Assembly (NCBI GenBank): GCA_007375725.1
Contig: VMEV01000001.1
Location: 15,503-79,502 of the forward strand
Direction: 5' to 3'
Length of the DNA: 64,000 nucleotides
Source: Parcubacteria group bacterium Greene0416_36
GTDB taxonomy: Bacteria; Patescibacteriota; Patescibacteriia; VMEV01
The notes under the pieces were generated by a model. That model made no database searches. It was not told where the DNA came from and worked only from the letters and a program-made list of their open reading frames with translations. Numbering within the stretch: position 1 is the stretch's first letter; each line of letters begins with the position of its first letter. Both the position numbers and the translations under genes were made by a program. Positions 1-64,000 of this stretch are shown piece by piece.

Positions 1-918
1 AGGAAGTAAATTGATAATCGCCAAATTAATGGAAAGTAAAGCGGTGAAACCCAGAAGATACATCCAACCCATCTCGGTTACTTCACCCGTGATCACGGCA
101 ATGCCCACAGGTCCAGCCAAAGCCACCTCCACATCTCTTCCGCCAAAAAAATCATAGGCGATCGACCCCAAAGCACCGAGGATGGAAAGTGTCACGCCAG
201 CCGTCCTTTTCGCTCCTTCCCACAAAGAGACGGGGAATGGGTAGGAAACAATGGCGCTTCCAGAAAGAGCAACCCCAATGCCGCCTCGGCTTGTTTCCTG
301 CCGCGAGACCGGAACAATATTTTTCTCCATTTGAGTCTCTCCTCTTTGGAAATTGAACGACACCGAGGCATCTTTTTTCTGGTCCAAATAGTCCTGCATC
401 TGGAGAATATTGGTGATCTCTTGCTTGTCCATAGACACAATAATATCTCCCATTTTCACGCCAGCCGCTTGGGCCGGAGAGTCAGGCAATACTTCCACCA
501 CTTGGATCCGAGGGTTCTCTACCGTAGCAAAACGAGAAAAGGAGCTGGTCTCCGATGTGGCGACCGGCATTCCAAAGGAGTAGCCAATGGAAAATAGACA
601 AAATGCCGCGAAAAAATTCATCGCCACTCCGGCTAAAATAATCACCATTCTCTGCCAGATGGGCTTATGCGAAAAACTGTCTTCCTCCTCGGCAAACTCT
701 CCGCTCTCTCCCTTAATTTTCACATATCCTCCGAGCGGAATCAGATTGAGGCTGTAATCCGTACCCTTGTGATGACGAGACACAATTCGGGGAGGAAACC
801 CGATCGCAAACTCGTCCACCGCCACCCCAAAAAGTTTAGCCGCAGCAAAGTGTCCCAGTTCATGCACAAAGACAAGGAACCCCAAAACCAGTAAAAAAAT
901 AATAAGTGTTGTAAACAT
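1..918 (-). CDS. rseP: Site-2 protease RseP-like zinc metalloprotease (M50 family). The N-terminus is at 918 and the C-terminal end lies beyond the window start.
   Basis: Reverse-strand translation from ATG at 918-916 gives MFTTLIIFLLVLGFLVFVHELGHF... with the HExxH zinc motif, a PDZ-like middle region and a C-terminal ...LAIINLLP motif. It is not in the ORF track because no stop codon falls inside the window. Confidence 0.7.
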   Translation of the reverse strand, partial: MFTTLIIFLLVLGFLVFVHELGHFAAAKLFGVAVDEFAIGFPPRIVSRHHKGTDYSLNLIPLGGYVKIKGESGEFAEEEDSFSHKPIWQRMVIILAGVAMNFFAAFCLFSIGYSFGMPVATSETSSFSRFATVENPRIQVVEVLPDSPAQAAGVKMGDIIVSMDKQEITNILQMQDYLDQKKDASVSFNFQRGETQMEKNIVPVSRQETSRGGIGVALSGSAIVSYPFPVSLWEGAKRTAGVTLSILGALGSIAYDFFGGRDVEVALAGPVGIAVITGEVTEMGWMYLLGFTALLSINLAIINLLP

Positions 919-920
919 AA

Positions 921-1475
921 TTATATTTTCATAATCTCCGTTTCTTTTTCAACGGCCATTTGCTTGAGGCGCTCGTTGAATTGATGGATATAATCATCCA
1001 TTTCTTTGACGAATCGATATTTATCGTCTTCGGCAATTTCTTTATTCTTTTCAGCCTCCAGGATCGAGGCTTTCACCTCATCCCGGATCATGCGGGCTTT
1101 TACCTTGGATTCCTCGGTCTTATTCAAAATAATTTTAACCAAATCCTTGCGATTCTCTTGGGTCAGCGGAGGTAGGCTGATCAAAACGCCTTCCCCAATC
1201 GTATTGGGATTGACCCCGAGTTTTGCCTCCACGATTCCCCGTTCAATATCTTTGAGAATCGATTTGTCCCAAGGGGAAACCAGAAGGGTCTTAGCATCCG
1301 GAACCGTGATGGAAGCCAACTGTTTGATGGGAGTCCGCACGCCGTAGGCTTCCACGGAAACATTATCCAGCATGGCGGGATTCGCCACCCCAGATCGCAG
1401 AGCCCTCATCTCGCCCCGCAAAAAAGAGACAACATCTTCAAAATCCGATTTACGTAATTCAATGTAATCATTCAT
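921..1475 (-). CDS. frr: Ribosome recycling factor
   Basis: 184 aa; LPPLTQENRKDLVK and the overall RRF pattern. Confidence 0.9.
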   Translation of the reverse strand: MNDYIELRKSDFEDVVSFLRGEMRALRSGVANPAMLDNVSVEAYGVRTPIKQLASITVPDAKTLLVSPWDKSILKDIERGIVEAKLGVNPNTIGEGVLISLPPLTQENRKDLVKIILNKTEESKVKARMIRDEVKASILEAEKNKEIAEDDKYRFVKEMDDYIHQFNERLKQMAVEKETEIMKI

Positions 1476-1501
1476 AAAATTAGTATGTGGGCAGTAAAAA
1501 A

Positions 1502-2581
1502 TTAGAAACCAAATGTATTATTGCTTTTCCCGGCAGATATCGCCCCACCGGCTCCCAAATAGAGCGTATCCCCCAGCCTTGGGTCCGCGCGTAAAACTTT
1601 TACAGACTGCGAGGTGGGAAGGGACTTAATGCTCCATGTTTGGGCCCCGTCCACTGAAATATAAATCTTGCCGGGAGTCGTATAATAAATCACCTTCGGA
1701 TTTTTGGGATCCACGGCCAGCGAGAAAATCTCAATGCTTCCCGGAGGGGTCAATAACGCCAGAGCATCCCAATCTGCAGCGCCATTTGTGGATTTCAAAA
1801 TCCCGTATTTGCTGGCGTAATAGATAGTATCAGAACGGCTGGGATCCAAGAGCGCGTCTTTAAATATCAAACTATCGGTAAACCTCTCGGATAAAACGGA
1901 TCGAATCTCAATCCAATTAGCCCCGAAATCAATGCTTTTGAAGATCCCCTTGGACTGGGTAAAGACATAGATTTTTTTAGAATCCCGAGGATCAATCACT
2001 ATTTTCTCTATGCGATTTTCGGCTGATTTGATAATGGACCAGCTCACTCCGCCATTGGTGGAACGAATAAGCGCACCATCCGCTAGTCCCATATAGATAC
2101 GATTGGAATCCAAAAGATCCAGCTCCAAAGAGGTAATGGCAACACCTCGCGACTCCGCGTATATATTACTAAAATTTTTACCGCCATCGGTTGTTTTAAA
2201 CACCGAGTTTCCTCGAGCAATATACATTTCATCGGAATTTTTTGGACTGATAGCTATTAAGTTTAAAGCTCCTTCCCGAGGACCAAAGGCCTCCCATTTC
2301 TCTCCGGCATTGGAAGACTTGAACCCTCCTTTATTTCCAGTTCCCACAAAAAGAATATCCGGATTTTTCGGATCGAATTCCATATCGAGAATAGTAGTAT
2401 TTGCAATGGTGACGGGCTTATTTTTGACCGTATCGACAAAAATCCGAGGCTCCCAAGTGGAAGCCCGGTCCGTGGAGCGAAAAACACCGCCGTCCGTAAC
2501 CGTAACCGCACCGGGAAGCGTACATCCCGACAAAAAGACGAGGGGGGATAACAATAGAGAATATTTAAATAAAATTGGCAT
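1502..2581 (-). CDS. Lipoprotein with BNR/Asp-box beta-propeller repeats (Ycf48/sortilin-like)
   Basis: Signal peptide with an LSGC lipobox; repeated S-x-D-x-G-x-x-W motifs (STDGGKNF, STNGGVSW, SVDGAQTW). Confidence 0.55.
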   Translation of the reverse strand: MPILFKYSLLLSPLVFLSGCTLPGAVTVTDGGVFRSTDRASTWEPRIFVDTVKNKPVTIANTTILDMEFDPKNPDILFVGTGNKGGFKSSNAGEKWEAFGPREGALNLIAISPKNSDEMYIARGNSVFKTTDGGKNFSNIYAESRGVAITSLELDLLDSNRIYMGLADGALIRSTNGGVSWSIIKSAENRIEKIVIDPRDSKKIYVFTQSKGIFKSIDFGANWIEIRSVLSERFTDSLIFKDALLDPSRSDTIYYASKYGILKSTNGAADWDALALLTPPGSIEIFSLAVDPKNPKVIYYTTPGKIYISVDGAQTWSIKSLPTSQSVKVLRADPRLGDTLYLGAGGAISAGKSNNTFGF

Positions 2582-2600
2582 AATGACAGAGAGTTTTTCG

Positions 2601-3560
2601 TTATTTTAGCTTCAAAAATAAATTTTGCAATAATAATTTTGAATTGATATGTGATTCGATGCCTTTTTTTGCTTTGGTGATGGCATCGAGGATACCCGCT
2701 AACTCCGACTCCGAATAGCGCAAAGACAATTGCTTGTCAGGGAGATGATGATTAAAGCCATATTTCGCGCGGAGCAAAGAATACGCGATATAAAAAGAAT
2801 GTTCCAAAAAATTCCAAAGCCCTTCCCCAGAGCACTCATCCAGTCGCCCCAGCCTCTTGGCTCGAGTAGAAGTGAAAATGGACAAGGCCTGCTCGTACTC
2901 CTCTCGATACTTCTGTCTATAAGAAAGATTGGTATACAACCGATGGGCCAATGCCGGCTTTCCTCGCGATAAAGTAGCCAGGAGTGAAGCCTCATCCGAG
3001 AGAGCCCCCAGACTGCCTACAAATGAGGCAATCTCTGGCTCCGGCACTAGGGAAGATTTGAGCGATACACATCGAGAACGAAGCGTTGGGAGTAGAGACA
3101 TGGGCCGAGAAGTCACCAGAAAAAACACCGAATTCCCACGCGGCTCTTCCAAAACTTTTAAAATGGCATTCTGGCTATTGCGATTGAGAGCGTGGCAATT
3201 ATCGACAAGCACCGCCTTATAGGACCCCATCCATGGCTTTTGATTCAAAAAAGAACGCGTGGCTCGGACCTCTTCGATGACTATAATTCCGGTCTCCGGA
3301 TTCGGAGAGATCAGCATGAAATCAGGATGGGTTCCGGCACGAAAATGCCGGCAGCCTAGACAAGATCCACAGGCTTCTCCCTCTTTCCTCTCGGAACAAA
3401 AGAGCAAACCGATACATTCCAGAGCCAAGGTCTTTTTTCCGATATGCTCCGGACCGGACAAGAGGTAACTGGAAAAAAAACTACCCTCAGAAAAAGCGCG
3501 ATGGAGACCAAGCAAAACGGAGTCATGGCCGCAAATAGCATGTCCCACAAACGTTACCAT
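2601..3560 (-). CDS. holB: DNA polymerase III delta-prime subunit
   Basis: YLLSGPEHIGKKTLA P-loop-like box, a CGSCLGC zinc module and an SRC motif. Confidence 0.75.
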   Translation of the reverse strand: MVTFVGHAICGHDSVLLGLHRAFSEGSFFSSYLLSGPEHIGKKTLALECIGLLFCSERKEGEACGSCLGCRHFRAGTHPDFMLISPNPETGIIVIEEVRATRSFLNQKPWMGSYKAVLVDNCHALNRNSQNAILKVLEEPRGNSVFFLVTSRPMSLLPTLRSRCVSLKSSLVPEPEIASFVGSLGALSDEASLLATLSRGKPALAHRLYTNLSYRQKYREEYEQALSIFTSTRAKRLGRLDECSGEGLWNFLEHSFYIAYSLLRAKYGFNHHLPDKQLSLRYSESELAGILDAITKAKKGIESHINSKLLLQNLFLKLK

Positions 3561-3563
3561 TAA

Positions 3564-4154
3564 TTATTCAATCGTGATTTTCGTGATAACGACTTCATTT
3601 TCAGCCAGGGGATGATCATTGGCATTCACTTTTACGCCTTCGATGCGGTCAATCACCTCCATGCCGGATACCACTTCTCCAAAAACCGTATGCTTGCCGT
3701 CCAGCCAAGGGGTGGACGGAGCGGATACGACAAAAAATTGGCTCCCATTGGTATTGGGGCCGTAGTTGGCCATGGCCACCATGCCGCGCACCATTTTGTG
3801 AGCATTGATTTCATCTGCGAAAGCATACCCCGGACCTCCGCGGCCATGAAGCGACCAGTCGGCTAGGCGAGAATTCGGGTCTCCGGTTTGGAGCATGAAC
3901 CCCTTGATGATTCGATGGAACTTAATCCCGTCATAAAATCCTTCCTTCGATAATTTCACAAAATTCTCCACAGTTTTGGGAGCATCCGAATCGAAAAAAC
4001 GGATTTTTAATGTGCCCATATTCGTCTCCACGCTCGCCAATGTGCGCTTTTGTTCCACTGGCGTCACCTCACTGCCAATATCCGTTGGTTTATTCATACA
4101 TCCCGCTCCTATTAAAAAGGGTAAAGAAAATAATAAAATGGCTATTTTTTTCAT
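3564..4154 (-). CDS. Cyclophilin-type peptidyl-prolyl cis-trans isomerase (lipoprotein)
   Basis: FHRIIKGFMLQTGDP, GPNTNGSQFFV and HTVFGEVVSGMEVIDRI cyclophilin signatures; signal peptide and lipobox. Confidence 0.9.
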   Translation of the reverse strand: MKKIAILLFSLPFLIGAGCMNKPTDIGSEVTPVEQKRTLASVETNMGTLKIRFFDSDAPKTVENFVKLSKEGFYDGIKFHRIIKGFMLQTGDPNSRLADWSLHGRGGPGYAFADEINAHKMVRGMVAMANYGPNTNGSQFFVVSAPSTPWLDGKHTVFGEVVSGMEVIDRIEGVKVNANDHPLAENEVVITKITIE

Positions 4155-4228
4155 ATGAATAGTAGTTTAATATCTTATTGATTTATATCACAATTCGATG
4201 TAATTTACCATTGACTCTAAAATAATAC

Positions 4229-4316
4229 GGTAGGGTGGCCGAGTGGTTGAAGGCGCCGGTCTCGAAAACCGGTATACCGAAAGGTATCATGAGTTCAAAT
4301 CTCATCCCTACCTCCA
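4229..4316 (+). tRNA. tRNA-Ser (anticodon CGA) with a long variable arm
   Basis: Cloverleaf read by eye: acceptor GGTAGGG/CCCTACC, D-arm GCCGAGTGGTTGAAGGC, anticodon loop CTCGAAA, long variable arm, T-arm ATGAGTTCAAATCTCAT, encoded CCA. Confidence 0.7.
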
Positions 4317-4348
4317 ACATAAATCGAACCGGCCGTGTCCCGCGTAAA

Positions 4349-4420
4349 GAAGTGAAGAGGGATCTCGAAAACCGGTATGCCGAAAGGTATCGTGGGTTCG
4401 AATCCCACTCCCACCTCCCA
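4349..4420 (+). pseudogene. tRNA-like 3'-half remnant (anticodon-like arm, variable arm, T-arm, acceptor 3' strand; no 5' acceptor or D-arm)
   Basis: About 80% identical to the 3' half of the adjacent tRNA-Ser, including GGTTCGAATCC. No complementary 5' acceptor strand lies upstream. Confidence 0.5.
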
Positions 4421-4486
4421 GGTTTTGGGCCAAAGGCGCATTCTCCTTTGGCGAAAAATCTCATCCCTAGCTCCAAAATATAATAT

Positions 4487-4723
4487 ATGCACTCAAAAAT
4501 CGAAATCTTTGGCTGGTATGGCACAGTCGCTATTATCAGCGCCTATTTCGCCAATAGTTTTGGTTATCTTGATGCGGGATCTTTGATTTATCAATTGCTC
4601 AATTTGACAGGAGCTCTTGGGATCGTGGCTATTTCTCTATCCAAAAAAGTCTATCAGCCCATGGTGATCAATATCATTTGGGCCATCATTGCAGTATTTG
4701 CCCTCATCAAAATATTATTCTAA
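4487..4723 (+). CDS. Small 2-3 TM membrane protein (possibly CBU_0592-like family)
   Basis: 78-aa hydrophobic ORF in an otherwise empty plus-strand gap; the family assignment is uncertain. Confidence 0.4.
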   Translation: MHSKIEIFGWYGTVAIISAYFANSFGYLDAGSLIYQLLNLTGALGIVAISLSKKVYQPMVINIIWAIIAVFALIKILF

Positions 4724-4737
4724 TCCCTCCAATCCCA

Positions 4738-5382
4738 ATGTTCCACTTTTTTTCCAAAAAAAATCTCAAAAGAATAGGAATCATCACCTTCCTCTTTTTT
4801 TTCATTTCCTACCAATACGTCGAATGGGTGGCGGCGGGGAATACTTATGATAAAATCGAAAAAATGCCGAAAAATCACGCGGGACTGGTGTTTGGAACTT
4901 CGCAGTATGCCGTAACAGGAGGACTCAATGCTTATTTTTATTATCGAATAGAAGCGGCCGCTCTACTTTATAAACAAGGCAAAATCTCAAAAATCATTGT
5001 CTCCGGAGACAATAGGACTCTTCAATATAATGAGCCAAAGGCCATGAAAGAAGCGCTCCTAGAAAGAGGGATTCCGAAAGAGGCTATTGTCGAGGACTTC
5101 GCGGGTCTGCGCACGCTCGATTCCGTCATACGCGCCAAGGCAATTTTTGGACAAACGAGCATCACCTTGATTTCCCAAGAATTCCAAAATAAACGGGCGA
5201 TCGCCATTGCTGAGCATTATGGCATCGTCGCCTTAGGATTCAATGCTGCCGAGCCTCAAATCCCTTGGATTCGGGCAAAGGTATTTCTGCGTGAAATACT
5301 GGCAAGAACGGCCATGATGGTGGACCTCATCGCAGAGACCGATCCGAGGCATTTAGGGGAAAAAATAGATATAAACAACTAG
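4738..5382 (+). CDS. SanA/YdcF (DUF218) family membrane-anchored protein
   Basis: N-terminal TM then a DUF218-like core (KIIVSGDN...EP, ITLISQEFQNKRA). Start taken at the internal Met (MFHFF). Confidence 0.65.
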   Translation: MFHFFSKKNLKRIGIITFLFFFISYQYVEWVAAGNTYDKIEKMPKNHAGLVFGTSQYAVTGGLNAYFYYRIEAAALLYKQGKISKIIVSGDNRTLQYNEPKAMKEALLERGIPKEAIVEDFAGLRTLDSVIRAKAIFGQTSITLISQEFQNKRAIAIAEHYGIVALGFNAAEPQIPWIRAKVFLREILARTAMMVDLIAETDPRHLGEKIDINN

Positions 5383-5452
5383 GCTTTCCGCAGTTGCCCC
5401 TCAGGATAAAATAAAACAAAAAAAGATGGGTTATTGCCATCTTCACAATTCT

Positions 5453-5662
5453 TTATTTCGCAAGATCGTTTTTCACCAACTTGCGTGTCTCCTCACTCAA
5501 TAAATTATCAAGAAGAGTCTTAAAATCTTCCGGCGTCAACAGATTTTTCCACTTTTCCAAAGCTGCTTTTTTTTCTTTTTTGGTGCTTATTGCTTCTAAT
5601 TCCATAGCGACAAGCAAATTGAAGTTTCCGATCTTTTTTTCATTTCCTGCAGGCTGATCCAT
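5453..5662 (-). CDS. Hypothetical small protein (69 aa)
   Basis: ORF only; it fits the minus-strand gene train between the sanA-like gene and tsaD. Confidence 0.25.
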   Translation of the reverse strand: MDQPAGNEKKIGNFNLLVAMELEAISTKKEKKAALEKWKNLLTPEDFKTLLDNLLSEETRKLVKNDLAK

Positions 5663-5672
5663 TTTTCATCTC

Positions 5673-6818
5673 CTATTTTTTAGGCTCAAAGGCTTCCCCA
5701 CATCCGGCCAACGACAATGTCGGCTTACGATCTAAGGAGTTTATATTAATAACATATTTTTTTCGCAAATACAAATAGTATCCGACAAACCCAATCATAG
5801 CCGCGTTATCCATGCAGAATTTTGGATCGCTGAATAGAATAGGAATTTCCGGATAATCCTTCATTCCGCGGCGCAATTTTCTGCGGAGTTCCAGATTCAC
5901 ACTCACTCCCCCGCCCACCGTGATCATTTTGGGTTTATGGGTTTTGAGTGTTTTCTCGAGCTTGATCCAGAGAATATCAAACACGGCTTCCTGAAGTGAC
6001 GCGCAATAATCGGGAACAATTTTTTTAAAATTCTCTTTGAGTTCGGCCTCCAGTTTTTGAATTTGATACAAACAAGAGGTCTTGAGACCGGAAAAACTAA
6101 AATTCAAATCATCTTTGGTTTTCATTGGTCTCGGCAAATCATAGGCCTTTCGATTGCCTGATTTGGCAAAATGCTCCACCACCGCTCCCCCAGGATAACC
6201 CAGACCCAATAAACGGGCAATTTTATCGAGAGCCTCACCCGCAGCATCATCGAGTGTTCGGCCAAGGATTGTATATTTACCAATATCATCGACCCAGACG
6301 ATTTCCGTGTGACCGCCGGATACGATCAACGACAAAAACGGATATTCCAACCCCGCGTTTTTTGTATAAAAATTCCCCTTTCGATTCTTGATCAATGCTG
6401 AAAAAATATGGCCTTCGATATGATTGACGGCGATAAGCGGCTTATTATATTCAATCGCCAATTCTTTTGCCTTCTTCACCCCAACTTGTAAGGCGGGGGC
6501 AAGGCCCGGGCCGTAGGTGACGGCGATGGCATCAATTAAATGTAGGGGCAGACCTGAGTGTCTGCCCTGCTCCTCACCCGACGATAGGGTCGGGCGCACA
6601 TGCAAGTGCGCCCCTACGAGACCGGATTTTCTAATGGCCAATTCAATGCACGGACCGATATTTTTTTCATGTTCCATCCGCGCCAAATTCGGCACGACGC
6701 CACCCCATTGTTTGTGGATTTCCACTTGAGACGAGACGACGCTCGAAAGCAGGCAGTCATCTTTTAAAATGGCTACCGAGGTGTCGTCGCAGGAAGTGTC
6801 GATGGCGAGGATATACAC
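5673..6818 (-). CDS. tsaD: tRNA N6-adenosine threonylcarbamoyltransferase TsaD (Kae1/YgjD)
   Basis: MYILAIDTSCDDTSVAIL, HIEGHI and VSGGHTEIV motifs. Contains an in-frame insertion of about 24 aa before IDAIAV. Confidence 0.9.
   Translation of the reverse strand: MYILAIDTSCDDTSVAILKDDCLLSSVVSSQVEIHKQWGGVVPNLARMEHEKNIGPCIELAIRKSGLVGAHLHVRPTLSSGEEQGRHSGLPLHLIDAIAVTYGPGLAPALQVGVKKAKELAIEYNKPLIAVNHIEGHIFSALIKNRKGNFYTKNAGLEYPFLSLIVSGGHTEIVWVDDIGKYTILGRTLDDAAGEALDKIARLLGLGYPGGAVVEHFAKSGNRKAYDLPRPMKTKDDLNFSFSGLKTSCLYQIQKLEAELKENFKKIVPDYCASLQEAVFDILWIKLEKTLKTHKPKMITVGGGVSVNLELRRKLRRGMKDYPEIPILFSDPKFCMDNAAMIGFVGYYLYLRKKYVININSLDRKPTLSLAGCGEAFEPKK
6541..6616. repeat. GC-rich double-hairpin palindromic element inserted in-frame in tsaD
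   Basis: gtaggggcagac-ctgagt-gtctgccc ... gggcgcac-atgcaa-gtgcgcccctac. It encodes VGAHLHVRPTLSSGEEQGRHSGLP between the conserved SGL and IDAIAV blocks, where E. coli TsaD has 4 aa. Confidence 0.7.
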
Positions 6819-6819
6819 A

Positions 6820-6905
6820 AATTAAGAATTAAGAATGAAAAATTAAGAATGAATAAAGAAACAAGAACATATATAATTCTTCATTCTTAATTTTTCATTC
6901 TTCAT
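6820..6905. repeat. AT-rich inverted repeat of the aattaagaatgaa family (copy a)
   Basis: aattaagaattaagaatgaaaaattaagaatgaa ... ttcattcttaatttttcattcttcatt. The same motif recurs at 11747, 25775 and 27797. Confidence 0.6.
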
Positions 6906-8007
6906 TGACTTTATATCTAATCCTCCTCTTCCCCTCCCCCACATGTTCCAAAAAGACATGGAGAATAAGGGATTCCTTCAAATACGGCTGAATCACATCC
7001 ATAATACGCTCGGCCCATTCGATGCACACGATATTAGGGGATTTTCCTCCAAAGGCGGATCCGCCTCCGGCGGAGAAAATCGCGGGCAAGTCGAGGATAG
7101 TAATTTCTTCAGGTTTTTCGAGGCGATAGGTGTCGAGATGTTGTAATTGAAAGGGCTTGCCTTCCCAAGAGGCCTCGTATTCATTGCACAAAATAAAGGT
7201 CGGAGATACGACTGACTCTTTTACTCCCAATCTCTTGGCCAAAAATTGAGTAAACGTAGTTTTGCCCGATCCTAATTGCCCATTAAGCAAAATCACAATC
7301 GACTTTTTACCTAGAAAAGGCTTGATTTCATTGAAAATGATTTCTGAGAATGCATTGGTTTGTTCAACACTCTCCGAAATAAAAGTTTGGGCGTCTTCGA
7401 AGAAACGATCGCCTTTTCGAAGTACCGCCAAGTGTTCTTGGGTCGTATCGATGACTGTGGAAGGAGCTCGAGGGGGTAATTCTCCCGCGTCCAGCACCAA
7501 ATCAATCAAATCTCGCTGTTTACCCGACAAATAATCAAAAATATCCGCCACCTTGTAAGGCGTTTTTTGTCCGGAAGAATTGGCCGAAGTTGCTGTAACC
7601 GGTTTTCCGAACACCCGGACAATTTCGGTGATCAGGGGATGGTCGGGAATGCGAATCCCCAAGGTTCCCTGTATTGACTGGACCCCAGGAGCTACTTTAT
7701 TTTTCCCCTTCGAAATCACCGTCACCGGCCCGGGCAAAAAATTATGGTAGATATTCCGTGCCGTCTCATTCATTTCCACATACTCCCCCGCCATTTTCTC
7801 GTCCACAACCGCAACTGAAAAAGGCTTGTCCTGCCGCTTGGTCTTATATTCGAGGAGTTTGGCCACCGCCTCCGGATTTGTCGCGTCCACCCCCGCCCCA
7901 TAGCAAGTCTCAGTCGGATAAATCAAAAGACCGCCGGAAGCCAATGTTTGGAGGGCGTGATTGATTATATTTTCTTGGGAAGTATTTTTTAAATCGAGAA
8001 TTTGCAT
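6895..8007 (-). CDS. Fused L-threonylcarbamoyladenylate synthase TsaC/YrdC (N-terminal) and TsaE/YjeE ATPase (C-terminal)
   Basis: N-terminal half has YrdC motifs (LIYPTETCYGAGVDA, LPGPVTVI, IRIPDHPL). C-terminal half has TsaE motifs (GQLGSGKTTFTQ, SPTF, HLDTYRL). Start set at MQILDLK (8007); the ORF track extends the frame into the upstream repeat. Confidence 0.75.
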   Translation of the reverse strand: MQILDLKNTSQENIINHALQTLASGGLLIYPTETCYGAGVDATNPEAVAKLLEYKTKRQDKPFSVAVVDEKMAGEYVEMNETARNIYHNFLPGPVTVISKGKNKVAPGVQSIQGTLGIRIPDHPLITEIVRVFGKPVTATSANSSGQKTPYKVADIFDYLSGKQRDLIDLVLDAGELPPRAPSTVIDTTQEHLAVLRKGDRFFEDAQTFISESVEQTNAFSEIIFNEIKPFLGKKSIVILLNGQLGSGKTTFTQFLAKRLGVKESVVSPTFILCNEYEASWEGKPFQLQHLDTYRLEKPEEITILDLPAIFSAGGGSAFGGKSPNIVCIEWAERIMDVIQPYLKESLILHVFLEHVGEGKRRIRYKVNEE

Positions 8008-8022
8008 ATCATATAGAATACA

Positions 8023-8108
8023 GCAACAAATCCCCCTTAATCCCCCTTTGACAAGGGGGAAATAGCGCCCTCCTTTGTCAAAGGGAGGGTTGGGGAGGGA
8101 TTTGTTGC
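8023..8108. repeat. GC-rich palindromic repeat element, copy 1
   Basis: aacaaatccccc..cccctttgacaaggggg..ccctcctttgtcaaagggagggttggggagggatttgttg; outer inverted repeat plus two internal hairpins. Confidence 0.8.
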
Positions 8109-9400
8109 TTATCCCTTCTTTTCCTATGAAACGTAATCGCAAATCGATGAGCTTCTTCTCTCATCCTTTCCACCAAAAGAGGGTCGTTTAAAAAAAATAA
8201 TGCCTGATCATTTTTAATCTCCTCCAATCCATACATATCCGTCTTTTTACGCGTGGGACCTTTGGCCACGGAGGCCACGGGGATCTTCTTCCCCGACCTT
8301 TCCACGGCCATCCGCGCCACGGCGAGCTGGGTTTTCCCGCCATCGATCAGGATCACGTCCGGCACGGACCAATCGTCATGTCGGAGACGCCGCTCCAGCA
8401 CTTCTTCGAGAGCCGCCAGATCATCAGATCCTGTCTCAGAACGTAAAATGAATTTCCGATATTCGTTTCGGTCCGGCTTTCCGTCGACGAAAACGACCAT
8501 GGATCCCACGGTATCGTGGCCTGATGTATGCGAAATATCGTAGGTTTCGATGCGGCACCGTTGGAGCGCACCTATGTGTGCGCCCTCATGACCATGACCA
8601 AGGCCCGAACCATCTCCGACAGGGCGGACACGCAGGTCCGCCCCTACGTCATCGGATGATCCCAACAATGCAATATCACGAATATGCCGCAGAGCAAATG
8701 CCTGATTGCGCAGAATCGCCGCGCGTTCAAAATCTTCGGATTTACCCGCCAGAACCATGTCTCTTTCCAATTTCTTGAGTAATTGTCCCTTTTTTCCTTC
8801 CAGCATCATCTGAATTCCCTTTATATTACGCAAATATTGGCTTCGGTCAATCGCCCCGTCATAGGGGCCGGGACACAGGCCAATCTGATAATCCAGACAT
8901 CCTTTCTCGCTTTTCTCAATCCGCTCATGAAAAGGAAAAATCTTTCGGATAATTTTGAGGGCAATGGTCATGTGTTTTCGTGAGGTATACGGACCGTACC
9001 TCCGCAAAATTTGTAAGGGCACAAAATTTTGTGCCCTTACAAATTGGGTCTCTCGCCAAATCAAAACTCGTGGAAATTTTTCCTTGGTAATCACAAAATA
9101 GCAGAAAGATTTATCGTCTTTACCGAGCGAATTATATTTCGGCTTATATTTCTTGATTAAATTCGCCTCGAGAATGAGGGCCTCGAGCACGGTTTCCGTC
9201 TCGACATAATCCACCTTGGCGCTCTGCCCCACCATATTGAAGATCCTCTCCCCCCTCGAGTCGTTCCCTGTGAAATACTGCCCCACCCGAGAACGCAGAT
9301 CCGTGGCTTTCCCAACATACAAAAGCCCGCCTGATTTATCTTTCCATAAATAGACGCCGGGGGTGTGGGGGAAGGTTTTGACACTCTCCATCAAATTCAT
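8078..9400 (-). CDS. uvrC: Excinuclease ABC subunit C, short form (GIY-YIG plus RNase H-like endonuclease region; no C-terminal HhH domain)
   Basis: GVYLWKDKSGGLLYVGKATDLRSRVGQYF GIY-YIG motif and a RIETYDISHTSG block. The C-terminus runs into repeat copy 1. Contains an in-frame insertion of about 30 aa. Confidence 0.75.
   Translation of the reverse strand: MNLMESVKTFPHTPGVYLWKDKSGGLLYVGKATDLRSRVGQYFTGNDSRGERIFNMVGQSAKVDYVETETVLEALILEANLIKKYKPKYNSLGKDDKSFCYFVITKEKFPRVLIWRETQFVRAQNFVPLQILRRYGPYTSRKHMTIALKIIRKIFPFHERIEKSEKGCLDYQIGLCPGPYDGAIDRSQYLRNIKGIQMMLEGKKGQLLKKLERDMVLAGKSEDFERAAILRNQAFALRHIRDIALLGSSDDVGADLRVRPVGDGSGLGHGHEGAHIGALQRCRIETYDISHTSGHDTVGSMVVFVDGKPDRNEYRKFILRSETGSDDLAALEEVLERRLRHDDWSVPDVILIDGGKTQLAVARMAVERSGKKIPVASVAKGPTRKKTDMYGLEEIKNDQALFFLNDPLLVERMREEAHRFAITFHRKRRDKQQIPPQPSL
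8562..8656. repeat. GC-rich double-hairpin palindromic element inserted in-frame in uvrC (same family as the tsaD insert)
   Basis: gagcgcac-ctatgt-gtgcgccc ... gggcggac-acgcag-gtccgcccctac. Encodes DDVGADLRVRPVGDGSGLGHGHEGAHIGALQ between the conserved LLG and RIExxDISH blocks, where E. coli has about 6 aa. Confidence 0.7.
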
Positions 9401-9505
9401 AATATTCCTTATAGCTTTTAAAAGCTTACCCAAATCCACTAAAAAAACAAAAGCCAACAAGATACAATCCTATCGGCCTTTAAAATGAATTATTTATTTC
9501 TCCGC

Positions 9506-10066
9506 TTATTTTTCCGCAATTTGTTTGTGCCAAATGCGGTACTTATCTCCAGATGAGCATTCCCATCCCAGAGCACCCAGATCTAAATTCACCACCCAAT
9601 TATTCAGCTCCTCTTTCAAGGTAAATTTGAGCAGTTTCTCATACCGAGTAACCTCCATTCTGAGATAAGGATATGATTTGCTCTTATCCGCAGGAACCTT
9701 TAAATCAACGAGGAATTTAAAGGAAGCACTCTTCAAAAAAGTCATTGCTTCCTGCTCTACCTGGGCGAGAAGATTATAACAAGCCCTTTCCTGTAAAATC
9801 TCAGTTGCCTGGACTTTCAAAGCCTCCAGATCTTTTTTGTAGATTTTCAACAAACTCTGACTATTTTCTTCAGACAAATCAACTGATTCTCCGGACAAGC
9901 TGAGAAAACGGTCATCAATGTCCACAAAAAACTTCGATTGAATTCCCAGCACGGTCAAAACATACTGAAAATTCTGTGGTTTTTTTTCACCCAAACACAC
10001 TAAAAACAGAATCAATCGGTCCACTTCGGAAATATCGCTTCTCTTGAAAAAATTACTCGCACTCAT
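9506..10066 (-). CDS. Hypothetical protein (186 aa)
   Basis: ORF in the gene train; no recognisable motif. Confidence 0.4.
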   Translation of the reverse strand: MSASNFFKRSDISEVDRLILFLVCLGEKKPQNFQYVLTVLGIQSKFFVDIDDRFLSLSGESVDLSEENSQSLLKIYKKDLEALKVQATEILQERACYNLLAQVEQEAMTFLKSASFKFLVDLKVPADKSKSYPYLRMEVTRYEKLLKFTLKEELNNWVVNLDLGALGWECSSGDKYRIWHKQIAEK

Positions 10067-10127
10067 TATAGAGCTCCTTTATCAAAAAAAATAAAATCAA
10101 AACCTCAAGAAAGTTAACACAAAAATA

Positions 10128-11279
10128 TTATCTTGTCAATACCCCCCTCGTCTCCCTCGCACACCTCTCCCACGAAAAATCACGAAGCCGAATCTTGCCC
10201 TTCTCGATCAAATCCCTCTTTAATGCCTCATTTTTTAAAATCCCCGCTATTTTCTCCGCCATATCCTCCACCGAATGCGGATCAAAATAGAGGGCGCCGT
10301 CACGGGCCACTTCCGGAATCGAAGCAATATGAGACGCGACCAGAGGAGTCCCCGCCGTAAACGCCTCCAGAATCGGAATCCCAAACCCTTCATACAATGA
10401 TGGAAACACAAAACAATCAGCACCTTTCATCAGATGAGGTAAGTCGGATTGGGGGACCCAGCCGGGAAACAACAAATCCCTCCCCAACCCTCCCTTTGAC
10501 AAGGGAGGGGGTAGCAGCCTCCCCCTTGTCAAAGGGGGATTGAGGGGGATTTGTTGCTCTATCTCCTCCCACCCCGTCCCCTTCCCTCCCGCCAAAACCA
10601 ATTTATGAGGGATCTGATACTTCTCTTTCAAAATCCGAAACGCGCGAATCAAGCCAACGACATTTTTCTTTTTCTCCAGACGCCCGACATAAAATAAATA
10701 CGGACCCTCAACATATTTTCGGACAATCTCCGACGTTTTATTCCAATCTGTTTTTTTATAAAGCTCCTCATCATATGACTGATACACTACGGAGATTTTG
10801 GACTCCGGAATCCGATAGCGCGCGATCATTTCCTGCCGCGAAAACTCCGAAATCGTGATGATGTGGCGCGCGCGGCGGACAGCCAGTCGCATGGTGAACC
10901 GGTGATAGGCCAGTTCTTTCCAGGAGTACAGTTCTGGAAAAGTCTCAAAACCGATATCGTGGCAGGTGGTGACGGTATTTTGTGGACTGATGATCGGCAA
11001 GGTATGCGCGGGGACAAATAAGACATCGGGAGCATCTGAGAGCATCTCCAGCGACAATCTCCCCTGTGTCCAGAGATATTTCGGCGGCCAATTCAAATAC
11101 TTCACCTTAAAATTCTCCGGCCAAACCGAAAAATCCGAGAGGAGCGGATCTCTCGTATATAACCGATATTGATTCTCGCGGTCCAATCGCGCCAAAGCAC
11201 GAATCAGATGATACGAATACCATTCAGTACCGGTACGTTTGGGTTTATTGGCGCGGGAAGCGTCGATGCCGATTAACAT
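10128..11279 (-). CDS. Family 1 (GT4-type) glycosyltransferase
   Basis: YVGRLEKKKN, LVLAGGKG and ADCFVFPSLYEGFGIPILEA motifs. Start set at MLIGIDAS (11279); the track ORF runs on into upstream repeat copy 3. Confidence 0.75.
   Translation of the reverse strand: MLIGIDASRANKPKRTGTEWYSYHLIRALARLDRENQYRLYTRDPLLSDFSVWPENFKVKYLNWPPKYLWTQGRLSLEMLSDAPDVLFVPAHTLPIISPQNTVTTCHDIGFETFPELYSWKELAYHRFTMRLAVRRARHIITISEFSRQEMIARYRIPESKISVVYQSYDEELYKKTDWNKTSEIVRKYVEGPYLFYVGRLEKKKNVVGLIRAFRILKEKYQIPHKLVLAGGKGTGWEEIEQQIPLNPPLTRGRLLPPPLSKGGLGRDLLFPGWVPQSDLPHLMKGADCFVFPSLYEGFGIPILEAFTAGTPLVASHIASIPEVARDGALYFDPHSVEDMAEKIAGILKNEALKRDLIEKGKIRLRDFSWERCARETRGVLTR
10470..10556. repeat. GC-rich palindromic repeat element, copy 2, lying in-frame (87 bp) inside the glycosyltransferase gene
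   Basis: Near-identical to copies at 11301 and 32514. It translates as QIPLNPPLTRGRLLPPPLSKGGLGRDLL within the GT ORF without a stop. Confidence 0.8.
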
Positions 11280-11300
11280 AATTAAACAACAAACAGCCAA

Positions 11301-11397
11301 CAACAAATCCCTCCCCAACCCTCCCTTTGACAAGGGAGGGGGTAGCAACCTCCCCCTTGTCAAAGGGGGATTGAGGGGGATTTGTTGTTTATTTTTT
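11301..11397. repeat. GC-rich palindromic repeat element, copy 3
   Basis: Same sequence family; lies between the GT start and the hpf stop. Confidence 0.8.
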
Positions 11398-11401
11398 ATT
11401 C

Positions 11402-11746
11402 TTAATTGTTTTTCGCCCTCACCCCTTCCTTCTGATCCTTGGCATGCAGTTTCTCCTTCGCTTTCTTAAGTTCCATTTCCAGTATTTTCTTGACTTCGAC
11501 GACAGCTTCGTCCAGATTCTTCGCCACACTCTCGGCGCGGATCAGATCACCGGCATTGAGATTCACAATCGCGCGAAATACATCACCTTTGTGATGATGA
11601 GTCGTTTTCTCGACTTCCACTCGGCCATCAATGATTCTGGAGTAGAATTTATCGAGATTGCCGATCTTGTCCTCGATCAAAGACTTGATGGCTGGAGTCA
11701 GGTCAAAATTTTTGGCGGAAATATGAAGAGTGATCATAAAAACCAA
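11402..11746 (-). CDS. hpf: Ribosome hibernation promoting factor / RaiA family
   Basis: ISAKNFDLTPAIKSLIEDKIGNLDKFYSRIIDGRVEV matches the S30AE/RaiA pattern. Confidence 0.8.
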   Translation of the reverse strand: MVFMITLHISAKNFDLTPAIKSLIEDKIGNLDKFYSRIIDGRVEVEKTTHHHKGDVFRAIVNLNAGDLIRAESVAKNLDEAVVEVKKILEMELKKAKEKLHAKDQKEGVRAKNN

Positions 11747-11820
11747 TTAAAAATTAAAAATGCAAAATTAAAAATGAATAAAAAAGCTGTTTCATTCTTA
11801 ATTTTTAATTATTAATTTTG
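11747..11820. repeat. AT-rich inverted repeat of the aattaagaatgaa family (copy b)
   Basis: aattaaaaatgaataaaaaagctgtttcattcttaattttt. Confidence 0.5.
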
Positions 11821-11823
11821 AAT

Positions 11824-12495
11824 TTAAAACCCCACCATCCTTATCCTCTCTCTCAGCTGCACCCCGTGCTGGTCGCGGACTTGCTGTTTGACATAGGAAA
11901 TGAGCATAACGGCGTGATTGGCGGTGCCTTTTCCCAAATTCACGAAAAAATTCGCGTCTTCTTCCGGCACCAGAATATCACCCATTTTTTTCCCCCGCAA
12001 ACCGGCTTTGGCCAATAAGTAGGAAGCGGGGATTTTTCCCGATTTACGAAAACCGTCATGTTCTTCCATGCAGTCACGAAGAATATCGTTTTTAAGCGCG
12101 CCCTGTTTGTCATTGGCGAGTTCACACGAATCCGGTTTGAGGACCACATCTTCAAATAAAGGCCCCGCATACCCAGCCAGTCCCGAAAAACGTGAATCAT
12201 CCGGAATTTCTGGCGTAGGATAAAATAGCACCACGGATTTGATCGCTCCATTATTACAGATCACGGGTTCTCCTTGAGGCAGTAAAAAAGAACTGATCTT
12301 CTCCAATTCAAGCTTTCGCACAGCCTCTTCGGCCTCTTGTTTGGATGACATCTTCAAACAATACAAAGCCGTCCCACCTACTTTTAAAGTGGTATACGGG
12401 GCGAGGGGCTCATTGAGGAGTAATTTTTCTTGGAAATTTTGTTGGAGAAAATGAAGGGGGTCCATAAGCATGTCATGGTGAGCCTGTCGAACCAT
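11824..12495 (-). CDS. murB: UDP-N-acetylenolpyruvoylglucosamine reductase (short form)
   Basis: LAPYTTLKVGG motif and dcw-cluster context. Confidence 0.75.
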   Translation of the reverse strand: MVRQAHHDMLMDPLHFLQQNFQEKLLLNEPLAPYTTLKVGGTALYCLKMSSKQEAEEAVRKLELEKISSFLLPQGEPVICNNGAIKSVVLFYPTPEIPDDSRFSGLAGYAGPLFEDVVLKPDSCELANDKQGALKNDILRDCMEEHDGFRKSGKIPASYLLAKAGLRGKKMGDILVPEEDANFFVNLGKGTANHAVMLISYVKQQVRDQHGVQLRERIRMVGF

Positions 12496-12540
12496 CTCTC
12501 TGTAAATGAAGATCCTTCGACAGGCTCAGGATGACAAGTT

Positions 12541-13920
12541 TTATTTTTTTAAAAACTTCCTCGCCACCCTGCCCGCGTCCCCAGCCCCCATAAACACAAT
12601 CACATCTCCTTTTTGAGTACTTTTCTCTAACCAGGCCTCAACCTCATCAAGAGTGGGCACAAAATAAGCGGTTTTTCCGATTTTAGAAATTTCAGCCACA
12701 ACTGAGGCTCCGGTAATCGTCCCTTTGGCTTCTCGGGCAGAGGCATAAATATCCGTCACCACGGTCACATCCGCGTCCAAAAAGGCTCCTCCGAAACCAG
12801 CGAGCAAGGCTTCGGTTCTCGAAAAGGTATGGGGCTGAAACACGGCTACAATCCGACGTCCGGGATAAAATTCACGGAGCGCGTCTAGAGATGCCTCGAT
12901 TTTCTGCGGATTATGAGCATAGTCATCGATGACTAGCACTCCATTCTTCTCCCCCAATACCTCCAGCCGCCGCTCCACCCCGCCATAAGAAGCCAAGGAA
13001 GACTGAATGGTTCCAAAAGGCACTTGCAAAGCGCGAGCGAGCGCAATAGCGCCGAGAGCATTGTGAACATTGTGACGGCCCGGAACACGAAGCGACATCT
13101 CCGCGGACCCCACGTCAAACAAAATATGCCCTTTTTCTACTCGGACTTTCTCTCCTCGAATCTGCGCCTTGGGTGAAAATCCAAAGGTCACGAGTTTGCA
13201 TTTGGCACGGGAGACGATGGTCTCGACAATCGGATGATCGATTCCAGCGACCAAGATTCCGTCCTTGGGCAAGAGGCCAATGAACTCTTCAAATACTTTT
13301 TGATAATCCGCTGGAGTGGGAAAACAATCGGGATGTTCCCAATCAATATTATTTAGCACTATGGCTCGAGGACGATACTGCAGAAACTTTTTCTGATATT
13401 CATCCGACTCCAGAATAAAATGATCGCCGCCACCCACCAAAGCATTCCCCCCCAGTTGAGGCACATTCGCGCCGATAATGGCCTTGGGATCCAGCCCCGC
13501 GTCCTTGAGAATACAAGCGAGCATAGCGGTGGTCGTGGTTTTGCCATGCGAACCACACACGGAAATACCAAAAGGGCTCGCGTTGAACAAAAGGGCAACA
13601 GCCTGCGGATACGACAATGCCTCAATTTTCTGTTCCATCACCCAGCCTAATTCGGGATTCGTCTCGGGCCGATAGGCCGTGGAATAGATGACACCTTGAC
13701 CTGGTAAGGGCGTATTGCAATACGCCCTTACATGTGCCACCGAAAACCCCTCATGAACTTCTATTCCCGACTTCGCCAATACGGCATCCGTGCCGAATTT
13801 CTCCGCCACGTCCGAACCTGTTACCCGAATTCCCATGGACTGGAGCATTTGAGCCAAAGCCGTCATGCCCACGCCTTTAACCCCGATCATATATACCGAT
13901 TTTATTCGCGAGAAATCCAT
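12541..13920 (-). CDS. murC: UDP-N-acetylmuramate--L-alanine ligase
   Basis: IYMIGVKGVGMTALA and GSHGKTTTTAML motifs. Confidence 0.9.
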   Translation of the reverse strand: MDFSRIKSVYMIGVKGVGMTALAQMLQSMGIRVTGSDVAEKFGTDAVLAKSGIEVHEGFSVAHVRAYCNTPLPGQGVIYSTAYRPETNPELGWVMEQKIEALSYPQAVALLFNASPFGISVCGSHGKTTTTAMLACILKDAGLDPKAIIGANVPQLGGNALVGGGDHFILESDEYQKKFLQYRPRAIVLNNIDWEHPDCFPTPADYQKVFEEFIGLLPKDGILVAGIDHPIVETIVSRAKCKLVTFGFSPKAQIRGEKVRVEKGHILFDVGSAEMSLRVPGRHNVHNALGAIALARALQVPFGTIQSSLASYGGVERRLEVLGEKNGVLVIDDYAHNPQKIEASLDALREFYPGRRIVAVFQPHTFSRTEALLAGFGGAFLDADVTVVTDIYASAREAKGTITGASVVAEISKIGKTAYFVPTLDEVEAWLEKSTQKGDVIVFMGAGDAGRVARKFLKK

Positions 13921-14007
13921 AAATTTCTCTTATTTTAGCATCTATCAAGATAAAAATCCAAATAAAAAAAGAACCGAAAATATTTTCGATTCTTTTTCTA
14001 ATTCCAC

Positions 14008-14286
14008 AAAAAGGGCTTGGTTGACAGGCGGGATTCTTTGACGTATACTAATATAAAGTTGTAAACAAGGTATCTGATCCAACTATAGGATCTACTTGCA
14101 TGGACTTGTTTACAGACTTCATATTTTACTTTGCTTCAAAGAGTCCTATGGCTATAGGATTCTTTTAGTTTTAATTGCAATTACTATAAGTAAAAACAAG
14201 GTTAAAACTAAAATGGTTTGATCCATAACACCTATCACCCCCTTTCCTGAGTTAATGACTCAAGATCCGGATCAGATACGCAAGTA
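14008..14286 (+). ncRNA. Conserved non-coding element copy A; candidate small RNA carrying its own promoter (function unknown)
   Basis: About 85% identical to 16002..16278. Stems are preserved with loop changes and a G-U-compatible substitution (GAGTCCTA..TAGGATTC versus GAATCCTA..TAGGATTC). No conserved ORF. Confidence 0.4.
14021..14049 (+). promoter_or_regulatory. Sigma-70-like promoter TTGACA-N17-TATACT
   Basis: ttgacaggcgggattctttgacgtatact; conserved in copy B at 16015..16043. Confidence 0.5.
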
Positions 14287-14342
14287 TTTCAACTTAACCT
14301 ACCAACACAAATTTGCAAGGTCGTTTTATCCCCAAAAATTCG

Positions 14343-14380
14343 AATAAAAAAAGAACCGAAATTTATTTCGGTCCGCACTT
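14343..14380 (-). terminator. Rho-independent terminator hairpin downstream of the 14399..14737 gene
   Basis: accgaaa-tttat-tttcggt stem followed by a T-run on the minus strand. Confidence 0.5.
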
Positions 14381-14398
14381 TCCAGACTATTAAAAGTT

Positions 14399-14737
14399 TC
14401 ACAACTGGCTCAATAGTTTTTTGAGCTGTTCGACGGCGACGGGATTCTTACCGGCTACTTTTTTAATCGTCGTTCTATAATCAGCCGCCATCAAAATATG
14501 ACACTTTTCTCGATTGGCTTTATAAAATGCAAAAGCCTCATCAATGGCAGCCGGTAAGATATAGTGATATTTTTCCTTAATGGATTGAATGGTACTATGC
14601 GTCATGTGCCAATCCATAACCAAGCGAATAACCTTCATTTTAGAGCCATTCATGATAGGCTCCCCTTTTTCATTTAATGAAATGTATTGATAAGACATGA
14701 TCCATCTCCTGAACAAAAAATTACTCCGTACTTCCAA
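14399..14737 (-). CDS. Small protein, possibly DUF433-like, between murG and murC
   Basis: Weak resemblance of KVIRLVMDW...TIQSIKEKYHYILPAAIDEAFAFY to the DUF433 pattern; low certainty. Confidence 0.35.
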   Translation of the reverse strand: MEVRSNFLFRRWIMSYQYISLNEKGEPIMNGSKMKVIRLVMDWHMTHSTIQSIKEKYHYILPAAIDEAFAFYKANREKCHILMAADYRTTIKKVAGKNPVAVEQLKKLLSQL

Positions 14738-14797
14738 AACACACTAAAAAATAGCATATTGCGGGAAACAAGACAACCCCACCTAATCAAAATCCGT

Positions 14798-15879
14798 CTA
14801 AAAAGCTTTCCTCACCACCTCCGCCATCTTCTCCGCCCCATCTAATGGCATAATTCCCTTTAAATTAGATTTCAGCTTCGCGGATTCGCTGGGGTCGAGC
14901 AATAATCGCACGGCCACAACAAGATCCCTCGGCAATAATCCTTTTTGAGGCAAAACGCGAATGGCGCCTTTTTCTTCGAGGAATCGGGCATTATTTTCTT
15001 GGTGGGAGTCGGGGATGGGGATAATGATCGAGGGTTTGCCGAGGGCGATGATCTCGGAGAGAGAGCCGATGCCAGCGCGGGAGACCACGAGGTCAGCCGA
15101 GGCATAGGCATCGCCCATCGACTCCATCAAAAACTCAAATCGGCGATAATTTTTATCAATGAGAGGATCTTTGGGGACGGGATGATCCAAGTCCTTGCCT
15201 TTGCCGGTGATATGAATCACCTGGGTCCATTGGAGCAAATCGGGAAGGGCTTTATAGACCAGATGATTGATGCCGGAAGCCCCGGTCCCTCCGCCAAAAA
15301 TTAAGGTCACTGGCATTTCGGAATTGAAATTTAAATTTTTAAAGGCGCGATCTTTATTGCCCTCCACTATTTCTTTTCGAATCGGCTGGCCGGTCCAAAT
15401 AGCTTTATTTTTAGGAAAATCTTCGAGCGATTTTTCAAATACCGTTGTGATTTTAGTAGCAAAAGGGGCCATCAGTTTATTGGCGAGTCCAACTAAAATA
15501 TCCTGTTGATGAACGAATATGGGAATGCGAAGAATCCATCCAGCCCAAACTACAGGCACGGCCACAAATCCGCCGGCCGTGAGAATCGCTTTCGGCCGAT
15601 TGAAGAGCAAATACGCAAGACTATACAAAAAAGCCCCGCCAAGGCGAAAAAAATCCGTGATATTTCGCCAGTCCCAATAACGGCGCATTTTCCCGGAGGG
15701 AATCGCCACAAATCGAATCCCCTGCTTTTCCACGACCTCTTTCTCCGGTCCTTCTTTCGTCCCCATCCATACCGGCTCCCACTCCCCCTCGTCGCGAAGT
15801 TCTTGCCATACGGCCAAAAGAGGGACCACGGGCCCTAGGGTTCCTCCGCCGGAGAATAAAATTTTATTTTTCTTGCTCA
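14798..15879 (-). CDS. murG: Undecaprenyldiphospho-muramoylpentapeptide beta-N-acetylglucosaminyltransferase
   Basis: ILFSGGGTLGPVVP and GGTGASGIN motifs; start at MSKKNKILF. Confidence 0.9.
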
Positions 15880-16001
15880 TAAAATTCCCCTTTTCACTCA
15901 CGATAACATGTAAATAAGGTAAACAAAATAGCCCTCCCCGCTTCGCCCTAAGGCGGGCTACGCGGGGCAAGCCCCGGTTGGGAAAGCTATCTTTTTTTTC
16001 A

Positions 16002-16278
16002 TAAAAGGGATTGGTTGACAGAGCGGATTCTTTGACGTATACTCAGATAAAGTTGTAAACAAGATACCCGATATCTTTTGTGTCTACTTGCACGGACTTG
16101 CTTACAGACTTCACCTCACGTTTGTTTAGAGAATCCTACCCTATAGGATTCTTTTTGTTTTAATTGCAATTACTATAAGTAAAAACAAAGTTAAAACTAA
16201 AATAGTTTGATCCATAGTTCTCTGTCTCACCCCCTTTCCGAGTTTAATAACTCCAGACCCGGATCGGATACGCAAGTA
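16002..16278 (+). ncRNA. Conserved non-coding element copy B; candidate small RNA
   Basis: Paralog of 14008..14286 with the same TTGACA-N17-TATACT promoter (16015..16043). Confidence 0.4.
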
Positions 16279-16356
16279 ATTCACATTACATCAAAGAATT
16301 ATATTTTCAATGCTGACTTATCCACCAAAAAAGAGCCACCTGAGGTGGCTCTTTTT

Positions 16357-17493
16357 TTATCGAAACGAGCGTTTTCCACGGCTATCTCCCCCCTGCCTGG
16401 AAATATTAATCAAGATGCCGATCGCGGCCATGGTCACGACGAGAGAAGAGGAACCGTAGCTCACGAGGGGAAGAGGCACACCAGTCAGAGGAATGAGACT
16501 GAGCATGGACGCGATATTGATGAAGGACTGGAAAATAATCCAGAAGGTGATCCCTGCGGCTAGGTATTTGCCGAAATCATCGGGGGCACAGTAGGCGGCT
16601 CGCAGGCCGCGAAAAAAAAGCCAGAGGAGAAGAAAAATAAAACACACCATCACCACAAAACCCATCTCTTCGGCAATCACGGCAAATATCGAATCCCCCA
16701 CCACCTCGGGCAGATACATCTGCTTTTGTATGGAGTTGCCCAGGCCTTTGCCCCAGAGTCCGCCAGATCCGATAGCAACCAAGGCTTGATTGATATGATA
16801 ACTGATGCCCTGCGGATCGGCTTCGGGATTCATGAAAGCCAGAATACGCGCGGCACGGTAAGGCGCGATTTTGACGAGCAGCCAAAATAGGAAGACGCCT
16901 CCAGCACCCAACAAAGCTAGATGCCTCCACGGAGCTCCGGCAATAAAATAAACCATCATCGAAAAGAAGACAATAATAGACATGGTTCCTACGTCCGGCT
17001 GGAGGATGATCAGAAACATCACGAGTCCCAAAGAACTCACGAATGGCACCAGCCCCGCGTGAAAATCCTGAATTTCGCGGGATCCTCTTTGCGCAAAAAA
17101 AGCCGCAATATAAATCAAAAATCCCAGTTTTACGGCCTCAGAAGGCTGAAATGAAAATCCTCCGATATGAATCCAGCGGCTCGCCCCCAACAATTCTGCG
17201 CCTAGCCCGGGCAAAAAAACGGACAAAAGAAGAATGATGGATCCCACAAAAAATGGAAAGGCCCATTTCTTCCACATTTTGTAATCCAGCATGGAAAAAA
17301 GGGTCATCACGATCAGTCCCGGGATCACACCCTGCAAGAGTTGATTTTTGAGATAATAGTAACTGTCTCCAAATTTTTGATATGCGACAGCATTGGATAC
17401 TGAAGAAAGCATGATCACCCCAAAAACAAGCAAAAACAAATATCCGCCCACCAATCCGTAATCAGGAGATTTCATTTTTTGGAAAAAAGACAT
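16357..17493 (-). CDS. ftsW: SEDS-family peptidoglycan glycosyltransferase FtsW/RodA
   Basis: Ten-TM protein ending in PLPLVSYGSSS; dcw context. Confidence 0.9.
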   Translation of the reverse strand: MSFFQKMKSPDYGLVGGYLFLLVFGVIMLSSVSNAVAYQKFGDSYYYLKNQLLQGVIPGLIVMTLFSMLDYKMWKKWAFPFFVGSIILLLSVFLPGLGAELLGASRWIHIGGFSFQPSEAVKLGFLIYIAAFFAQRGSREIQDFHAGLVPFVSSLGLVMFLIILQPDVGTMSIIVFFSMMVYFIAGAPWRHLALLGAGGVFLFWLLVKIAPYRAARILAFMNPEADPQGISYHINQALVAIGSGGLWGKGLGNSIQKQMYLPEVVGDSIFAVIAEEMGFVVMVCFIFLLLWLFFRGLRAAYCAPDDFGKYLAAGITFWIIFQSFINIASMLSLIPLTGVPLPLVSYGSSSLVVTMAAIGILINISRQGGDSRGKRSFR

Positions 17494-17696
17494 AAGGGAA
17501 CAAACCCATCCCCAACCCCTCCCTTAACAAGGAAGGGCGTAAATCGAACCCTTTCGAAAATAAAAAGGGCCAGTGGGGTTTCTATTAGAATACTGGGATA
17601 CGAAAAATTAGGCAAAAAATGAATAAACCATCGCTATTGGGCGATGGCTATTTTGGAAAAGATAGAATTCCAATGCTATTAGTCTACCATTTTCTT

Positions 17697-18494
17697 TTAT
17701 TGCATCCCTACAACCGCCAGCAAAGTCCGAGTTCGCTTTTCACGTTCTCGATAATGGGAGGGAAGACCGCTGCAAATGGTGCAAATGCAGTGGGAGGCAT
17801 CAATATTTTCTTCCAAAATACCTCGACGCAAAAGGGATTGTTTATTGCAAAAGAGTAAATCAAGAAAAGCTCCCGACTTTTTGGTTTTGGGATTGAAAGC
17901 CATCCGAACCGAACCCTCACCGAATTCGGATTTGAATCGCTTCCACCGACAAGGCTCAGGATAATCTTTATCAACGGCATTGACCACATCGTAGCAACAG
18001 GCAAGGGCCGAAGGGCATATAGTGACTCGAATATCAGAAGATTTTGACCCATTGGCAATAAAAAAATCCACCATTTTTCCAGGAAGACGCTTTCCTGTTC
18101 CCTCATACCCAGCATGAGCAACTCCACACACCTTCTTTACAGGATCATAATAAACCACAATTGGGCAATCTGCGGCATAAGCAACAAGAAAAACCCCATA
18201 ATCCCGAGTAAACAGTCCATCAGTATCCTCAATCGGACCTTTATTGGAACTCAAAATACTGGCTCCACGGTCCTTCTCAAATACCTCGACTATTTTATCT
18301 CCCCCAATTTGATTGGGGAATACGAGAGAGTTGACTGAAATTTCGTGTCTCTCACATATCTCTTCCCGAGCCAAAGAAACTTCTTTCTCATTCTTTCCGG
18401 AAACCAATTTCGGACATTCCTCCATGAAACAAAGTAAACCCTCAACCTCTTCTATCAAAACAACCGGCTTTTTCTTTTTCTCTAGAGTTAGCAT
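17697..18494 (-). CDS. YfiH/PgeF (DUF152) family purine nucleoside phosphorylase / peptidoglycan editing factor
   Basis: AADCPIVVYYDP....GVAHAGYEG matches the YfiH motif. Confidence 0.7.
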   Translation of the reverse strand: MLTLEKKKKPVVLIEEVEGLLCFMEECPKLVSGKNEKEVSLAREEICERHEISVNSLVFPNQIGGDKIVEVFEKDRGASILSSNKGPIEDTDGLFTRDYGVFLVAYAADCPIVVYYDPVKKVCGVAHAGYEGTGKRLPGKMVDFFIANGSKSSDIRVTICPSALACCYDVVNAVDKDYPEPCRWKRFKSEFGEGSVRMAFNPKTKKSGAFLDLLFCNKQSLLRRGILEENIDASHCICTICSGLPSHYREREKRTRTLLAVVGMQ

Positions 18495-18515
18495 AACTTC
18501 TCTCCTTTATTGAAA

Positions 18516-19562
18516 TTACAAAATACGATCCAAAATAAAGAGCGCCAATCCAAATGCCGCGGATACGGCAGAAATCACCCAAAAACGCATGACGATTTTG
18601 GATTCCGGCCAGCCGATGGCTTCAAGATGATGATGGATTGGGGCTGACAGAAACACCTTTTTACCACGAAATCGTTTGGACAACAACTGGATAATCACGG
18701 AAAGCGACTCAACCACAAACAAAATACCAATAATCGGCAGGAATAATGCGGTATTGGTGAGCATGGCCATGATGCCCAAGACCACACCAAGTGACATGGC
18801 CCCGGTGTCTCCCATATAAAAACGAGCCGGAGGAATATTGTACCAGAGAAATGCCAAAAGGCTTCCCATGATCACGCCGCAAAAAGCGGCCAAATCATAT
18901 CGGCCCAATAAGAAAGCCATCACCGCCATAGACATAAAAGCGGCCAAAAGTGTTCCTCCGGCCAACCCATCGAGGCCGTCGATTTCATTGACCGAAAAGG
19001 CGGTAGCCACAATGATGAAAATAAAGATGGGAATATACCACCAACCAATGGAAAAATCACCCAAAAAAGGAACATGAAAAATATCCCAGCCCAATTTTGA
19101 ATAGAACCACCAGGCGCAAATCGAGGCGACAACCGTGTACAGACCCAAACGCTGTTTCATGGTGAATCCGCCGGATTTAGAGATCATGCGGTTGATATTG
19201 AACCAATCATCCGCCATTCCCACCAATCCCGCCAAAACCAAGGCACCCAGAGGCAAAAGAGTCTCGGATCGACTCAAAAAATTGAGTCTGCCGATCCATG
19301 AATCCGGAAACCAGGAATGGAGATAAAAAAATAGGAGAGCCAGGCACAGTGTCGTTCCCCACATCAAAATTCCACCCATAGTGGGAGTTCCTGCTTTTTT
19401 GGCATGAAGAGCGCTCATGACGGGCGTCGAACCGTCGCTGCGGATATGTTTGCCCATCTTATATTTATAAAGAAAATGGCTCAGAAACGGCGTCACTATA
19501 AAGGCCGCCACAAAAGATAAAGTCGCTAGAAACAAAATTTTTACCAAATAAAAACCGAGCAT
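18516..19562 (-). CDS. mraY: Phospho-N-acetylmuramoyl-pentapeptide transferase
   Basis: NEIDGLDGLAGG and MGDTGAMSLG motifs. Confidence 0.9.
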   Translation of the reverse strand: MLGFYLVKILFLATLSFVAAFIVTPFLSHFLYKYKMGKHIRSDGSTPVMSALHAKKAGTPTMGGILMWGTTLCLALLFFYLHSWFPDSWIGRLNFLSRSETLLPLGALVLAGLVGMADDWFNINRMISKSGGFTMKQRLGLYTVVASICAWWFYSKLGWDIFHVPFLGDFSIGWWYIPIFIFIIVATAFSVNEIDGLDGLAGGTLLAAFMSMAVMAFLLGRYDLAAFCGVIMGSLLAFLWYNIPPARFYMGDTGAMSLGVVLGIMAMLTNTALFLPIIGILFVVESLSVIIQLLSKRFRGKKVFLSAPIHHHLEAIGWPESKIVMRFWVISAVSAAFGLALFILDRIL

Positions 19563-19571
19563 AAAAATTGA

Positions 19572-19925
19572 TTATTGAGAAATAAGGCCCCTCAAAAAAA
19601 CGGCAAATACAAAAAGCAATATATTGAAAAAAATAGAGCTCAAAAGGAGCCAATACGATAAAACACTCGGTTTTCTAGACAAAAAGAACAAAAACAGGTG
19701 CAGGCAACAAATCCCCAAACCAAATGCCCCCAGAAAAAATATATTATACCCGGAACCCAAAAAATCAATGCCTGTATAGATACTATAATGAAGGGGCACC
19801 CGCTCCCATCCCGCATCCACCCAATGAAACAAAAATCCCCACAAAATAAGATTTAGAACAAAACCCAATCCAGCCAAAATTTTCATGATCAAATCCTCTT
19901 TAAAAACGTCCTTTAAAAAAATCAT
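19572..19925 (-). CDS. Hypothetical 4-TM membrane protein
   Basis: Hydrophobic 117-aa ORF immediately upstream of mraY on the same strand. Confidence 0.4.
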   Translation of the reverse strand: MIFLKDVFKEDLIMKILAGLGFVLNLILWGFLFHWVDAGWERVPLHYSIYTGIDFLGSGYNIFFLGAFGLGICCLHLFLFFLSRKPSVLSYWLLLSSIFFNILLFVFAVFLRGLISQ

Positions 19926-20050
19926 ATTGACCCAGCCTTATAAAACAAGTTACTTTAACTATAAGCAACATTTTATTTTTTTTCCAAATATACTATACTT
20001 ACTTGTTCTCCAAATCAGAAAATCTCGACTTAAATACCCATTGGAATATT

Positions 20051-21946
20051 ATGAAATATCTATCTAAAAGAAATATTATTATCTATGCGGTCTTCGTCTC
20101 CATTGTTGGAATATATTTCGTCGCCAGAGGAGAACCAAACATCGAATACGATTTTGTCATTGCCCAAAAATCCAACCTCCAGCAGGAGGTATCGGTGAGT
20201 GGAACCGTGACCCCCGTGGATCAGGTCGAATTATCTTTCGAAGCCACGGGCAAGATCGCCAAAATCAACAAGAAAGTGGGAGACGAAGTCGCCAAAGACC
20301 AAGAAATTATCGCGCTCGATGCCGGCGATCTGTGGGCCCAGCTACAAAGAAAACAAGCGGTCCTAGGCAATGCCCAATCGCAATACAAACAAAGCCAGCT
20401 GGAGCTAGAACTAGAACAAATAAAACTGGATGAAATCAAAAAAGGAGCACGCATCGAAGAAGTCACCCTCTCAGAAACCAAGGTTTCCAATCTGGAAGCA
20501 CAAAGGACGGATCTGGAACAAAATCTGACCGAAACCAAAGAGATCTCGGCCACCCAGCTTCAAAATGCAGGAAATAACCTGAAAGATGCCAAAAACCAGC
20601 TCAGCATCACGGAAGAAAAGGCCGACATTGATCTAGCCAATGTCTACGCCAAAAGCGAAGATGTCGCGGAAGACACCTTCGGCAAAGCCCAAGAAGCCGT
20701 GAGCAAGCAAACTGATGAACTATTCAACGCTGATAATTCCGCAGATCCCCAGCTTTCTTTCTTCACCAGTTCCGCGCCCCTCGAACAAGCGGCTGAAACT
20801 GGCAGGCGCCTTGCCCAAATAACCTTAGAGGAGTTAGCCACCCAATTAATCGTATTCCCCCCCGATCCGCTCCAGTCGGAGTCACTGCTGCGCGACATGC
20901 AGAAAAAACTCTCCTCCACACGGGACTGGATGAGCGGGCTCTTGGCCACCGTCGACGCAGCATTATCCCTGGACCAAACCACCAAAGACCGCTTCAAATC
21001 CAATATCGCTTTGGGACGCACAAATCTCACCTTGGCTGTCACTTCCCTCTCCAATCAGTTACAGCTGATCTCCTCGCAAAAAATCACCAATCAAAACAAT
21101 GTAACCCTTGCGAAAAGCACCTACAATGCCGCAAAAAATAATTTTGACCTGACACAAAATTCCACAAAAAATAATATCTCCCTGTCTCAAAACCGAATCA
21201 ATGAGGTGGAAAACTCTCTGGAATTGGCCAAAAAAGAATTGGAACTCAAAAAAGCGACCGGCACTCCGGAACAGCTGGCCAGCCAAGCGCTCATTATTCG
21301 GCGATCAGAAATCGCCTTATCTTTGGCCGCCAACCAAATCCGTCAGGCCCAAGCTGATATTAGAGAACAATACTCCCGAATCAGCAAAACTGTGATCAAG
21401 GCGCCTTTTGCTGGAACCATTACCCTGCTTGATGCCAAACAAGGGGAATCGGTCACTCCCAATAAAATTGTGGTTGCCATCATTACTCAAGGCGTCTACG
21501 AAATCCTAACCCATATTCCGGAAGCCGATATTGCTAAAATTCAGCTCGGAAACAAAGCCCATGTGCGCCTAGATGCGTACGGAAACGATGTTCCCTTCGA
21601 AGCCGAAATAACCAGAATCGATCCGGCAGAAACCGTCATTGACGGAGTCCCCACCTACCGAACCACGCTTGGCTTCACGGTTCAAGATCCCCGAATCAAG
21701 TCCGGAATGACCGCGGATCTCGATATCCAAACCGCATCCAGAACCCATGTTTTGGCAGTTCCCCAGCGCGCTGTGATTGAAAAACAGAATAAAAAATTTC
21801 TGCAAACACTGAACAGTGAGAATCAAATCATAGAAAAAGAAATTTCCACCGGACTCAAAGCCTCAGACGGCAATATTGAAATAACCGCAGGAATCGAGGA
21901 AGGCGAAAAAGTAATTGTGTTTATCGGAAAACAAAACGGCAACTAG
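20051..21946 (+). CDS. HlyD-family periplasmic adaptor (membrane fusion protein) with a very long coiled coil
   Basis: N-terminal TM, biotinyl-lipoyl-like SGTVTPVDQVELSFEATGKIAKINKKVGDEV, long heptad region, C-terminal beta domain. First gene of the operon with an ABC ATPase and permease. Confidence 0.7.
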   Translation: MKYLSKRNIIIYAVFVSIVGIYFVARGEPNIEYDFVIAQKSNLQQEVSVSGTVTPVDQVELSFEATGKIAKINKKVGDEVAKDQEIIALDAGDLWAQLQRKQAVLGNAQSQYKQSQLELELEQIKLDEIKKGARIEEVTLSETKVSNLEAQRTDLEQNLTETKEISATQLQNAGNNLKDAKNQLSITEEKADIDLANVYAKSEDVAEDTFGKAQEAVSKQTDELFNADNSADPQLSFFTSSAPLEQAAETGRRLAQITLEELATQLIVFPPDPLQSESLLRDMQKKLSSTRDWMSGLLATVDAALSLDQTTKDRFKSNIALGRTNLTLAVTSLSNQLQLISSQKITNQNNVTLAKSTYNAAKNNFDLTQNSTKNNISLSQNRINEVENSLELAKKELELKKATGTPEQLASQALIIRRSEIALSLAANQIRQAQADIREQYSRISKTVIKAPFAGTITLLDAKQGESVTPNKIVVAIITQGVYEILTHIPEADIAKIQLGNKAHVRLDAYGNDVPFEAEITRIDPAETVIDGVPTYRTTLGFTVQDPRIKSGMTADLDIQTASRTHVLAVPQRAVIEKQNKKFLQTLNSENQIIEKEISTGLKASDGNIEITAGIEEGEKVIVFIGKQNGN

Positions 21947-21949
21947 AAT

Positions 21950-22681
21950 ATGGAAAAAGTAAAAATCATAGAAACAAGAAATCTTCAAAAAACATACTTT
22001 TCCTCTGAAGGTCTCCCCACTCCCGCTCTCCGAGACATCAGCATCACCATTTCCAAAGGCGAGTTCGTCTCGATTATGGGACCTTCGGGATCCGGCAAAT
22101 CAACCTTGCTTCATATTTTAGGATTATTGGACGAACCCACGAAAGGCGACTATTTTCTGGATGGCAAAAATATAAAAGATTATGATAAAGAAGCCATCGC
22201 CTCACTCCGAAATGAAAAAATCGGCTTCATTTTTCAATTCTTCAACTTACTGGCCCGAACCAGTGTCTTTGATAATGTCATATTGCCGCTTCTCTACAGC
22301 AAGGTCCCAGAAAAAGACTGGAAACATCGAGCCCTGGAAGCCATTGAAGCTGTCAATCTCGGACACCGGAAAGATTACCTGCCCTCCCAGCTCTCTGGAG
22401 GCGAAAAACAAAGAGTCGCCATCGCGCGAGCCTTGGTGACTGACCCTTCCATAATATTCGCTGATGAACCCACGGGAAACCTCGACTCAAGAAATGGACA
22501 TAATATCTTGGAAATTCTCCAGAATCTCAATGAAAAGCAAGGCCGAACCATCATTCTCATTACCCACGAATCCCACGCCGCCGCCCACGCCCAAAGGAAA
22601 ATCATCTTGAAAGACGGCCTCGTGGAAATCGACGAAAAAATTCTCAATCAGCTCAGACCCACCGACGTAATTATCAAATAG
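21950..22681 (+). CDS. ABC transporter ATP-binding protein (MacB/LolD-like)
   Basis: [26 protein letters not shown] and [11 protein letters not shown] motifs. Confidence 0.9.
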
Positions 22682-22692
22682 TTTCCAAATTT

Positions 22693-23931
22693 ATGAAATG
22701 GAAACACTACCTCAAAACTGCGGCCGGCGGACTTCTCGTCCATAAATCACGATCAGTCTTGACGATTTTAGGAATTGTGATTGGAATCGCCGCCATTATC
22801 ATGATTTCATCTCTTGGGGAAGGCGCCAACCAGCTCATTCTGAGAGAAATCCAAGCAATGGGATCCCGAACCCTAGTGGTCACTCCCGGAAAAGAACCGC
22901 GGGGTCCATCAAATATAAATTCTCTATTTCTGGATGCTCTCAAGGAAAGGGAACTCAAAGCTCTCCAAGATCAGTCCAAAGTCCCTTCTGTAGTGGATGC
23001 AACACCTATGATCATTGTACCCGGAAGCGTTTCTTATGGAGGCGAAACCTATGATCCCACGACTATGGGCAGTTCTGAAAATTTTGCCGAACTCATGGAT
23101 GTCTACCCCAACCCAGGACGATTTTTCAATGCCGAGGAAGTCCGCCAAAATGAAAGCGTCGCCATTATCGGCTCCGAGGTAAAAAATAAACTTTTCGGCC
23201 CTTCCGAAGGCCTTGGCGCAAAAATAAAAATACGAGGGCGCTATTTCCGAGTGATCGGTATTTTCCCACAAACCGGCAGTTCTATTTTCTTTAATATGGA
23301 TGACTTGATAGTGATCCCATATACCACGGGACAAAGATATTTATTGGGTACGGACCATTTCTTCGAAATCATTGTGCGGGCCCAGAGCGAAGCCTTGGTT
23401 CCGCGAGCCGTAGCCGAAATAGAAGCCACCCTCCGAGAAACCCAAGGAATCACGGATCCGGAAAAAGATTATTTCCATATCCATACACAAATCGATCTGG
23501 CTGACCGAGTAGGTCTGGTCGGGACAATTCTAACCCTCCTGCTCTCTTCCATCGCCGCCATATCTCTCCTGGTAGGCGGCATCGGCATCATGAATATCAT
23601 GCTGGTATCCGTGACCGAACGCACCCGAGAAATCGGTCTGCGAAAAGCAATCGGCGCCACGGAGAAAAATATCATGACCCAATTCGTGTTGGAAGCCATT
23701 TTGCTTACGGGACTGGGCGGAATAATTGGAACAACCCTCGGCATAACAGCCTCTTTCATTATTGGACAACTCATACGCCGCTTTGGGGGCCTTGAATGGG
23801 TCTTCTCGATTCCCATAGCCTCGGCTTTGGTCGGCATCACCCTTTCCTGTTTGATCGGCCTGATTTTCGGCATATTCCCCGCCCGAAGCGCGGCCAAGAA
23901 AAATCCAATAGAGGCGCTAAGGTACGAATAA
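22693..23931 (+). CDS. ABC transporter permease (FtsX/MacB-type)
   Basis: N-terminal TM, large periplasmic domain, C-terminal 3-TM FtsX-like block ending IEALRYE. Confidence 0.85.
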   Translation: MKWKHYLKTAAGGLLVHKSRSVLTILGIVIGIAAIIMISSLGEGANQLILREIQAMGSRTLVVTPGKEPRGPSNINSLFLDALKERELKALQDQSKVPSVVDATPMIIVPGSVSYGGETYDPTTMGSSENFAELMDVYPNPGRFFNAEEVRQNESVAIIGSEVKNKLFGPSEGLGAKIKIRGRYFRVIGIFPQTGSSIFFNMDDLIVIPYTTGQRYLLGTDHFFEIIVRAQSEALVPRAVAEIEATLRETQGITDPEKDYFHIHTQIDLADRVGLVGTILTLLLSSIAAISLLVGGIGIMNIMLVSVTERTREIGLRKAIGATEKNIMTQFVLEAILLTGLGGIIGTTLGITASFIIGQLIRRFGGLEWVFSIPIASALVGITLSCLIGLIFGIFPARSAAKKNPIEALRYE

Positions 23932-23933
23932 AA

Positions 23934-23970
23934 CAAGTAGGGGCGGTCACATAGGACCGCCCCTACTTGT
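23934..23970. terminator. GC-rich hairpin of the gtaggggc...gcccctac family (bidirectional terminator-like)
   Basis: caagtaggggcggtc-acatag-gaccgcccctacttg, between convergent genes. Confidence 0.55.
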
Positions 23971-23980
23971 TTGTATCTTT

Positions 23981-24973
23981 CTAAGCAAACGCCAAATTCA
24001 CATCCGGCTGAGCGAACGATCCCAAAAGAGAGACTTTTGCTCGAATCAAATCCTGCCGGCTCATTTTTTTCGCCTGAGCAATCTTAGCTTTCGAAACCGC
24101 ATATTTGATAATGGCTCCAGGGATATCCACACCAGTGGCTTGCATGATGCCCTCGAATCCAGGATTAGAATTCACCTCGATGATCTGCGGCCCTTCGTGG
24201 GTGCGGAGCATATCCACGCCGGCAATCTCGATGCCGATGACTTTGGCAGCTTTCAGAGCCAGCGTCTTCTCATCAGGAGTAAGATCCACTTTCGCCACAC
24301 TCCCGCCCAAATGAAAATTGGACCGGAATTCGCCGGGCTTGGCCGTCCGCTCCATGGCGGCAATGACTTTGCCTCCCACGACAAAAATCCGCAAATCTTT
24401 GCCTTTGGCTTCTTCAATATATTCTTGGATGAGATATTCATTTCCATGCCAGTCCATGAGTAAATCCATCACCGAAGTCAATGTCTGAGCATCCGGAATA
24501 TATAAAACTCCTTTTCCTTGGGTGCCGCAGGCTTTTTTGATCACCACTGGAAACTTGCCGAGTTTTTCCACGGCCTTTTCAATTTGATCCCGTGAATACG
24601 CGACAATGGTCCGCGGAATAGGAATATGATGATGATCCAAATATTGCAAAGTTCGAATCTTATTTTTCGTAATGATCACTGGCAAATGAGTATTGACCAC
24701 GGTATAACCGCAATACTGAAGATGTTTGATCGCACCCGCTTCCAGATCATAGTTATCGTTAAATCCAGGGCGCACAATCACCACATCCACTTTCCCCAAC
24801 GGCTTATTTTTATATAAAAAACGTGTTTTTTTGCCGGTCCAGTCCAGCTGGCAATCGTGCTTCCTTATCACCCGTAAATCATGCCCCATCTCGCGAACCT
24901 TAGCACGAAGAACTCTCATGCTATGAGAAAAGTCCTCGTCTTTTTTTGTGTAGTGAAATATAGCTATCTGCAT
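23981..24973 (-). CDS. ATP-grasp ligase of the RimK family
   Basis: ATP-grasp pattern (VVIKKACGTQGKGV, LIQEYIEEAKGKDLRIFVVGGKV, IAGVDML). Confidence 0.75.
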   Translation of the reverse strand: MQIAIFHYTKKDEDFSHSMRVLRAKVREMGHDLRVIRKHDCQLDWTGKKTRFLYKNKPLGKVDVVIVRPGFNDNYDLEAGAIKHLQYCGYTVVNTHLPVIITKNKIRTLQYLDHHHIPIPRTIVAYSRDQIEKAVEKLGKFPVVIKKACGTQGKGVLYIPDAQTLTSVMDLLMDWHGNEYLIQEYIEEAKGKDLRIFVVGGKVIAAMERTAKPGEFRSNFHLGGSVAKVDLTPDEKTLALKAAKVIGIEIAGVDMLRTHEGPQIIEVNSNPGFEGIMQATGVDIPGAIIKYAVSKAKIAQAKKMSRQDLIRAKVSLLGSFAQPDVNLAFA

Positions 24974-25130
24974 ATTAAACTAGGATTTAGGGTCTAGAAT
25001 TTAGGATTCAGGAATAAAGAACAAACTCAAGTATCTCAAATTTATCCTGAATCCTAGATCCTTATTCCTGAATCCTGAAATTTGCCCCAAAGATAACAAA
25101 AAACAAAGAGAAAAGCAAAGCTTTCTCCCC

Positions 25131-25772
25131 TTATTTTGAAATTCGCAGATAGTTGATTTTTTTCCCCGCTTTCAAATGCTTTTTTTCGAAATGGGTTTGG
25201 ATCTGGAGGATCGGATCCAGATTTATTTGCGCGTGAATATCTTCCGTGGACTCGCCAATCTTCCAGCCCAACTCCGCCGCGATTTCTTTGGAATACAAAA
25301 ATAAATTCGGATCATCGGTTTTGAGATTCACCGTACCTGCTTGGCCCAGTAAATAGCGATAAAGATCCAAAAAAATATGTGAGGTCAGACGCCGCGCCGC
25401 TTGTCCTTTTTTGGGAAAAGGATCCGGAAAGGTGAGCCAGATCTCAGATACTGAACCCTCTTTTAAGAATTCTCGCAAAAACACTACATCCATTCGAATA
25501 AATAAAACATTTTCAAGCGTGAATTCTGATCTCATTTTCGCTCCATACCAAAGACGCTCCCCCTGCCGGTCCAGAGCGATGAAATTGGTATGAGGAAATT
25601 TCTTTGCCATTTCGATGGTGAAATCCCCTCGTCCGCATCCTAATTCCATTACCAGTGCTCCTTTTCGTGACAAAAAAAGCCCCAGCTTGGAGCGGAAATC
25701 CGGATCCGGCTTTTCAATCACCCCCGGCCACTCTTTTAAGGTTTCGATGAGTTTTTTTTTGATTCGAGGCAC
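25131..25772 (-). CDS. trmB: tRNA (guanine46-N7)-methyltransferase
   Basis: ELGCGRGDF and LTFPDPFPKK motifs. Confidence 0.8.
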   Translation of the reverse strand: MPRIKKKLIETLKEWPGVIEKPDPDFRSKLGLFLSRKGALVMELGCGRGDFTIEMAKKFPHTNFIALDRQGERLWYGAKMRSEFTLENVLFIRMDVVFLREFLKEGSVSEIWLTFPDPFPKKGQAARRLTSHIFLDLYRYLLGQAGTVNLKTDDPNLFLYSKEIAAELGWKIGESTEDIHAQINLDPILQIQTHFEKKHLKAGKKINYLRISK

Positions 25773-25774
25773 AT

Positions 25775-25860
25775 GACAAAAAAATTAAGAATGAAGAATT
25801 AAGAATGAAGCGGACTGTTGTTCATCTTTAATTCTTCATTCTTCATTCTTAATTATATGA
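25775..25860. repeat. AT-rich inverted repeat of the aattaagaatgaa family (copy c)
   Basis: aattaagaatgaagaattaagaatgaagcggactgttgttcatctttaattcttcattcttcattcttaatt. Confidence 0.5.
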
Positions 25861-25862
25861 CG

Positions 25863-26822
25863 CTATTTTTTCGACAACAGTAAGGCAAGTTTCACCGCTC
25901 CCGCTACCGGCGCTTGGGACGAAAAAATAAGATTCGCCTTGGGATAAAATTTCGCCATTTTATCGATGAATAAAGAACGGATATATTTTTTGCGATGGAG
26001 AATCGATCCAGCGATCACGAGATCGAATGAAATATATTTTAGTTTCAGCCGAGTAATCACGGCATGTACAGAGTCAAATAACTCCGAAACGGCTAGGATT
26101 TGAATGTCGCGAACCACGGAATCAGCGAAAGGATCCACCGAGTCTAAAAGCATGGCCAATTCTCCCATCTCACTTTTCCCAAACGAGGGGGCATAAATAT
26201 GACGCAAAATATCTCGGAAATCATGGATTTTGAAATGACCCATCACCAACTTTTCAAGCTTTGTTTTGGGTCCTCGCCCATCATAGCTCTTAGCTGCGGC
26301 TTCCAGAATTTTCCGCCCCAGCCAATATCCCCCGCCCTGATCAGCTAAGAGATAATCCAGTCCCGAAGAGGACGCACTCTCTCCTGCCGGATTGGCCCCG
26401 TAGCAATGAGTGCCAGTTCCGGCGATCAACGAAACACCGAAAGAGGCGTCTGATGCGCTCGGAAATACAATTTTTATATCATTTCCGGCCTCTCCATGCG
26501 CAACGCGGTAAGGTCTCAGCATTTTTTTAAATAAAATACTCGCTTTGATTTCATCCGATTCCATATCTAAGCCGGCCATACCCAAATAAGCCGCCGCTAC
26601 AGGCGCTCCTTTTTTCTTCAACTTTTTCCAAACTTTCGCAATCGTCTTCTCAATATTCTCGAAATTTTTATCCCTCCCGAGCATGGTATTCCAAGACCCA
26701 GGACCTCCTTTTTCCGTAAACAAAATCTTCCCGGCCATATCAGCAATCGCCACTTCCGTTTTAGTCGCCCCCGCGTCCACCCCGAGGAGGAAAGATTCTT
26801 TTTTAGTGGGTGAGAAAAACAT
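25863..26822 (-). CDS. BadF/BadG/BcrA/BcrD-type ATPase (N-acetylglucosamine kinase-like)
   Basis: LLGVDAGATKTEVAI N-terminal ASKHA motif and GTGTHCYG. Confidence 0.65.
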   Translation of the reverse strand: MFFSPTKKESFLLGVDAGATKTEVAIADMAGKILFTEKGGPGSWNTMLGRDKNFENIEKTIAKVWKKLKKKGAPVAAAYLGMAGLDMESDEIKASILFKKMLRPYRVAHGEAGNDIKIVFPSASDASFGVSLIAGTGTHCYGANPAGESASSSGLDYLLADQGGGYWLGRKILEAAAKSYDGRGPKTKLEKLVMGHFKIHDFRDILRHIYAPSFGKSEMGELAMLLDSVDPFADSVVRDIQILAVSELFDSVHAVITRLKLKYISFDLVIAGSILHRKKYIRSLFIDKMAKFYPKANLIFSSQAPVAGAVKLALLLSKK

Positions 26823-26836
26823 AGAAAATCCGTAAT

Positions 26837-27796
26837 TTACTGAATAGGTCTCATCTTCACGGGAACCCCACCCTCCGGCATAGGCACGCCCGAGAGATCA
26901 ATCACGCTCCGCTTGAAACACGCTTCTCCAGTGGAATGGGGCCAAGTCTGGGCATAATAATCATAAGGTTCATTTTTCTGGCCTTGATTATCGAGGCGAA
27001 AATTGGCACAGAGTTCGAACTCATTTTCAGATACAATGCGGTAGACAAAAGGCTTACCGGTCTCTTTATCGGCCCAGGATTCGGATGAGAGCCAGGTAGA
27101 CACCGATTTAATTTGGCCGAGATTCGCGGGAAACTCTTTTTTGATCGAATAAAAATTACGGACTTCATTCTCAATTTGGGACAATTTCTGGAGATTTTCT
27201 TCATCCAAACGGCGCATGCGAGTCTCGGCCGGACTCTCGACTATGGCAAAAGCCGTTACCAAAGAGCCTAAAACCAATACAATGGCCCCAATGGCGGAGT
27301 AGCGAATCACCGAATCGTTCTTTTTGGCCTCGCGGCGCTTGATATCATACAAATAATACCCAAATATAAAGGCGGTAATGCTCATGGTGACGAAAGCTTT
27401 GAGCATAAATTTCGTCGTCAGCTCGCCATCGAGAAAACTGTAAACCAAGGCCACGAGATAACCCAAAATGGTGACAGATGCGACGAATAGGATGAAATAA
27501 GACAACCAGCGACGAATGCCCGCCTCGAGCGATAACATTTTAGACACAATAGCCTTATTGATCTTCGACACCGCCAAAAAATAAATCGGCGCGCCGATAA
27601 TAATCGACGAAACCGCGAATTTAATCGCCCCCGAGCTGTACGCGGCCGAGTAATTCGTTACCAAATCCGGCACATATTTATTGACGACCTGATAAAGAAT
27701 CATGCCCACACTCGTCGCCGTGAAACTGAGCGCGACAAGAGAAAGCAAGTACCAAAAAGCGTATTGGGCGGAATTGGTGGGGGCGGGTTGGGACAT
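26837..27796 (-). CDS. Hypothetical membrane protein (N-terminal multi-TM, C-terminal soluble domain)
   Basis: ORF with several hydrophobic spans and a C-terminal Cys/Trp-containing domain. Confidence 0.4.
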   Translation of the reverse strand: MSQPAPTNSAQYAFWYLLSLVALSFTATSVGMILYQVVNKYVPDLVTNYSAAYSSGAIKFAVSSIIIGAPIYFLAVSKINKAIVSKMLSLEAGIRRWLSYFILFVASVTILGYLVALVYSFLDGELTTKFMLKAFVTMSITAFIFGYYLYDIKRREAKKNDSVIRYSAIGAIVLVLGSLVTAFAIVESPAETRMRRLDEENLQKLSQIENEVRNFYSIKKEFPANLGQIKSVSTWLSSESWADKETGKPFVYRIVSENEFELCANFRLDNQGQKNEPYDYYAQTWPHSTGEACFKRSVIDLSGVPMPEGGVPVKMRPIQ

Positions 27797-27841
27797 AAGA
27801 AAAAAATGAAAAATTAAGAATGGAGAATGAAGCAGCAGAAC

Positions 27842-27918
27842 AACAAACCCATCCCTAACCCTTCCCTTTGCTCCAGAGGCGCATCCGCCTTTGGCGGGAA
27901 CAAGGAAGGGAGCAAGGA
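27842..27918. repeat. Divergent member of the GC-rich palindromic repeat family
   Basis: aacaaacccatccctaacccttccctttgctcc..aggcgcatccgcct..ggagcaagg. Confidence 0.5.
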
Positions 27919-27977
27919 AATTTCGCTATTTGCTGATATTATTAATAATATCGTTTTTATTGATTTTATTCAAAAAT

Positions 27978-28991
27978 TCACCCCACCCCCTTCGATCTCT
28001 GATACTGCCCCAACCCCCGCGATTTCGTACCCGAACGGAGTTTTTTATATTCGTCTTCGGGAAGCTCGGTAATCGCGCAACACTCCGTAGAACAAGTTCC
28101 TCGGAAGCGCGAAACACACTCAGGGCAGGCGATCATGAGTCGATGGCACATGAGATTGGCACAATTGTGGTAATCGTCTCCGGGCTTTCCGCAGATATCG
28201 CAGAAACTTAAAATATCGGCCGTCACGCGCTCGGACATTCGGCCGTCAAAGACAAAATTTTTGCCACGAAATAGAGATGAGATTTCCTCTTTTTTCACAT
28301 CATGTGCATATTTGATCACTCCCCCTTCCAGCTGATATACATTTTTAAAGCCCTGCGCCTTGAGATACGCGCTCGCTTTCTCACAGCGAATGCCGCCCGT
28401 GCAGTAGAGAAGAACCTTCTCATTTTCTTTCCCCGCTAATTTTTCGCGGACCAGAGGCAGCTCATCGCGAAAGGTCACGGCCGGAGGGCAGTAGGCATTC
28501 TGGAATGCCCCAATCCGGCTCTCATAGTGATTGCGCATGTCCACGACATTCGCGCCCTGTTCAATCATCAAATTGAATTCAGAAGCCCTCAAATGAGTGC
28601 CCACGCTTTGCATATCATAAGACCCCAGCGGCAAATTATCCGCCACGATCTGCGCTTTGACCTTGATTTTCAATTTTATAAAAGAGAGGTGATGTTCCAC
28701 CGCGATATTAAGGCGAATCCCTTCCAATCCAAAATCTGTTAAACTTCCCACAAAGCTCTCCCAATTCTTCTGGGGCACCGAAATCTGCGCATTGATTCCC
28801 TCCCCCGCCACATAAATACGTCCCAAAACCCCAATCGCGTCCCAGACAGCGAACAATCGGTCCCGATATTCCCCGGGATTGGCAATCTCAAAATACCAAT
28901 AAAACGATAGTGTTTTTCTGCTTTCTTGTTCACCGAGAACCTTTTGGAGGGCTTCTTCGGGAGAAAGGAGGTTTCGAAGAGGGGAAGACAT
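27978..28991 (-). CDS. trhO: Rhodanese-domain tRNA U34 hydroxylase TrhO (YceA/UPF0176)
   Basis: YCTGGIRCEKASAYL rhodanese active-site loop and a C-terminal Cys cluster. Confidence 0.8.
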   Translation of the reverse strand: MSSPLRNLLSPEEALQKVLGEQESRKTLSFYWYFEIANPGEYRDRLFAVWDAIGVLGRIYVAGEGINAQISVPQKNWESFVGSLTDFGLEGIRLNIAVEHHLSFIKLKIKVKAQIVADNLPLGSYDMQSVGTHLRASEFNLMIEQGANVVDMRNHYESRIGAFQNAYCPPAVTFRDELPLVREKLAGKENEKVLLYCTGGIRCEKASAYLKAQGFKNVYQLEGGVIKYAHDVKKEEISSLFRGKNFVFDGRMSERVTADILSFCDICGKPGDDYHNCANLMCHRLMIACPECVSRFRGTCSTECCAITELPEDEYKKLRSGTKSRGLGQYQRSKGVG

Positions 28992-28997
28992 AAAATT

Positions 28998-30107
28998 CTA
29001 ATTCATCTCGCGCCCCAACTCCTCGAGCAATTCCTTCGCCCGTCGCGACAATTTCTGCGGCACATCTACGGTAATTTTGAAAACATGATCGCCGCGATGG
29101 CCTCGGGAATCCGGTACCCCTTTGCCTTTAAGGCGCACTAAAGCCCCGCCGGCAGTTCCAGCAGACACGACTAATTCAAGGTCGCCATCAAGGGTGCGGA
29201 CTTTCTTTTTTCCTCCCAAGGCGGCGATGGGGTATGAAATCACGAGACCTGAATAAATATCGCGTCCCTGCCGCTCGAATTCGCGGTGAACGCGCACAGA
29301 AATATGTAAATATAAATCTCCGGAAGTGCCTCCCGCCGAAGCATTGCCTTTGCCCATGACCTTCACGACTTCCCCAGAACTAATGCCCGGTGGAATCTGG
29401 ACCTTGATCTGGTCTTTTTGTTGGAGCAGTCCTGAGCCGCCGCATTTCTTGCAAGGCTTCTCGGGCATTTTTCCGGATCCTGAACAGGCCGAACACGTTA
29501 CCACGGTCTGAATATTTCCCAAAAATGTCTGCCGCACCTCGACTCGCTGGCCTTTTCCCGCGCAGGACGGACAGGTCACAATCTTAGTCCCAGCCTGGGA
29601 GCCATTGCCCGAACAGTCGGCGCATTTCTCGACCCTCTGGAGCATGATTTCCTTTTCCACTCCAAACACGGCCTCCTCGAAACCGAGTTCGAGCGCGGCT
29701 TCGATATCCTGGCCGCGCGAAGAACGGGAAGACCGGCCGCGTCCGCCTCTCCCCCCTCCAAAAAAACCCTCAAACATGTCTCCCAAATCCCCAAAATCAA
29801 AATGCACACCCCCTTGTCCGCCTCCGCCCCCAAAACCTTGGGCGAAATCCTGCCAATTGAATCCCCCAGCGCCGCCCTGCCCGCCCATTCCTCCCTGAGA
29901 ATCAAAAGTCGTCCCATACTGATCGTATTGGGCCCGCTTGGCCTTGTCGGAAAGCACCTTATACGCCATGGCTACCTCCTTGAATTTCTCCGCATCTCCC
30001 CCTTTTTTATCAGGATGATATTGATGCGCCTTGGTACGAAAGGCCTTTTTGATCTCTTCCTCAGAGGCGGTTTTGGGAATGCCTAAAATATCGTAGTAAT
30101 TTTTCAT
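28998..30107 (-). CDS. dnaJ: Chaperone DnaJ
   Basis: J-domain HPD motif (YHPDKK), Gly-rich linker, four CxxCxG zinc repeats. Confidence 0.95.
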
Positions 30108-30115
30108 GTGTTTAT

Positions 30116-31972
30116 TTATTTCTGTTCCCCCGTCGGATTTTCAGGATTCGCTCCCGGAGGCGGAGTTCCGCCCTGAGCACCGTACATATGTTCACCAATC
30201 TTCATGGCTGCAGCCTGTACCGCATCGATTGCCGATTTGATTTCCGCGGCATTCTCGGAATTCTGTACTTTTTTGAGGGCTTCGAGCTTCTCGGCCACGT
30301 CTTTCTGATCTTCTGGTTTCACCTTATCTCCCAGGTCTTTAACTGTTTTTTCCGTGGTGTAAATCGTTGTCTGGGCCATATTCTTTGCCTCAGCCAACTC
30401 TTTCTTCACGCGGTCTTCAGCTTCGTGGACTTTTGCCTCATTGGCCATCTTCTCGATTTCCTCTTTGGAAAGTCCGGAAGAAGCGGTAATGGCCACTTTC
30501 TGAGTTTTACCCGTGGCTTTGTCGAGCGCCGAGACATTCACAATGCCATTAGCGTCGATATCAAAACTCACTTCGATCTGCGGCACACCCCGGTGAGCGG
30601 GCGGGATGCCGTCGAGAATGAATCGGGCCAAGGTCTTATTGTCTCGAGCCATTTCGCGCTCGCCTTGGAGCACATGAATTTCCACCGTGGTCTGATTGTC
30701 CGCGGCCGTCGAAAAAACCTGTTTATGAGAAGTGGGAACCGTGGTATTTCGAGTAATCATCTTGGTGGAAATTCCTCCCATAGTTTCAATTCCCAAGGAC
30801 AAAGGGGTGACATCGAGAAGCAAAATATCCTTGACCTCTCCTTGCAAAATTCCGCCTTGGATTGCGGCGCCCATGGCCACGACTTCATCGGGATTCACCG
30901 AAACATTGGGCTTCTTCTTGAAAAATCCTTCCACGGTCTGGAGTACCAATGGCATGCGGGTCATACCGCCGACCATGATGATTTCGTCCATATCTGCGAC
31001 CGAATATTTCGAATCAGCCAAGGCCTTTTTGCAAGGCTCCATAGTCTTCTCCACCAGATGACGAGTCAATTCCTCAAGCTTCGATCGCGTGAATTTCTTG
31101 ACCAAATGCTTGGGGCCGGAAGCGTCAGAGGTAATGAACGGCTGGTTGATCTCGGTTTCGAGCGAGGTGGAAAGCTCGATTTTGGCCTTTTCTCCGGCTT
31201 CCTTGAGGCGCTGGAGAGCCATTTGATCCTTGGACAGATCAATCCCATATTCTTTTTTGAAGTCAGTGATCAGCCAGTCGATAATGACCTGGTCGAAATC
31301 ATCGCCACCCAATCGAGTATCGCCATTGGTCGCCTTCACTTCGACTGTATCGTCGCCGATTTCAAGCACGGATACATCAAAGGTTCCTCCACCTAAATCA
31401 TAGACGAGAATTTTCTGCCCTTTTTTCTTATCGAAACCATAGGCCAAAGCAGAAGCAGTCGGCTCATTGATAATGCGTTTGACATCCAGTCCCGCAATTT
31501 TTCCCGCGTCCTTGGTGGCCTGTCTCTGGGAATCGTCAAAATAAGCGGGAACCGTGATCACGGCTTCGGTGATCTTTTCTCCAAGCCGTTCCTCAGCATC
31601 CAGCTTGAGCTTCTGAAGCACCATGGCGGAGATTTCCTGCGGAGTATATTCCTTTCCGGCCATCACAACCTTCACTCCGTCTCCAGAACGAATCACTTTG
31701 TAGGGAAGCGTTTTGGTCGAATTTGTCACGGACGAATCATCGAAACGGCGGCCGATGAGCCGCTTGATCGAATACAGCGTATTTTCCGGATTAGTCACCG
31801 ACTGGCGCTTAGCCAATTGGCCCACCAATCGCTCGCCGCTTTTAGTTGTGGCAATCACGGACGGCGTGGTTCTGGCTCCTTCCTTATTCTCCAGGACGCG
31901 TACCTTCCCTCCCTCCATCACCGCCATAGCCGAATTTGTCGTACCTAAATCAATACCTAATATTTTTGGCAT
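30116..31972 (-). CDS. dnaK: Chaperone DnaK (Hsp70)
   Basis: [18 protein letters not shown] and IVNVSAxDKxTGK signatures. Confidence 0.97.
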
Positions 31973-31983
31973 ATTATTTACAT

Positions 31984-32069
31984 AAAATCCCCCTCAGTCC
32001 CCCTTTGACAAGGGGGAGGCTGCTACGCCCCCTCCCTTGTCAAAGGGAGGGTTGGGGAGGAATTTGTTG
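31984..32069. repeat. GC-rich palindromic repeat element, copy 4 (between the dnaK start and the hsp20 stop)
   Basis: aaaatccccctcagtccccctttgacaagggggaggctgctacgccccctcccttgtcaaagggagggttggggaggaatttgttg. Confidence 0.8.
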
Positions 32070-32071
32070 TT

Positions 32072-32506
32072 TTACTTAATATTCTTAACTTTAATCTGTT
32101 TAATTTTCTTCGATTCTTCTTTTTCCTTTGGAATTAAGACTCGGAGGATGCCGTTTTTGGAATATTCAGCTTCGGCTTTATCAAGCAGAAGCCCGGTTGG
32201 CAATGGAATCACTCGAGAAAACTGTCCGGTCTGGATTTCTTTCCTATAATATTTTTCCTCTTCCACCTCGGTCTTGGTCTCAGTTTTACCGGACACCACC
32301 AGACGTCCTTCCTCTACGCTCAGCTCCACATCCTCGCTTTTGACCTTTGGAATGGATAATTCCACAACCAAATTGCCCTTTTCAAGATACATGTCCATTT
32401 TTGGAACAAAAGACATATCAGTCCAGCCCTTTGGAATATCGAGGGCAAATTCTTTGAAAAACTTGTCAAAATCCCCGGACATGGGGATGAGATTGATGAT
32501 GGACAT
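32072..32506 (-). CDS. Hsp20/alpha-crystallin family small heat-shock protein
   Basis: Alpha-crystallin domain (DMYLEKGNLVVELSIPKVKSEDVELSVEEGRLVVSGK, GILRVLIPK). Start set at MSIINLIP. Confidence 0.85.
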   Translation of the reverse strand: MSIINLIPMSGDFDKFFKEFALDIPKGWTDMSFVPKMDMYLEKGNLVVELSIPKVKSEDVELSVEEGRLVVSGKTETKTEVEEEKYYRKEIQTGQFSRVIPLPTGLLLDKAEAEYSKNGILRVLIPKEKEESKKIKQIKVKNIK

Positions 32507-32513
32507 AGAAAAT

Positions 32514-32599
32514 AACAAATCCCCCTCGGTCCCCCTTTGACAAGGGGGAAGCTGCTACCCCCTCCCTTGTCAAAGGGAGGGTTGGGGAGGGATTTGTTG
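32514..32599. repeat. GC-rich palindromic repeat element, copy 5 (between hsp20 and grpE)
   Basis: Same family; near-identical to copies 2 and 3. Confidence 0.8.
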
Positions 32600-32611
32600 C
32601 TAAATTGTTAA

Positions 32612-33127
32612 TTACTTCGCCACAATCACCTTTGCATGACGGAGAACCTGGCCGTTATATTCATACGCTCCGCATAATTCACGGAGAACGACACCGGACA
32701 CTCCGTCTTTGACCATTTCCTCTCCCACAGTTTCGGCATATTTCGGATCATAGGGCTTACCCAACAGCTCGATACGTTTGACTCCCAAACCAGATAGAAA
32801 CACATCCATTTGGCGTCGAATGCCAATAATACCCACCACCCAATCTTGTTTTTTCTGATCCTCGGGAATAAAGTTTCCTGCCATGTCCCAGTGTTCCACC
32901 ACCGGCAAAAGGCCTTTGATGAAAGACTGGAACGAAAATTCTTTCATCTTGTCCTCCCGGCGAACCACTTCTTTTTCCATATTCTGATAGTCCGCGAGCG
33001 CTCGTTTCCACCCCACGAGATACTCCAGCGCTTCTTTTGTTTTCACCGCCAGCTCGTCTTTTAAATTCTGTATTTCGAGAAGGGTGATTGATTTATTTTC
33101 TTGACTTTTTTGTTCTTCATTATTCAT
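32612..33127 (-). CDS. grpE: Nucleotide exchange factor GrpE
   Basis: WKRALADYQN and a C-terminal beta-domain pattern. Confidence 0.9.
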   Translation of the reverse strand: MNNEEQKSQENKSITLLEIQNLKDELAVKTKEALEYLVGWKRALADYQNMEKEVVRREDKMKEFSFQSFIKGLLPVVEHWDMAGNFIPEDQKKQDWVVGIIGIRRQMDVFLSGLGVKRIELLGKPYDPKYAETVGEEMVKDGVSGVVLRELCGAYEYNGQVLRHAKVIVAK

Positions 33128-33153
33128 ATTTTTGTAGTGGATTATCTTTCTAT

Positions 33154-33276
33154 CCGACCCTTCGACTCGGGGCCCTTTGGGCCGCCTCGCTCAGGGTCTA
33201 GCGACCCACACCTCTAGCCACGGGTCGCAGACCCTGAGCGAGGCGGCCGAGTATCGGCCCCGAGTCGAAGGGTCGG
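33154..33276. repeat. 123-bp GC-rich near-perfect palindrome with a nested central hairpin
   Basis: ccgacccttcgactcggggcc...gccgcctcgctcagggtc / gaccctgagcgaggcggc...ggccccgagtcgaagggtcgg with inner gcgaccc-N14-gggtcgc. About 65% GC in an otherwise AT-leaning region. Confidence 0.7.
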
Positions 33277-33330
33277 TAACAAAGCACAGAATAATATAAA
33301 GGAGAAAGTCATTCTATTGTAAAACACAAC

Positions 33331-33906
33331 CTACTTCCTAATTTTTAAATCATACAAAATCTCCTCCACTCGGCTCAAATTGCGCTTGGCGTCATCGAAT
33401 TTGGAACGGAGTTTGCCGACTAGGTCGAAACCCAAAAGGCCGGCGACCACATTTTCGGTGAAAGCGCGGATATTTTTGATTTCAGACTCCGAATCCTTCT
33501 TGCCTTCTACAACCAAGAGCACAGCGCGGCGAACCAGTTCACCGGTCACATCGCAAACAGCCCCCAAATACTCCTCAAAAAATTCGACTTCCACGGACTT
33601 GAGTAATTCCACAGATTCTCCTTTGAGATACATATAAAAAAACTTAGCTTCAAGATATTCTTCCAGCGCCGCGCGAAACACGCCTTCGGAATCCTCGCCG
33701 TCGGAGAGCCGGTTGATGTCCTTGATTTTGGCATCCATCAAATCAAAATTCTTCTCGGCCAGAGCTAAATCATTGCGATGCAGAGCAAAAATAGACTGTT
33801 TGGCAAGCTTCAAAATATCAGAAGACTCGGCAATAACGGCGTGACGGCTCTCTCGATATTTTTGATAATGAGACAAAAGCTCAGGAAACATTTTTTTAGA
33901 GATCAT
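33331..33906 (-). CDS. Translin-family-like protein embedded in the heat-shock operon
   Basis: LEEYLEAKFFYMYLKG and DVTGELVRRAV resemble the translin motifs QEYVEAVSFQHFIK and DLTGELMRM. Confidence 0.5.
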   Translation of the reverse strand: MISKKMFPELLSHYQKYRESRHAVIAESSDILKLAKQSIFALHRNDLALAEKNFDLMDAKIKDINRLSDGEDSEGVFRAALEEYLEAKFFYMYLKGESVELLKSVEVEFFEEYLGAVCDVTGELVRRAVLLVVEGKKDSESEIKNIRAFTENVVAGLLGFDLVGKLRSKFDDAKRNLSRVEEILYDLKIRK

Positions 33907-33937
33907 ATTTTTTCTATTTTAATCATGTGAAGCGGAA

Positions 33938-34018
33938 GCAACAAATCCCCCTTAATCCCCCTTTGACAAGGGGGAGACTGCGCCCTCCCTTGTCAAATGG
34001 AGGGTTGGGGAGGGATTT
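33938..34018. repeat. GC-rich palindromic repeat element, copy 6 (between translin-like and hrcA)
   Basis: gcaacaaatcccccttaatccccctttgacaagggggagactgcgccctcccttgtcaaatggagggttggggagggatt. Confidence 0.8.
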
Positions 34019-34022
34019 TTAT

Positions 34023-34712
34023 TTAAAATTGTTCAATTTTATTACGGCAGTATTCGAGCAAGGTCACATTATAATTATAATCCATTCTCATGGGGCCTAG
34101 GAGAGCCAGCATTCCGGGCACTTTATTTTCATAACGAACCAGTAAGGTGGAATAATAAGCTCCAAAAGGATTATTATTTCCCACAAAAATATTCACTTCT
34201 CGGTCAATCTCGCCAAACACACGAGAGGCCGCTCCGGTGAGATTATCAAGCAAAACCGAAACATCCCGAACCTGATCGATTTCATGAAATTCTTTCTTGG
34301 AAAAAAGATGAGAAAGTCCGGTATAAAACACGTCACTATCCGAAAAAGCCACTATCGCCAAGTCCACCGAGCAATTGGCCAGCCCCTTTGCCATATTTTT
34401 GGACCGTGTACGAAAATCCAAATTCTCGCCCAAGGCCGACTCTTCCAAAAGTGCCCGGTCCTTGGCGGTTAACTCGCGGCGATCCATGCAATGAGCGATA
34501 TAGTGCTGATAGGCAACTTCCGTAGGAATTCTGCCGGCGGAAACATGCGGCTGATGCAAATACCCCAGGGTCTCCAGCTCCGACATTTCATTCCGAATGG
34601 TAGCCGAAGACAATTTTTGCGACGAAGACAAAGCGACCGAACCAATAGGTTCGCCGGTTTCAATATAGCTTTTCACTATTTTTCGCAGAAGGTGTTCTTG
34701 TCTCTCGGTCAT
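34023..34712 (-). CDS. hrcA: Heat-inducible transcription repressor HrcA (short form)
   Basis: N-terminal wHTH (RQEHLLRKIVKSYIETGEPIGS) and sits downstream of a CIRCE element. Confidence 0.85.
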   Translation of the reverse strand: MTERQEHLLRKIVKSYIETGEPIGSVALSSSQKLSSATIRNEMSELETLGYLHQPHVSAGRIPTEVAYQHYIAHCMDRRELTAKDRALLEESALGENLDFRTRSKNMAKGLANCSVDLAIVAFSDSDVFYTGLSHLFSKKEFHEIDQVRDVSVLLDNLTGAASRVFGEIDREVNIFVGNNNPFGAYYSTLLVRYENKVPGMLALLGPMRMDYNYNVTLLEYCRNKIEQF

Positions 34713-34772
34713 AGTGTCATTGCGAGAATCGGCGTCTTAGCCGAAGCGAAGCAATCTCATGGAAAAATCCTT

Positions 34773-34799
34773 TTAGCACTCACCAAAGACGACTGCTAA
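34773..34799. promoter_or_regulatory. CIRCE operator (HrcA binding site)
   Basis: TTAGCACTC-N9-GACTGCTAA; one mismatch to the TTAGCACTC-N9-GAGTGCTAA consensus; immediately upstream of hrcA. Confidence 0.7.
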
Positions 34800-34895
34800 A
34801 AGCATTATAGGAACACCCAAAAACAATGTCAAATACAAACGCAAAAACGCCCTATATAAAAGCGTTTTTCAATGCAATTGATCCCAAATCTAGAG

Positions 34896-35480
34896 TTAGA
34901 TTTTCTCAGGAACCCAAAAGCTAAACTGACTCGGCACCTCGAGCAATTTTTTCTCACCCAAGGCAGAAAGCACGGACCGCATGCAGTAATATTCGGGAAT
35001 AAAATCATGCGTTCCCGCGCACCACGCGTTTCGATTGTCCGACAAATCTTTGCGAATCGAATCCAAGGTCTTCCATTCCAAATCCGCCACCTCGCTGGCC
35101 TGGGGCACCAAATCTTTAATCGGCACCGAAGAAAGAATCACGAACTCCTTGACCCACAATCGAGCGATCTCAATCTTGGTCACCCGCCAAGGGATCAATT
35201 TCTCCGGAGAGACCCAGAGCCCCACTTCCTCACTCAATTCTTTTTGGGCATTGGATTCATAAGATTCGCCGACCCCCACATGTCCGCCAAAATGAGTGGA
35301 CCACACTCCGGGCATGCGTTCTTTGGCCAAGGACCTCTTGTGACAGAGAATTTCTCCCTCATGACTCATCACAAACACATTGGTCGACCGGCACCACATT
35401 TTTTTCTCCAGTACCTCGGCCCGAGGAGCACACCCTTTTTCAATATTTGTATGCTCACATACGATTGGAAGCATTTCCAT
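34896..35480 (-). CDS. NUDIX hydrolase
   Basis: Nudix box GGHVGVGESYESNAQKELSEEVG. Confidence 0.75.
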   Translation of the reverse strand: MEMLPIVCEHTNIEKGCAPRAEVLEKKMWCRSTNVFVMSHEGEILCHKRSLAKERMPGVWSTHFGGHVGVGESYESNAQKELSEEVGLWVSPEKLIPWRVTKIEIARLWVKEFVILSSVPIKDLVPQASEVADLEWKTLDSIRKDLSDNRNAWCAGTHDFIPEYYCMRSVLSALGEKKLLEVPSQFSFWVPEKI

Positions 35481-35881
35481 ATCATTAAAAAGCAGGAAAA
35501 CAAAAAAACGCCAACATGACGTTTCAAAACTCCATTATATTCTAAAAAAGAGTCTCGAAACAAAATGGATCCTCTATTATTGAGGACAATCAGCTGATTT
35601 TCTTATTCCCGCCAAAAGCTAAGAATAAATCCATTTGTTTCAAAGTTTTGGTCCGTTTTTAGTTCCTTCAGATTGGCGAGTACCGCAAATATTGCGAATC
35701 GGAGAGCCAATCTGAATAAAAACAGCTTCAATCTTGAAACAAATGTACAGCTATTGTAGCGCAATTTACGGATAAAATCAAGCCCTTTTAAAATTCGACC
35801 CTTGAAATAATTTCCCCGAAATGCTATCTTAATCCCGTTATTAGTGTTCTCTACATTTTTTCATAAATCAGGAGATAATTC

Positions 35882-36403
35882 TTGAAAAAAAAGATTATCG
35901 CCGTGGTCATGGGCTACGGCGCAATATTTCATGAGGGAATACGACAGTATCTAAATAAATTTCATGAACACTCCCAAAAAATACAGTATTCGGTCATCAT
36001 CACGGCCGGAGGAGTCACGAATCCAATCAAAGCTCCCGGGGTCAGCGAAGCTGGAATGATGGCGGATTACTTGGAGTCGCTACAACTCACAACTCCCATA
36101 ATCAGAGAAGATAAATCTCATAGCACAAATGAGAATCTAAGAGAAGTCAAAAAGCTATTAGATTTGCACAATATCAAGGTTGGGACAATAGTGATCTACA
36201 GTGATGCGATTAGAGCTTTCAAAATTCGAATCATTGGCAGAATCATTCTAGGAATATGGCCCCAAGTCATTGGCTATCCCCTCACCAAAAGCTGGAAAAG
36301 CAAAGTATTGCAAATCCTGATCGCCACCCCGCTGGACATTCTGGGTGCGCTATTCCCCCAACTCGAAAAAATCGAACGGGCGATACTCAAACTCAGGAAA
36401 TAA
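35882..36403 (+). CDS. YdcF/DUF218-like protein
   Basis: VVMGYG....ITAGGVT....SEA..M pattern typical of DUF218; weak. Confidence 0.45.
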   Translation: MKKKIIAVVMGYGAIFHEGIRQYLNKFHEHSQKIQYSVIITAGGVTNPIKAPGVSEAGMMADYLESLQLTTPIIREDKSHSTNENLREVKKLLDLHNIKVGTIVIYSDAIRAFKIRIIGRIILGIWPQVIGYPLTKSWKSKVLQILIATPLDILGALFPQLEKIERAILKLRK

Positions 36404-36594
36404 AAAAATTTATTTCTCATCAAAAATACAAAAGCAGTAAGGAAAATAGAATTCTTACCGCTTTTTTAAATCCCCAAAAAACTCATGAATGCATGTAGAA
36501 AAAAACAAATCGCAATTTGACTTTTAACACAAACAATGCTATGTATTTCTTGCGTACATGAACAATTGAATACCCCTCCAAATAAGGAGATCAC

Positions 36595-38127
36595 ATGAAG
36601 TTCAATGGAAAAAAATTAATAAAAGCGGGGATCAAAGTCATTGCCGAAGGAATCCCTTTTTTTGGGAAATTCATCAAAGCCATCGGCGAGATGGAATCCG
36701 AAGAACAAAGCATCGAGATGCAGGAAGGCATCAAGCAATCGGAATCCAGAATCGATGTGCTCGAAGATGCCATTCAGGATATCCTGACTCAGAATACTGA
36801 TATTGATTCTTCGGTCAGAAAAATCAAAGAGGTACTGGAGAACCCACAAACTTGCCTGAATTTCTCACTACTCCCCAATCTCATCAAAGGAAAACACGAT
36901 TTCTTCAAGATACTTGCTTCCCCCGGAGATTACGGCGGAACCGTTACCAGTCCCCTCGGAGCCACCGAATACCAAAAACATCTCATCCCCATTATTTCCT
37001 ACGCCCCCGACGGAGAAACCTTGCTCGTGACCCAATTCCCAATCGGAACATTCAAACTGATTTCGAATGTTCTCAAACTCGAACATCCCGACCGCCTTTT
37101 ATCTGCTCACGATGAACAGTCTATCTGGACCCTGAAGAAAGAGATGCCTATTTTCCATGAAACCTCAAATCAAGCAAAGATTGCAGAAGAACGCGTCCAA
37201 AACAATTGGACTCCTCTGGGCGGAAAAATAGACGGATGGGAAATCATACGGTTCGTCATGGACGATGATATAAAGTACTGGGATTCAAAAATCAAAACTC
37301 TAAAAACGCATCGATTTCAACCAAAAATCCTTTTGATTTTCGATTACTCCGTAAAAAATGTCCTGAAGGAAAGCGGAATGTTTGAACTGATCGATTTCTT
37401 CTGCGAACAAAAAACAATTCCATCTTTTGTGACAGGCGGAGAACACATTAAACAATCCCTCATTCGTTCTGGTCTTTTAAACCAGGATCCTTTTGGAAAG
37501 ATAAAAACGCTTCACGGTTATGGATTCAAATATTTTTCTTCTTGGGCAGAATTGAATGGAGAATTGGATATCCTCAGAAAAAAAAGCAACCCAATCAAAG
37601 CAAAAGCCCAACCAGATGACAATTCAGATCCCTATCTGAAAAGAATTGAAATCCACCCCCAAAAAAACCGACAGGATGAAGTGACATTTGTGAAAAAGGA
37701 AAGCCAATGGTCTATAGGCAAAGAAAAAAAACGCCGTCATTATAGCGAGGTACAAATAATGAATCCGATGGAAGAAGAAAAGGCATATAGGTCTATTATA
37801 GACATGCGCATTCATGACGCTCATATTGTATGCTTCAACTTCGAACACTATGAATGCTATAAAGGAGAAACTCCTTACTGCGATACCATGAACAAATTTC
37901 TAGGTCAGGCCGATACTGAGAGTAATCCTAAACACAAAAAGCAACAAATATCCTTGTGTTTCCAGAAAAAAGTAACATTATTGATCCTTGGTAACCCAAC
38001 TATGACCAAGGAGATCAACCTTTGGCATGGCATCGAGGATTTTGAAAAAGCATGTCAGCTCCTCTATATGCCGAGCAATTTACACAAGGAGGAGTATTTA
38101 AAACAATTCCAGCTTACTCTAGTCTAA
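36595..38127 (+). CDS. Hypothetical 510-aa protein (orphan). N-terminal amphipathic helical region; central/C-terminal domain with a possible TIR-like signature; C-terminal Cys/His cluster.
   Basis: Long ORF with an RBS-like aggagatcac upstream. KILLIFDYS ... FKYFSSWAELNGELD weakly resembles the TIR betaA and SxWCxxEL motifs; unverified. Confidence 0.5.
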   Translation: MKFNGKKLIKAGIKVIAEGIPFFGKFIKAIGEMESEEQSIEMQEGIKQSESRIDVLEDAIQDILTQNTDIDSSVRKIKEVLENPQTCLNFSLLPNLIKGKHDFFKILASPGDYGGTVTSPLGATEYQKHLIPIISYAPDGETLLVTQFPIGTFKLISNVLKLEHPDRLLSAHDEQSIWTLKKEMPIFHETSNQAKIAEERVQNNWTPLGGKIDGWEIIRFVMDDDIKYWDSKIKTLKTHRFQPKILLIFDYSVKNVLKESGMFELIDFFCEQKTIPSFVTGGEHIKQSLIRSGLLNQDPFGKIKTLHGYGFKYFSSWAELNGELDILRKKSNPIKAKAQPDDNSDPYLKRIEIHPQKNRQDEVTFVKKESQWSIGKEKKRRHYSEVQIMNPMEEEKAYRSIIDMRIHDAHIVCFNFEHYECYKGETPYCDTMNKFLGQADTESNPKHKKQQISLCFQKKVTLLILGNPTMTKEINLWHGIEDFEKACQLLYMPSNLHKEEYLKQFQLTLV

Positions 38128-38203
38128 AACCAAAATAATTTCATATTATACAAATAATATAAGCCATCAGGACCGAATCTGATGGCTTTGTTTTCTGTGC
38201 CTA

Positions 38204-38503
38204 TTGTTGAACAAAGATTCGGAATTTGGAGATGTGCAGGTAAGGTTAAAAATCAGCCACTCCGACAACCTAGGCAAACAAACGGCCAGCTGTTTTTTTG
38301 CAAGATTCGAAGAAATCGAATCAATAAAGGTGCAAGATCCCAACAAATGGCAATATTACGAAGACCCTCAGGATGGTCGTTCCCTGGAAATTAGTTCAAT
38401 AGAAATGCTTCAATTCTATGGAAATCAGACATGGGAAATGTTGGAAATCGTTAAAAAAATAGGAGTAAAAAGCCTAACAGACACAACCAAGAGCTTTTCC
38501 TAA
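38204..38503 (+). CDS. Hypothetical 99-aa protein
   Basis: ORF downstream of the 510-aa gene on the same strand. Confidence 0.3.
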   Translation: MLNKDSEFGDVQVRLKISHSDNLGKQTASCFFARFEEIESIKVQDPNKWQYYEDPQDGRSLEISSIEMLQFYGNQTWEMLEIVKKIGVKSLTDTTKSFS

Positions 38504-38641
38504 AATAAATCTCCCCCACCCCACAAGCAAGGCACACCCCCTCGAACAACAAAAACAGCACCCTCCCCAACGGACCGCGTGCTGTTTTTTTTATTTGCTC
38601 CCTGTTTATTTGTCATTTATCACTTTTGCTTTGTCATTTAC

Positions 38642-39646
38642 TTATTTCATCTTCTTCCCCACCAATACCGTCAAATCCGCGAGGCGTTGAGAATACCCCC
38701 ATTCATTGTCATACCACACCATGATCTTAGCGAAATCGCCGCCCATGACTTGAGTCAGAGGCAGATCGACAATCGCGGAGTAAGGAGAGCCGATAAAGTC
38801 GGACGAGACGAGAGGTTCGTCTGATACAGCTAAAATACCACTATACCTCTTGGACTCTGACTCTTTTGTGAAGACCTTGTTGATTTCTTCCACCGTGGTT
38901 TTCTTTTCGAGAAGCACGGTGAAATCCGATAAAGACCCAACGATTATAGGAACACGAAGCGACTGCCCGTCAAATTTCCCGGCAATGGCGGGCAAGATTT
39001 TGCCGATGGCGCCAGCCGCTCCGGTCGAAGTCGGCACGATATTCTGAGTGGCGGCGCGTCCCCGCCGCATATCCTTGGCCTGAGGCGCATCTTGGAGAGC
39101 CTGCTGCGCCGTATAGGCATGAATCGTGGTCATGAGTGATTTCTTGATGCCAAAATGGCGAGACAAAATTTCCATCACCGGCCCGATACAATTGGTCGTG
39201 CAAGAAGCATTCGATACCACCAAAGCCTTGCCGTCATATTTGTCGGCATTCACTCCGATCAAGAAAGTCGGAGTCTCATCCTTGGCCGGCGCGGACAGAA
39301 TCACTCGCTTGGCTCCGGCTTTGATATGCGGCATGGCCAATTCAGTGGACACGAAAAATCCGGTACACTCGAGGACCACGTCCACTTTCAACTTCTTCCA
39401 CGGCAACATGCCCGGATCTTTCTCCGCGAAAACGGGAATTTTCTTCCCATCCACGATCAAATGCTTCTCGTCATAATCCACTTCTCCATCAAAATGGCCA
39501 TAAGCCGTGTCGTATTTGAGGAGATACGCCAAAGTTTTAGTATCCGTCAAATCATTGATGCCCACGAAATTCAACTCCTTTTTCTCGAGCCCCGCTTTGA
39601 ACACATTCCGGCCAATCCGGCCAAACCCGTTGATGGCGACATTCAT
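38642..39646 (-). CDS. gap: Glyceraldehyde-3-phosphate dehydrogenase
   Basis: MNVAINGFGRIGRNVFKA and SNASCTTNC active-site region. Confidence 0.95.
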   Translation of the reverse strand: MNVAINGFGRIGRNVFKAGLEKKELNFVGINDLTDTKTLAYLLKYDTAYGHFDGEVDYDEKHLIVDGKKIPVFAEKDPGMLPWKKLKVDVVLECTGFFVSTELAMPHIKAGAKRVILSAPAKDETPTFLIGVNADKYDGKALVVSNASCTTNCIGPVMEILSRHFGIKKSLMTTIHAYTAQQALQDAPQAKDMRRGRAATQNIVPTSTGAAGAIGKILPAIAGKFDGQSLRVPIIVGSLSDFTVLLEKKTTVEEINKVFTKESESKRYSGILAVSDEPLVSSDFIGSPYSAIVDLPLTQVMGGDFAKIMVWYDNEWGYSQRLADLTVLVGKKMK

Positions 39647-39764
39647 ATAATTTGAGGCTATTAGGCATTAGGCCATTAGCTTATTAGATTGATAGAAAAC
39701 TGATTGCTTAAATTTTAGCAAAAATAGCACAGAAAAAAAGCAGGGATAAAAAACCCTGCTTATA

Positions 39765-39800
39765 CACAAAAAATGTCCGACATGTCGGACATTTTTTGTG
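39765..39800 (-). terminator. Perfect palindromic Rho-independent terminator between tsf and gap
   Basis: cacaaaaaatgtccgacatgtcggacattttttgtg; preceded by a second hairpin gcagggataaaaaaccctgc at 39741..39760. Confidence 0.65.
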
Positions 39801-39826
39801 TATATTTTTTCTAAAAACTAAAAACT

Positions 39827-40414
39827 CTATATCTGATATCTCGTAAACCTCGTGACCTCAATCTTCTCTCCCAATCGCGCGATCTTTTCTTTGACGAGAT
39901 CAGACACGGTTTTCGTATCATCCTTGATAAATTTCTGTTCCAAGAGGCAATTATCCTGATAATAAGTCTTGAGCTTGCCTTCGAGGATCTTGTCGAGCAT
40001 TTCTTCTTTTTTGCCCTCTTTTCGAAGCTGTTCTCGGAGGATTTCTTTCTCTTTCTCCACCGCTTCCGTAGGAACAGACGCAATGCTCACAAAAAGAGGA
40101 TTGCCGGCCGCAGCCTGCATGGCCAAATCTTTCGCCAGCTCCTTAAATTCCTCATTGCGTGCCACGAAATCCGTCTCGCAGCGCACTTCCACCATAGTGG
40201 CTACCTTACCATTGGCATGCAGATACATGCCGACGAGGCCTTCTCCAGCCGTGCGGTCATTCTTCTTGTCCGCCTTCAGAATCCCCTGCTTGCGAAGATA
40301 TTCCGCGGATTTATCCATATCTCCCCCATTGGCTTCGAGGGCCTTTTTGCAGTCCACAATCCCCGCGCCCGTCCTTGCGCGCAGTTCGGATACGAGTTTA
40401 GAATCAATGTTCAT
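39827..40414 (-). CDS. tsf: Elongation factor Ts (short form)
   Basis: LRARTGAGIVDCKKALEANGGDMDKSAEYLRKQG UBA-like N-terminus. Confidence 0.9.
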   Translation of the reverse strand: MNIDSKLVSELRARTGAGIVDCKKALEANGGDMDKSAEYLRKQGILKADKKNDRTAGEGLVGMYLHANGKVATMVEVRCETDFVARNEEFKELAKDLAMQAAAGNPLFVSIASVPTEAVEKEKEILREQLRKEGKKEEMLDKILEGKLKTYYQDNCLLEQKFIKDDTKTVSDLVKEKIARLGEKIEVTRFTRYQI

Positions 40415-40483
40415 AAAATAAGCCGCCCTGTTGTTCCCTCCCTTGTAAAGGGCAGGGTTAGGGAGGGGTTTATTGTTAGAGCC

Positions 40484-41248
40484 TTACTTCTTGCCCTCTT
40501 CTTTCTTCGCTGAAGCTTCGAAGGACACGGCCTTCACATCCTCTTTTTTGATGATCACCGGCTTGGGTCGGGCCTTGCCTTCCTTCACAGCCTCGGCAAT
40601 AAGACCGACGATAAAGGTGATGGATTTGGTCGCGTCATCATTGGCGGGAATCGGATAATCGATTTCTTCGGGATTCACATTGGTGTCGCAAATGGCGACC
40701 ACGGGAACTCCCTTGGTCTGGGCTTCCGCAAAAGCGGTTTTCTCGCGTTTGACATCCACCAAAAATACCGCATCCGGAATCTTTTCGAGATTAGCGATAC
40801 CCCCCACGCTCTCCTCCAACCGTTCGATTTCACGGGAAAATTCCAATTGTTCTTTCTTGGTATATTTGGATAATTTTCCGACTTCCATTTTATATTTAAG
40901 ATCCTTATATTTCTTAAGCACCTTGAATAGTACATTAAAATTGGTCATGAGTCCGCCCAGCCATCGCTTATTGACATAAGGCATGCCGCAAGAGAGAGCC
41001 GCGTCTCGGATAATATCCTGACACTGGCGCTTGCTGCCCACGAACAAAACCGTTCCGCCACTCGCCGCGATATTGGCCACAAACTCGCAGCTTTTGAGAA
41101 GAGCTTCCTGAGTTTTCTCCAAATTAATAATATGGACCCCGTTTCGGACTCCAAAAATATAGCCCCCCATTTTCGGGTGCCATCTCGACACTTGATGCCC
41201 AAAATGCAAACCATTTTGGAGCATTTCCAAAAGACTGACGTCTTTCAT
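40484..41248 (-). CDS. rpsB: 30S ribosomal protein S2
   Basis: LLEMLQNGLHFGHQVSRWHPKM and LGGLMTNF. Start set at MKDVSLLEM. Confidence 0.9.
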   Translation of the reverse strand: MKDVSLLEMLQNGLHFGHQVSRWHPKMGGYIFGVRNGVHIINLEKTQEALLKSCEFVANIAASGGTVLFVGSKRQCQDIIRDAALSCGMPYVNKRWLGGLMTNFNVLFKVLKKYKDLKYKMEVGKLSKYTKKEQLEFSREIERLEESVGGIANLEKIPDAVFLVDVKREKTAFAEAQTKGVPVVAICDTNVNPEEIDYPIPANDDATKSITFIVGLIAEAVKEGKARPKPVIIKKEDVKAVSFEASAKKEEGKK

Positions 41249-41975
41249 ATAAATTCTTGTCGGACCGTAGCTTTTTAGCAAAGGCCGAATCTTTTTAATC
41301 TCTACTACCCCTACCCTTTCGCCCTAGTTAGAAAACAAGGGAAGAATGAAAGGATATTGGAAATGCTTATAAATAAGCACTGGAGATAGTATAAAGGATG
41401 AATAAATTAGCTTCTTTAGGCTTTAGCTTCATTAGCTTCTTTAGCTAAAAAAACAAATAAAACCATTTAAAAGCTATTAAGAGAAACTAACAGATTTAAG
41501 CCAGATGATCAACTTGACAAAATACAAATAAAAGACTATTGTATTGGCACTATTCGACCGTCAATTATCAGCCTTTTTTCGCTGATCGATGAAGATTGGC
41601 GAGGAGAGGCACTTTGAAAAGGAAAAAAAGAATGAATGACAAAAAACACACAATCAATCCATGGACAAAAGAAGAGCTTGAACAATTAGCCAAAAGCATG
41701 AAAAGGCAAAAAGACAGAATAAAAAAAATTAGTGAGTCGGACAATGAAGCCATTTGGGAAGCTTGGGATTCTGGCAATCCAGCGAATCACCAAGAACCTT
41801 CTGTAAAACAGAAAAAATAAATAATTTCGAACCCCCTCACAACCAAATCCCGCCGCACTCGGATCCAACCCAGTCAGCGGTTTTTAAATTTCTAGGGAAT
41901 TTAAAAAGGCCGCGAGAGTATTGGACTGCGGCCAATTTTGTAAAATTTTTCATTTTCATTTATAAATTCCCTTTT

Positions 41976-42635
41976 TTAGGCCACCTTCAACTGCGGGAAC
42001 ACATGCCACCGCAGACCCCAATAATGACAGAACATGCCAAAATTCACACAGATATGCCAAAGAGCGTGGTAATACCAGCGGTGAGAGTCGTATTTATAAA
42101 ACCACAGAGCTCCCAGCATGTACCAGCCCCCGCCAATAATAATAAAAGCAATTGCGTCCCAAGAAAGATTCTTGAGTATGGACCGGCTGAATAGAAAAGC
42201 GTATCCGGCTAGACCATAATAGAGGCAAATAGAGTCGGGGTGATATCGGTGCGGACATCCGATTTTATATAGCACACCAAAAACACAGATAAGAGCGGCT
42301 CCAACCGTATAAATTTTCTGATTGGGAAACGCGCTCAAAATCACAATCGCCACGGTCACCGCTATATGGACGAAAATACAGCAATGATCGAATATCTTTA
42401 TGGCTTGATTGAATGTATCCGAGGAATAATGACCATAAAGACCGTGGTATAGCGCACTGGAGAAAAAAACTCCAAAAATAGACCAAGCATAAACAAAAAA
42501 GAGCTTCCTCTTTTTCTCTTCCCAAGCCGGAATATAAAATAGCACTACCCAGAGGGAAATCAACGCGGGAATGGCGTGAGTGATCCAGTTAAGCGGATAA
42601 TACACGCAATATCTGCCAATACTCAGTGCTTCCAT
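41976..42635 (-). CDS. Hemolysin-III / PAQR-family 7-TM membrane protein
   Basis: Seven hydrophobic spans with conserved His residues (YHGLYGH, HCCIFVH, HALWHICV). Confidence 0.6.
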   Translation of the reverse strand: MEALSIGRYCVYYPLNWITHAIPALISLWVVLFYIPAWEEKKRKLFFVYAWSIFGVFFSSALYHGLYGHYSSDTFNQAIKIFDHCCIFVHIAVTVAIVILSAFPNQKIYTVGAALICVFGVLYKIGCPHRYHPDSICLYYGLAGYAFLFSRSILKNLSWDAIAFIIIGGGWYMLGALWFYKYDSHRWYYHALWHICVNFGMFCHYWGLRWHVFPQLKVA

Positions 42636-42746
42636 GGCCGCACCTCACTTTCGGGACATGCCCCTATAAAAAAGAACGATTCCCTATATATTAGAACGGT
42701 AGTATTTTTTGAAAAAAACAACAAACCCTTTCTTGGAGAAAGGGTT

Positions 42747-43166
42747 TTATCGTCGATATCGACTTGCTTTTAGCAAGGCTTCTTCCAGCCCCGGTTCAAA
42801 TTTCTGTTCTTTGATCTCGTCTTTATGAATCCAGATGAATTGGGTTTCTGTCTTATTTTCATGATCCATAAAAAGAATTTCATTTGGCACATCCATTAAA
42901 TACACCACATAAACACGATGAAAAGACCTTTCCGGCGCAAAATAAGTAAATGCATGCAAAAGTCCGGGGTTCTCACTGAGGGTATAATTTAGCTCTTCCT
43001 TCAATTCACGGCGCAAGGTGTTCAGCAATGTTTCTCCATATTCTACAGTACCTCCCGGAATATCCCGCGTTCGGCTCGCACTATTCCTCATCGAGTACAG
43101 AACCTTATCTCCGCTAAAAAGAAGGGCTGAAATCAAAACATTTGTATCCAGTACTACTTTTATCAT
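42747..43166 (-). CDS. NUDIX hydrolase (second copy in window)
   Basis: Nudix box GGTVEYGETLLNTLRRELKEELN. Start set at MIKVVLD, 7 nt after the stop of the upstream small ORF. Confidence 0.65.
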   Translation of the reverse strand: MIKVVLDTNVLISALLFSGDKVLYSMRNSASRTRDIPGGTVEYGETLLNTLRRELKEELNYTLSENPGLLHAFTYFAPERSFHRVYVVYLMDVPNEILFMDHENKTETQFIWIHKDEIKEQKFEPGLEEALLKASRYRR

Positions 43167-43173
43167 AAGGAAT

Positions 43174-43404
43174 CTAGCGGGACCTGACAGCCTCAATTTC
43201 TTCTTCAATTTCATTCTCACTTATCTGTGCGCCTATAGATTTAAGCCTAGACTTTAAAGCAGACAGAGAAGGATTCTCCATCTTTTTAATAATCAAACTA
43301 TCGACTTCTGCCATAATATACACATCAGCCCCTTCCCAAGACTTTTGTAATTGCGATGATAGTCTAATCGATCCTCTTTTAACTTGGCTTGTTTTGACGG
43401 TCAT
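43174..43404 (-). CDS. AbrB/MazE/SpoVT-like swapped-hairpin small protein (antitoxin-like)
   Basis: VKRGSIRLSSQLQKSWEGADVYIMAEVDSLIIKK fits the AbrB/MazE fold pattern; co-oriented and almost abutting the Nudix gene. Confidence 0.4.
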   Translation of the reverse strand: MTVKTSQVKRGSIRLSSQLQKSWEGADVYIMAEVDSLIIKKMENPSLSALKSRLKSIGAQISENEIEEEIEAVRSR

Positions 43405-43410
43405 AGAATA

Positions 43411-43758
43411 TCAATTTATGCTTCTATGATATAAGAAAAACCAATAGAAATCCAGCTTTTCCATATCCATTACTTTGAAATCGCAGTCGGAATAAGAAAA
43501 TTTCGCGATTTTAATCAATTTTTCAGAAATACCTATCCCGCAAGATATTTCCGCACCCATAGTTTTGAGATAATGAGAATCTTCCCCACTGCCACAGGCC
43601 AAACTCAATACTTTCTTCCCTTTCAGATCGGGCAAAAGCGCGTACATCGCCGGCTTTTCATAATAAGCATGATACAGAGATTCCTCCGGATTTCTCACAT
43701 GCTCCGAATATTGCTGAGAATTATCATTATACCACGCTATAGTTTTTGGATCAGTCGA
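43411..43758 (-). pseudogene. Class I SAM-dependent methyltransferase fragment (motif I present, C-terminal half missing)
   Basis: KVLSLACGSGEDSHYL motif I, but the ORF ends about 70 aa later, too short for a full Rossmann methyltransferase. Confidence 0.4.
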
Positions 43759-43885
43759 CATAAATAAATCATGATATTCCAATGCTCTCAGATTAGCCCA
43801 ATTCCCTCTTTCTCTCAAGCTCCAAAATTGACAATTCACCCTAAAACATAATAATCTGAAAACGTTCCTTAGCGCATCATTATTC

Positions 43886-43959
43886 GCCCTCATCGTCTAA
43901 CGGTTAGGACATCAGATTCTCAATCTGGTAATCGGAGTTCGATTCTCCGTGGGGGTACC
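43886..43959 (+). tRNA. tRNA-Glu (anticodon CUC; inferred by eye)
   Basis: TCGTCTAACGGTTAGGACA D-arm typical of tRNA-Glu, anticodon loop TTCTCAA, T-arm CGGAGTTCGATTCTCCG, acceptor GCCCTCA/TGGGGGT with two G-U pairs. Confidence 0.6.
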
Positions 43960-44378
43960 CTAAAACGACTCTCCCGCCAATAGCGGGACCAAGTATCTGT
44001 AACATCAATATTGATCTGATTTTTTTCAAACAAAAAAAAGACCCCAGTTAATTTATATTGATATTATTCAATATTTTAACTGAAGTATTTTTGATCTTCA
44101 TCTCCTTTTAATTGCCTTTTCAGGATTTTTTCTGCGGCAATCTTTTTCGGTGGAGACAGGCTTTTTCACCTTTCAACTGCTTTCAAATAACTGTCTTCGA
44201 AAGCAAACCGTCAGATTTCTCTAGGTAGAAATCTGCAAAAGAAATTTTCGATATATCCACCATTTTTACCTAATATGGGATATATCTACTCTAGGAGCAG
44301 GCCTAGTCCTTTAAGAGGTTCCTGTTCTTTTGGAACAGGGTTGACCTCTATTTGACCCTCTGCTTTTTGGAAGCAGAT

Positions 44379-44745
44379 ATACTTTTTCCTAACCCTACCC
44401 CTTTTTTTAAGGGGAAGAGCTGTAAACTTTATCTGGTGCCTATCACAACAAAATGTGACTAGGCGATAAAGAAGATTCGGACAGGATTTGCAACCTGTGG
44501 ATTTTGATGAGGAGCTTATAGCCTGCCTCATCTCCATCCAATCTTTTATCCCATAAAGAACCGTCCTTTTTCCTAACCCCTCTTTTTTTACAAAAAAGGA
44601 GCTGTAAACTTTATTTGATGCCTATCACATAAATGTGACTAGGCGAATAAAGAAATTCGGCAGGTGTTTCAACCTGAGGGTTTCAATGAATGGACCCATG
44701 TCCTCGTTCATTGATTCCCAATTTTTCTTACAAATCGATCATGAA
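44379..44745. repeat. Two tandem units of about 184 bp, highly structured, in a 1-kb gene-free region
   Basis: Unit 1 (44379..) and unit 2 (44563..) share about 130 nt (cctttttcctaaccc...agctgtaaactttat..tgcctatcaca...tgtgactaggcga..caggt..caacctg) with conserved stems and variable loops. Confidence 0.6.
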
Positions 44746-45004
44746 AACATACTAACACATAAAAATAGATATGTCAATATTCTACAAAAAAATGCTAATA
44801 TATAATCAAAAAAAGAAATCCCATTGATTTTGGATCAATGGGCTTCTGGTAGGCATTATGTATATGAGACCTATTAAGGCAGAACAATTTAATGCCTGTC
44901 CATATTTTCAACCTACCGATTTAGAAGTACATATACTATACCACACCTGAAACAAAAAGTCAAAAATAGTTAATAAAATCGCTAATATAAAATAAAATTC
45001 AAAA

Positions 45005-46252
45005 CTACTGCCTCACCAATACCGCCGGTGCGCCCAAGGGCTCGGCCATGAGCTCGCGGACGATTTTCTCCATGCGGGTTTCGGCACCTCCGGAAACCAT
45101 GAGGAGGTCGCCTTTTTCGAGGCGGTTCTGGATGAATCGGCCGGCTTCTTCTGGGGTCGGAAAATAAAAACACCGTTCTTCGAGCATGCCGGCTTCTCGG
45201 GCTCCACGGACAATATCGCGGGCCTTCTCGCCTACGGCAACCAGATAATCCGGGTTCGTTTCAAATACTTTAGCTCCGATCGCACGATGCTCGTCTTCCG
45301 TGTAGCGGCCGAGATGGCTGATCGACCCCAAGACCGCAAACTTCTCGCGAGGTTTCTCAAGCGCAATCGACGCCAAGGTGTCCAATGCCACCTTCATGGA
45401 ATAAGGATTGGCGTCTCGGGTATCGTCGATGATCATGGTTTTCTTAATGCCGCGGATGAGGCACAATTTCCCGGGGGTGGGATGGTATCCGACAAAAGAC
45501 TCCACCATTTTGAGTAAATTCCCGCCCAGGTGAAGTCCGGCCAAAATTCCGGCCATGAATCCGCGCGCGTGATCCGCCCCCACGGCTCCGGGCAAAAACA
45601 CGGGAATGCTGTTTCCTTGATAATTGAGCTTGAACGACATGCCCAAAAGCCGGCCGTCGGTTTCCTCGGCCTGCCGGTCTTCCCATACCGATAAATCACT
45701 GGCTCGAATCGTTGCACTAGAAGAAAATCCAAATGAAACAGAAGGCGATGAAACCCCCTTGGCCGCGGCCGCCACATTCAGATTATCGGCGTTAAAAATC
45801 ACCAGAGGATTCGCCCCGGACACCGCAAAAATGCCGGATTTCTCCTTGGCCTCTTCTTCGATCGAGGCAAAAAATTCTTGATTGGTGTCGCTCACGGTTC
45901 CCAAAATTCCAATCGAGTGCGGATGAAAATCCAAAAAAGGCTTCATTTTTCCCGGAGCATGCGCCGGATATTCCACGACAAAACATTTCGTAAAATCGCG
46001 GCTTCCGACCAAACTTTTGATGCCTTGCACCACAATATTCTTTTTGCCGTCCAAAACCCATCCAGCCAAATCCTCCAAGGGTTCCTTTCCATACTCTCCC
46101 GAACGCACCACCCTGCCTCCCACGACTTCCTTGAGCGCAAAAAATACGGCATCTCGAATGATGACTGACTCCGCATCTCCGGCAACCGCAATCCAATGCG
46201 GCCTATGCCGGGCAAGAGTTTTTTGCGCGAGTCTGACTATAAATTTTTCCAT
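45005..46252 (-). CDS. murF: Mur ligase family protein, MurF-like, lacking the N-terminal domain and with a non-canonical P-loop
   Basis: IIDDTRDANPYSMKVAL matches the MurF DDSYNANP box and there are central-domain matches. The position aligned to the GSSGKT P-loop reads AGDAES. Confidence 0.6.
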   Translation of the reverse strand: MEKFIVRLAQKTLARHRPHWIAVAGDAESVIIRDAVFFALKEVVGGRVVRSGEYGKEPLEDLAGWVLDGKKNIVVQGIKSLVGSRDFTKCFVVEYPAHAPGKMKPFLDFHPHSIGILGTVSDTNQEFFASIEEEAKEKSGIFAVSGANPLVIFNADNLNVAAAAKGVSSPSVSFGFSSSATIRASDLSVWEDRQAEETDGRLLGMSFKLNYQGNSIPVFLPGAVGADHARGFMAGILAGLHLGGNLLKMVESFVGYHPTPGKLCLIRGIKKTMIIDDTRDANPYSMKVALDTLASIALEKPREKFAVLGSISHLGRYTEDEHRAIGAKVFETNPDYLVAVGEKARDIVRGAREAGMLEERCFYFPTPEEAGRFIQNRLEKGDLLMVSGGAETRMEKIVRELMAEPLGAPAVLVRQ

Positions 46253-46270
46253 AGATATCTGATCACCAAG

Positions 46271-47989
46271 TTATTTAGGCACATGATAATACTCCAATAA
46301 GAATTTGGCAATCTCGCCGAATAATGGCGCGGCCGAAGACCCGGCAAAATCCGACTTTTTGGGTTCATCGATCTTGGTGAGCATCACAAAAAACGGATCG
46401 TCTACCGGACCAAAACCCACAAAAGACTGGATGGTTCCGCCCTCAGAATACCCTTTCTGGGTCTTATCGGAAATCTGCGCGGTCCCGGTTTTCCCGCCCA
46501 GGTAATAACCTTGGACCGAAGCTTGTTTATTTTGTCCTCCGGCGATCACCGTCACAAGCATGCCGCCCAACAGAGCGGCCGTCCGGGGAGAAATCACCTG
46601 CCCCACAAGCTGGGCTTGCCTCTGCCAGACAGTATCGGAACCGCGGACAATCTGCTCCACTACATAGGGACGGAATAATCTTCCTCCATTGGCCACAGCT
46701 CCATACGAAGCCAAGAGCTGGATGGGGGTCACGGTGATGCCCTGTCCGAATGACGCGGTCGCCAAATAAATCTCGCTCTTTCGGTCGAGAGTGGACAGAT
46801 CGCCGCTCGACTCATAGTCCAAATCAATGCCGGTTTTGGCGCCAAAACCGAAATCTTCCAGATATCGGCGAAAAGAATCAAATCCCGCCTGCTTGGCGGC
46901 ATAAATAGCGCCCGTATTGAGAGACTTTTCCAGAACCGTGATCATCGAGACATCCCCTAATGGAACCGGATTCACATTCTTGATAGTGTACGGACCGATT
47001 TCGATCTTTCCTTCATCATTGTAGGTGCTTCCAGGACCGAGAGCATTGCTGTCCAAAGCGGCGGCCATAGTCATGACCTTGAACGTGGACCCGGGTTCAT
47101 AGGAGCCGATAATGGACATATTATTGTAGACTTCCGGATTTCCAACCTTGGAATATTCATTCGGATCAAAGGTCGGATAGTTGCATAGAGCCCATATCGC
47201 CCCATTTTTTGGGTTCATAACAATGACATTGCCTCCTGAGGCCTCCAGCTTTTCCACATATTCTTTCAATTTATTGCAGGCATAAAACTGCAAATTACGG
47301 TCGATGGACAAAACCAAATCCAAAGAATCGGTTTGGCTCACCTCATTTTTGAGTGATGGATTTTTCTGCCACCCCGATTCTTTTTCTATCTTCTCCATAT
47401 TTCCACCTCCCAGCAAGTCATCATAATACCCCTCGACGCCATAGACTCCCCCTTTTTTATCATTGCGATACCCGACAAAGCCTACGATATGAGAAAAAAA
47501 AGATCCCGAAGGATAATAGCGCCATTTCTCTCGGGCTATGCCGATACCGGACATATTTAATTTTTTGATTCGCATAGCCGTCTCTTCCTCCACTCGGGAG
47601 GCAATGGGCTCATAGGGATCATCTGCCTTGATCAATTTGGGCAAAATCGCTGATTCTTCCAGCTTCAATTCCCCAGCCAAGACTTTTGTGGAAATTTCAG
47701 GACTGGTCACAAGAGATGGAACAGCATATACCACATAGAGATCTTTATTCACCGCGACCGGAAACAAAGAACTGTCCGCATTTTTGTCGTTCAGATAAAT
47801 ATTGCCGCGCTTCGAAATACCCAAAGACCGGCCCTCGGCTTTTTCGTCGGCCTGATTGGCATAAATGGAATAATAAAAAAATTGCAGCGAAAATAGGCGC
47901 CACAATATGAAACCCACCCCCGCCACAACCCCCGCACCCACCCAAAAAAAACGGTTTGGGATTGCCAATGACATAAGTGAGAGGATCAT
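46271..47989 (-). CDS. ftsI: Penicillin-binding protein 2/3-type transpeptidase
   Basis: N-terminal TM, SGSTFK (SxxK), SLN and KTGT motifs. Confidence 0.85.
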   Translation of the reverse strand: MILSLMSLAIPNRFFWVGAGVVAGVGFILWRLFSLQFFYYSIYANQADEKAEGRSLGISKRGNIYLNDKNADSSLFPVAVNKDLYVVYAVPSLVTSPEISTKVLAGELKLEESAILPKLIKADDPYEPIASRVEEETAMRIKKLNMSGIGIAREKWRYYPSGSFFSHIVGFVGYRNDKKGGVYGVEGYYDDLLGGGNMEKIEKESGWQKNPSLKNEVSQTDSLDLVLSIDRNLQFYACNKLKEYVEKLEASGGNVIVMNPKNGAIWALCNYPTFDPNEYSKVGNPEVYNNMSIIGSYEPGSTFKVMTMAAALDSNALGPGSTYNDEGKIEIGPYTIKNVNPVPLGDVSMITVLEKSLNTGAIYAAKQAGFDSFRRYLEDFGFGAKTGIDLDYESSGDLSTLDRKSEIYLATASFGQGITVTPIQLLASYGAVANGGRLFRPYVVEQIVRGSDTVWQRQAQLVGQVISPRTAALLGGMLVTVIAGGQNKQASVQGYYLGGKTGTAQISDKTQKGYSEGGTIQSFVGFGPVDDPFFVMLTKIDEPKKSDFAGSSAAPLFGEIAKFLLEYYHVPK

Positions 47990-48351
47990 TAACGCTTAGC
48001 AACAGCCTCGGCGGTTCCGACATATTGAATATCGGCAGTTTTTTGCATCTCCAATCCCTCTACCGCGGTTTCCACTTTTTCAATTTGGCGGAGTTCAGCT
48101 TCCGCCAAAACCAAATCATTATAAGACTCTTTTAGTTTGGTGAGCTCGGTCTTTTGTTCATCCAGCCGATAACCCCAAACACTGACCCAGTTGACTTCAA
48201 TGATATACACCACCACTAACATAACACTGGATAAAACCAATAGTCCCCCAAATGACCGAGTCAAACCCGACAATGAAAATGTATTTTTTTTATTTTTTGT
48301 TTTCACAAGCGCGTCCAAATTTCCAGAACGCGTTCGGTAAGTTTGGTTCAT
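47989..48351 (-). CDS. FtsL-like cell division protein
   Basis: Single TM plus coiled coil; sits between rsmH and ftsI. Confidence 0.5.
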   Translation of the reverse strand: MNQTYRTRSGNLDALVKTKNKKNTFSLSGLTRSFGGLLVLSSVMLVVVYIIEVNWVSVWGYRLDEQKTELTKLKESYNDLVLAEAELRQIEKVETAVEGLEMQKTADIQYVGTAEAVAKR

Positions 48352-48357
48352 AGTTTT

Positions 48358-49314
48358 TTATATTCTCTCCGCTGCTCTTAATTTCGCGCTTCTCGACCGC
48401 CGATTAATATCCACTTCTTCGCCGGTCGGAACCACAGGTTTCTTCGTGATGATTTCTAGATTTTTTCTCTGCCCGCACCGGCATATAGGGAATCTCGGGG
48501 GGCAGACGCAGGATACCGAATGTTTTTTAAAAAAATTTTTGACGATTCTATCTTCCAAAGAATGGAAAGATATCACCACCAGTCTCCCCCCCACGGCCAA
48601 TAAATCAATGGACGCTTCCAGCACGCGTTCGAGATTGTCCAGTTCGCCATTCACCTCGATGCGAATGGCCTGAAAAATACGAGTGGCCGGATGAATACGC
48701 GACCCCTTTCTCCCTCCGACCGTGCGCTCCACCAAGGCAGAAAGCTCCAGGGCCGTGTCGATCGGCTTTTCCTTACGGTATTCGACTATGGCCTTGGCAA
48801 TTACGAAAGCTTTTCTTTCTTCGCCGAAAGAGCGAAAAATCCGAGAGAGCTCATCCACTTTGTAAAAATTAACCACATCCCAAGCCGAGAGAGGCCGGGT
48901 GCGATCGCCCCGCATGTCCAGCTTTGAATCGCTTTGGAAAGAAAAACCGCGAGTCCGGTCATCCATCTGCAAAGAGGAAAATCCCAGATCCAATAAAATA
49001 CCATCCACGGGTATGGGAAAGTTTGTAGCAGAGGCCAATTTAGCCACATGGCTGAAATTCCCCCACACAGGAACGAAAGACTCTCCATATTTTCCAAAAG
49101 AACCCGACATTTTTTCCAAATTTTCACGGTCCCAATCGATTGCCAAAAGTTTTCCTCCCGGACCAATGGCCTCCAAAATAGAGCGTGAATGACCTCCTCC
49201 TCCGAAGGTCGCATCAATGATTTTTTTCCCTGGAGATAAATTCAAAAGATGAATTGATTCTTCCAGAAGAACACTCTTGTGAACCAGATTTTTTCCATCT
49301 GTTTTTTCATCCAT
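48358..49314 (-). CDS. rsmH: 16S rRNA (cytosine1402-N4)-methyltransferase RsmH/MraW
   Basis: HKSVLLEE, DATFGGGGHS and DLGFSS motifs. Confidence 0.9.
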   Translation of the reverse strand: MDEKTDGKNLVHKSVLLEESIHLLNLSPGKKIIDATFGGGGHSRSILEAIGPGGKLLAIDWDRENLEKMSGSFGKYGESFVPVWGNFSHVAKLASATNFPIPVDGILLDLGFSSLQMDDRTRGFSFQSDSKLDMRGDRTRPLSAWDVVNFYKVDELSRIFRSFGEERKAFVIAKAIVEYRKEKPIDTALELSALVERTVGGRKGSRIHPATRIFQAIRIEVNGELDNLERVLEASIDLLAVGGRLVVISFHSLEDRIVKNFFKKHSVSCVCPPRFPICRCGQRKNLEIITKKPVVPTGEEVDINRRSRSAKLRAAERI

Positions 49315-49323
49315 ATCAAAAGT

Positions 49324-49764
49324 CTAAATTGCCGTCCCCGAAAAATCCCCCAACTTTTCCGCAATACTAGAGCTGGAAGACTCATTGTCCGACTGATATC
49401 GGGTCCAAGCCTCCTCATTCCAAATTTCCACTTTATTATATAAACCCACCACCACGGTTTTCTTGCTGATTTTGGCGAATACGCGTAAATACTCGGGAAT
49501 CACGATTCTTCCCGCGCGGTCCATCCCCACATCCATCGCCCCGGAGAGCACAAAACGACTAAATGCCCGGCCATCGCTTTTGTTGATCGGCAGGGTCGCA
49601 AGTTTCTGGGCCAAGGTTTTCCATTCATCCAGAGCGTAGAGAGTGAGGCATCCATCCAGTCCCCGGGTCACCACCGCTCCGCGCCCCAAGGACTCTCTGA
49701 ATTTCACCGGCAATGACAATCGCCCCTTATCATCCAAAGAATAAAAATATTGTCCGATAAACAT
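49324..49764 (-). CDS. mraZ: Transcriptional regulator MraZ
   Basis: MFIGQY, DDKGRLSLP and a duplicated MraZ-domain pattern. Confidence 0.9.
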   Translation of the reverse strand: MFIGQYFYSLDDKGRLSLPVKFRESLGRGAVVTRGLDGCLTLYALDEWKTLAQKLATLPINKSDGRAFSRFVLSGAMDVGMDRAGRIVIPEYLRVFAKISKKTVVVGLYNKVEIWNEEAWTRYQSDNESSSSSIAEKLGDFSGTAI

Positions 49765-49969
49765 AATTTTTTCCTACTACCGCCTTGAAAAGGTAGGAGC
49801 ACAGCGCGCTGTGCCCCTACCTTTTAGCATCCGTCGGGCGTGATATCACGACAAGCATGGAAGTGATTCCACTTTTTCCCACTTTTAACCACTACAAGCC
49901 CAAGATACACCACACCGACCCAAACATCAATATTATTCCTGTGCATAAGTCATTTTTTTAAGAAAAATA

Positions 49970-50004
49970 AATGTAGGGGCGTTGCATGCAACGCCCCTAC
50001 ATTT
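49970..50004. terminator. GC-rich hairpin of the gtaggggc...gcccctac family (bidirectional terminator-like)
   Basis: aatgtaggggcgttgcatgcaacgcccctacattt flanked by A/T runs. A related hairpin aaaggtaggagcacagcgcgctgtgcccctaccttt lies at 49788..49824. Confidence 0.55.
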
Positions 50005-50019
50005 ATTTTTCGTGATTGA

Positions 50020-50667
50020 TTATGCTTGCGTATCCGCCACCACATCCCTTATCCGATCCCATACCACAATCTTTCTGGCATTGAGAATAGAATCGAGAAA
50101 TTTGTCTCCAATGCCTTGGCGATAGCGGAATTCGTCGGGAGAAAAAATGGAAAATCGGATGGAACGGCCCAGCTTGGCTTCATATTCTGCCAAAAGACTC
50201 CGAATATCCGTTCTCGACTGATCCATGACCAATAGAATATCCACGGGGCTCTCGGCATCCGTAAAAAAACCGGTCGCGGCAAAATAATCAATGCCGCCCA
50301 AGGCTAGAATTTTGGTAAAGTATTGCTCGCGAAAGAAGAACTGGGACTTAAGAAAAAGCCCTTGCAGTTCAGGATAAAGACGAAAGGCCTTGGCTACCTG
50401 GAAATATCTTTTTTCCTGAATTCCGACAGCCCCCCCACCTTCGTCCCCCTTTAGGGATTCCGACTCTTCCAAAATGCCCACCTGCACAAGGTTAAGAAGT
50501 TCCCTTCGGACCGCGTGAATTTGGATATCTGCCATTCGAGTCAATTCGCGCACATAAAAAAATTTGTCAGGATGAGTGAAAAAAATATAAAGTAGAACGA
50601 ATCGAGTCCTAGACCCGAACAAATTTTCCAAAAGTAAATCTTGTTTCCAATCCGAACTATAATCCAT
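50020..50667 (-). CDS. Winged-helix plus nucleotidyltransferase-like domain protein
   Basis: N-terminal wHTH-like segment (FYVRELTRMADIQIHAVRRELLNLVQVGIL) and a C-terminal GGIDYFAATGFF....ILLVMD NTase-like pattern. Confidence 0.45.
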   Translation of the reverse strand: MDYSSDWKQDLLLENLFGSRTRFVLLYIFFTHPDKFFYVRELTRMADIQIHAVRRELLNLVQVGILEESESLKGDEGGGAVGIQEKRYFQVAKAFRLYPELQGLFLKSQFFFREQYFTKILALGGIDYFAATGFFTDAESPVDILLVMDQSRTDIRSLLAEYEAKLGRSIRFSIFSPDEFRYRQGIGDKFLDSILNARKIVVWDRIRDVVADTQA

Positions 50668-50728
50668 AAATTCATTTACTTATCAAATTGGACATAATAT
50701 AATATTTTCGTATCAGTCTGTAAAGCTT

Positions 50729-52864
50729 ATGCAACATAAGATCGTTCAATGCGAAAAATTCGTACAAAATTCTCCAGGCCGGCACAATTATATGTCTGTC
50801 TTTTCAGCCTCCTCCGGAGAAGATTCTTCCGTCTTGGCTTTGATTGTCGAAGCCAGAAAACAAAACCCGTCGGAGCATGGAATCGAATTCGAGAGTCTTT
50901 TTAAGACCCTCCAATATTATTATTGGCATATCCATAACGATCCCCAAAAAAAACCAGAGGATAATTTCGAACAATCCCTCAAAAGCCTTAACAATGAAAT
51001 ACTCCGGATGATCCAAGAGCGAAAACTCATTATCCGCCTCTCGGCCATTCAAATGCTTGTCATGCTCATCAAGCCATCCCGCGAATCCAATAAATATTGG
51101 GATATTTATATGTCCTCTTACGGGAATCTCCGAGCATACCTCATTCATCAGCTGCCGCTGGAAACTTATAAAATGATCTCCATTCCACTGGACGGCGTGG
51201 CCCTGACAGATAACCGATTTGCGCCGCTCTTCGCCAATATCATATCTGGAAAATTGCAGGAAAAAGACACATTACTCATGGGAGGGGATGCCATACTCGA
51301 ATATATGAATGAAGAAGAACTCACGGGAGTCCTTTCCTCTCTGCCTCCGTCAGGCGTTGCCAATTATATTCGAACCCAGCTCCAAAAATACAATCAAACA
51401 TTCGGATCGTTAATTTGTAAAATTGGAGAGATTCCCAGTCCCTCCCGTTTTGAGTACGCGCACCAAAATCCAGATACCCAAAGCCAAGAATCCCTTGAAA
51501 ATCTAGTGCTCACCGAAAAAAGAACGGCTCAAATACTCTCCCCGCTCGCCTCAGAAACCGACAATAAATTCGTGCGAACATTGGGGAAAAGCCTCCTCTA
51601 TTTGCGTCATGGAGCCAGCCTTGCGGCTCAATTTGTCAAAACGCGATTTGGCAGTCTTTTCGCTAAAACCGACCCGCAGATATTGCCAGAGAAGCCCCAG
51701 ACCCAGCTTGGCCGAATACAAAATATCACCATGAATATTATCGGCTTTATCTTCAATCTGATCACATCATTCTCCTCCAAAAGTTTTCGGCTCTTGGGCA
51801 TCACCTTGATTCTGTTCACCTTAACCTATGGTTCCATAGTCTGGATCAAAAATAAAAAAATATCCGTGGAAGCCGAACATGCCTATACTCGAATAACCCA
51901 AGAGACCCAGGAAACAAAAAATCAGATTGAAGCCGCGCTGATCTATGGACAAGAATCAAAGGCCAGAGAACTGTTGGAAACCCTAAAAAATAAAATATCC
52001 TCTATAAATCCCAGCGACGACCAAACCAAACAAGAATTTTTCTCTGGCGCCCGCGGAGATATTGCCAAATTCCAAGATATCCTCAATCATAATAACCGAC
52101 TGACTCTCGGCGAAATCTGGATGAACATCTCCTCCACCTTGGGAGATAAAAAAACGATAGCCTGGGCATCCACCCAGACCCACCTCCACGCCGTTCTAGA
52201 CACGGGAGTTATTTATAAAATAGACATCAAGAACAAAGATATATTGGAACTCGAAGAATTTCAGGGCAAAAACGCGGCACTGGCCATAGGAAACACTCAG
52301 CAAATCTTGATTTTGGACACTGGCGGCAATTGGCATCTTTTGGAAAAAGATAATAGCTTCTCCGCACTCAAATCTAATATTCCTAACCCGGAATCTATCA
52401 GCGACGGTGTTTTCTATAATAAAAAGCTTTATCTCCTCGACCGCGCCCATAGCCAAATTTATAAAGCGAGAATCGATGGCAGTAGCTTGGTTTTAGAAAA
52501 AAAATGGCTTGAAGATAATACCGATCTCTCCCAAGTAAAAACGATAGCCGTAGACGGACGGGTTCTTGCATCGAACTCTTCCGGAAATATCAAGATCTTT
52601 TTTAGCGGTAAATTGTCGGCAGACGTGATCACTCTTGACCGACCCAATCCGGAACTGGGCTCGATCACCCAACTCTATACCCAGCTAGATTTCCCGCACA
52701 TTATCGCCCAAGACAAAAGTCGAGTCCTCATCTGGAGCTCCCAGGGTCAGCTGGAAGGCCAATTCGCCAAGGAAGACCTCTCCCCTCTGGACGGATTTTC
52801 CGTGGTCGGACAAGATCTCTACATCGCCGGAGGAGGGATGATTTGGAAAGAGGAGTTGAAGTAA
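50729..52864 (+). CDS. Hypothetical 711-aa membrane protein: cytoplasmic N-domain, one TM, extracytoplasmic beta-propeller-like C-domain
   Basis: TM at LLGITLILFTLTYGSIVWI. C-terminal repeats LYLLDRAHSQIY, VLASNSSGNIKIF, VLIWSSQGQL and LYIAGGG suggest a propeller. Confidence 0.45.
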   Translation: MQHKIVQCEKFVQNSPGRHNYMSVFSASSGEDSSVLALIVEARKQNPSEHGIEFESLFKTLQYYYWHIHNDPQKKPEDNFEQSLKSLNNEILRMIQERKLIIRLSAIQMLVMLIKPSRESNKYWDIYMSSYGNLRAYLIHQLPLETYKMISIPLDGVALTDNRFAPLFANIISGKLQEKDTLLMGGDAILEYMNEEELTGVLSSLPPSGVANYIRTQLQKYNQTFGSLICKIGEIPSPSRFEYAHQNPDTQSQESLENLVLTEKRTAQILSPLASETDNKFVRTLGKSLLYLRHGASLAAQFVKTRFGSLFAKTDPQILPEKPQTQLGRIQNITMNIIGFIFNLITSFSSKSFRLLGITLILFTLTYGSIVWIKNKKISVEAEHAYTRITQETQETKNQIEAALIYGQESKARELLETLKNKISSINPSDDQTKQEFFSGARGDIAKFQDILNHNNRLTLGEIWMNISSTLGDKKTIAWASTQTHLHAVLDTGVIYKIDIKNKDILELEEFQGKNAALAIGNTQQILILDTGGNWHLLEKDNSFSALKSNIPNPESISDGVFYNKKLYLLDRAHSQIYKARIDGSSLVLEKKWLEDNTDLSQVKTIAVDGRVLASNSSGNIKIFFSGKLSADVITLDRPNPELGSITQLYTQLDFPHIIAQDKSRVLIWSSQGQLEGQFAKEDLSPLDGFSVVGQDLYIAGGGMIWKEELK

Positions 52865-52919
52865 TAGCAACAAACCCATCCCCGGCCCTCCCCTTAACAA
52901 GGGAGGGTTAGGGAGGGGT

Positions 52920-53891
52920 TTATTTTGGAATCTGAGGGCAATTAAACAAGAATTTCGTTTCTTCCAAACCGTTGACGCCTTTTTTAAAATTCACGTGGCG
53001 GCCGATATCAGATACCAGCTGATCGAAAGATTTCCAGGCCTTAACGGATAATTGAGGGTCCGAAAGAGTCGGATAAGTATTTTTGACATGAATAAAAGAA
53101 AGCTTCCAAATAGGCGTATACGAAGGATGACTGCGTTCAAAACTGGCCACATTAACAGAATCCCGCAAATCAGTATCTCCACTCATATCCTTGGACCACA
53201 TCTTTTCAAACAGGCTTTCCTTATCCCCATCCCTCCAGACAGACACAACCGGCATGGTATCTATTTTCTTTACTTCCGAAACTGCCAGACTGGTTTCAAA
53301 TTGAAGCGCAGTGGCGCGTTTTTTATTGTAATAGATATCTATTTTTCTCGGGAAATTGCCGTCATGATCTTGAATTTTCACGTCGCGGCTCACGATAGGC
53401 ATATTGACCCCCATGCCGGAAAAAGTGACCGAGAACACTTTGTCTTTTTCAGCCTCCAAAATAGTATGGATGGATTTCACCGAGTTGGGCACATAACGCC
53501 GCGGAACATGAACATGAAAAATCTCCCACATTTCCCCATAAGCAGGATCTCCCGGCTTAATATAAACAATAGGCATTTGATCTTCTATCACGCGGCCATC
53601 CGGATCCATAAAATAATAGAGGGCATTGATGTAAGGATTTGGAACTTGTGGGATAAAGTAGCACGACCGCTCCGCTCCGCCCGCGTAATAATCAACAAGA
53701 TCAATATTGCGGGGATACAAATCCGCATTGCTGTCGTCCAAAATACCCTCCTCGACATCCGAATATTTAGCCAAAACAGCATCTTCCCGCTGGAGAGTCC
53801 GGAAATGATACAAACCTATTCCCAATGCTGCCAATACACAAATACTCAAAATATAAAACCGTTTTTCCATTAAATTCTCCATATAAATCAA
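52920..53891 (-). CDS. Hypothetical signal-anchored secreted protein (323 aa)
   Basis: N-terminal hydrophobic anchor; no recognisable domain. Confidence 0.4.
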   Translation of the reverse strand: MIYMENLMEKRFYILSICVLAALGIGLYHFRTLQREDAVLAKYSDVEEGILDDSNADLYPRNIDLVDYYAGGAERSCYFIPQVPNPYINALYYFMDPDGRVIEDQMPIVYIKPGDPAYGEMWEIFHVHVPRRYVPNSVKSIHTILEAEKDKVFSVTFSGMGVNMPIVSRDVKIQDHDGNFPRKIDIYYNKKRATALQFETSLAVSEVKKIDTMPVVSVWRDGDKESLFEKMWSKDMSGDTDLRDSVNVASFERSHPSYTPIWKLSFIHVKNTYPTLSDPQLSVKAWKSFDQLVSDIGRHVNFKKGVNGLEETKFLFNCPQIPK

Positions 53892-53972
53892 AAAAATGAT
53901 TGCGTGAGTTTAGTGGATTTACTTTACCAAAAAGAAAAAATTTTACCAGAAGAAATAAGAGATGGGGTTATA

Positions 53973-55328
53973 TTAGCCTTTTTTTCCTCTAAAAAATTCA
54001 TCGATATAGGGCAAAATCTCTTCTTGAGTGTCAACCAAGTAAAATAAATCCAGATCCTTTGATTCAATACAGTGGTTTTGGTCCAAAATGATTTTTTTAA
54101 TGAATTGAAGAAGCGGCTGCCAAAATTTTTTTCCCACCAAAAAGATAGGTACCGGCTCCATTTTTTTGGTTTGTACAAGAGTGGCCAAATCAAAAAAATC
54201 ACCCAAAGTACCATACCCTCCCGGAAAAAAAACATAGGACTGTGCGCACATCGTCAAAATGACCTTGCGCGTGAAGTAGTAATGGAAGGTAATGCCTCGG
54301 TTGACAAAGGGGTTCATTTTCTCAGTCGGAGACATTTTGTCCAGACCCACAGAAATTGCCCCGCTCTCTTTGGCCCCCCGGTTGGCGGCTTCCATAATTC
54401 CGCCGCCGCCAGGAGTCACCACGGTCATACCCCGCTTGCCGAGCGACAAGCCCAGGCGATAAGCCTCTTTGTAATAAATTGTCTTCTCGCTGGACTGGCC
54501 GGAACCGAAAACGCCCACCACGCGGTCCAGCTTGGAAATAAACTGGAACCCTTGCACAAATTCGGCCATGATGCGGAAAATACGCCAGTTAGCATTTTCT
54601 CTGAAAGAAAAAATTCTATCGCCAGCCAAGGAATCCATATATTCCCGCTCTCGTGTTTTTTTCACAATCGCGACCGCGCGATCGACACTGGGAACTAGAT
54701 AAATATGACTCCAGTCTTCCTTGGAAATAGCGCCCAATTGCTCACAGACTGACTCTTTCAAGAACGAGAGCAAGGGCTCCCAAAATTCCAGCCCCACCAG
54801 AATAATAGGGACATTTTCGATCACGCCCAATTTGATCAAAGTGAGCATTTCAAACAGCTCATCCAAGGTGCCGAAACCTCCTGGAAAAAAGACATAAGCC
54901 TGGGATGAAATGCTCAGCATCACCTTTCTCGTGAAAAAATAATGAAAGGCAATAGCTTTATTCACGTAAGGATTGATTCTCTGCTCAAAGGGCAGCTGAA
55001 TATTGAGCCCTACGGACAAAGCGCCGGCTTCAAACGCGCCGCGATTGGACGCTTCCATGATTCCCGGGCCGCCTCCGGTAATGACGGAATATTTGGCCTT
55101 CCCTGCCTTGAATCCAAATTCTCGGGCCAACTGATAATAGGGATGATCTTCCTTAAAACGGGCCGATCCAAAAACACTGATTTCATGGTGGATATCTGCC
55201 AAAAATTCAAAGCCTTCCACAAACTCGGCCATGATCATGAAAATCTGCCAATTCGCATTGGCCGCAAAATCAAACTTCTTATGAGAATCCAAAAGCATTT
55301 GATTGTAATTCAAGCTGTCCGATATCAT
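53973..55328 (-). CDS. Tandem fusion of two LOG-family (TIGR00730) domains
   Basis: Two copies of the LOG signature: ITGGGPGIMEA....FFPGGFGTLDE and VTPGGGGIMEA....FFPGGYGTLGD. Confidence 0.75.
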   Translation of the reverse strand: MISDSLNYNQMLLDSHKKFDFAANANWQIFMIMAEFVEGFEFLADIHHEISVFGSARFKEDHPYYQLAREFGFKAGKAKYSVITGGGPGIMEASNRGAFEAGALSVGLNIQLPFEQRINPYVNKAIAFHYFFTRKVMLSISSQAYVFFPGGFGTLDELFEMLTLIKLGVIENVPIILVGLEFWEPLLSFLKESVCEQLGAISKEDWSHIYLVPSVDRAVAIVKKTREREYMDSLAGDRIFSFRENANWRIFRIMAEFVQGFQFISKLDRVVGVFGSGQSSEKTIYYKEAYRLGLSLGKRGMTVVTPGGGGIMEAANRGAKESGAISVGLDKMSPTEKMNPFVNRGITFHYYFTRKVILTMCAQSYVFFPGGYGTLGDFFDLATLVQTKKMEPVPIFLVGKKFWQPLLQFIKKIILDQNHCIESKDLDLFYLVDTQEEILPYIDEFFRGKKG

Positions 55329-55342
55329 ATCTTTGGAATACT

Positions 55343-57451
55343 TTAAAATTTTATGACTTGTCCGGGCCGGATCGACTCTGATTTTGGAAGAGGCTGCTCT
55401 GCTATTTTAGGCAGGCTGATAGCGGCCTCTTTATTCTTGAGAGCCGTGCCCAAGGCCTCTTTCAGGCTGATCGGAGCGGGCGTCTGTACGAGCACTGGAG
55501 AGCCCGCTCGAATCGGACTCCTAGGAGGAGGGGTGAAGACTGGCCGAGCAGGCACTGGGACAATAGGCTTGAGAGCCATCGGGAGCTTTGGCGCGAGCAT
55601 GGAAGGCGTAACAAGCCGAGGCAAAGCAGGGGGTGCCTGCTGAGGCTTAGGGACCAGAGTGGCGATAGGAGAAGGAGATACTGCCGGACGCCGAGGCGGA
55701 ACTATAGGCGCAGAGGCTAGTTTGGGATAGACAGGCGACGAGACGGGTTTAGCTGCAAGCGGATATTTCACCGGCGGTATTGCCGGAGCGACTGCTCTGG
55801 AAGGAACTGACGGCAGAACCGGAGGCTTTGGGGGAGCGAGGACAGGCGCCACTGGCGGTTCCGAGGCGATAGAGGGGACATCGGTGGCAACGACAGGCAC
55901 AGCCGGGGCTGGAGGCGGAGTGGGAGCTGGAGGCATCGGAACCGCAGCCCATGGAGGAGGCGTAGTGGGTGGCTTAATCATTCCCTGACGGTAGAGCTTG
56001 AGACAGTCCTTGCAGTAGGTGGGACGCACACCGTCTGGCGTAAAATTCACGCGGGTGTCTTTTTGACAATTCCAGCATTTGGCGATAATCGCATTGGGGT
56101 CCACCGGCCCTTCCGAAAAACTAGAAGATTCGTCGTCTTTGGCTTCAGCCCAGCGCCGAATTTTGTCTTCCACGATCTGCCGAGGCTTCGCATAGCGCTC
56201 GCGGGAGACGCGGATGATTTTCTCGACATTATTCGTAATAAATTCCTTAGGAATGGGCGGCAGGCCATGAGCAGAAAAGGGATCTGAGGCCACGCCGTCG
56301 ATCATGAGCTTGATATAAAAACTCCATTTAGCGAGATTCACCAAATCCTGCTGCATGAAAATAGGCTCAAATTCTTTTTCGAGAAATTCTGCATCAGCCG
56401 CCCCTACTCGCATGGTGATAAGGCTTCCTACATTGCCAAATACAGCGTCGCGAACTTTTTCATCCAGCTGGGTGATATACTGATGAGCCATGATGAGACA
56501 TAGATGATATTTGCGGGCTTCAGACAAAATATCGGCAAAACTCTCAGTGGCGAAATTCTGAAACTCATCAACATAGAGATAAAAATCTTTGCGGTCTGTC
56601 TCGGCCATATCCACGCGGCTCATGGCGGCGAGAGTGATCTTCGTAATCATCATGGCGCCCAACATGGCGGAATTATCTTCTCCGACTTTTCCCTTGGACA
56701 AGTTCATCAGAAGAATTTTGCTTGAATCCATGGCCTCTCTCATGTCGAAAGAAGATTTGATCTGGCCGATGCTGTTGCGAATAAGAGTGACCGACAAAAA
56801 CTGTCCCACCTTGTTCTGAATGGGGGAAATGGCTTCGGTCGCGAATTTATCGGTATATTTGGCGAATTCATCAGTCCAGAAGGCTTTGACCACGGGATCT
56901 TGAATTTTGGCCACGACTTTTTTCCGGTATTCCTTGTCTGAAAGCATGCGGACCACGCCCAGCAAAGTGCTTTCCGGATAGTCCAAAAGAGCCAAAATAG
57001 CATTACGGAGCAAATATTCCAAGCGAGGTCCCCATGAATCGGCCCATATTTTCTTGAAAACGCCAATGATCCCTGACGCAATCAAATGGCGGCGGCTAGG
57101 ATCCACTTTTTCAAGCACATTAAAAGCAATGGGGTGATCAATATCCGAAGGATTAAAATAAATCACGTCATTGATGCGGTTGCTGGGGATATAGTTGATC
57201 ACCTTCTCAACAAGTTCACCATGAGGATCAATGAGGGCGAGTCCCTTGCCATTGATAATATCCTGGATGATCATATTCTCCAGAATCGTTGATTTGCCCA
57301 TGCCTGTTTTGCCCAATAAATACATGTGCCTCCGACGATCATCGATTTTGATACCAAATTTTTTTTTGGTATTGCGAAAATTAGTAACCCCCAAAAGGGC
57401 GATCTCGGACATAATTATAAAAGATAAAAAATAGAGAACCAAATTAGGCAA
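55343..57451 (-). CDS. TraD/VirD4/TrwB-like (type IV coupling protein family) P-loop ATPase with a C-terminal zinc ribbon and a proline-rich tail of about 200 aa
   Basis: Walker A LLGKTGMGKST; YLYVDEFQNF and ARKYHLCLIMAHQYITQL match the TrwB/TraG AAD-binding pattern; CWNCQ...CKDC ribbon; long PPTTPPPWAAVPMPPAP... tail. Confidence 0.55.
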   Translation of the reverse strand: MPNLVLYFLSFIIMSEIALLGVTNFRNTKKKFGIKIDDRRRHMYLLGKTGMGKSTILENMIIQDIINGKGLALIDPHGELVEKVINYIPSNRINDVIYFNPSDIDHPIAFNVLEKVDPSRRHLIASGIIGVFKKIWADSWGPRLEYLLRNAILALLDYPESTLLGVVRMLSDKEYRKKVVAKIQDPVVKAFWTDEFAKYTDKFATEAISPIQNKVGQFLSVTLIRNSIGQIKSSFDMREAMDSSKILLMNLSKGKVGEDNSAMLGAMMITKITLAAMSRVDMAETDRKDFYLYVDEFQNFATESFADILSEARKYHLCLIMAHQYITQLDEKVRDAVFGNVGSLITMRVGAADAEFLEKEFEPIFMQQDLVNLAKWSFYIKLMIDGVASDPFSAHGLPPIPKEFITNNVEKIIRVSRERYAKPRQIVEDKIRRWAEAKDDESSSFSEGPVDPNAIIAKCWNCQKDTRVNFTPDGVRPTYCKDCLKLYRQGMIKPPTTPPPWAAVPMPPAPTPPPAPAVPVVATDVPSIASEPPVAPVLAPPKPPVLPSVPSRAVAPAIPPVKYPLAAKPVSSPVYPKLASAPIVPPRRPAVSPSPIATLVPKPQQAPPALPRLVTPSMLAPKLPMALKPIVPVPARPVFTPPPRSPIRAGSPVLVQTPAPISLKEALGTALKNKEAAISLPKIAEQPLPKSESIRPGQVIKF

Positions 57452-58994
57452 TCGGCAAATTGGCCGGCGGCTCGGCTTTTTTCGCTTCGTCTTCGGCGGG
57501 CTCGAGCAATTCTGGAACTTCGGAATCCAGCGAAAAATAATCTTCCATCTCGCGAATCTGGGTTTCGTCCGAAGCTATTTTGCTGGCGGCAGCAGACTTC
57601 CTCTCCGCTTCGGTAGGCTTGATCATCATCCCTGGAATGATTTCTTCTCCCACATGTATCGGGAGCCCGAGTGGAGGCTCAGATTTCTTGGTCACTGTGC
57701 GTTTAAGGAGAGGCGCTTTGACGGAAATATCTGGGAAATGAAAAATCGTAGCCAGCTCCTCGGTATTGAGGATAAAAGGAGTGCTGCCCGTAGACCAGGA
57801 ACGGGCGCGATAGGCCTTCATGAATTTTCTCTGGCGGGCTGCCACTCTCGTTTTTTTGAAAAAATACTGCACCTTGGTAGCCACGCGCTTATCAGGCTTA
57901 AAAGCATTCAAATTGAGAGTATTATACTGCCGAATAGCTCCCAAGACCGCGGCAACCCCTCGGATTTTGGAAAAAACTTCGCGGCGCGCGATATAGAGGA
58001 TCCGAAGTTTGACATCAAAACCAATTTTCGTCATCTTTTTTTCCATCTGCTTCAATTGTTCTTTGCCTCCGGGAGTCAACTCGGAAATTTTCATCCCATC
58101 CACCGACTTGGCGGCATGAGCATCCTCTTCTGCGGCAAAGCTGATATCGAAAATAGAAAGAATCCCCTCTAGAATAAAAACAATAACATTAAAAGGAGCC
58201 ATGATGACCTGAAAAAGAAATCCAGAATGGGCATGGGGAGTTTTTTTGAGAAAAACATCGATTTCTTCCTTACACTTTTCCTTCCAATCATCACCAGGGT
58301 GCGGAGTGACTAGGAGTTGAATCCAAATCTGCTCGCCAATCTGAAGACGGCTCATGCTCTCAAGGAGGGATGCCATCGGATCTTTGAGTGCCTGCGAAAG
58401 CGCGTGCTCGAACTCCTCATAAGTACGGATCGGGTATACGGCATGCTTGGCTGTGATCAGCTCGGTGCCAAACATCTCATACTCGCTGTCGGGAAAAGTA
58501 ACGGGAGCGGCCTTGGTATAATCTTCCACTTCCGTGATTTCAAGGGTCGGGTATTGAGCATAAAATACGGACTCCACCAGATCTTTGATCTTCTCATTGC
58601 AGTGAATCAAAAATTGAACATAACCGTCGATGCTGACGATTTCAAAACTGATTTTTTCTTGGACTTCCCCCTTCCAATATTTTTCCACGAAATTGTTCGG
58701 ACTGGCCAGCGCGGAGAGGGTGGAGAAAATATTCTCAACCGCTTTTGGCGACTGCTCATTGTCTCGGGGAACGTCAATGGCAAGGACGACGAAATGACGA
58801 TGCTCGCAATACTGTTCTTCCACGTGATAAAGCCACAGTTCTTTGAGAAGATAAAAGCAAGGAAAAAAGTAAACTAGCCATCCTCCAGAACGGAATATTT
58901 CAATAAACAAAGCAGGGAAAGATAAATTTCCCCACAAAGTTATGAGATTATCGACAATCTCAAACAAAGAAAAATCTAAAAAAGTTTCCCACAT
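57444..58994 (-). CDS. Hypothetical 516-aa membrane-associated protein, overlapping and upstream of the T4CP-like ATPase
   Basis: 8-nt overlap with the downstream ATPase gene (operon); hydrophobic segments near the N-terminus and the middle; no known motif. Confidence 0.4.
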   Translation of the reverse strand: MWETFLDFSLFEIVDNLITLWGNLSFPALFIEIFRSGGWLVYFFPCFYLLKELWLYHVEEQYCEHRHFVVLAIDVPRDNEQSPKAVENIFSTLSALASPNNFVEKYWKGEVQEKISFEIVSIDGYVQFLIHCNEKIKDLVESVFYAQYPTLEITEVEDYTKAAPVTFPDSEYEMFGTELITAKHAVYPIRTYEEFEHALSQALKDPMASLLESMSRLQIGEQIWIQLLVTPHPGDDWKEKCKEEIDVFLKKTPHAHSGFLFQVIMAPFNVIVFILEGILSIFDISFAAEEDAHAAKSVDGMKISELTPGGKEQLKQMEKKMTKIGFDVKLRILYIARREVFSKIRGVAAVLGAIRQYNTLNLNAFKPDKRVATKVQYFFKKTRVAARQRKFMKAYRARSWSTGSTPFILNTEELATIFHFPDISVKAPLLKRTVTKKSEPPLGLPIHVGEEIIPGMMIKPTEAERKSAAASKIASDETQIREMEDYFSLDSEVPELLEPAEDEAKKAEPPANLPIA

Positions 58995-59069
58995 AAATGG
59001 CGAATATCCTCCAAAACTATTATAAAGGAAAAGAGAAATCCTGTCTTCTGCTAAGTGGGCCTGATTATT

Positions 59070-60143
59070 TTATTTTTTGGCCAAAGAATAGCGCTTATCG
59101 TTCAGTTTAGCGAAGCGATCTTTATTCATGAGGGCAAGGTGAATGGTGCTTTTTCCAACCAGACGCTGCTCGAGAACACGATCCACTATCTCCTCGCGGC
59201 TCATAGCACCGGATTCGCTAAGAATCTCGCAGATCACATCAGAGACAACACCGGGTTTGTAGCCCCATTCGCGGAGAGCATAAATGCCTCGGCCTACCAA
59301 TACGTATTTATCATCCAGAATCAATTCGTTGTGGATGGTGGCCGGATAAGCGACTTTGTGATCGAATTTGATTTCATTGATGCGCTTGGCGATTTCTCCG
59401 AAGTGGAGAGGCTTCTGTATCTGGCGGAGCACGAGATAAATCTTATCGTTCATGCGTTTCGGCCGAATCGTGCTCCAGTCGGAAAGCCCCCAATGTCCGA
59501 AAATATTGGCTCCGATATTGCGAGCCAATCTCAAATGAGACCGAAATACACTCCGATCGCGAAGCAAATCATCTTCCTCCGATGTTTTGTGGTATTCGGT
59601 AAAAAGCACATCTTCTTCCAAAGTATCTTTCTTAGATTTGATAATCTCTTCCATCTTCTCCAGCCGGCATAAAATATCATCCGTCTGGCATTCCTTAAGC
59701 TTCCAAGAATTACGAATCTGGTCATGCTTGGAGAGAGACTCCACATCAGAATCTAACAATTTCTCCAACGTGAAGGTGAAGAAGCCATGATTATCGCTGT
59801 CCAGCATCTCTCCCAAATGAGAAAGCAAATGTCCGGACTCCATCATCCCTCCATGAGCACGAACCAAGGATACGATGATTTCTCGAAAGGCATCAACAGC
59901 TCCTTTGAAATCATTTGTCTGCTTGATCTTTTTGATCGAGACACTCTCTATCTGGCGGACGCGCTCACGGGTAACGCCAAAATCCTGGCCGATTTCTTCC
60001 AAAGTATGTTCAGTCTCCTGGCTGATGCCATATCGGCGAGACAGCACTTCTCTTTCCCGTTCCGTTAAGGACGAGAAAACAGATTCCACCACTCTATTGA
60101 TATCTAATTTGGATACTTGATTGTCTTTATTCTCTCTTGGCAT
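59070..60143 (-). CDS. Protein with an N-terminal sigma-70 region-4 HTH and a C-terminal HARE-HTH-like domain
   Basis: LTEREREVLSRRYGI....TLEEIGQDFGVTRERVRQIE is sigma region 4.2. C-terminal YVLVGRGIYALREWGY matches the HARE-HTH signature of RNA polymerase delta. Confidence 0.5.
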   Translation of the reverse strand: MPRENKDNQVSKLDINRVVESVFSSLTEREREVLSRRYGISQETEHTLEEIGQDFGVTRERVRQIESVSIKKIKQTNDFKGAVDAFREIIVSLVRAHGGMMESGHLLSHLGEMLDSDNHGFFTFTLEKLLDSDVESLSKHDQIRNSWKLKECQTDDILCRLEKMEEIIKSKKDTLEEDVLFTEYHKTSEEDDLLRDRSVFRSHLRLARNIGANIFGHWGLSDWSTIRPKRMNDKIYLVLRQIQKPLHFGEIAKRINEIKFDHKVAYPATIHNELILDDKYVLVGRGIYALREWGYKPGVVSDVICEILSESGAMSREEIVDRVLEQRLVGKSTIHLALMNKDRFAKLNDKRYSLAKK

Positions 60144-60279
60144 ACGATTTGGAAAAATCTTGCCGCATGAGTCAAATGCGGCATCTCTTAAAATTTAATT
60201 GAGCTTCTAATCTCAATTCAAAAAGTAACAGAAAAGGCATTCATCCGTCAAGTACACTTCGTGTGTAAAAAACAGTATT

Positions 60280-61338
60280 TTAATTCTTCGAATCATGGAG
60301 ATACCAAGTCACCAAGAGGGGGCTTGCCAAGAAAATAGAGGAATAAGTTCCGGCGACAATACCTACAATGAGAGCCAAAACAAAGTCTCGGATGGATTCT
60401 CCTCCCAAGAAATAAACCGAGAGCAAAACCAAAACCGTGGTCAGGGATGTATTGATTGAACGCATCAAAGTTTCATTGACGGAAAAATTCACGAGTTCGG
60501 GGAAGGGCGTTTTCATCTTGGACAAATTTTCTCGGACACGATCAAATACCACAATTTTGTCGTGGATGGAAAAACCTAAGACCGTGAGCATGGCGGCCAC
60601 TATGGTGGTGCTAACTTCCAATCCATAATAATGACCCATGATCACATAAAGCCCTAAAGGCAAAGAAAGATCGTGGAGTAGAGTCACCAAGGAAATCGCG
60701 CCATATTTCCAAGAAGCCACAGGCCATGACGCCTTGCGGAAGGCAAAAGTAATATAACAGCCGATGCCCACAAGCCCCAATAAGATGGCATAAAAGGAGC
60801 GCGTGCGAAGCTCATCGCCGATCACAGGACCAATGGAAGAGAAACGCTTTTCGGAAAGCTGATTTAACTTATATTCTTCGGGGACACCGGAAGAGTCGAG
60901 GGCCACTTGGGAAGAAAAATCCTGCCCATCGATCTCTACCTTGGCTCCGGGAGCTAACTCCACCTTGGCATTGGGATCACCTCCCGAAGGAGTGATGGAA
61001 AATCCTCCGGAACTGGGGAGCGCCGCGGGAGCAAATCCTTCCCGAAGCTGCCGGAGAATTTTTTGATGCGTGTCTTCAGAAATTTCTTTGGTGCGAATAA
61101 TATACCCCTTTTCTCCCGCAGGCTGGATATCAATTTTGCCCAAATTCAGGGACTCCAAGCGAGAGACCAGGCTCACGGAATCCGGACGGGCGGCCGAAAA
61201 TTCCACCTCCATGAGAGCGCCTCCCGTGAAATCAATACCGTAGCGAAGTCCCACCGTGAAAAACAAAACCCAGCAGGCCAGAGAAATCGCCCCAAAAATG
61301 ACATAATAATATTTACGAGTTCCAATGATATTGATCAT
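60280..61338 (-). CDS. secF: Protein translocase subunit SecF
   Basis: GIDFTGGALMEV motif and a C-terminal 6-TM RND-like block. Confidence 0.85.
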   Translation of the reverse strand: MINIIGTRKYYYVIFGAISLACWVLFFTVGLRYGIDFTGGALMEVEFSAARPDSVSLVSRLESLNLGKIDIQPAGEKGYIIRTKEISEDTHQKILRQLREGFAPAALPSSGGFSITPSGGDPNAKVELAPGAKVEIDGQDFSSQVALDSSGVPEEYKLNQLSEKRFSSIGPVIGDELRTRSFYAILLGLVGIGCYITFAFRKASWPVASWKYGAISLVTLLHDLSLPLGLYVIMGHYYGLEVSTTIVAAMLTVLGFSIHDKIVVFDRVRENLSKMKTPFPELVNFSVNETLMRSINTSLTTVLVLLSVYFLGGESIRDFVLALIVGIVAGTYSSIFLASPLLVTWYLHDSKN

Positions 61339-61342
61339 AAAA

Positions 61343-63388
61343 TTATTTGCGACGTGAACCTAAGAATAAAAAGGGACGTTTCTCCACGGCGGAAACAGCT
61401 AAGGAACGGAGAATAAAACGGGTGACCGTAATGGCCGTGAACATGCTCACGAGCACGCCGATCATTAAAGTGATGGCAAATCCTTTGATCAGTCCCGTTC
61501 CCATCCAGATCAAAATCACGCAAGTGAGGATAGAGGAAAAGTTGCTGTCTCGGATCGAAAACCAAGCTCGAGAAAAGGCTATGTCCATAGCGGAACGGAG
61601 TCCTCGGCCAGAGCGAAGTTCTTCTTTAAGCCGCTCGTAGATCAAAATATTGGCGTCTACTGCCATGCCAATGGACAAGACAAAACCGGCGATTCCAGAA
61701 AGGGTCAGTGTCACTCCAACCCATTTGAATACAGCCAAGGTCAAAATAGTATAGACAATCAATGCCAGTGAAGCCACGAGTCCAGCCAGGCGATAGTAAA
61801 GAACCATGAAAACGCAGACAATGATCAATCCTACCATGCCGGCAAATACACTTTTATTGACCGAGTCTTGTCCGAGCGATGCTCCAATAGTCTGCTGGGT
61901 AAGCAAGGTCACGGGCACGGGCAAGGCCCCTGAATTGAGGCGGGAAACCAGCTCCTTGGCCTCGGCAATGGAAAAGTTTCCGCTGATCACGGCGCTGCCG
62001 TCAATGATCGGCTCATTGACGCGAGGCGTGCTGATCGGCGATCCATCCAAGAAAATGGCGATGGATTTGCCGATATTTCGTTTAGTGAGTTCCTTGAACA
62101 AATCGCGGCCTTCCGAATCAAACACAATGCCCACTTGAGGCGCGCCGGTGCGAGTATCAAACTCGAGCGTGGCTTTGGAAAGCTGAGCCCCCGAAAGACC
62201 CGTATTCTTCCAAGGGTCAGCAGGACCCAAAACTTGGTCGCGCGTCTTCTTGGGAATCATGATGCGTCCCAGCTCATATTCCGTCACTTTTTTCTCCGAT
62301 TTTTTGTAAATCAAATGATATCCGAATACAGTTTCAACCACTTCGGAAATCTGGCCATTTTTCATAGAGAATAAAGGACCTTCAAATTCGGGAACCAGCT
62401 TGCCCTTTCTCATGAAGCCGAGATAGCCGGCAGAGTTGGCGGCTCCGGGTTCCGTCGAATTATCCTTGACCAATTGTTCAAAATTGGCGGCGGTGGCCTG
62501 CTTTTTGAGTTCATCAATCTTGGCTTTCGCTTCTTCTTTTGTAAATTCTTTATCGCAACTCTCGGCGCCTTTGTAGCAAATCAAAATATGATTGGATTCC
62601 GCGGCCACGGCATCACGCTTGGAAATAAGTTTCAACACATTATATTCCGTGTCCAGATCCACGACATTGCGAGAAACTTCCCCACTCAACTTAAATTTAC
62701 CTACGGGACCTTGAAATTCCGCGGCTAAATCTTCTAAGGCGAAAAATCCCCATAGACCGCCTTGAGCTTTGGAACTTTCATCCGAACTGTAGACTGGGAC
62801 CAAATCTTCAAATTTCTTGCCTTTATTCAATTCGACAAAAAAATCATCGAGCTTTTTCTTGGCTGCGTCATTAAAATTTTTGAGTTCCTTTTCCTGCCGA
62901 GAAGAGAGAGTGCGGTTTTCCGCCGCTTCCCCTTCTTCCTTGAATTCCAAAAGCGGAGTCTGGCCAATCAAATCAATGGCCTGTTTGACATCCTTGACTC
63001 CGGCCAACTGCACCACCAAACGGTCGGCGCCGCTGACCTGTACCAGAGGTTCGGACACACCCAAAGAATTCACGCGCTTTTCAATAATATCGCGCACTCC
63101 GGACATAGCCTCGGAGCGGCTTTCATCTGGAATCAAAGACAGATCCGCCTGATACATCAAATCCGTTCCGCCCAAGAGGTCCAAGCCTTCTTTGAAGGGG
63201 ACGCTCTTCCACGCGGGAAGAGTAATTCCAGTTCGATCCTTGATCCATCCGGACGTGGCTTCATAGCTTCCGGGATAGACGAAAAAGAAAAGACAAAAAG
63301 AAAGCAAAAAAACAGCCAAGACAATGCGTCGGGCTCGCCCTACTTCCCCTTTGCCCGCAAATATAAAACGAGAAATATTTCCTTGCAC
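61343..63388 (-). CDS. secD: Protein translocase subunit SecD carrying two inserted parvulin (PpiC)-type PPIase-like domains in the periplasmic head
   Basis: SecD TM core (LGIVFDSEGRDLF, C-terminal 6 TM) plus two segments with parvulin signatures (GGLWGFFALEDLAAEFQ...; GYLGFMRKGKLVPEFEGPLFSMKNGQISEVVETVFGYHLIYK). Confidence 0.75.
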   Translation of the reverse strand: MQGNISRFIFAGKGEVGRARRIVLAVFLLSFCLFFFVYPGSYEATSGWIKDRTGITLPAWKSVPFKEGLDLLGGTDLMYQADLSLIPDESRSEAMSGVRDIIEKRVNSLGVSEPLVQVSGADRLVVQLAGVKDVKQAIDLIGQTPLLEFKEEGEAAENRTLSSRQEKELKNFNDAAKKKLDDFFVELNKGKKFEDLVPVYSSDESSKAQGGLWGFFALEDLAAEFQGPVGKFKLSGEVSRNVVDLDTEYNVLKLISKRDAVAAESNHILICYKGAESCDKEFTKEEAKAKIDELKKQATAANFEQLVKDNSTEPGAANSAGYLGFMRKGKLVPEFEGPLFSMKNGQISEVVETVFGYHLIYKKSEKKVTEYELGRIMIPKKTRDQVLGPADPWKNTGLSGAQLSKATLEFDTRTGAPQVGIVFDSEGRDLFKELTKRNIGKSIAIFLDGSPISTPRVNEPIIDGSAVISGNFSIAEAKELVSRLNSGALPVPVTLLTQQTIGASLGQDSVNKSVFAGMVGLIIVCVFMVLYYRLAGLVASLALIVYTILTLAVFKWVGVTLTLSGIAGFVLSIGMAVDANILIYERLKEELRSGRGLRSAMDIAFSRAWFSIRDSNFSSILTCVILIWMGTGLIKGFAITLMIGVLVSMFTAITVTRFILRSLAVSAVEKRPFLFLGSRRK

Positions 63389-63582
63389 AAAGTGAATTTT
63401 AAGAATAAAAAATCGCTATTATTATAACAATTTTGACTTGAACGTCAACCCCGCTTCGCTGCCATCGCTGCGCTCATGGGCGAGCTACGCGGGGCACGCC
63501 CCACTTCTGGGGAGGGGAAAAAAGAAGAGGTTTTAAGGGTTTTTTATGTAGAAATCGTTAAAAATACGCAACTAAATAGAGT

Positions 63583-63999
63583 CTATTTTTTCAATAAATC
63601 ACTTAGATTTTCTTTCTCTGCCACAGCAAAATCATCAAATCCAATTGCTTCAAAATGTTTTTCGGCGCATTTGATTTTTTGCTTTTCAATATCTGAAAGT
63701 TGTCGGTCTAAATTTCTATAACCAAATTTCGTTTCGCGGACTAAATATAATCGCTCTTGCCCGACACTATTAGGGTTTGGATTCCAGACAATTGCCCAAT
63801 CAGGAATATATTCTCCCCAAGGGGTCGACACTTTAAAATTTCGTGGCAATTTTGCGTATACTTTAATGCTCGAACTATTTTCTAGACTTCTGATGAAATT
63901 CAATTCCCCATGGCTATCAAAAGCCGTGTGATCATATACTCCTTTTTTGGCAGACAAAACCTTACTAGAGAATGATTCAAATTCATCAAAAACGCTCAC
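63583..63999 (-). CDS. PD-(D/E)xK nuclease-like protein, partial (N-terminus beyond the window end)
   Basis: YIPDWAIVW ... LYLVRETKFG resembles a PD..(D/E)xK core; the ORF has no start codon within the window. Confidence 0.3.
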   Translation of the reverse strand: MSVFDEFESFSSKVLSAKKGVYDHTAFDSHGELNFIRSLENSSSIKVYAKLPRNFKVSTPWGEYIPDWAIVWNPNPNSVGQERLYLVRETKFGYRNLDRQLSDIEKQKIKCAEKHFEAIGFDDFAVAEKENLSDLLKK

Positions 64000-64000
64000 A

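What the first reader, a model, noticed from the sequence alone, without database searches (positions are those of the whole stretch)
6541..8656. GC-rich double-hairpin palindromic elements inserted in-frame into two essential genes (tsaD and uvrC)
Two conserved proteins carry extra segments of 24-30 aa exactly where bacterial homologs have short loops. In TsaD the segment lies between the SGL and IDAIAV blocks. In UvrC it lies between LLG and RIExxDISH. At the DNA level both inserts are the same element: gtaggggc, then hairpin A (gcgcac or gcggac stem), then a spacer, then hairpin B, then gcccctac. Both are in the same orientation relative to the coding strand, open in frame, and far more GC-rich than the flanking sequence. 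Both translate to a similar VGA(H/D)L(H/R)VRP peptide start. Single-hairpin versions of the same motif occur intergenically at 23934, 49788 and 49970 as terminator-like structures. This resembles Rickettsia palindromic elements, which are selfish palindromic repeats that insert in-frame into protein genes. It has not, to my knowledge, been described for this kind of genome.
Basis: partly seen in the sequence, partly recalled or inferred. Interest (0 to 1): 0.72.

Follow-up and report, generated by a model that had tools for sequence, protein, structure and literature searches.

The report
In-frame REP palindromes in Parcubacteria genes

Summary
tsaD (5673-6818, minus) and uvrC (8078-9400, minus) each contain a GC-rich (about 65% against 45.5%) double-hairpin segment. 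Each segment is in frame and sits where homologs have a short loop or a variable linker. Each unit is GTAG followed by GGGCNNAC-N6-GTNNGCCC. The two units point outward, which makes a head-to-head REP dimer, the REPIN layout. Three intergenic copies (23937, 49793, 49973) carry GTAG...CTAC at both ends ("double-foot" REPs) and lie next to gene ends.

The same 26-nt REP occurs in at least 120 unrelated metagenome contigs. There it is often dimeric, sometimes in frame inside real genes, and nested in or beside RayT (REP-associated tyrosine transposase) genes. That matches the REPs published for TnpA-REP subclass 2.4. Intragenic REP dimers encoding 20-30 residues, including in uvrABC and tRNA-related genes, were described in 2013.

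The closer family is GTAG REP/REPIN, not Rickettsia RPE. The claims of one shared element and a shared orientation do not hold, because only the REP units are shared.

No RayT gene lies in the 80 kb available, and no relative is close enough to show an empty site. Verdict: new member of a known kind, in a candidate-phyla-radiation (CPR) host. Interest is modest.

The parts
6542..6617 (-). Head-to-head REP dimer (REPIN-like), in frame in tsaD, encoding TsaD V68-L92 (VGAHLHVRPTLSSGEEQGRHSGLPL). Layout on the + strand: unit B = GTAG 6542-6545 plus hairpin GGGCAGAC/CTGAGT/GTCTGCCC 6546-6567; spacer 6568-6591 (24 nt); unit A = hairpin 6592-6613 plus CTAC 6614-6617, which reads GTAGGGGCGCACTTGCATGTGCGCCC on the minus strand.
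   Evidence: Sequence. Pattern hits. Folding z = -3.95 as RNA and -3.57 as DNA. No counterpart in solved TsaDs or in most CPR homologs. AF2 predicts coil for residues 66-91, with pLDDT below 50 at 77-88.
8560..8647 (-). Head-to-head REP dimer, in frame in uvrC, encoding V272-Q300 of the 460-aa ORF (VGADLRVRPVGDGSGLGHGHEGAHIGALQ). Unit A = 8622-8647, reading GTAGGGGCGGACCTGCGTGTCCGCCC on the minus strand; spacer 8586-8621 (36 nt); unit B = 8560-8585, GTTGGAGCGCACCTATGTGTGCGCCC, with a decayed tag and one stem mismatch.
   Evidence: It lies in the variable linker between the UVR domain and the RNase-H endonuclease domain. AF2 residues 262-299 are coil with pLDDT below 50. Unit A is identical, loop included, to a REP in metagenome locus L103.
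23937..23966 (.). Single 'double-foot' REP (GTAGGGGCGGTC ACATAG GACCGCCCCTAC). It sits between the stop codons of the convergent ORFs 22693-23931(+) and 23981-24973(-). The flanking AAACAA/TTGTTT extends the stem.
   Evidence: Folding z = -10.6. The scan flags it as terminator-like.
49793..49820 (.). Degenerate double-foot REP (GTAGGAGCACAGCGCGCTGTGCCCCTAC), 29 nt upstream of the mraZ start at 49764.
   Evidence: Folding z = -5.75. mraZ assignment.
49973..50000 (.). Double-foot REP that is a perfect 28-nt palindrome (GTAGGGGCGTTGCATGCAACGCCCCTAC), 20 nt downstream of the stop of ORF 50020-50667(-). It is flanked by A-rich and T-rich runs.
   Evidence: Folding z = -12.6.
5673..6818 (-). tsaD host gene (381 aa).
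   Evidence: Pfam PF00814. 100% identical to P0001, named as from 'Parcubacteria group bacterium Gr01-1014_18'.
8078..9400 (-). uvrC host gene (440 aa as called; the open frame extends up to 9460). Its last roughly 10 codons and its stop lie inside a different 89-nt palindromic element at 8022-8110.
   Evidence: Pfam. Gene calls in L004. Repeat coordinates.

Best explanation
**What it is**

The two inserts are head-to-head dimers of a GTAG-tagged repetitive extragenic palindrome (REP). This is the REPIN layout: two inverted REP units with the GTAG tags facing outward and a non-conserved spacer between them. The family has three G-C pairs at the stem foot, an 8-bp stem and a 6-nt loop. It also has 'double-foot' GTAG...CTAC singles. 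In other bacteria this family is the cognate repeat of a clade of RayT / TnpA-REP (HUH-Y1) transposases.

**How it most likely works**
1. Shown: the unit anatomy, the dimer layout, and the existence of multiple copies.
2. Shown in other genomes only: the same REP is nested in and flanks RayT genes.
3. Inferred from published REP/RayT biology: copies spread as single-stranded hairpins that are cut and joined next to the GTAG guide by RayT.
4. Inferred: insertions into coding DNA survive only when their length keeps the frame, the frame used has no stop codon, and the site is a tolerant surface loop or linker. Supporting this, 3 of 6 frames are open, both sites vary in length among homologs, and both are predicted disordered.
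5. Inferred: the insert is transcribed and translated as an extra flexible loop. The ORFs stay intact through their conserved C-terminal domains, there is no T-tract terminator after the intragenic hairpins, and nothing resembles an intron or intein.
6. Inferred: the three intergenic copies near gene ends act as hairpin terminators or mRNA stabilisers, or are simply tolerated there.

Whether the elements are still mobile in this genome, or are fossils without a resident RayT, is unknown.
For: **Anatomy and statistics**
- Unit anatomy, copy counts and shuffle controls.
- The dimer ends are related but the spacers are not.

**Insert sites**
- Both inserts lie in loops that vary in length among homologs.
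- Both are predicted as low-confidence coil.
- The inserts are identical in three independent assemblies.

**Same REP elsewhere**
- Those contigs show the same stem variants (GGAC, GCAC, AGAC) and loops (CTGCGT, CTATGT) as the window, always with compensating stems. 179 of 248 GTAGGGGC sites form a perfect 8-bp stem with a 6-nt loop.
- Head-to-head dimers there are 52-174 nt long.
- In-frame copies lie inside real genes elsewhere: an AddB-like PD-(D/E)XK nuclease, AlaRS, a PgeF laccase-domain protein, a PKS and a GlcD-like oxidase.

**Link to RayT**
- Four Y1_Tnp / REP_Tyr_transpos ORFs lie in those REP-selected loci. In three of them the REP lies inside the ORF just after the HUH motif, and a further unit lies just outside the gene in two of these.
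- Of 97 homologs of that RayT in which both flanking motifs could be found, 95 carry the translated REP dimer 'VGADLRVCP...GAHxGAPLP' at that position.

**Literature**
- GTAG REPs, head-to-head dimers with 20-100-bp spacers, placement within 20 bp of 3' ends, and intragenic dimers encoding 20-30 aa in uvrABC and tRNA-related genes: PMC3733652.
- TnpA-REP subclass 2.4, with three G-C pairs at the stem foot, double-foot REPs and in-frame REPs inside genes: PMC6006769.
- REPIN definition: abstract of PMC3337134.
Against: - No RayT-like ORF was found in the 80.4 kb of this genome that could be read. This rests on Pfam scans of 20 small ORFs and a motif scan of all frames.
- Only 7 units at 5 loci were seen, so the genome-wide copy number is unknown.
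- No relative is closer than 58% (TsaD) or 54% (UvrC) identity. No empty site can be shown, so insertion is inferred from alignment gaps only.
- The TsaD loop also carries unrelated, mostly non-palindromic inserts in other CPR lineages. Loop expansion there does not need REPs.
- Six other CPR loci (66 kb in total) have no copy of this REP.
- Net UvrC linker length suggests some native residues were lost or replaced.
- There are no transcript or peptide data.
Confidence: 0.78

Rival explanations
1. Fossil REPs. The elements are genuine GTAG REPs but are no longer mobile in this reduced genome. RayT was lost, or was never resident and the copies arrived by horizontal transfer or recombination. 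The copies persist because the intragenic ones are harmless loops and the intergenic ones serve as terminators.
For: No RayT-like ORF lies in 80 kb. One uvrC unit has a decayed tag and a stem mismatch, and one intergenic copy is degenerate. The REP is absent from six other CPR loci. Density is low, about one locus per 16 kb.
Against: Six of the seven units keep perfect stems; only the decayed uvrC unit has one stem mismatch. Only about 80 kb of a genome of unknown size was readable, so RayT could lie elsewhere. RayT is typically single-copy (PMC5581495 abstract).
Confidence: 0.35
2. Locally evolved GC-rich hairpins, such as terminator stems, that only look like a family. The intragenic segments are ordinary lineage-specific loop expansions.
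For: The TsaD loop and the UvrC linker are indel hotspots with unrelated inserts in other lineages. The intergenic copies look like terminators.
Against: Eight matches to a 26-nt pattern against 0.02 expected. A unit with an identical loop occurs in unrelated metagenome contigs. The same stem and loop variants are seen across at least 120 contigs. The repeat is physically associated with RayT genes elsewhere.
Confidence: 0.04
3. A selected peptide module. The VGAxLxVRP...GxHxGxPL segment is kept for a protein-level function, since the same frame is used in TsaD, UvrC and the RayT family.
For: The same reading frame for both units is seen in TsaD, UvrC and 95 of 97 RayT homologs.
Against: Variation is compensatory at the DNA stem (GCAC/GTGC, GGAC/GTCC, AGAC/GTCT), not conservative at the peptide level. 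Other genes read the units in other frames, such as GQTHRSAPT and RADTQVRPY. The frame choice is constrained by the TAG in GTAG. The spacers are unrelated. The predicted structure is disordered.
Confidence: 0.05
4. An artefact or a removable element: assembly chimera, intron or intein-like segment.
For: None beyond the unusual composition.
Against: The sequence is identical in independent assemblies from different samples. At 76-88 nt it is too short for an intein or a group I/II intron. No Rfam family matches it. The ORFs are continuous.
Confidence: 0.01

Closest known systems
GTAG-tagged REPs and their intragenic dimers (Di Nocera, De Gregorio & Rocco 2013, PMC3733652)
   Same: A GTAG tag sits at the foot of a GC-rich 6-13-bp stem. 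Sub-families differ by complementary stem changes. Head-to-head dimers have 20-100-bp spacers. Copies lie within about 20 bp of ORF 3' ends, between convergent or same-direction genes. Intragenic dimers encode 20-30 aa, often in excinuclease ABC, other repair genes and tRNA-related genes.
   Different: The host is a Parcubacteria (CPR) genome, which was not among the 8 phyla surveyed. Two of the 5 loci seen are intragenic, a high fraction, though the sample is tiny. The stem sequence GGGC-NN-AC could not be matched to one of their 24 numbered families because the figure is not held.
REPs cognate to TnpA-REP subclass 2.4 (Quentin, Siguier, Chandler & Fichant 2018, PMC6006769)
   Same: Canonical REPs have three G-C pairs at the stem foot. 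'Double-foot' GT[AG]G...C[TC]AC variants exist. REPs are inserted in frame between the HUH and Tyr motifs of the transposase itself and in unrelated genes. The family is scattered over many phyla. I reproduced the in-gene REP in 95 of 97 RayT homologs.
   Different: No subclass 2.4 gene was found in the 80 kb of this genome. The assignment rests on REP features and on co-occurrence in other genomes.
REPIN-RAYT systems (Bertels & Rainey 2011, PMC3116915 and PMC3337134)
   Same: Two inverted REPs plus a spacer form a larger hairpin, which is proposed to be the mobile unit.
   Different: REPINs are described as extragenic, with a conserved spacer within a genome. Here the two dimers have unrelated spacers of different length and lie inside genes. 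Population structure and a resident RAYT were not shown.
Rickettsia palindromic elements (RPE; Ogata et al. 2000, from my own knowledge, and as discussed in PMC3733652)
   Same: Palindromic repeats are inserted in frame into conserved genes of a reduced-genome, host-dependent bacterium and add surface peptide segments.
   Different: RPE-1 is longer (about 100-150 bp) and unrelated in sequence. RPE-4 and RPE-6 are CGTC-tagged REPs. This family is GTAG-tagged and is linked to RayT elsewhere.
Bacterial MITEs such as Correia or ERIC elements (from my own knowledge; review PMC10969869 listed)
   Same: Small non-autonomous palindromic repeats that can sit in or next to genes and fold in RNA.
   Different: MITEs have terminal inverted repeats derived from an IS element and a target-site duplication. 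No duplication flanks these inserts (the flanks are GGTCTC|GTAG...CTAC|ATTTAA), and the ends are GTAG-tagged hairpins.

Membership tests
GTAG-tagged REP / REPIN (RayT-associated) | GT[AG]G tetranucleotide 0-2 nt 5' of a hairpin foot | tested here: met
   Nine GC-rich GTAG+hairpin hits, counted on both strands; three units are in the two intragenic dimers, and their fourth unit has a decayed tag (GTTG). All have the tag 0-2 nt from the stem. Shuffles give 0.9.
GTAG-tagged REP / REPIN (RayT-associated) | GC-rich stem of 6 bp or more with a short loop. For the subclass 2.4 type, three consecutive G-C pairs at the stem foot. | tested here: met
   Stems are GGGCNNAC/GTNNGCCC (8 bp) with 6-nt loops. 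The foot is GGG/CCC. The criterion is from PMC6006769.
GTAG-tagged REP / REPIN (RayT-associated) | Inverted (head-to-head) dimers with 20-100-bp spacers | tested here: met
   The tsaD dimer has a 24-nt spacer and the uvrC dimer a 36-nt spacer, both with GTAG facing outward. The same layout is seen in metagenome loci, with dimers 52-174 nt long.
GTAG-tagged REP / REPIN (RayT-associated) | Repeated many times in the genome | tested here: inconclusive
   Seven units at 5 loci in 80.4 kb. The rest of the genome could not be fetched: the source genome is not in the genome collection, and P0001 is not listed from JGI.
GTAG-tagged REP / REPIN (RayT-associated) | A cognate RayT/TnpA-REP gene flanked by, or containing, the REP in the same genome | tested here: inconclusive
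   None in 80.4 kb. In other genomes with the same REP the feature is met: L069, L103 and L119, and 95 of 97 homologs.
GTAG-tagged REP / REPIN (RayT-associated) | Intergenic copies preferentially close to ORF 3' ends, between convergent or same-direction genes | tested here: met
   23937 lies between convergent stops, 6 nt and 15 nt away. 49973 lies 20 nt after a stop. 49793 lies between same-direction genes.
GTAG-tagged REP / REPIN (RayT-associated) | Extragenic location (the classical definition) | tested here: not met
   Two of the 5 loci lie inside ORFs. However, intragenic REPs are an accepted minority in this family (PMC3733652; PMC6006769).
Rickettsia palindromic elements (RPE) | Palindromic repeat inserted in frame in conserved ORFs | tested here: met
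Rickettsia palindromic elements (RPE) | Sequence family: RPE-4/6 are CGTC-tagged REPs; RPE-1 is an element of about 100-150 bp | tested here: not met
   The tag here is GTAG, not CGTC. The RPE-4/6 assignment is from PMC3733652. No direct alignment to RPE-1 was done.
MITE | Terminal inverted repeats derived from an IS element, plus a target-site duplication | tested here: not met
   No direct repeat flanks either insert. No IS or transposase lies in the window.
Intein / self-splicing intron | Splicing domains or a catalytic RNA fold | tested here: not met
   The segment is 76-88 nt. No Rfam family matches it, and no Pfam domain covers it.

The most novel reading that the evidence does not exclude
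A REP/REPIN population is active in an ultra-small, probably host-dependent CPR genome and lands in coding DNA unusually often. Counting the second, 89-nt palindrome family, three in-frame events lie within 5 kb, and a fourth copy supplies the uvrC C-terminus. On this reading, palindromic repeats are a significant source of the lineage-specific loop insertions long noted in CPR proteins. The recurrence in an excision-repair gene and a tRNA-modification gene would reflect a real targeting bias shared with Proteobacteria and Verrucomicrobia, not chance.
Probability: 0.12. Interest if true: 0.55.

Novelty: new member of a known kind. Interest (0 to 1): 0.3.

Why it matters
- It extends RayT-type REPs, and their ability to sit in frame inside essential genes, to the candidate phyla radiation. 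In those genomes little spare non-coding DNA is expected (general knowledge of CPR genomes; coding density was not measured here), and unexplained protein insertions are common.
- It adds a distant data point to an unexplained published pattern: intragenic REPs tend to lie in excision-repair and tRNA-related genes.
- For annotation, it explains odd peptides such as VGADLRVRP, GAHxGAPL, GRTRRSAPT and RADTQVRPY as translated REPs rather than protein motifs.
- It does not reveal a new mechanism.

Tried and rejected
1. **Empty sites.** The genome-collection scan with TsaD returned only a 42%-identical Saccharibacteria locus. The best protein relatives are 58% (TsaD) and 54% (UvrC) identical. So no insertion-free ortholog close enough to define exact insert boundaries or a target-site duplication was available.
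2. **RayT in the source genome.** Pfam scans of 20 small ORFs and an HUH...Y-x-NP motif scan of all frames of the window plus 16 kb of extra flanks found nothing.
3. **Are the other CPR TsaD loop inserts also palindromic elements?** Only the insert in P0037 is: about 150 nt, MFE -65 to -72 kcal/mol, z = -3.3. The inserts in P0004, P0098, P0106 and P0086 are not. So 'this loop is always hit by palindromes' is rejected.
4. **Terminator function for the intragenic hairpins.** No T-tract terminator was called at the REP hairpins of either insert; the one terminator-like call near the uvrC insert (8496-8512) lies outside them.
5. **Rfam.** Only two tRNAs were found.
6. **'Same orientation, same frame' as evidence of specificity.** Rejected, because the dimers are quasi-symmetric and the TAG closes one frame on each strand.
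7. **DNA-uptake-sequence idea.** I considered this because uptake sequences form inverted-repeat terminators and are enriched in repair genes in Neisseria (my own knowledge). I dropped it: density is low (9 octamers in 64 kb), and the REP anatomy and RayT linkage explain the data.
8. **The 89-nt element in the glycosyltransferase as a clean insertion.** Homologs show a net gain of only about 15 residues, so part of the native segment is replaced or overlaid.

Full report
**Source and genes**

The window comes from a CPR bacterium. The TsaD ORF (5673-6818, minus strand) is 100% identical to a protein that NCBI names as from 'Parcubacteria group bacterium Gr01-1014_18' (the name is in the taxonomy). 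The ORF has a strong TsaD Pfam match. The ORF at 8078-9460 (minus; called start 9400) has the GIY-YIG, UVR and UvrC RNase-H endonuclease domains of UvrC. Between them lies a Sua5/TsaC-TsaE fusion gene.

Read in coding sense, tsaD contains GTAG-GGGCGCAC-TTGCAT-GTGCGCCC, then 24 nt, then GGGCAGAC-ACTCAG-GTCTGCCC-CTAC (6617 down to 6542). uvrC contains GTAG-GGGCGGAC-CTGCGT-GTCCGCCC, then 36 nt, then GGGCGCAC-ACATAG-GTGCGCTC-CAAC (8647 down to 8560).

- The octamer GTAGGGGC occurs 9 times in 64 kb against 0.6 expected.
- GTAG followed at once by a perfect hairpin occurs 10 times against 0.9 in dinucleotide shuffles, and nine of those share the GGGC stem foot.
- The 26-nt unit with up to 3 mismatches occurs 8 times against 0.02 expected.
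- The inserts are 64-66% GC in a 45.5% GC window, and are identical in three independent assemblies from different samples.

At the protein level, TsaD residues 66-87 have no counterpart in solved TsaD structures or in most CPR homologs. The UvrC segment lies in the linker between the UVR helix and the endonuclease domain, which is 13-15 residues long in the shortest homologs and variable in others. AlphaFold models built from those alignments put both segments in low-confidence coil. For TsaD, mean pLDDT is 89.9, residues 66-91 are coil and 77-88 are below 50. For UvrC, residues 262-299 are below 50.

1. The two inserts are related only at their hairpin units. The spacers are unrelated and differ in length. 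The global alignment scores 55.5 in parallel and 64 in antiparallel orientation, against 24.9 +/- 4.6 for shuffles.
2. 'Same orientation' therefore has no support. Each insert is a quasi-symmetric inverted pair.
3. The distal uvrC unit has a decayed tag (GTTG) and one stem mismatch.
4. The shared 'VGA...' start is largely forced. The frame that reads TAG inside GTAG is closed on either strand, and only three of six frames are open in each insert.

**What it is**

The anatomy is that of a GTAG-tagged REP: a GTAG guide tetranucleotide at the foot of a GC-rich stem-loop. The two gene-borne inserts are head-to-head dimers with the tags facing outward, which is the REPIN layout. The three intergenic copies carry the tag on both sides (GTAG...CTAC). 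They sit 6 and 15 nt from two convergent stop codons (23937-23966), 20 nt after a stop (49973-50000), and 29 nt upstream of mraZ (49793-49820).

The literature describes these features.
- Di Nocera et al. 2013 (PMC3733652) define GTAG REP families, sub-families that differ by complementary stem changes, head-to-head dimers with 20-100-bp spacers, and placement within 20 bp of ORF 3' ends. They also report intragenic REPs, of which more than half are dimers or grouped repeats encoding 20-30 amino acids. Many of these lie in excinuclease ABC, other repair genes and tRNA-related genes. They equate Rickettsia RPE-4 and RPE-6 with CGTC-tagged REPs.
- Quentin et al. 2018 (PMC6006769) describe, for TnpA-REP subclass 2.4, canonical REPs with three G-C pairs at the stem foot, 'double-foot' GT[AG]G...C[TC]AC REPs, and REPs inserted in frame within the transposase gene and in unrelated genes.

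**Evidence from elsewhere**

In those loci:
- 179 of 248 GTAGGGGC sites form a perfect 8-bp stem with a 6-nt loop;
- the variable stem positions are GGAC, GCAC, AGAC and CGAC, always compensated, and the first three are the variants in the window;
- the common loops include CTGCGT and CTATGT, both present in the window;
- outward-facing dimers are 52-174 nt long;
- one unit in locus L103 is identical, loop included, to the uvrC unit.

The same REP lies in frame inside bona fide genes elsewhere. Examples are an AddB-like PD-(D/E)XK nuclease ('VGAHLRVRPAEGQTHRSAPT'), alanyl-tRNA synthetase, a PgeF laccase-domain protein, a polyketide synthase and a GlcD-like oxidase.

Four of the 120 REP-selected loci encode Y1_Tnp proteins whose best NCBIfam match is 'REP-associated tyrosine transposase'. 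In three of them the REP lies inside the ORF just after the HUH motif, and in two of these (L069, L103) another unit lies just outside the gene. A database search with one of these proteins returned at least 7,969 relatives, many of which JGI names RayT. In 95 of the 97 top hits where both flanking motifs could be located, the segment after NH(F/I)HGI reads 'VGADLRVCP...GAHxGAPLP'. That is a translated head-to-head REP dimer, often tandemly expanded. This reproduces the published subclass 2.4 feature and ties the window's REP family to a RayT clade.

**Mechanism**

Shown:
- the unit and dimer anatomy;
- multiple copies in the window;
- in-frame, stop-free placement in disordered, length-variable loops;
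- linkage of the same REP to RayT genes in other genomes.

Inferred from published REP/RayT biology:
- copies spread as single-stranded hairpins processed next to the GTAG guide by a Y1 HUH transposase;
- insertions into genes persist only if the frame is kept, no stop is introduced and the site tolerates a loop;
- the segments are translated, since there is no intron or intein signature, no Rfam match, and no T-tract terminator called at the intragenic REP hairpins;
- the intergenic copies may serve as terminators or RNA stabilisers.

**Limits**

- I found no RayT-like gene in the 80.4 kb of this contig that I could assemble from the window and its flanks. The census is 7 units at 5 loci.
- No relative is close enough to show an empty site.
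- Six other CPR loci (66 kb) lack this REP.
- The TsaD loop is an indel hotspot in CPR generally. Seven other TsaDs carry unrelated inserts there, and only one of them (P0037, about 150 nt) is strongly palindromic.

The elements may therefore be fossils rather than active.

**Rivals**

- Chance or convergent hairpins are excluded by the statistics and by the cross-genome sequence identity.
- A selected peptide module is unlikely. The variation is compensatory at the stem rather than conservative at the peptide, and other genes read the units in other frames.
- An artefact or a spliced element is excluded by the independent assemblies and by the small size.

**Comparison and novelty**

By membership it is a GTAG REP of the subclass 2.4 type, not an RPE (different tag) and not a MITE (no target-site duplication, no IS-derived ends). 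The phenomenon is known. What seems unreported is its presence in Parcubacteria/CPR: no paper holds both 'repetitive extragenic palindrom...' and 'Parcubacteria', and the CPR/palindromic/in-frame search returned nothing relevant. The only paper holding both 'REP-associated tyrosine transposase' and 'Patescibacteria' was not opened. I rate it a new member of a known kind, with interest about 0.3.

**A related observation**

The window holds a second, more abundant palindromic family of about 89 nt, with six full copies at 86% mean identity and folding z of -6 to -7.
- One copy lies in frame inside a GT4 glycosyltransferase (10468-10556), with a net gain of about 15 residues relative to homologs.
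- Another copy (8022-8110) supplies the last codons and the stop of uvrC.

So at least three in-frame palindrome events lie within 5 kb. That is the basis for the more novel, low-probability reading that palindromic repeats are a general source of CPR protein insertions.

Noticed in passing
window 8022-8110, 10468-10556, 11299-11387, 31980-32072, 32514-32602, 33937-34025; partial copies near 17499, 27842, 40433 and 52865: A second palindromic repeat family of about 89 nt...CAACAAATCCCCCTCAATCCCCCTTTGACAAGGGGGAGGCTGCTACCCCCTCCCTTGTCAAAGGGAGGGTTGGGGAGGGATTTGTTG. There are six full copies at 86% mean identity, and each folds into one long hairpin (z = -6 to -7). The copy at 10468-10556 is in frame inside a GT4 glycosyltransferase (peptide LNPPLTRGRLLPPPLSKGGLGRDLL), with a net gain of about 15 residues against homologs. 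The copy at 8022-8110 encodes the last roughly 10 codons and the stop of uvrC and reaches the start of the tsaC-tsaE gene. It does not fit the REP rule: a single central GTAG lies 5 nt from a stem.
   Followed up: partly
L069 5600-6187, L103 2001-2471, L119 9120-9800 (metagenome loci); proteins P0241-P0360: RayT-like Y1 transposases carry a translated REP dimer (VGADLRVCP...GAHxGAPLP), often tandemly expanded to more than 100 residues, directly after the HUH motif. This is seen in 95 of 97 homologs examined. It matches the published TnpA-REP subclass 2.4 feature (PMC6006769), so it is not new, but it is very widespread: at least 7,969 relatives.
   Followed up: yes
L029 3647-6844(-), L062 4215-7328(+), L068 12222-13193(+), L106 2326-5541(+), L112 2941-11109(+): The same REP family is in frame inside an AddB-like PD-(D/E)XK nuclease, alanyl-tRNA synthetase, a PgeF laccase-domain protein, a GlcD-like FAD oxidase and a polyketide synthase from unrelated metagenome contigs. 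This echoes the published tendency toward repair and tRNA-related genes.
   Followed up: partly
TsaD alignment A1, columns 90-148; L002 10211-10363: The loop after TsaD helix alpha-1 is an insertion hotspot in CPR. P0004, P0015, P0037, P0074, P0086, P0098 and P0106 carry unrelated inserts of 9-53 aa. The P0037 insert is itself an imperfect palindrome of about 150 nt (MFE -65 to -72 kcal/mol) of a different family. The others are not palindromic, and one is a TATAC-type simple repeat.
   Followed up: partly
window 6812-6899, 11717-11824, 25768-25863, 27790-27833: AT-rich inverted repeat pairs built from AATTAAGAATGAA-like units occupy several intergenic regions, including the one between tsaD and tsaC-tsaE.
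   Followed up: no
window 6895-8007 (minus): Sua5/TsaC and TsaE are fused into one gene directly upstream of tsaD. The same fusion and gene order appear in three other CPR loci (L002, L003, L129).
   Followed up: no
window 4229-4316 and 4363-4418: tRNA-Ser(CGA) is followed 47 nt later by an 86%-identical copy of its 3' half. Neither ARAGORN nor Rfam calls this copy a tRNA. It could be a leftover attachment-site duplication or a decayed tRNA.
   Followed up: no
window 14009-14296 and 16003-16288: Three blocks of 62-76 nt are repeated at 82-96% identity with a constant offset of about 1.99 kb. This suggests a tandem duplication of a roughly 2-kb unit with conserved upstream regions.
   Followed up: no
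window 56400-56407, inside ORF 55343-57451; L127 1348-7756: A lone GCCCCTAC octamer without a hairpin lies inside a TraG/TrwB-like (DUF87, T4SS-DNA_transf) gene. It may be chance or a REP relic. Just beyond the window's right end the contig encodes an N6_N4 methylase, a Schlafen/AlbA_2 protein and a ResIII-restriction endonuclease, which looks like a defence island.
   Followed up: no

Follow-up and report, generated by a model that had tools for sequence, protein, structure and literature searches.

The described repeats closest to those reported here are the REPINs (REP doublets), in which two inverted short palindromic units are joined by a variable spacer and can fold alternatively as one long hairpin or as a clover (PMC3116915, Fig. 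S11). REPINs are extragenic, reach high copy number, occur as neighbour clusters and decayed singlets, and produce no target duplication; they have an unpaired GT[AG]G or CGTC tag 0-2 nt from the foot of their hairpins, owe their mobility to RAYT/TnpA-REP Y1 transposases (Bertels & Rainey 2011, PMC3116915), whose single-copy gene the repeats flank, and usually form lineage-specific families. Surveyed REPs lie between unidirectional or convergent genes and are occasionally intragenic (PMC3733652). The RPEs of Rickettsia, about 100-150 bp long, are palindromic repeats of a reduced genome that can lie in frame in housekeeping genes, where they encode fold-compatible surface peptides (PMC10969869); nearly half are intragenic in three of ten families. 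Two further kinds deserve comparison, the small, non-coding TIR-type MITEs (Correia/NEMIS, ERIC/IRU, RUP, Nezha) and the SPRITE or terminator-like repeats, GC-rich stem-loops that stand right after stop codons.

The window (the whole 64,000-nucleotide stretch of Parcubacteria DNA analysed here) contains six near-identical full copies, 85-91 bp long, of a palindromic element and four partial or divergent ones. Searches with nhmmer and cmsearch found a family member at each of the ten positions listed in the original prediction; the full copies reach 92-106 bits in nhmmer and, in cmsearch, 92-115 bits at E-values of 1e-25 to 1e-32, and the weaker members (17496-17587, 27839-27925, 40414-40477 and 52866-52927) score 13-31 bits, half-unit singlets being more diverged than doublets (13-31 versus 92-115 bits). 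The copies, and the two genes that contain copy sequence, are:

8023-8110, plus strand: full copy, short-linker subfamily, in the gap that separates uvrC from sua5/tsaE
8078-9400 (start approximate), minus strand: uvrC-like gene, 440 aa as called, with its 3' end within the copy at 8023
10128-11278, minus strand: GT4 glycosyltransferase gene, 383 aa, holding an in-frame copy
10470-10556, minus strand: full copy, 87 bp, inside the GT4 gene, coding for residues 242-270
11301-11387, minus strand: full copy in the space separating hpf (S30AE) from the GT4 ATG at 11278
17496-17587, minus strand: half-unit "singlet" (outer arm and one hairpin) in the Cu-oxidase_4-ftsW spacer
27839-27925, strand unassigned: divergent member of the AACAAACCCATCCC subfamily whose loop contains one more nested hairpin, in the rhodanese-DUF5671 spacer
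31982-32070, plus strand: full copy occupying the hsp20-dnaK spacer; it adjoins the hsp20 stop, and the dnaK ATG is 11 nt further
32513-32600, plus strand: full copy in the grpE-hsp20 spacer
33938-34022, plus strand: full copy in the gap between hrcA and the translin-family gene, its degenerate terminal arm adjoining the hrcA stop
40414-40477, plus strand: half-unit (one hairpin and outer arm) occupying the whole rpsB-tsf spacer
52866-52927, minus strand: one-hairpin version with both outer arms, occupying the gap between two convergent genes

Nine of the ten lie in spacers between unidirectional or convergent genes, and this placement and the occasional intragenic copy agree with the surveyed REPs. 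Copies commonly begin directly at the stop codon of the preceding gene, and both orientations relative to transcription are present. Seven full and five partial copies lie on the 88.6-kb contig, and another contig from this assembly has six in 20 kb; the element occurs about once per 3-7 kb and makes up the bulk of many intergenic spacers. The copies at 10470 and 11301, 831 bp apart, differ by 1 nt, and other adjacent pairs (for example the neighbours at 18937 and 19746 on contig L136) are likewise identical or 1 nt different, which points to recent local copying. Nesting goes both ways: a larger inverted repeat encloses one copy, and some copies are themselves interrupted by other hairpins.

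Each element is made of two inverted half-units of about 40 nt, and each half-unit of an arm, RRCAACAAATCCCCC, and, next to it, a short C5/G5 hairpin whose loop is TGAC or GTCA; the termini, RRCAACAAATCC...GGATTTGTTGYY, are terminal inverted repeats. This confirms the outer inverted repeat with two internal hairpins that had been read from the sequence. The alternative folds are a single hairpin of about 40 bp and a clover (outer stem plus two hairpins). The three-way fold that had been proposed is thus possible, but for the window copies the minimum-energy prediction is a single long hairpin (-40 to -69 kcal/mol; stability z = -5 to -9), and the three-way form is 0.6-11 kcal/mol weaker. Among 21 distinct relatives, perfect pairing extends over 5.7-5.9 bp in each local hairpin versus 3.4 bp in the long-hairpin register, and compensatory stem changes are present; the clover is thus the fold that the relatives conserve.

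"MITE/REP-like", the name first given to the element, holds as a label for behaviour: it is small, palindromic and multi-copy, occurs in both orientations, is sometimes nested, has neighbours 0-1 nt apart and is a place where contigs break. With the REPINs it shares the two inverted palindromic units and variable spacer, both folds, the extragenic position, the high copy number, the neighbour clusters and decayed singlets, and the lack of target duplication. Unlike them it is about 88 bp long with arms of C5/G5 runs, has a CPR host and has related copies that span phyla. No GT[AG]G or CGTC tag is conserved in an alignment of 11 full copies (GTAG is present in the long-linker subfamily only, on one strand, 5 nt from the hairpin), and about 110 kb contains no RAYT or other transposase and no parent insertion sequence with matching ends; the genes called on the 88.6-kb contig and on another 30 kb of contigs include no Y1_Tnp or other transposase domain. 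Like the TIR-type MITEs the element is small, non-coding and multi-copy, has TIRs of 12-17 bp, is transcribed within operons and may be nested; unlike them it has a hairpin doublet rather than a deleted IS as its interior, and target-site duplications flank none of 13 copies (direct repeats beside them reach at most 0-1 nt). Because target-site duplications, the GTAG/CGTC tag and, in about 110 kb, a transposase are all missing, we call the element REPIN/MITE-like, membership in either being unproven. The SPRITE or terminator-like repeats resemble it as GC-rich stem-loops right after stop codons, and differ in that it has no U-tract. Its likeness to RPEs is one of behaviour, an in-frame copy with a fold-compatible peptide; it is shorter, and just one of the 12 copies in 88.6 kb is intragenic (plus one that overlaps a gene 3' end). 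In Rfam, tRNAs and non-specific miRNA-hairpin matches were all that passed the gathering or E-value thresholds, and viral contigs, phage records and E. coli genomes gave no match. Literature searches on MITEs or palindromic repeats of CPR/Parcubacteria, and on the element's literal sequence, gave nothing relevant.

The element is of an already known kind of selfish DNA, and we think it probable (roughly 0.6) that the family is non-autonomous, self-copying palindromic DNA that behaves like REPINs or small MITEs. Its copying, often over short distances, would fall to an enzyme that acts in trans and whose gene lies in another part of the genome. IS200/RAYT-type HUH transposases use folded single-stranded DNA as substrate and make no target duplications, and by analogy the enzyme would most plausibly act in this manner, on a single-stranded form that, like the RNA form, is expected to fold as one long hairpin or as a clover. 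The copies end up at the few sites that this compact genome tolerates: spacers, the very 3' end of uvrC and a GT4 protein segment exposed at the surface. In operon mRNAs they would be transcribed passively as very stable stem-loops, and may there alter processing or stability.

At the first of the two coding sites, copy 8023 contributes the final nine UvrC residues (QQIPPQPSL) and the stop codon, TGA at 8078-8080. At the second, the copy at 10470 lies in frame in the GT4 ORF (10128-11278, minus strand) as had been described: it is exactly 87 bp, or 29 codons, is stop-free and encodes QQIPLNPPLTRGRLLPPPLSKGGLGRDLL. Comparison with GT4 orthologues, which had been suggested as a check, bears out the 29 repeat codons but shows no clean insertion, as about 13 native residues are missing; in this displacement the copy is unlike RPEs. 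Since native sequence has been replaced, recombination or template switching fits as well as transposition does. Directly upstream of the copy is a native G-rich tract, GGGAGGGAAGGGGAC (within the G4 motif at 10568-10590), that resembles an element arm. The AlphaFold model of the protein (mean pLDDT 88.8) has an intact flanking fold; repeat-coded residues 246-263 fall below pLDDT 50, and most of the repeat segment is modelled as a disordered surface loop, with LGRDLL of the repeat peptide placed within the fold in lieu of the native helix end and strand start. The closest relatives, at only 52% (GT4) to 75% (DnaK) protein identity, are too distant to reveal an empty site or an excision. Tolerance of an in-frame copy had been thought unusual; it is not, since intragenic palindromic repeats that keep the frame are on record for Rickettsia RPEs, ERIC, BOX and REPs (PMC10969869, PMC3733652), and the element itself has three of six reading frames open and a length of 3n.

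Short-read assemblies break at these repeats, and contigs L135, L137 and L139 begin or finish inside copies, so the intragenic copy, or even the whole family, might be an artefact of collapsed or chimeric repeats, the possibility by which the original prediction could have fallen. We consider this highly improbable. The two sides of the 10470 copy are parts of a single GT4 gene that keeps one frame and aligns colinearly with 19 orthologues, and an identical 383-aa protein is present on six assembled contigs; a chimeric join is excluded there, because both flanks are colinear with a single orthologue family and the six contigs agree. The dnaK region nearby is also recovered in a Logan assembly made independently from SRR8863435, and copies differ from one another at 1-19 positions.

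The copies had also been placed upstream of dnaK, hsp20 and grpE. Three do lie in that operon (hrcA-translin-grpE-hsp20-dnaK; the neighbours are all on the minus strand), but the one at 33938 is in the gap between hrcA and the translin-family gene, and not directly upstream of grpE. Such clustering has a nominal hypergeometric P of 0.005, uncorrected for the post-hoc choice of operon, and could mean that the copies are cis-regulatory operon RNAs (attenuators, terminators, thermometers or mRNA stabilisers) selected in place, heat-shock control included; the hairpins are very stable and would be transcribed, and REP and Correia elements, which may be analogous, have known effects on mRNA stability. 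We find this reading quite unlikely. The enrichment is not unusual as had been supposed: repeats cluster likewise in consecutive gaps of a Redoxin-DsbD-DCC1 operon on another contig, the heat-shock operon has a perfect sigma-70 promoter of its own upstream of hrcA together with a CIRCE operator (34773-34799, downstream of that promoter and the sole CIRCE in the window), and a relative with a 75%-identical DnaK has hrcA-grpE-dnaK-dnaJ without the element. Nor do the copies keep one orientation. A test for structural change with temperature had been suggested, but the predicted fold is far too stable for sensing, persisting at 60-75 °C (-35 to -61 kcal/mol at 45 °C; at 75 °C it still has -16 to -30 kcal/mol); an RNA thermometer was rejected on this account, the fold not being of the marginal kind that melts at 37-45 °C, and because start codons come 8-31 nt after the element, outside the structure, with SD and AUG not occluded. 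An intrinsic terminator or SPRITE was rejected too, as none of the six full copies is among the terminator-like sites; their tails read AUUUGUUG, and it is for want of a U-tract that they do not match the terminator consensus. The half-unit at 17496-17513 does appear among these sites, and the genome's apparent terminators are other, AT-rich hairpins followed by T-runs. The presumed self-copying element probably supplies no dedicated regulators of the heat-shock operon.

Several other identities were considered and discarded. The repeats do not match the consensus of the CIRCE/HrcA operator (TTAGCACTC-N9-GAGTGCTAA). The TTGACA loop could resemble a -35 box, and a -10 at proper spacing is missing; supply of an SD to downstream genes would require it to act across 14-31 nt. 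Copy orientation disagrees with GC skew, contrary to FtsK KOPS polarity. By inspection, the ends AGCAAC...GTTGCT match integron attC cores (RYYYAAC...GTTRRRY) at AAC/GTT only, and the neighbours are housekeeping operon genes, where attC sites lie between promoterless cassettes. The 854-aa "DnaK" P0125 is an internally duplicated, unrelated protein.

Unexpectedly, the same architecture occurs in Moraxella, Aeromonas, Rahnella, Photobacterium, Pseudanabaena, Clostridia, Nitrospirae, Patescibacteria and soil metagenomes (about 27 human-gut loci are one syntenic locus and were counted once), with a common asymmetry in which H1 is C5/G5, H2 is CCCTCCC/GGGAGGG and the outer arms are AAYCCCC/GGGGNGGGRTT. 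Plasmid matches from unseeded BLAST score 24-69 bits against the window-derived model. A purely lineage-specific selfish element is hard to reconcile with such similar elements in distant phyla. Tentatively, the family in the window may belong, as its CPR branch, to a cross-phylum superfamily of clover-type palindromic repeats that has yet to be described, doubtful as this still is; its pattern may be an AAYCCCC arm, a C5/G5 hairpin, a spacer, a CCCTCCC/GGGAGGG hairpin, a GGGGNGGGRTT arm and a one-strand G4-capable tract, and it may span Patescibacteria, Proteobacteria (Moraxella, Aeromonas, Rahnella, Photobacterium, Azospirillum), Cyanobacteria, Clostridia and Nitrospirae. If true, it would be a third REP-like group beside the GTAG and CGTC superfamilies, and would imply either a mobilising enzyme that crosses phyla or a conserved host function.

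The latter would make the element a site at which a widely conserved protein or nucleic-acid structure recognises the C5/G5 double hairpin and G4-capable tract, perhaps in chromosome organisation, replication/recombination or mRNA processing, its repetition being a consequence of function. Besides the recurrence of the architecture and asymmetric stems across many lineages, this could explain why distant copies also lie between co-directional operon genes (for example narH-narG, and nifX and its neighbour) and why elements contain nine of the window's 14 G4 motifs, versus 0.66 expected. We regard it as unlikely nonetheless. In the G4-capable tract, GGGAGGG-NN-GGGGNGGG, the G runs pair with the C-rich arms, which compete with any G4; AT-rich CPR variants and the gut variant have no G4 tract at all. 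No neighbouring gene common to the lineages and no protein partner was found, copies occur in both orientations and one inside a gene, and the fairly close relative mentioned above has no element at the same operon.

CPR bacteria have streamlined genomes of roughly 1 Mb, and an abundant, selfish-looking repeat in one of them bears on how far reduced genomes tolerate mobile DNA. The element breaks assemblies, rewrites the uvrC 3' end and remodels the GT4 glycosyltransferase; its cross-phylum relationship, if real, is a route to a new REP-like superfamily and to its partner enzyme or function. Another GC-rich repeat, at 15939 and 63466, has no significant structure. A search with the repeat peptide returned three short spurious ORFs only and missed P0001 itself, and so is unusable as a census. 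Spurious ORFs are an annotation issue in their own right, P0121-P0123 for example being translated repeats.

Direct-repeat, nhmmer and covariance-model searches recovered all ten positions in the window at which the original prediction had placed a palindromic repeat. Six of these are full copies of 85-91 bp (92-115 bits, E 1e-25 to 1e-32 in a search space of 64 kb), of which those at 10470 and 11301 are oriented opposite to the other four; the weaker sites comprise half-units, a version with a single hairpin and a diverged copy in which a further hairpin is nested. The copies are as follows:

8023-8110, full copy
10470-10556, full copy
11301-11387, full copy
31982-32070, full copy
32513-32600, full copy
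33938-34022, full copy
17496, 27839, 40414 and 52866 (starts), weaker sites

The remainder of the 88,575-bp contig to which the window belongs was also searched and has two more copies, one full and the other partial, so that the 88.6 kb contain 7 full and 5 partial copies in all. On a second contig from this assembly there are six copies within 20 kb, and sibling Parcubacteria MAGs from the same site also have the element. Several contigs begin or finish within a copy, so assemblers break at the element. The minus strand carries nearly all genes near the copies, and the gene content (DUF5671, short EF-Ts, short UvrC, a Sua5-TsaE fusion) is consistent with a CPR genome.

The consensus of the element is RRCAACAAATCCCCCTYRRTCCCCCTTTGACAAGGGGGA-(linker)-CCCTCCCTTGTCAAAGGGAGGGTTGGGGAGGGATTTGTTGYY. 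Its variable parts are mainly the linker and the 4-6 nt separating the outer arm from the first hairpin, and by this variation copies fall into short-linker and long-linker subfamilies. A further subfamily has the common ends (AGCAACAAACCCATCCCC...) but TTAACAA loops. The minimum free energy (MFE) fold, as RNA or DNA, is one hairpin of about 40 bp (RNA folds of -40 to -69 kcal/mol, z = -3.6 to -8.8; DNA folds of -31 and -35 kcal/mol for the two copies computed), and the "clover" fold, an outer stem with the two local hairpins forced, lies just 0.6-11 kcal/mol above it. Among 21 distinct relatives the local hairpins are each perfect over 5.7-5.9 bp beyond the TT/AA pairs and the long-hairpin register over only 3.4 bp; thus the outer repeat with two hairpins that was originally described is the conserved form. 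Compensatory stem changes among relatives include CCCCC/GGGGG, CCCTC/GAGGG, TCTCCC/GGGAGA and CCCCTCC/GGAGGGG.

The structure of the element, its many copies (some of them near-identical neighbours and some nested) and its remodelling of two genes (below) were observed directly, and a non-autonomous, REPIN/MITE-like element that copies itself accounts for them best; how it is copied, the enzyme that would serve as its partner and any influence on mRNA are inferred. Its long hairpin and clover match the pair of alternative folds of REPINs (REP doublets) described by Bertels and Rainey (PMC3116915). On the other hand, it is missing both the tag that defines the REP superfamilies and the target duplication that defines TIR-type MITEs (none flanks any of 13 copies examined), so we liken it to a REPIN in how it works and do not call it a member; the earlier label "MITE/REP-like" fits its behaviour, with one defining feature missing from each class. 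The window also has 14 canonical G-quadruplex motifs (0.66 expected from shuffles), nine of them within repeat copies (GGGAGGGTTGGGGAGGG; examples at 8083-8099, 10478-10494, 11309-11325, 32575-32591 and 52901-52918).

GT4, a glycosyltransferase gene (10128-11278, minus strand, 383 aa), carries an 87-bp copy in an open frame, as predicted. The copy supplies the codons for residues 242-270, and the Pfam Glycos_transf_1 match is split at this segment. Chimeric assembly is excluded, as the sequence on either side of the copy belongs to a single gene read in one frame and the protein is found on six contigs; it is 100% identical to one from "Parcubacteria group bacterium Gr01-1014_18". The 29-residue segment is absent from 19 orthologues (46-54% identical, mostly about 370 aa), but these have about 13 native residues at the site, so the copy replaces native sequence with a net gain of 16 aa and is not a simple insertion. 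In the MAFFT alignment the repeat-encoded ...GLGRDLLF stands opposite the native ...NLGDKVIM. In the AlphaFold model (mean pLDDT 88.8, pTM 0.87) residues 246-263 have pLDDT <50 and 244-264 are without secondary structure; LGRD forms a short helix and LLFPG the following beta-strand. Three of the element's six reading frames lack stops and its length is a multiple of three, so it is not unlikely that a copy should be open and in frame, and since in-frame palindromic repeats were already known (PMC10969869; PMC3733652) this one is ordinary, not unusual as first thought. The copy in GT4 and its neighbour just ahead of the gene, 831 bp away, are identical except at one base, and a native G-rich tract 14 nt from the former, GGGAGGGAAGGGGAC (encoding GGKGTG), is similar to the element arm GGGAGGGTTGGGGAG; these two features make local copying aided by homology a plausible but unproven origin.

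The uvrC ORF enters copy 8023 and stops at the TGA within its TTGACA loop, so that UvrC ends ...FHRKRRDK-QQIPPQPSL; the final nine residues are repeat-encoded and C-terminal to the Pfam RNase-H domain match. Occupied spacers consist mostly of the copy itself: copy 31982 adjoins the hsp20 stop codon and ends 11 nt ahead of the dnaK ATG, the grpE-hsp20 spacer is 11 nt, a copy and 8 nt, the degenerate end of copy 33938 adjoins the hrcA stop, and copy 52866 occupies the whole gap between two convergent genes.

The heat-shock operon is ordered hrcA, copy, translin-family gene, grpE, copy, hsp20, copy, dnaK, dnaJ, and so has the three copies predicted. A perfect 12/12 sigma-70 promoter (TTGACA-17-TATAAT, 34832..34804) lies upstream of hrcA, followed, still ahead of hrcA, by a CIRCE operator with one mismatch (34773-34799); canonical HrcA control is therefore present in this CPR genome. 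No intrinsic terminator was flagged at any full copy. The copies are predicted to remain folded at 75 °C and the operon's start codons lie outside them, which argues against a response to temperature. Nor is the operon special, since hrcA-grpE-dnaK-dnaJ is free of copies in the closest relative available, whose DnaK is 75% identical, and a Redoxin-DsbD-DCC1 operon on the second contig has copies in three consecutive gaps. All of these features speak for the copies being passengers, not regulators of heat shock. Their clustering appears to reflect local copying, since neighbouring copies (10470/11301, and 18937/19746 on contig L136) differ by only 0-1 nt. The relative's grpE-dnaK spacer holds ATGTCTA tandem heptamers (contig L142, 5865-5940), and its operon is without hsp20 and the translin-family gene (here 33331-33906, minus strand; PF01997, E 6e-18).

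The density of the element in a CPR genome and its cross-phylum look-alikes make it worth following. A 22-nt hairpin pattern has single matches in nine GTDB genomes; three Patescibacteria matches and one Nitrospirae match have the same two-hairpin architecture, and four Clostridia matches have a common GGTGGAGG(G/A)ATT flank. A loop-anchored pattern finds at least 120 metagenome loci, such pattern-seeded loci being enriched by construction. The outer AATCYYY/RRRGATT arms were absent from this pattern; among the matches listed, at least 53 loci have one or more and at least 40 have both (<0.1 expected by chance, by our own estimate), and about 27 of the loci listed are one syntenic human-gut locus. 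Unseeded BLAST of a window copy against plasmid records finds Moraxella (76-78% identity over 74 nt, between narH and narG), and the Moraxella copy in turn finds Aeromonas, Shewanella, Azospirillum, Rahnella, Photobacterium, Paenibacillus and the cyanobacterium Pseudanabaena, at up to eight places per record. With the window-derived model, five of these loci (Moraxella, Aeromonas, Rahnella, Photobacterium, Pseudanabaena) give 24-69 bits. Conservation covers their stems and arms (CTCCCCC/GGGGGAG, CTCCCTCCCC/GGGGAGGG, AACCCCCTC/GGGGTGGGGTT) and the loops are variable, in sequences of low complexity (C and G runs) whose likeness could be homology or convergence. No description of such a family was found in Rfam, in literal-sequence literature searches or in the REP survey PMC3733652, which does not mention these genera. 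The G-quadruplex tract is kept in the same five look-alikes.

Other repeats are also present. On either side of murG lies a non-coding unit of about 290 bp (13990-14345, 15984-16345); the two are paralogous and 86% identical, and Rfam has no match to them. Their minus strands encode, with synonymous differences, one and the same hydrophobic peptide of 24 aa, MDQTILVLTLFLLIVIAIKTKRIL (14152-14223, 16141-16212), and their plus strands each have a sigma-70 promoter that matches at 11/12 positions (14021-14049, 16015-16043); the pair resembles a duplicated type I toxin/antisense-RNA module. A tRNA-Ser(CGA) gene (4229-4316) is followed about 50 nt on by an 86%-identical duplicate of its 3' half (4363-4418), at which ARAGORN calls no tRNA. 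A small GC-rich repeat, CGCTTCGCCCTAAGGCGGGCTACGCGGGGC, whose predicted structure is not significant, occurs twice (15939-15975, 63466-63502), and a relative of it is nested within a copy of the main element on L136 (18145-18180). AT-rich palindromes of AATTAAG/AATGAAG heptamers form a second intergenic family (6817-6906, 11742-11831, 25773-25847, 27802-27834), one of which immediately adjoins the divergent copy 27839. One copy also lies within a larger palindrome that is itself repeated, TTATACCAAATTCAAATAA...TTTTTGAAAATGGCC[copy]GCATTTTTGAAAATGC...TTATTTGAATTTGGTATAA (L134 6590-6830; L136 9990-10120; L135 1-150), which is 99% identical on other contigs and is translated as the spurious proteins P0121 and P0122. 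About two tandem units of about 74 bp (GAGATAATAGAAAGTGAAAAATAGAAATCCCCTTTGTTTATATAG...; L134 6440-6590) adjoin a restriction-modification/SLFN-AlbA locus just outside the window.

What the first reader, a model, noticed from the sequence alone, without database searches (positions are those of the whole stretch)
14008..16278. Duplicated roughly 280-bp conserved non-coding element with a consensus sigma-70 promoter inside the murG/murC block: candidate novel small RNA pair
Two copies (14008..14286 and 16002..16278) are about 85% identical and lie 2 kb apart, both between minus-strand cell-wall genes. Each starts with a textbook TTGACA-N17-TATACT promoter on the plus strand, antisense to the surrounding operon. 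Downstream, the differences between copies fall mostly in loops, while stems are kept. One A-to-G change creates a G-U-compatible pair (GAGTCCTA/TAGGATTC versus GAATCCTA/TAGGATTC). This is the pattern expected for a structured RNA rather than a protein gene or neutral DNA. No ORF is conserved between the copies. RNase P, tmRNA and 6S signatures were looked for and not found.
Basis: partly seen in the sequence, partly recalled or inferred. Interest (0 to 1): 0.62.

Follow-up and report, generated by a model that had tools for sequence, protein, structure and literature searches.

The report
Duplicated small-peptide/antisense-RNA module (type I toxin-antitoxin-like)

Summary
The repeat is real. 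There are two copies, 14009-14296 and 16003-16288, about 83-88% identical, and no others in about 82 kb of the source contig. The plus-strand TTGACA-N17-TATACT promoters are real. Each is followed about 90 nt later by an intrinsic terminator, so the predicted plus-strand RNA is about 110 nt, not 250-300 nt.

It encodes the identical 24-aa hydrophobic peptide MDQTILVLTLFLLIVIAIKTKRIL and sits behind a near-perfect Shine-Dalgarno, AAAGGGGGTGA. The ORF differs at 3 of 75 positions, all synonymous, against 24% divergence in the rest of the element (p=5e-5). The SD pairs with a conserved anti-SD at the 3' end of the element (-25 and -24 kcal/mol), with compensatory changes between the copies. No global 280-nt structure is conserved.

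There is no match in Rfam, Pfam or NCBIfam. Pattern scans of GTDB species genomes, JGI metagenomes and IMG/VR found nothing. Relatives (MurG at most 50% identical) have tight ftsW-murG-murC junctions without the element.

Best reading (about 0.6): a new, orphan type I toxin-antitoxin-like module with a 3'-overlapping antisense RNA and long-distance SD sequestration. Transcription, translation and toxicity are untested.

The parts
14291..14318 (-). Copy 1: candidate weak promoter of the peptide mRNA (TTGCAA-N16-TAAGTT). The predicted start is near 14285, where similarity between the copies begins.
   Evidence: Read from the sequence and located. It is in the same register as the copy 2 candidate (alignment). 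It falls below the consensus-scan threshold, so it is inferred.
14227..14286 (-). Copy 1: 5' UTR with Shine-Dalgarno AAAGGGGGTGA at 14245-14235
   Evidence: The SD is identical in both copies. The linker between SD and AUG is the most variable stretch.
14152..14226 (-). Copy 1: 24-codon ORF encoding MDQTILVLTLFLLIVIAIKTKRIL, plus stop
   Evidence: The high-identity block 14152-14227 reported by the repeat finder (D1) coincides with the ORF.
14008..14028 (-). Copy 1: anti-SD segment (CCUGUCAACCAAGCCCUUUUU) at the 3' end of the predicted mRNA. It overlaps the -35 box of the plus-strand promoter.
   Evidence: The duplex is -25.1 kcal/mol against -14.9 +/- 3.0 for shuffles (fraction 0.001).
13963..14000 (-). 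Copy 1: intrinsic terminator after the anti-SD, a bidirectional hairpin. It is a diverged duplicate of the terminator at 14353-14374.
   Evidence: 17-bp stem plus U-run., D5 (13952-13988 against 14334-14370, 86% identical).
14021..14049 (+). Copy 1: near-consensus sigma-70 promoter TTGACA-N17-TATACT of the antisense RNA
14056..14170 (+). Copy 1: predicted antisense sRNA of about 110 nt. It has a 5' stem-loop and a terminator hairpin at 14138-14165 followed by UUUUAGUUUU. It overlaps the last roughly 17 nt of the ORF and about 95 nt of the mRNA 3' UTR.
16283..16310 (-). Copy 2: candidate weak promoter of the peptide mRNA (TTGAAA-N16-TAATGT)
   Evidence: inferred
16216..16278 (-). Copy 2: 5' UTR with SD AAAGGGGGTGA at 16237-16227
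16141..16215 (-). Copy 2: 24-codon ORF encoding the identical peptide. It has 3 synonymous third-position differences from copy 1.
16003..16023 (-). Copy 2: anti-SD segment (CUCUGUCAACCAAUCCCUUUU)
   Evidence: The duplex is -23.7 kcal/mol (shuffle fraction 0.006).
15921..15991 (-). Copy 2: G+C-rich branched structure followed by UUUUGUUU. It may be a terminator, and it is not homologous to the copy 1 terminator.
   Evidence: Its core resembles 63466-63502 (D14).
16015..16043 (+). Copy 2: near-consensus sigma-70 promoter TTGACA-N17-TATACT
16050..16160 (+). Copy 2: predicted antisense sRNA of about 110 nt, with a terminator hairpin at 16128-16154 followed by UUUUUGUUUU

Best explanation
Each copy is a self-contained type I toxin-antitoxin-like module.

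- **Minus strand:** a weak promoter drives an mRNA of about 320-350 nt that encodes a 24-aa hydrophobic peptide with a cationic C-terminus. The peptide is predicted to insert into the membrane.
- **Intrinsic translational block:** the near-perfect Shine-Dalgarno is paired with an anti-SD sequence at the 3' end of the same mRNA, a 5'-3' long-distance interaction.
- **Plus strand:** a strong, near-consensus promoter located inside the mRNA's 3' UTR drives a convergent RNA of about 110 nt. This RNA ends at a hairpin that overlaps the ORF's stop codon, so it is fully complementary to the last roughly 17 nt of the ORF and about 95 nt of 3' UTR. Duplex formation would trigger mRNA decay or keep the mRNA translationally inert.
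- **Origin:** the two copies are paralogues inserted into an otherwise compact mraY-ftsW-murG-murC cluster.

Shown from sequence: the ORF and its purifying selection, the SD, the promoter and terminator motifs, the SD/anti-SD complementarity, and the absence of the element from relatives.

Inferred: transcription of both strands, translation, toxicity, and the mode of antisense action.
For: 1. **Conserved ORF.** The peptide is identical in both copies. All 3 nucleotide differences in the ORF are synonymous third-position changes (P about 0.012 for random substitutions). ORF divergence is 3/75 against 51/216 for the rest of the element, with no indels in the ORF (Fisher p=5e-5). The high-identity block found blindly by the repeat finder (14152-14227) coincides with the ORF.
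2. **Shine-Dalgarno.** AAAGGGGGTGA lies 8-11 nt upstream of the AUG in both copies. A scan for SD-preceded hydrophobic ORFs of 15-50 aa finds only these two ORFs in the 64-kb window, plus one spurious hit inside murC.
3. **Peptide properties.** Thirteen of 15 residues from T4 to I18 are hydrophobic and the C-terminus is KTKRIL (GRAVY 1.62). This meets the operational criteria of Fozo et al. 2010 (PMC2887945) and the 20-60 aa range in T1TAdb (PMC8594479).
4. **Antisense gene.** Each copy has an 11/12 promoter followed by a terminator. Only 5 sites in the window reach 11/12 or better, against 1.2 expected. The other three precede hrcA (with a CIRCE operator), tRNA-Glu and secD, so this promoter class is in real use here. 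The copy 1 terminator hairpin is favoured on the plus strand through a G-U pair.
5. **SD sequestration.** The SD/anti-SD duplexes are -25.1 and -23.7 kcal/mol, against about -15 +/- 3 for shuffles. They are present in both MFE folds and in the consensus fold. The variable SD-AUG linker and the variable promoter spacer co-vary: GAUAGGUG:CGCCUGUC in copy 1 against GACAGAG:CUCUGUC in copy 2.
6. **Sizes and arrangement.** The mRNA (150-400 nt), asRNA (60-200 nt) and the 3'-side partial overlap that includes the ORF end all match the TxpA/RatA, BsrG/SR4, SprG/SprF and YonT class described in PMC8594479.
7. **Insulation and insertion.** The modules are repeated and insulated by terminators. They are absent from 80 related murG loci, where the typical (median) ftsW-to-murG gap is roughly 80 nt and the murG-to-murC gap roughly 40-100 nt.
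Against: - There are no homologues anywhere. Pattern scans of genome contigs, metagenome contigs and viral contigs found none. No protein resembling the peptide has been called in the database.
- There is no Pfam or NCBIfam toxin family match and no Rfam antitoxin family match.
- With only two paralogous copies, covariation support rests on a handful of positions.
- No expression or toxicity data are available.
- The mRNA promoters are weak matches and are inferred.
- The SD-AUG spacing in copy 2 is long (14 nt after GGGGG).
- The ORF is on the same strand as murG and murC and directly upstream of each. No convincing separate murG promoter was seen, so a cis-regulatory role is not excluded.
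- The low divergence of the ORF could in principle reflect constraint from the RNA hairpin inside it.
Confidence: 0.6

Rival explanations
1. The architecture is the same (small membrane-peptide gene plus cis-antisense RNA), but the peptide is not a toxin. It is a bona fide small membrane protein that acts with the neighbouring cell-envelope machinery (FtsW, MurG), and the antisense RNA simply tunes its level.
For: Both copies sit inside the dcw cluster, on the coding strand, next to genes for membrane-associated enzymes. The peptide is under purifying selection. All the sequence features fit this reading equally well.
Against: The module is absent at the syntenic positions of 80 relatives, so it is not a conserved dcw component. 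The two identical copies, each with conserved UTRs, strong SD occlusion, and a strong antisense promoter against a weak sense promoter, are the hallmarks of tightly silenced toxin genes (PMC8594479). The flanking terminator duplication suggests insertion.
Confidence: 0.2
2. The element is a cis-acting 5' leader of murG and murC. An upstream ORF rich in Ile, Leu, Val and Thr, followed by structures and a terminator, would control read-through into the downstream mur gene, as in leader-peptide attenuation.
For: The ORF is on the same strand as murG (start 15880) and murC (start 13920) and 230-260 nt upstream of each. A terminator lies between the ORF and the gene. Seventeen of the 24 residues are I, L, V or T. 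No clear separate murG promoter was seen.
Against: The terminators after the two copies are not homologous to each other and lie outside the conserved element, so no conserved terminator/antiterminator alternative exists. Attenuation does not explain the conserved consensus promoter and terminator on the opposite strand, nor the occlusion of the uORF's own SD. A plausible murC promoter (TTGGAT-N18-TGcTAAAAT, 13961-13932) lies after the terminator. Relatives have no such leader.
Confidence: 0.08
3. One reading: a stand-alone structured non-coding RNA of 250-300 nt on the plus strand, with the minus-strand ORF being fortuitous.
For: The plus-strand promoter is strong. Folding z-scores are low (-4.2 and -2.1 for the first 110 nt). 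There is one G-U-compatible change in a hairpin.
Against: A plus-strand terminator lies about 90-110 nt downstream of the promoter. There is no enrichment of differences in unpaired positions, and 16-21 pairs break when structure is transferred between the copies. The ORF pattern is codon-aware, with 3 of 3 differences synonymous, no indels and an SD. Some substitutions keep pairing only on the minus strand, such as the U-G pairs in the SD helix and the A-U to G-U changes in the 3' UTR hairpin.
Confidence: 0.04
4. The element is non-functional duplicated DNA or the remnant of a small mobile element, and the promoter, SD and ORF are coincidental.
For: The element has no homologues. A roughly 37-45-bp terminator segment is duplicated on both sides of copy 1 (D5). 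The genome is rich in other intergenic repeats.
Against: Divergence is strongly heterogeneous (4% in the ORF against 24% elsewhere, p=5e-5). The -35 and -10 hexamers, the SD and the anti-SD are invariant while the spacers vary. Several independent signals coincide in the canonical arrangement.
Confidence: 0.05

Closest known systems
3'-overlapping type I toxin-antitoxin systems of Gram-positive bacteria (TxpA/RatA, BsrG/SR4, BsrE/SR5, YonT/SR6, SprG/SprF)
   Same: [quoted passage not shown] The sizes match the class: peptide 20-60 aa, mRNA 150-400 nt, asRNA 60-200 nt (PMC8594479). The antisense promoter is strong and the sense promoter is weak.
   Different: There is no sequence similarity of the peptide or the RNA to these families. 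At 24 aa the peptide is shorter than TxpA, BsrG or YonT. The host is a Parcubacteria (CPR) organism, not a Firmicute. SD occlusion here is by a 3'-terminal anti-SD, not a nearby upstream one.
hok/sok and AapA1/IsoA1 (type I systems whose mRNA is locked by a 5'-3' long-distance interaction)
   Same: An anti-SD near the mRNA 3' end is predicted to occlude the SD, which makes the full-length mRNA translationally inert (general principle in PMC8594479; here).
   Different: In those systems the antisense RNA overlaps the 5' part of the mRNA, whereas here it overlaps the 3' part. There is no homology. Activation by 3' processing is only a conjecture here.
ibs/sib (QUAD) and ldr/rdl (LDR) repeats of E. 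coli
   Same: Those elements were also first noticed as repeated intergenic elements of a few hundred bp, with similarity that extends beyond a very short hydrophobic ORF (18-35 aa). Duplication in or near the same intergenic region was used as a discovery criterion (PMC2887945).
   Different: In those systems the antisense RNA lies fully within the mRNA. They have no sequence relationship to this element. Here the copies are 2 kb apart and separated by murG and an orphan ORF.

Membership tests
Type I toxin-antitoxin system (class) | Short ORF (about 20-60 aa) encoding a hydrophobic, putatively membrane-spanning peptide, often with a charged C-terminus | tested here: met
   The ORF is 24 aa. 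Thirteen of 15 residues in the core are hydrophobic, the C-terminus is KTKRIL and GRAVY is 1.62. The criteria are taken from PMC2887945 and PMC8594479.
Type I toxin-antitoxin system (class) | An antisense RNA gene (60-200 nt) that is complementary to the toxin mRNA | tested here: inconclusive
   The sequence signals are present. Each copy has a convergent 11/12 sigma-70 promoter and an intrinsic terminator that define an RNA of about 110 nt overlapping the ORF end. Transcription itself cannot be tested with these tools.
Type I toxin-antitoxin system (class) | The toxin mRNA carries cis elements that sequester the SD (a local or 5'-3' long-distance anti-SD) | tested here: met
   The SD/anti-SD duplex is -25.1 and -23.7 kcal/mol, with shuffle fractions of 0.001 and 0.006. 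It is present in both MFE folds and in the consensus fold, with compensatory linker changes. This is a prediction only.
Type I toxin-antitoxin system (class) | Expression of the peptide is toxic, and the antisense RNA neutralises it | not testable with these tools
   This requires expression experiments.
TxpA/RatA, BsrG/SR4, Fst/RNAII, SprA1, Hok/Sok, Ldr/Rdl, Ibs/Sib, TisB/IstR and other described type I families | Sequence or profile similarity of the toxin peptide or the antitoxin RNA to the family | tested here: not met
   No Pfam or NCBIfam hit for the peptide at E<=10. No Rfam hit to any antitoxin RNA family at E<=10 in 13900-16400.
Rfam non-coding RNA families (6S, RNase P, tmRNA, riboswitches, leaders) | Covariance-model score at or above the gathering threshold | tested here: not met
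   Only two tRNAs in the whole window pass. The best sub-threshold hits in the region are terminator look-alikes.
Leader-peptide transcription attenuator | Conserved alternative terminator/antiterminator pairing coupled to translation of the leader ORF | tested here: not met
   The terminators downstream of the two copies are unrelated in sequence and lie outside the conserved block. The leader ORF's own SD is occluded.

The most novel reading that the evidence does not exclude
The two modules are not merely selfish insertions but have been recruited as regulatory cassettes of cell-wall synthesis in a CPR bacterium. The peptide mRNA would read through into murG, and possibly murC. The strong antisense RNA and the SD-locking structure would then gate expression of essential dcw genes, and the membrane peptide might itself act on FtsW or MurG. 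If so, this would also be the first type I toxin-antitoxin-type system described in Patescibacteria.
Probability: 0.1. Interest if true: 0.75.

Novelty: new member of a known kind. Interest (0 to 1): 0.45.

Why it matters
Type I toxin-antitoxin systems are hard to find because the toxins are tiny, unannotated and poorly conserved. The catalogues read here draw their examples from Gram-negative bacteria (e.g. E. coli, Salmonella, H. pylori) and Gram-positive Firmicutes (PMC8594479, PMC2887945). Two full-text searches found no paper that links type I systems with Patescibacteria or the candidate phyla radiation.

A canonical-looking module in a roughly 1-Mb-class CPR genome would extend the known range of antisense-RNA-controlled membrane toxins to ultra-small symbiotic bacteria. 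Genome size is my own general knowledge of the group and was not measured here.

Its position, twice inside the cell-division and cell-wall cluster, raises the testable question of whether it affects expression of murG and murC. More practically, it shows that a duplicated intergenic repeat with a promoter should be checked for very short ORFs on the opposite strand before it is called a novel ncRNA.

Tried and rejected
- **Rfam.** The whole window at gathering threshold, and the region at E<=10, gave only tRNAs and chance hits, mostly to terminator-like hairpins.
- **Protein families.** Pfam and NCBIfam on the 24-aa and 28-aa peptides gave nothing.
- **Protein database.** The 47-aa extended ORF found no candidate sharing words.
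- **Pattern scans.** A degenerate 56-bit codon pattern for the peptide, validated on the window, found 0 in genome contigs, 0 in metagenome contigs and 0 in viral contigs. A relaxed N-terminal-half pattern found 5 metagenome hits, all unrelated (an 86-aa protein family and a 19-aa chance ORF), and 0 viral hits.
- **BLAST.** blastn in 'distant' mode against plasmids and phages found no match.
- **More copies or strain variants.** Every contig carrying the same MurG, RRF or SecF is 100% identical over the element. About 18 kb of extra contig holds no third copy.
- **Synteny in relatives.** In 80 Patescibacteria murG loci, tblastn, nhmmer and blastn found no hit. There is no analogous small ORF in the enlarged gaps.
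- **Global structure conservation.** Rejected.
- **Trans pairing.** Pairing of the sRNA 5' part with the mRNA translation-initiation region is no better than shuffles.
- **Second short minus-strand ORF.** MKSVNKSMQVD... at 14122-14048 and 16114-16043 diverges after 11 residues and changes frame, so I judged it non-coding.
- **Orphan ORF 14399-14737.** It has only a sub-threshold DUF433 hit (E=0.011) and no homologues.
- **Not attempted.** A covariance model built from only two sequences, because nhmmer had already found nothing and two sequences add little structural information.
Full report

Yes, in its core. The repeat finder reports three collinear direct-repeat blocks with start-to-start spacing of 1989-1994 bp. 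Together they span about 14009-14296 and 16003-16288. MAFFT gives 88% mean column identity. BLAST gives 82.6-83.7% over 287-289 columns including gaps. A 31-nt core occurs exactly twice in the 64-kb window and never in 100 shuffles.

The flanking minus-strand ORFs are as follows:
- murC, 12541-13920
- an orphan 84/112-aa ORF, 14399-14737
- murG, 14798-15880
- ftsW, 16357-17493
- a Cu-oxidase_4 protein and mraY further along

TTGACA-N17-TATACT is present on the plus strand at 14021-14049 and 16015-16043. Rfam has nothing here, either at gathering threshold over the whole window or at E<=10 over 13900-16400. The weak hits mostly sit on the flanking terminator hairpins.

**2.

Six-frame listing at a 20-aa cut-off shows one ORF that is conserved between the copies, on the minus strand, at 14226-14152 and 16215-16141. 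Both encode the identical peptide MDQTILVLTLFLLIVIAIKTKRIL.

The two ORFs differ at three nucleotides, all third-position synonymous changes in Thr codons. Only 23% of random single-nucleotide changes in this ORF would be synonymous, so the chance of 3 out of 3 is about 0.012.

Divergence is 3/75 columns in the ORF with no indel. It is 51/216 columns, including 8 gap columns, in the rest of the element (Fisher p=5e-5). The longest high-identity block that the repeat finder returned blindly (14152-14227, 96%) coincides with the ORF boundaries.

Both ORFs are preceded by AAAGGGGGTGA. From general knowledge, this is one mismatch from the canonical AAAGGAGGTGA. The linker between this SD and the AUG is the most variable stretch of the whole element.

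A simple detector (ATG ORF of 15-50 aa, at least 12 of 14 residues hydrophobic, SD-like motif upstream) finds only these two ORFs in the 64-kb window, plus one spurious hit inside murC. No plus-strand ORF is shared between the copies.

**3. The plus-strand gene**

The promoter is followed, about 90 nt after the predicted start, by a hairpin with a U-tract. These are at 14138-14165 followed by TTTTAGTTTT, and at 16128-16154 followed by TTTTTGTTTT. The predicted RNA is therefore about 110 nt (14056-14170 and 16050-16160), not 250-300 nt.

The RNA folds into a 5' stem-loop plus the terminator, with z-scores of -4.2 and -2.1. The copy 1 hairpin is -13.3 kcal/mol on the plus strand and -9.9 on the minus strand, which fits a plus-strand terminator.

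Is a sigma-70 consensus meaningful in this organism? Only five sites in the window reach 11/12 or better, against 1.2 expected from block shuffles. The other three precede real genes:
- hrcA, a 12/12 promoter followed by a CIRCE-type inverted repeat TTAGCAGTC-N9-GAGTGCTAA
- tRNA-Glu
- secD

The plus-strand promoters of the element therefore belong to the strongest promoter class visible in this genome.

**4. The minus-strand RNA**

Similarity between the copies starts at TACTTGCGTATC (14286 and 16278). In the same register just upstream lie weak promoter-like sequences, TTGCAA-N16-TAAGTT at 14318-14291 and TTGAAA-N16-TAATGT at 16310-16283. These are inferred, because they fall below the scan threshold.

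Canonical terminators of the upstream genes precede them, at 14374-14353 and at 16332-16356 (for the first; the sequence for the second). The conserved block ends at 14009 and 16003. It is followed in copy 1 by a 17-bp terminator (14000-13963). In copy 2 it is followed by an unrelated G+C-rich branched structure plus UUUUGUUU (15991-15921).

In both single-sequence MFE folds and in the RNAalifold consensus, the SD region pairs with the last 20 nt of the conserved block. RNAduplex gives -25.1 and -23.7 kcal/mol, against -14.9 +/- 3.0 and -14.0 +/- 3.0 for shuffled partners (fractions 0.001 and 0.006).

The helix continues into the variable SD-AUG linker, and the partner varies with it:
- copy 1: GAUAGGUG pairs with CGCCUGUC
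- copy 2: GACAGAG pairs with CUCUGUC

This gives one G-C to A-U exchange and U-G pairs that would be A-C mismatches on the other strand. The anti-SD overlaps the -35 box of the plus-strand promoter.

In the partition function, the SD of copy 1 is about 1% unpaired in the full-length RNA and 36-42% unpaired when the 3' end is removed. The effect is not seen in copy 2 (24% against 11-26%).

**5. No conserved global fold**

I folded one copy and asked how its pairs fare in the other copy. This shows no enrichment of differences in unpaired positions (20.6% of paired columns against 21.6% of unpaired columns), and 16-21 pairs are broken, on either strand. The claim that differences fall mostly in loops therefore does not hold for the element as a whole.

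What is conserved is a set of local features: the promoter hexamers, the sRNA 5' stem, the terminator hairpin, the SD, the ORF and the anti-SD. There is no extra trans complementarity between the sRNA 5' part and the translation-initiation region beyond chance.

**6. Where it comes from and whether relatives have it**

The window is part of an 88.6-kb metagenomic contig (ena:ERZ27284378:k139_284924). The same proteins are named in NCBI as from 'Parcubacteria group bacterium Gr01-1014_18'. Every other contig carrying the same MurG, RRF or SecF is 100% identical over the element, and about 18 kb of additional contig holds no third copy.

The nearest MurG in a 5.8-billion-protein collection is only 50% identical, so there are no close relatives to compare with.

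A degenerate codon pattern for the peptide allowed synonymous and conservative changes. It carries about 56 bits and was validated on the window. It found nothing in 185,579 GTDB species genomes, in JGI metagenomes or in IMG/VR. A relaxed N-terminal-half pattern found only unrelated sequences. blastn against plasmids and phages found nothing.

I fetched eighty Patescibacteria murG loci, including Falkowbacteria, Buchananbacteria and Komeilibacteria, all 49% identical or less. They keep the order mraY-ftsW-murG-murC-murB. The typical (median) ftsW-to-murG gap is roughly 80 nt and the murG-to-murC gap roughly 40-100 nt. In this window the gaps are 477 and 878 nt.

None of these loci contains the element by tblastn, nhmmer or blastn. 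None has an analogous SD-preceded hydrophobic mini-ORF in an enlarged gap. The element, and the orphan ORF next to copy 1, are therefore lineage-specific insertions. A roughly 37-45-bp terminator segment is duplicated on both sides of copy 1 (13952-13988 against 14334-14370, 86%, D5), which is consistent with an insertion or duplication event.

**7. Interpretation**

The parts add up to the canonical anatomy of a type I toxin-antitoxin locus as summarised in the T1TAdb paper (PMC8594479). That anatomy is:
- an mRNA of 150-400 nt encoding a 20-60-aa peptide
- an antisense RNA of 60-200 nt
- an SD occluded by an anti-SD, either nearby or near the 3' end through a 5'-3' long-distance interaction
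- terminal stem-loops

The arrangement here has the asRNA on the 3' side, partially overlapping the mRNA and the end of the ORF. [quoted passage not shown] The 3'-terminal anti-SD is the principle known from hok and AapA1.

The peptide meets the operational criteria of Fozo et al. 2010: at least 10 hydrophobic residues in a 15-aa stretch, a charged C-terminus, and repeated loci whose similarity extends beyond the ORF (PMC2887945).

I therefore consider a type I toxin-antitoxin-like module the best explanation (about 0.6). Membership of any described family fails on sequence, so this would be a new family of a known kind.

The toxin label is inferred. A non-toxic small membrane protein under antisense control is the main rival (about 0.2). 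A leader or attenuator role for murG and murC is possible but poorly supported (about 0.08). The two downstream terminators are unrelated to each other, and this reading does not explain the opposite-strand gene. The stand-alone 250-300-nt ncRNA reading (about 0.04) and neutral duplicated DNA (about 0.05) are unlikely.

**8. Novelty and interest**

Full-text searches found no paper that combines type I toxin-antitoxin terms with Patescibacteria or candidate phyla radiation, and none that contains the peptide sequence.

If it is confirmed, this is a new orphan family of a well-known class in a phylum where the class has not been reported. It is inserted twice in the cell-wall gene cluster. That is moderately interesting (0.45). 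The architecture is textbook and the evidence is purely computational, resting on two paralogous copies.

The more unusual possibility is that the cassettes gate murG and murC expression. This is not excluded, because no convincing separate murG promoter was seen, but nothing positively supports it.

Noticed in passing
window 8022-8110, 10468-10556, 11299-11387, 17499-17537, 31985-32072, 32514-32602, 33937-34025, 40433-40478, 52869-52928: A family of G+C-rich palindromic intergenic repeats of about 40-90 nt, for example AACAACAAATCCCTCCCC...TTTGACAAGGG...GGGGGATTTGTTG. There are at least 9 copies in the window, often between convergent or tandem genes. They look like REP/MITE-type elements or terminators (D1, D3, D4, D6, D7).
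   Followed up: no
window 44385-44560 and 44565-44745: A tandem duplication of a non-coding unit of about 180 nt downstream of tRNA-Glu. It has conserved blocks (GAGCTGTAAACTTTAT, and the inverted repeat GCCTATCACA...TGTGACTAGGC) and no shared ORF. There is no Rfam match at E<=1 apart from one chance snoRNA hit. This may be another repeated RNA or regulatory element.
   Followed up: partly
window 4229-4316 and 4353-4421: tRNA-Ser(CGA) is followed 40 nt later by an 86%-identical copy of only its 3' two-thirds. The anticodon stem is disrupted, and neither ARAGORN nor Rfam calls it. This is the kind of partial tRNA duplication left at integration sites of mobile elements (D11, 77).
   Followed up: partly
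window 34804-34832 (-) and 34770-34800 (-): A perfect 12/12 sigma-70 promoter (TTGACA-N17-TATAAT) is followed by a CIRCE-type operator (TTAGCAGTC-N9-GAGTGCTAA) in front of an hrcA-like gene (34712-34023). This shows that classical HrcA/CIRCE heat-shock control and consensus promoters exist in this Parcubacteria genome.
   Followed up: partly
window 14399-14737 (-): An orphan 84/112-aa ORF is inserted between murG and copy 1 of the element. It has no homologue in the protein collection apart from itself, and only a sub-threshold DUF433 match (E=0.011). It has its own terminator at 14374-14353.
   Followed up: partly
window 13952-13988 vs 14334-14370: The terminator hairpin and its A/T-rich tail are duplicated (86% identical) on both sides of copy 1 of the element. 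This suggests that the element was inserted, or the segment duplicated, at the terminator of the upstream ORF (D5, D13).
   Followed up: partly
window 15939-15975 vs 63466-63502: A G+C-rich motif (GGGGC.TGCCCCGCGTAGC.CGCC...) is shared between the region upstream of murG and the region just upstream of the secD promoter (81% identical). Its function is unknown (D14).
   Followed up: no
window 6817-6906, 11742-11831, 25773-25847, 27802-27834: A/T-rich repeats built from AATTAAGAATGAA-like units form long hairpins between genes. They are probably bidirectional terminators (D2 and D5).
   Followed up: no
L006 1348-7756 (source contig just beyond window position 64000; the last gene reaches into window 63583-64000): A cluster of defence-type genes lies next to secDF: an N6_N4 DNA methyltransferase, a SLFN/AlbA_2-HATPase protein, and a ResIII/DEAD helicase with a restriction-endonuclease domain.
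   Followed up: no
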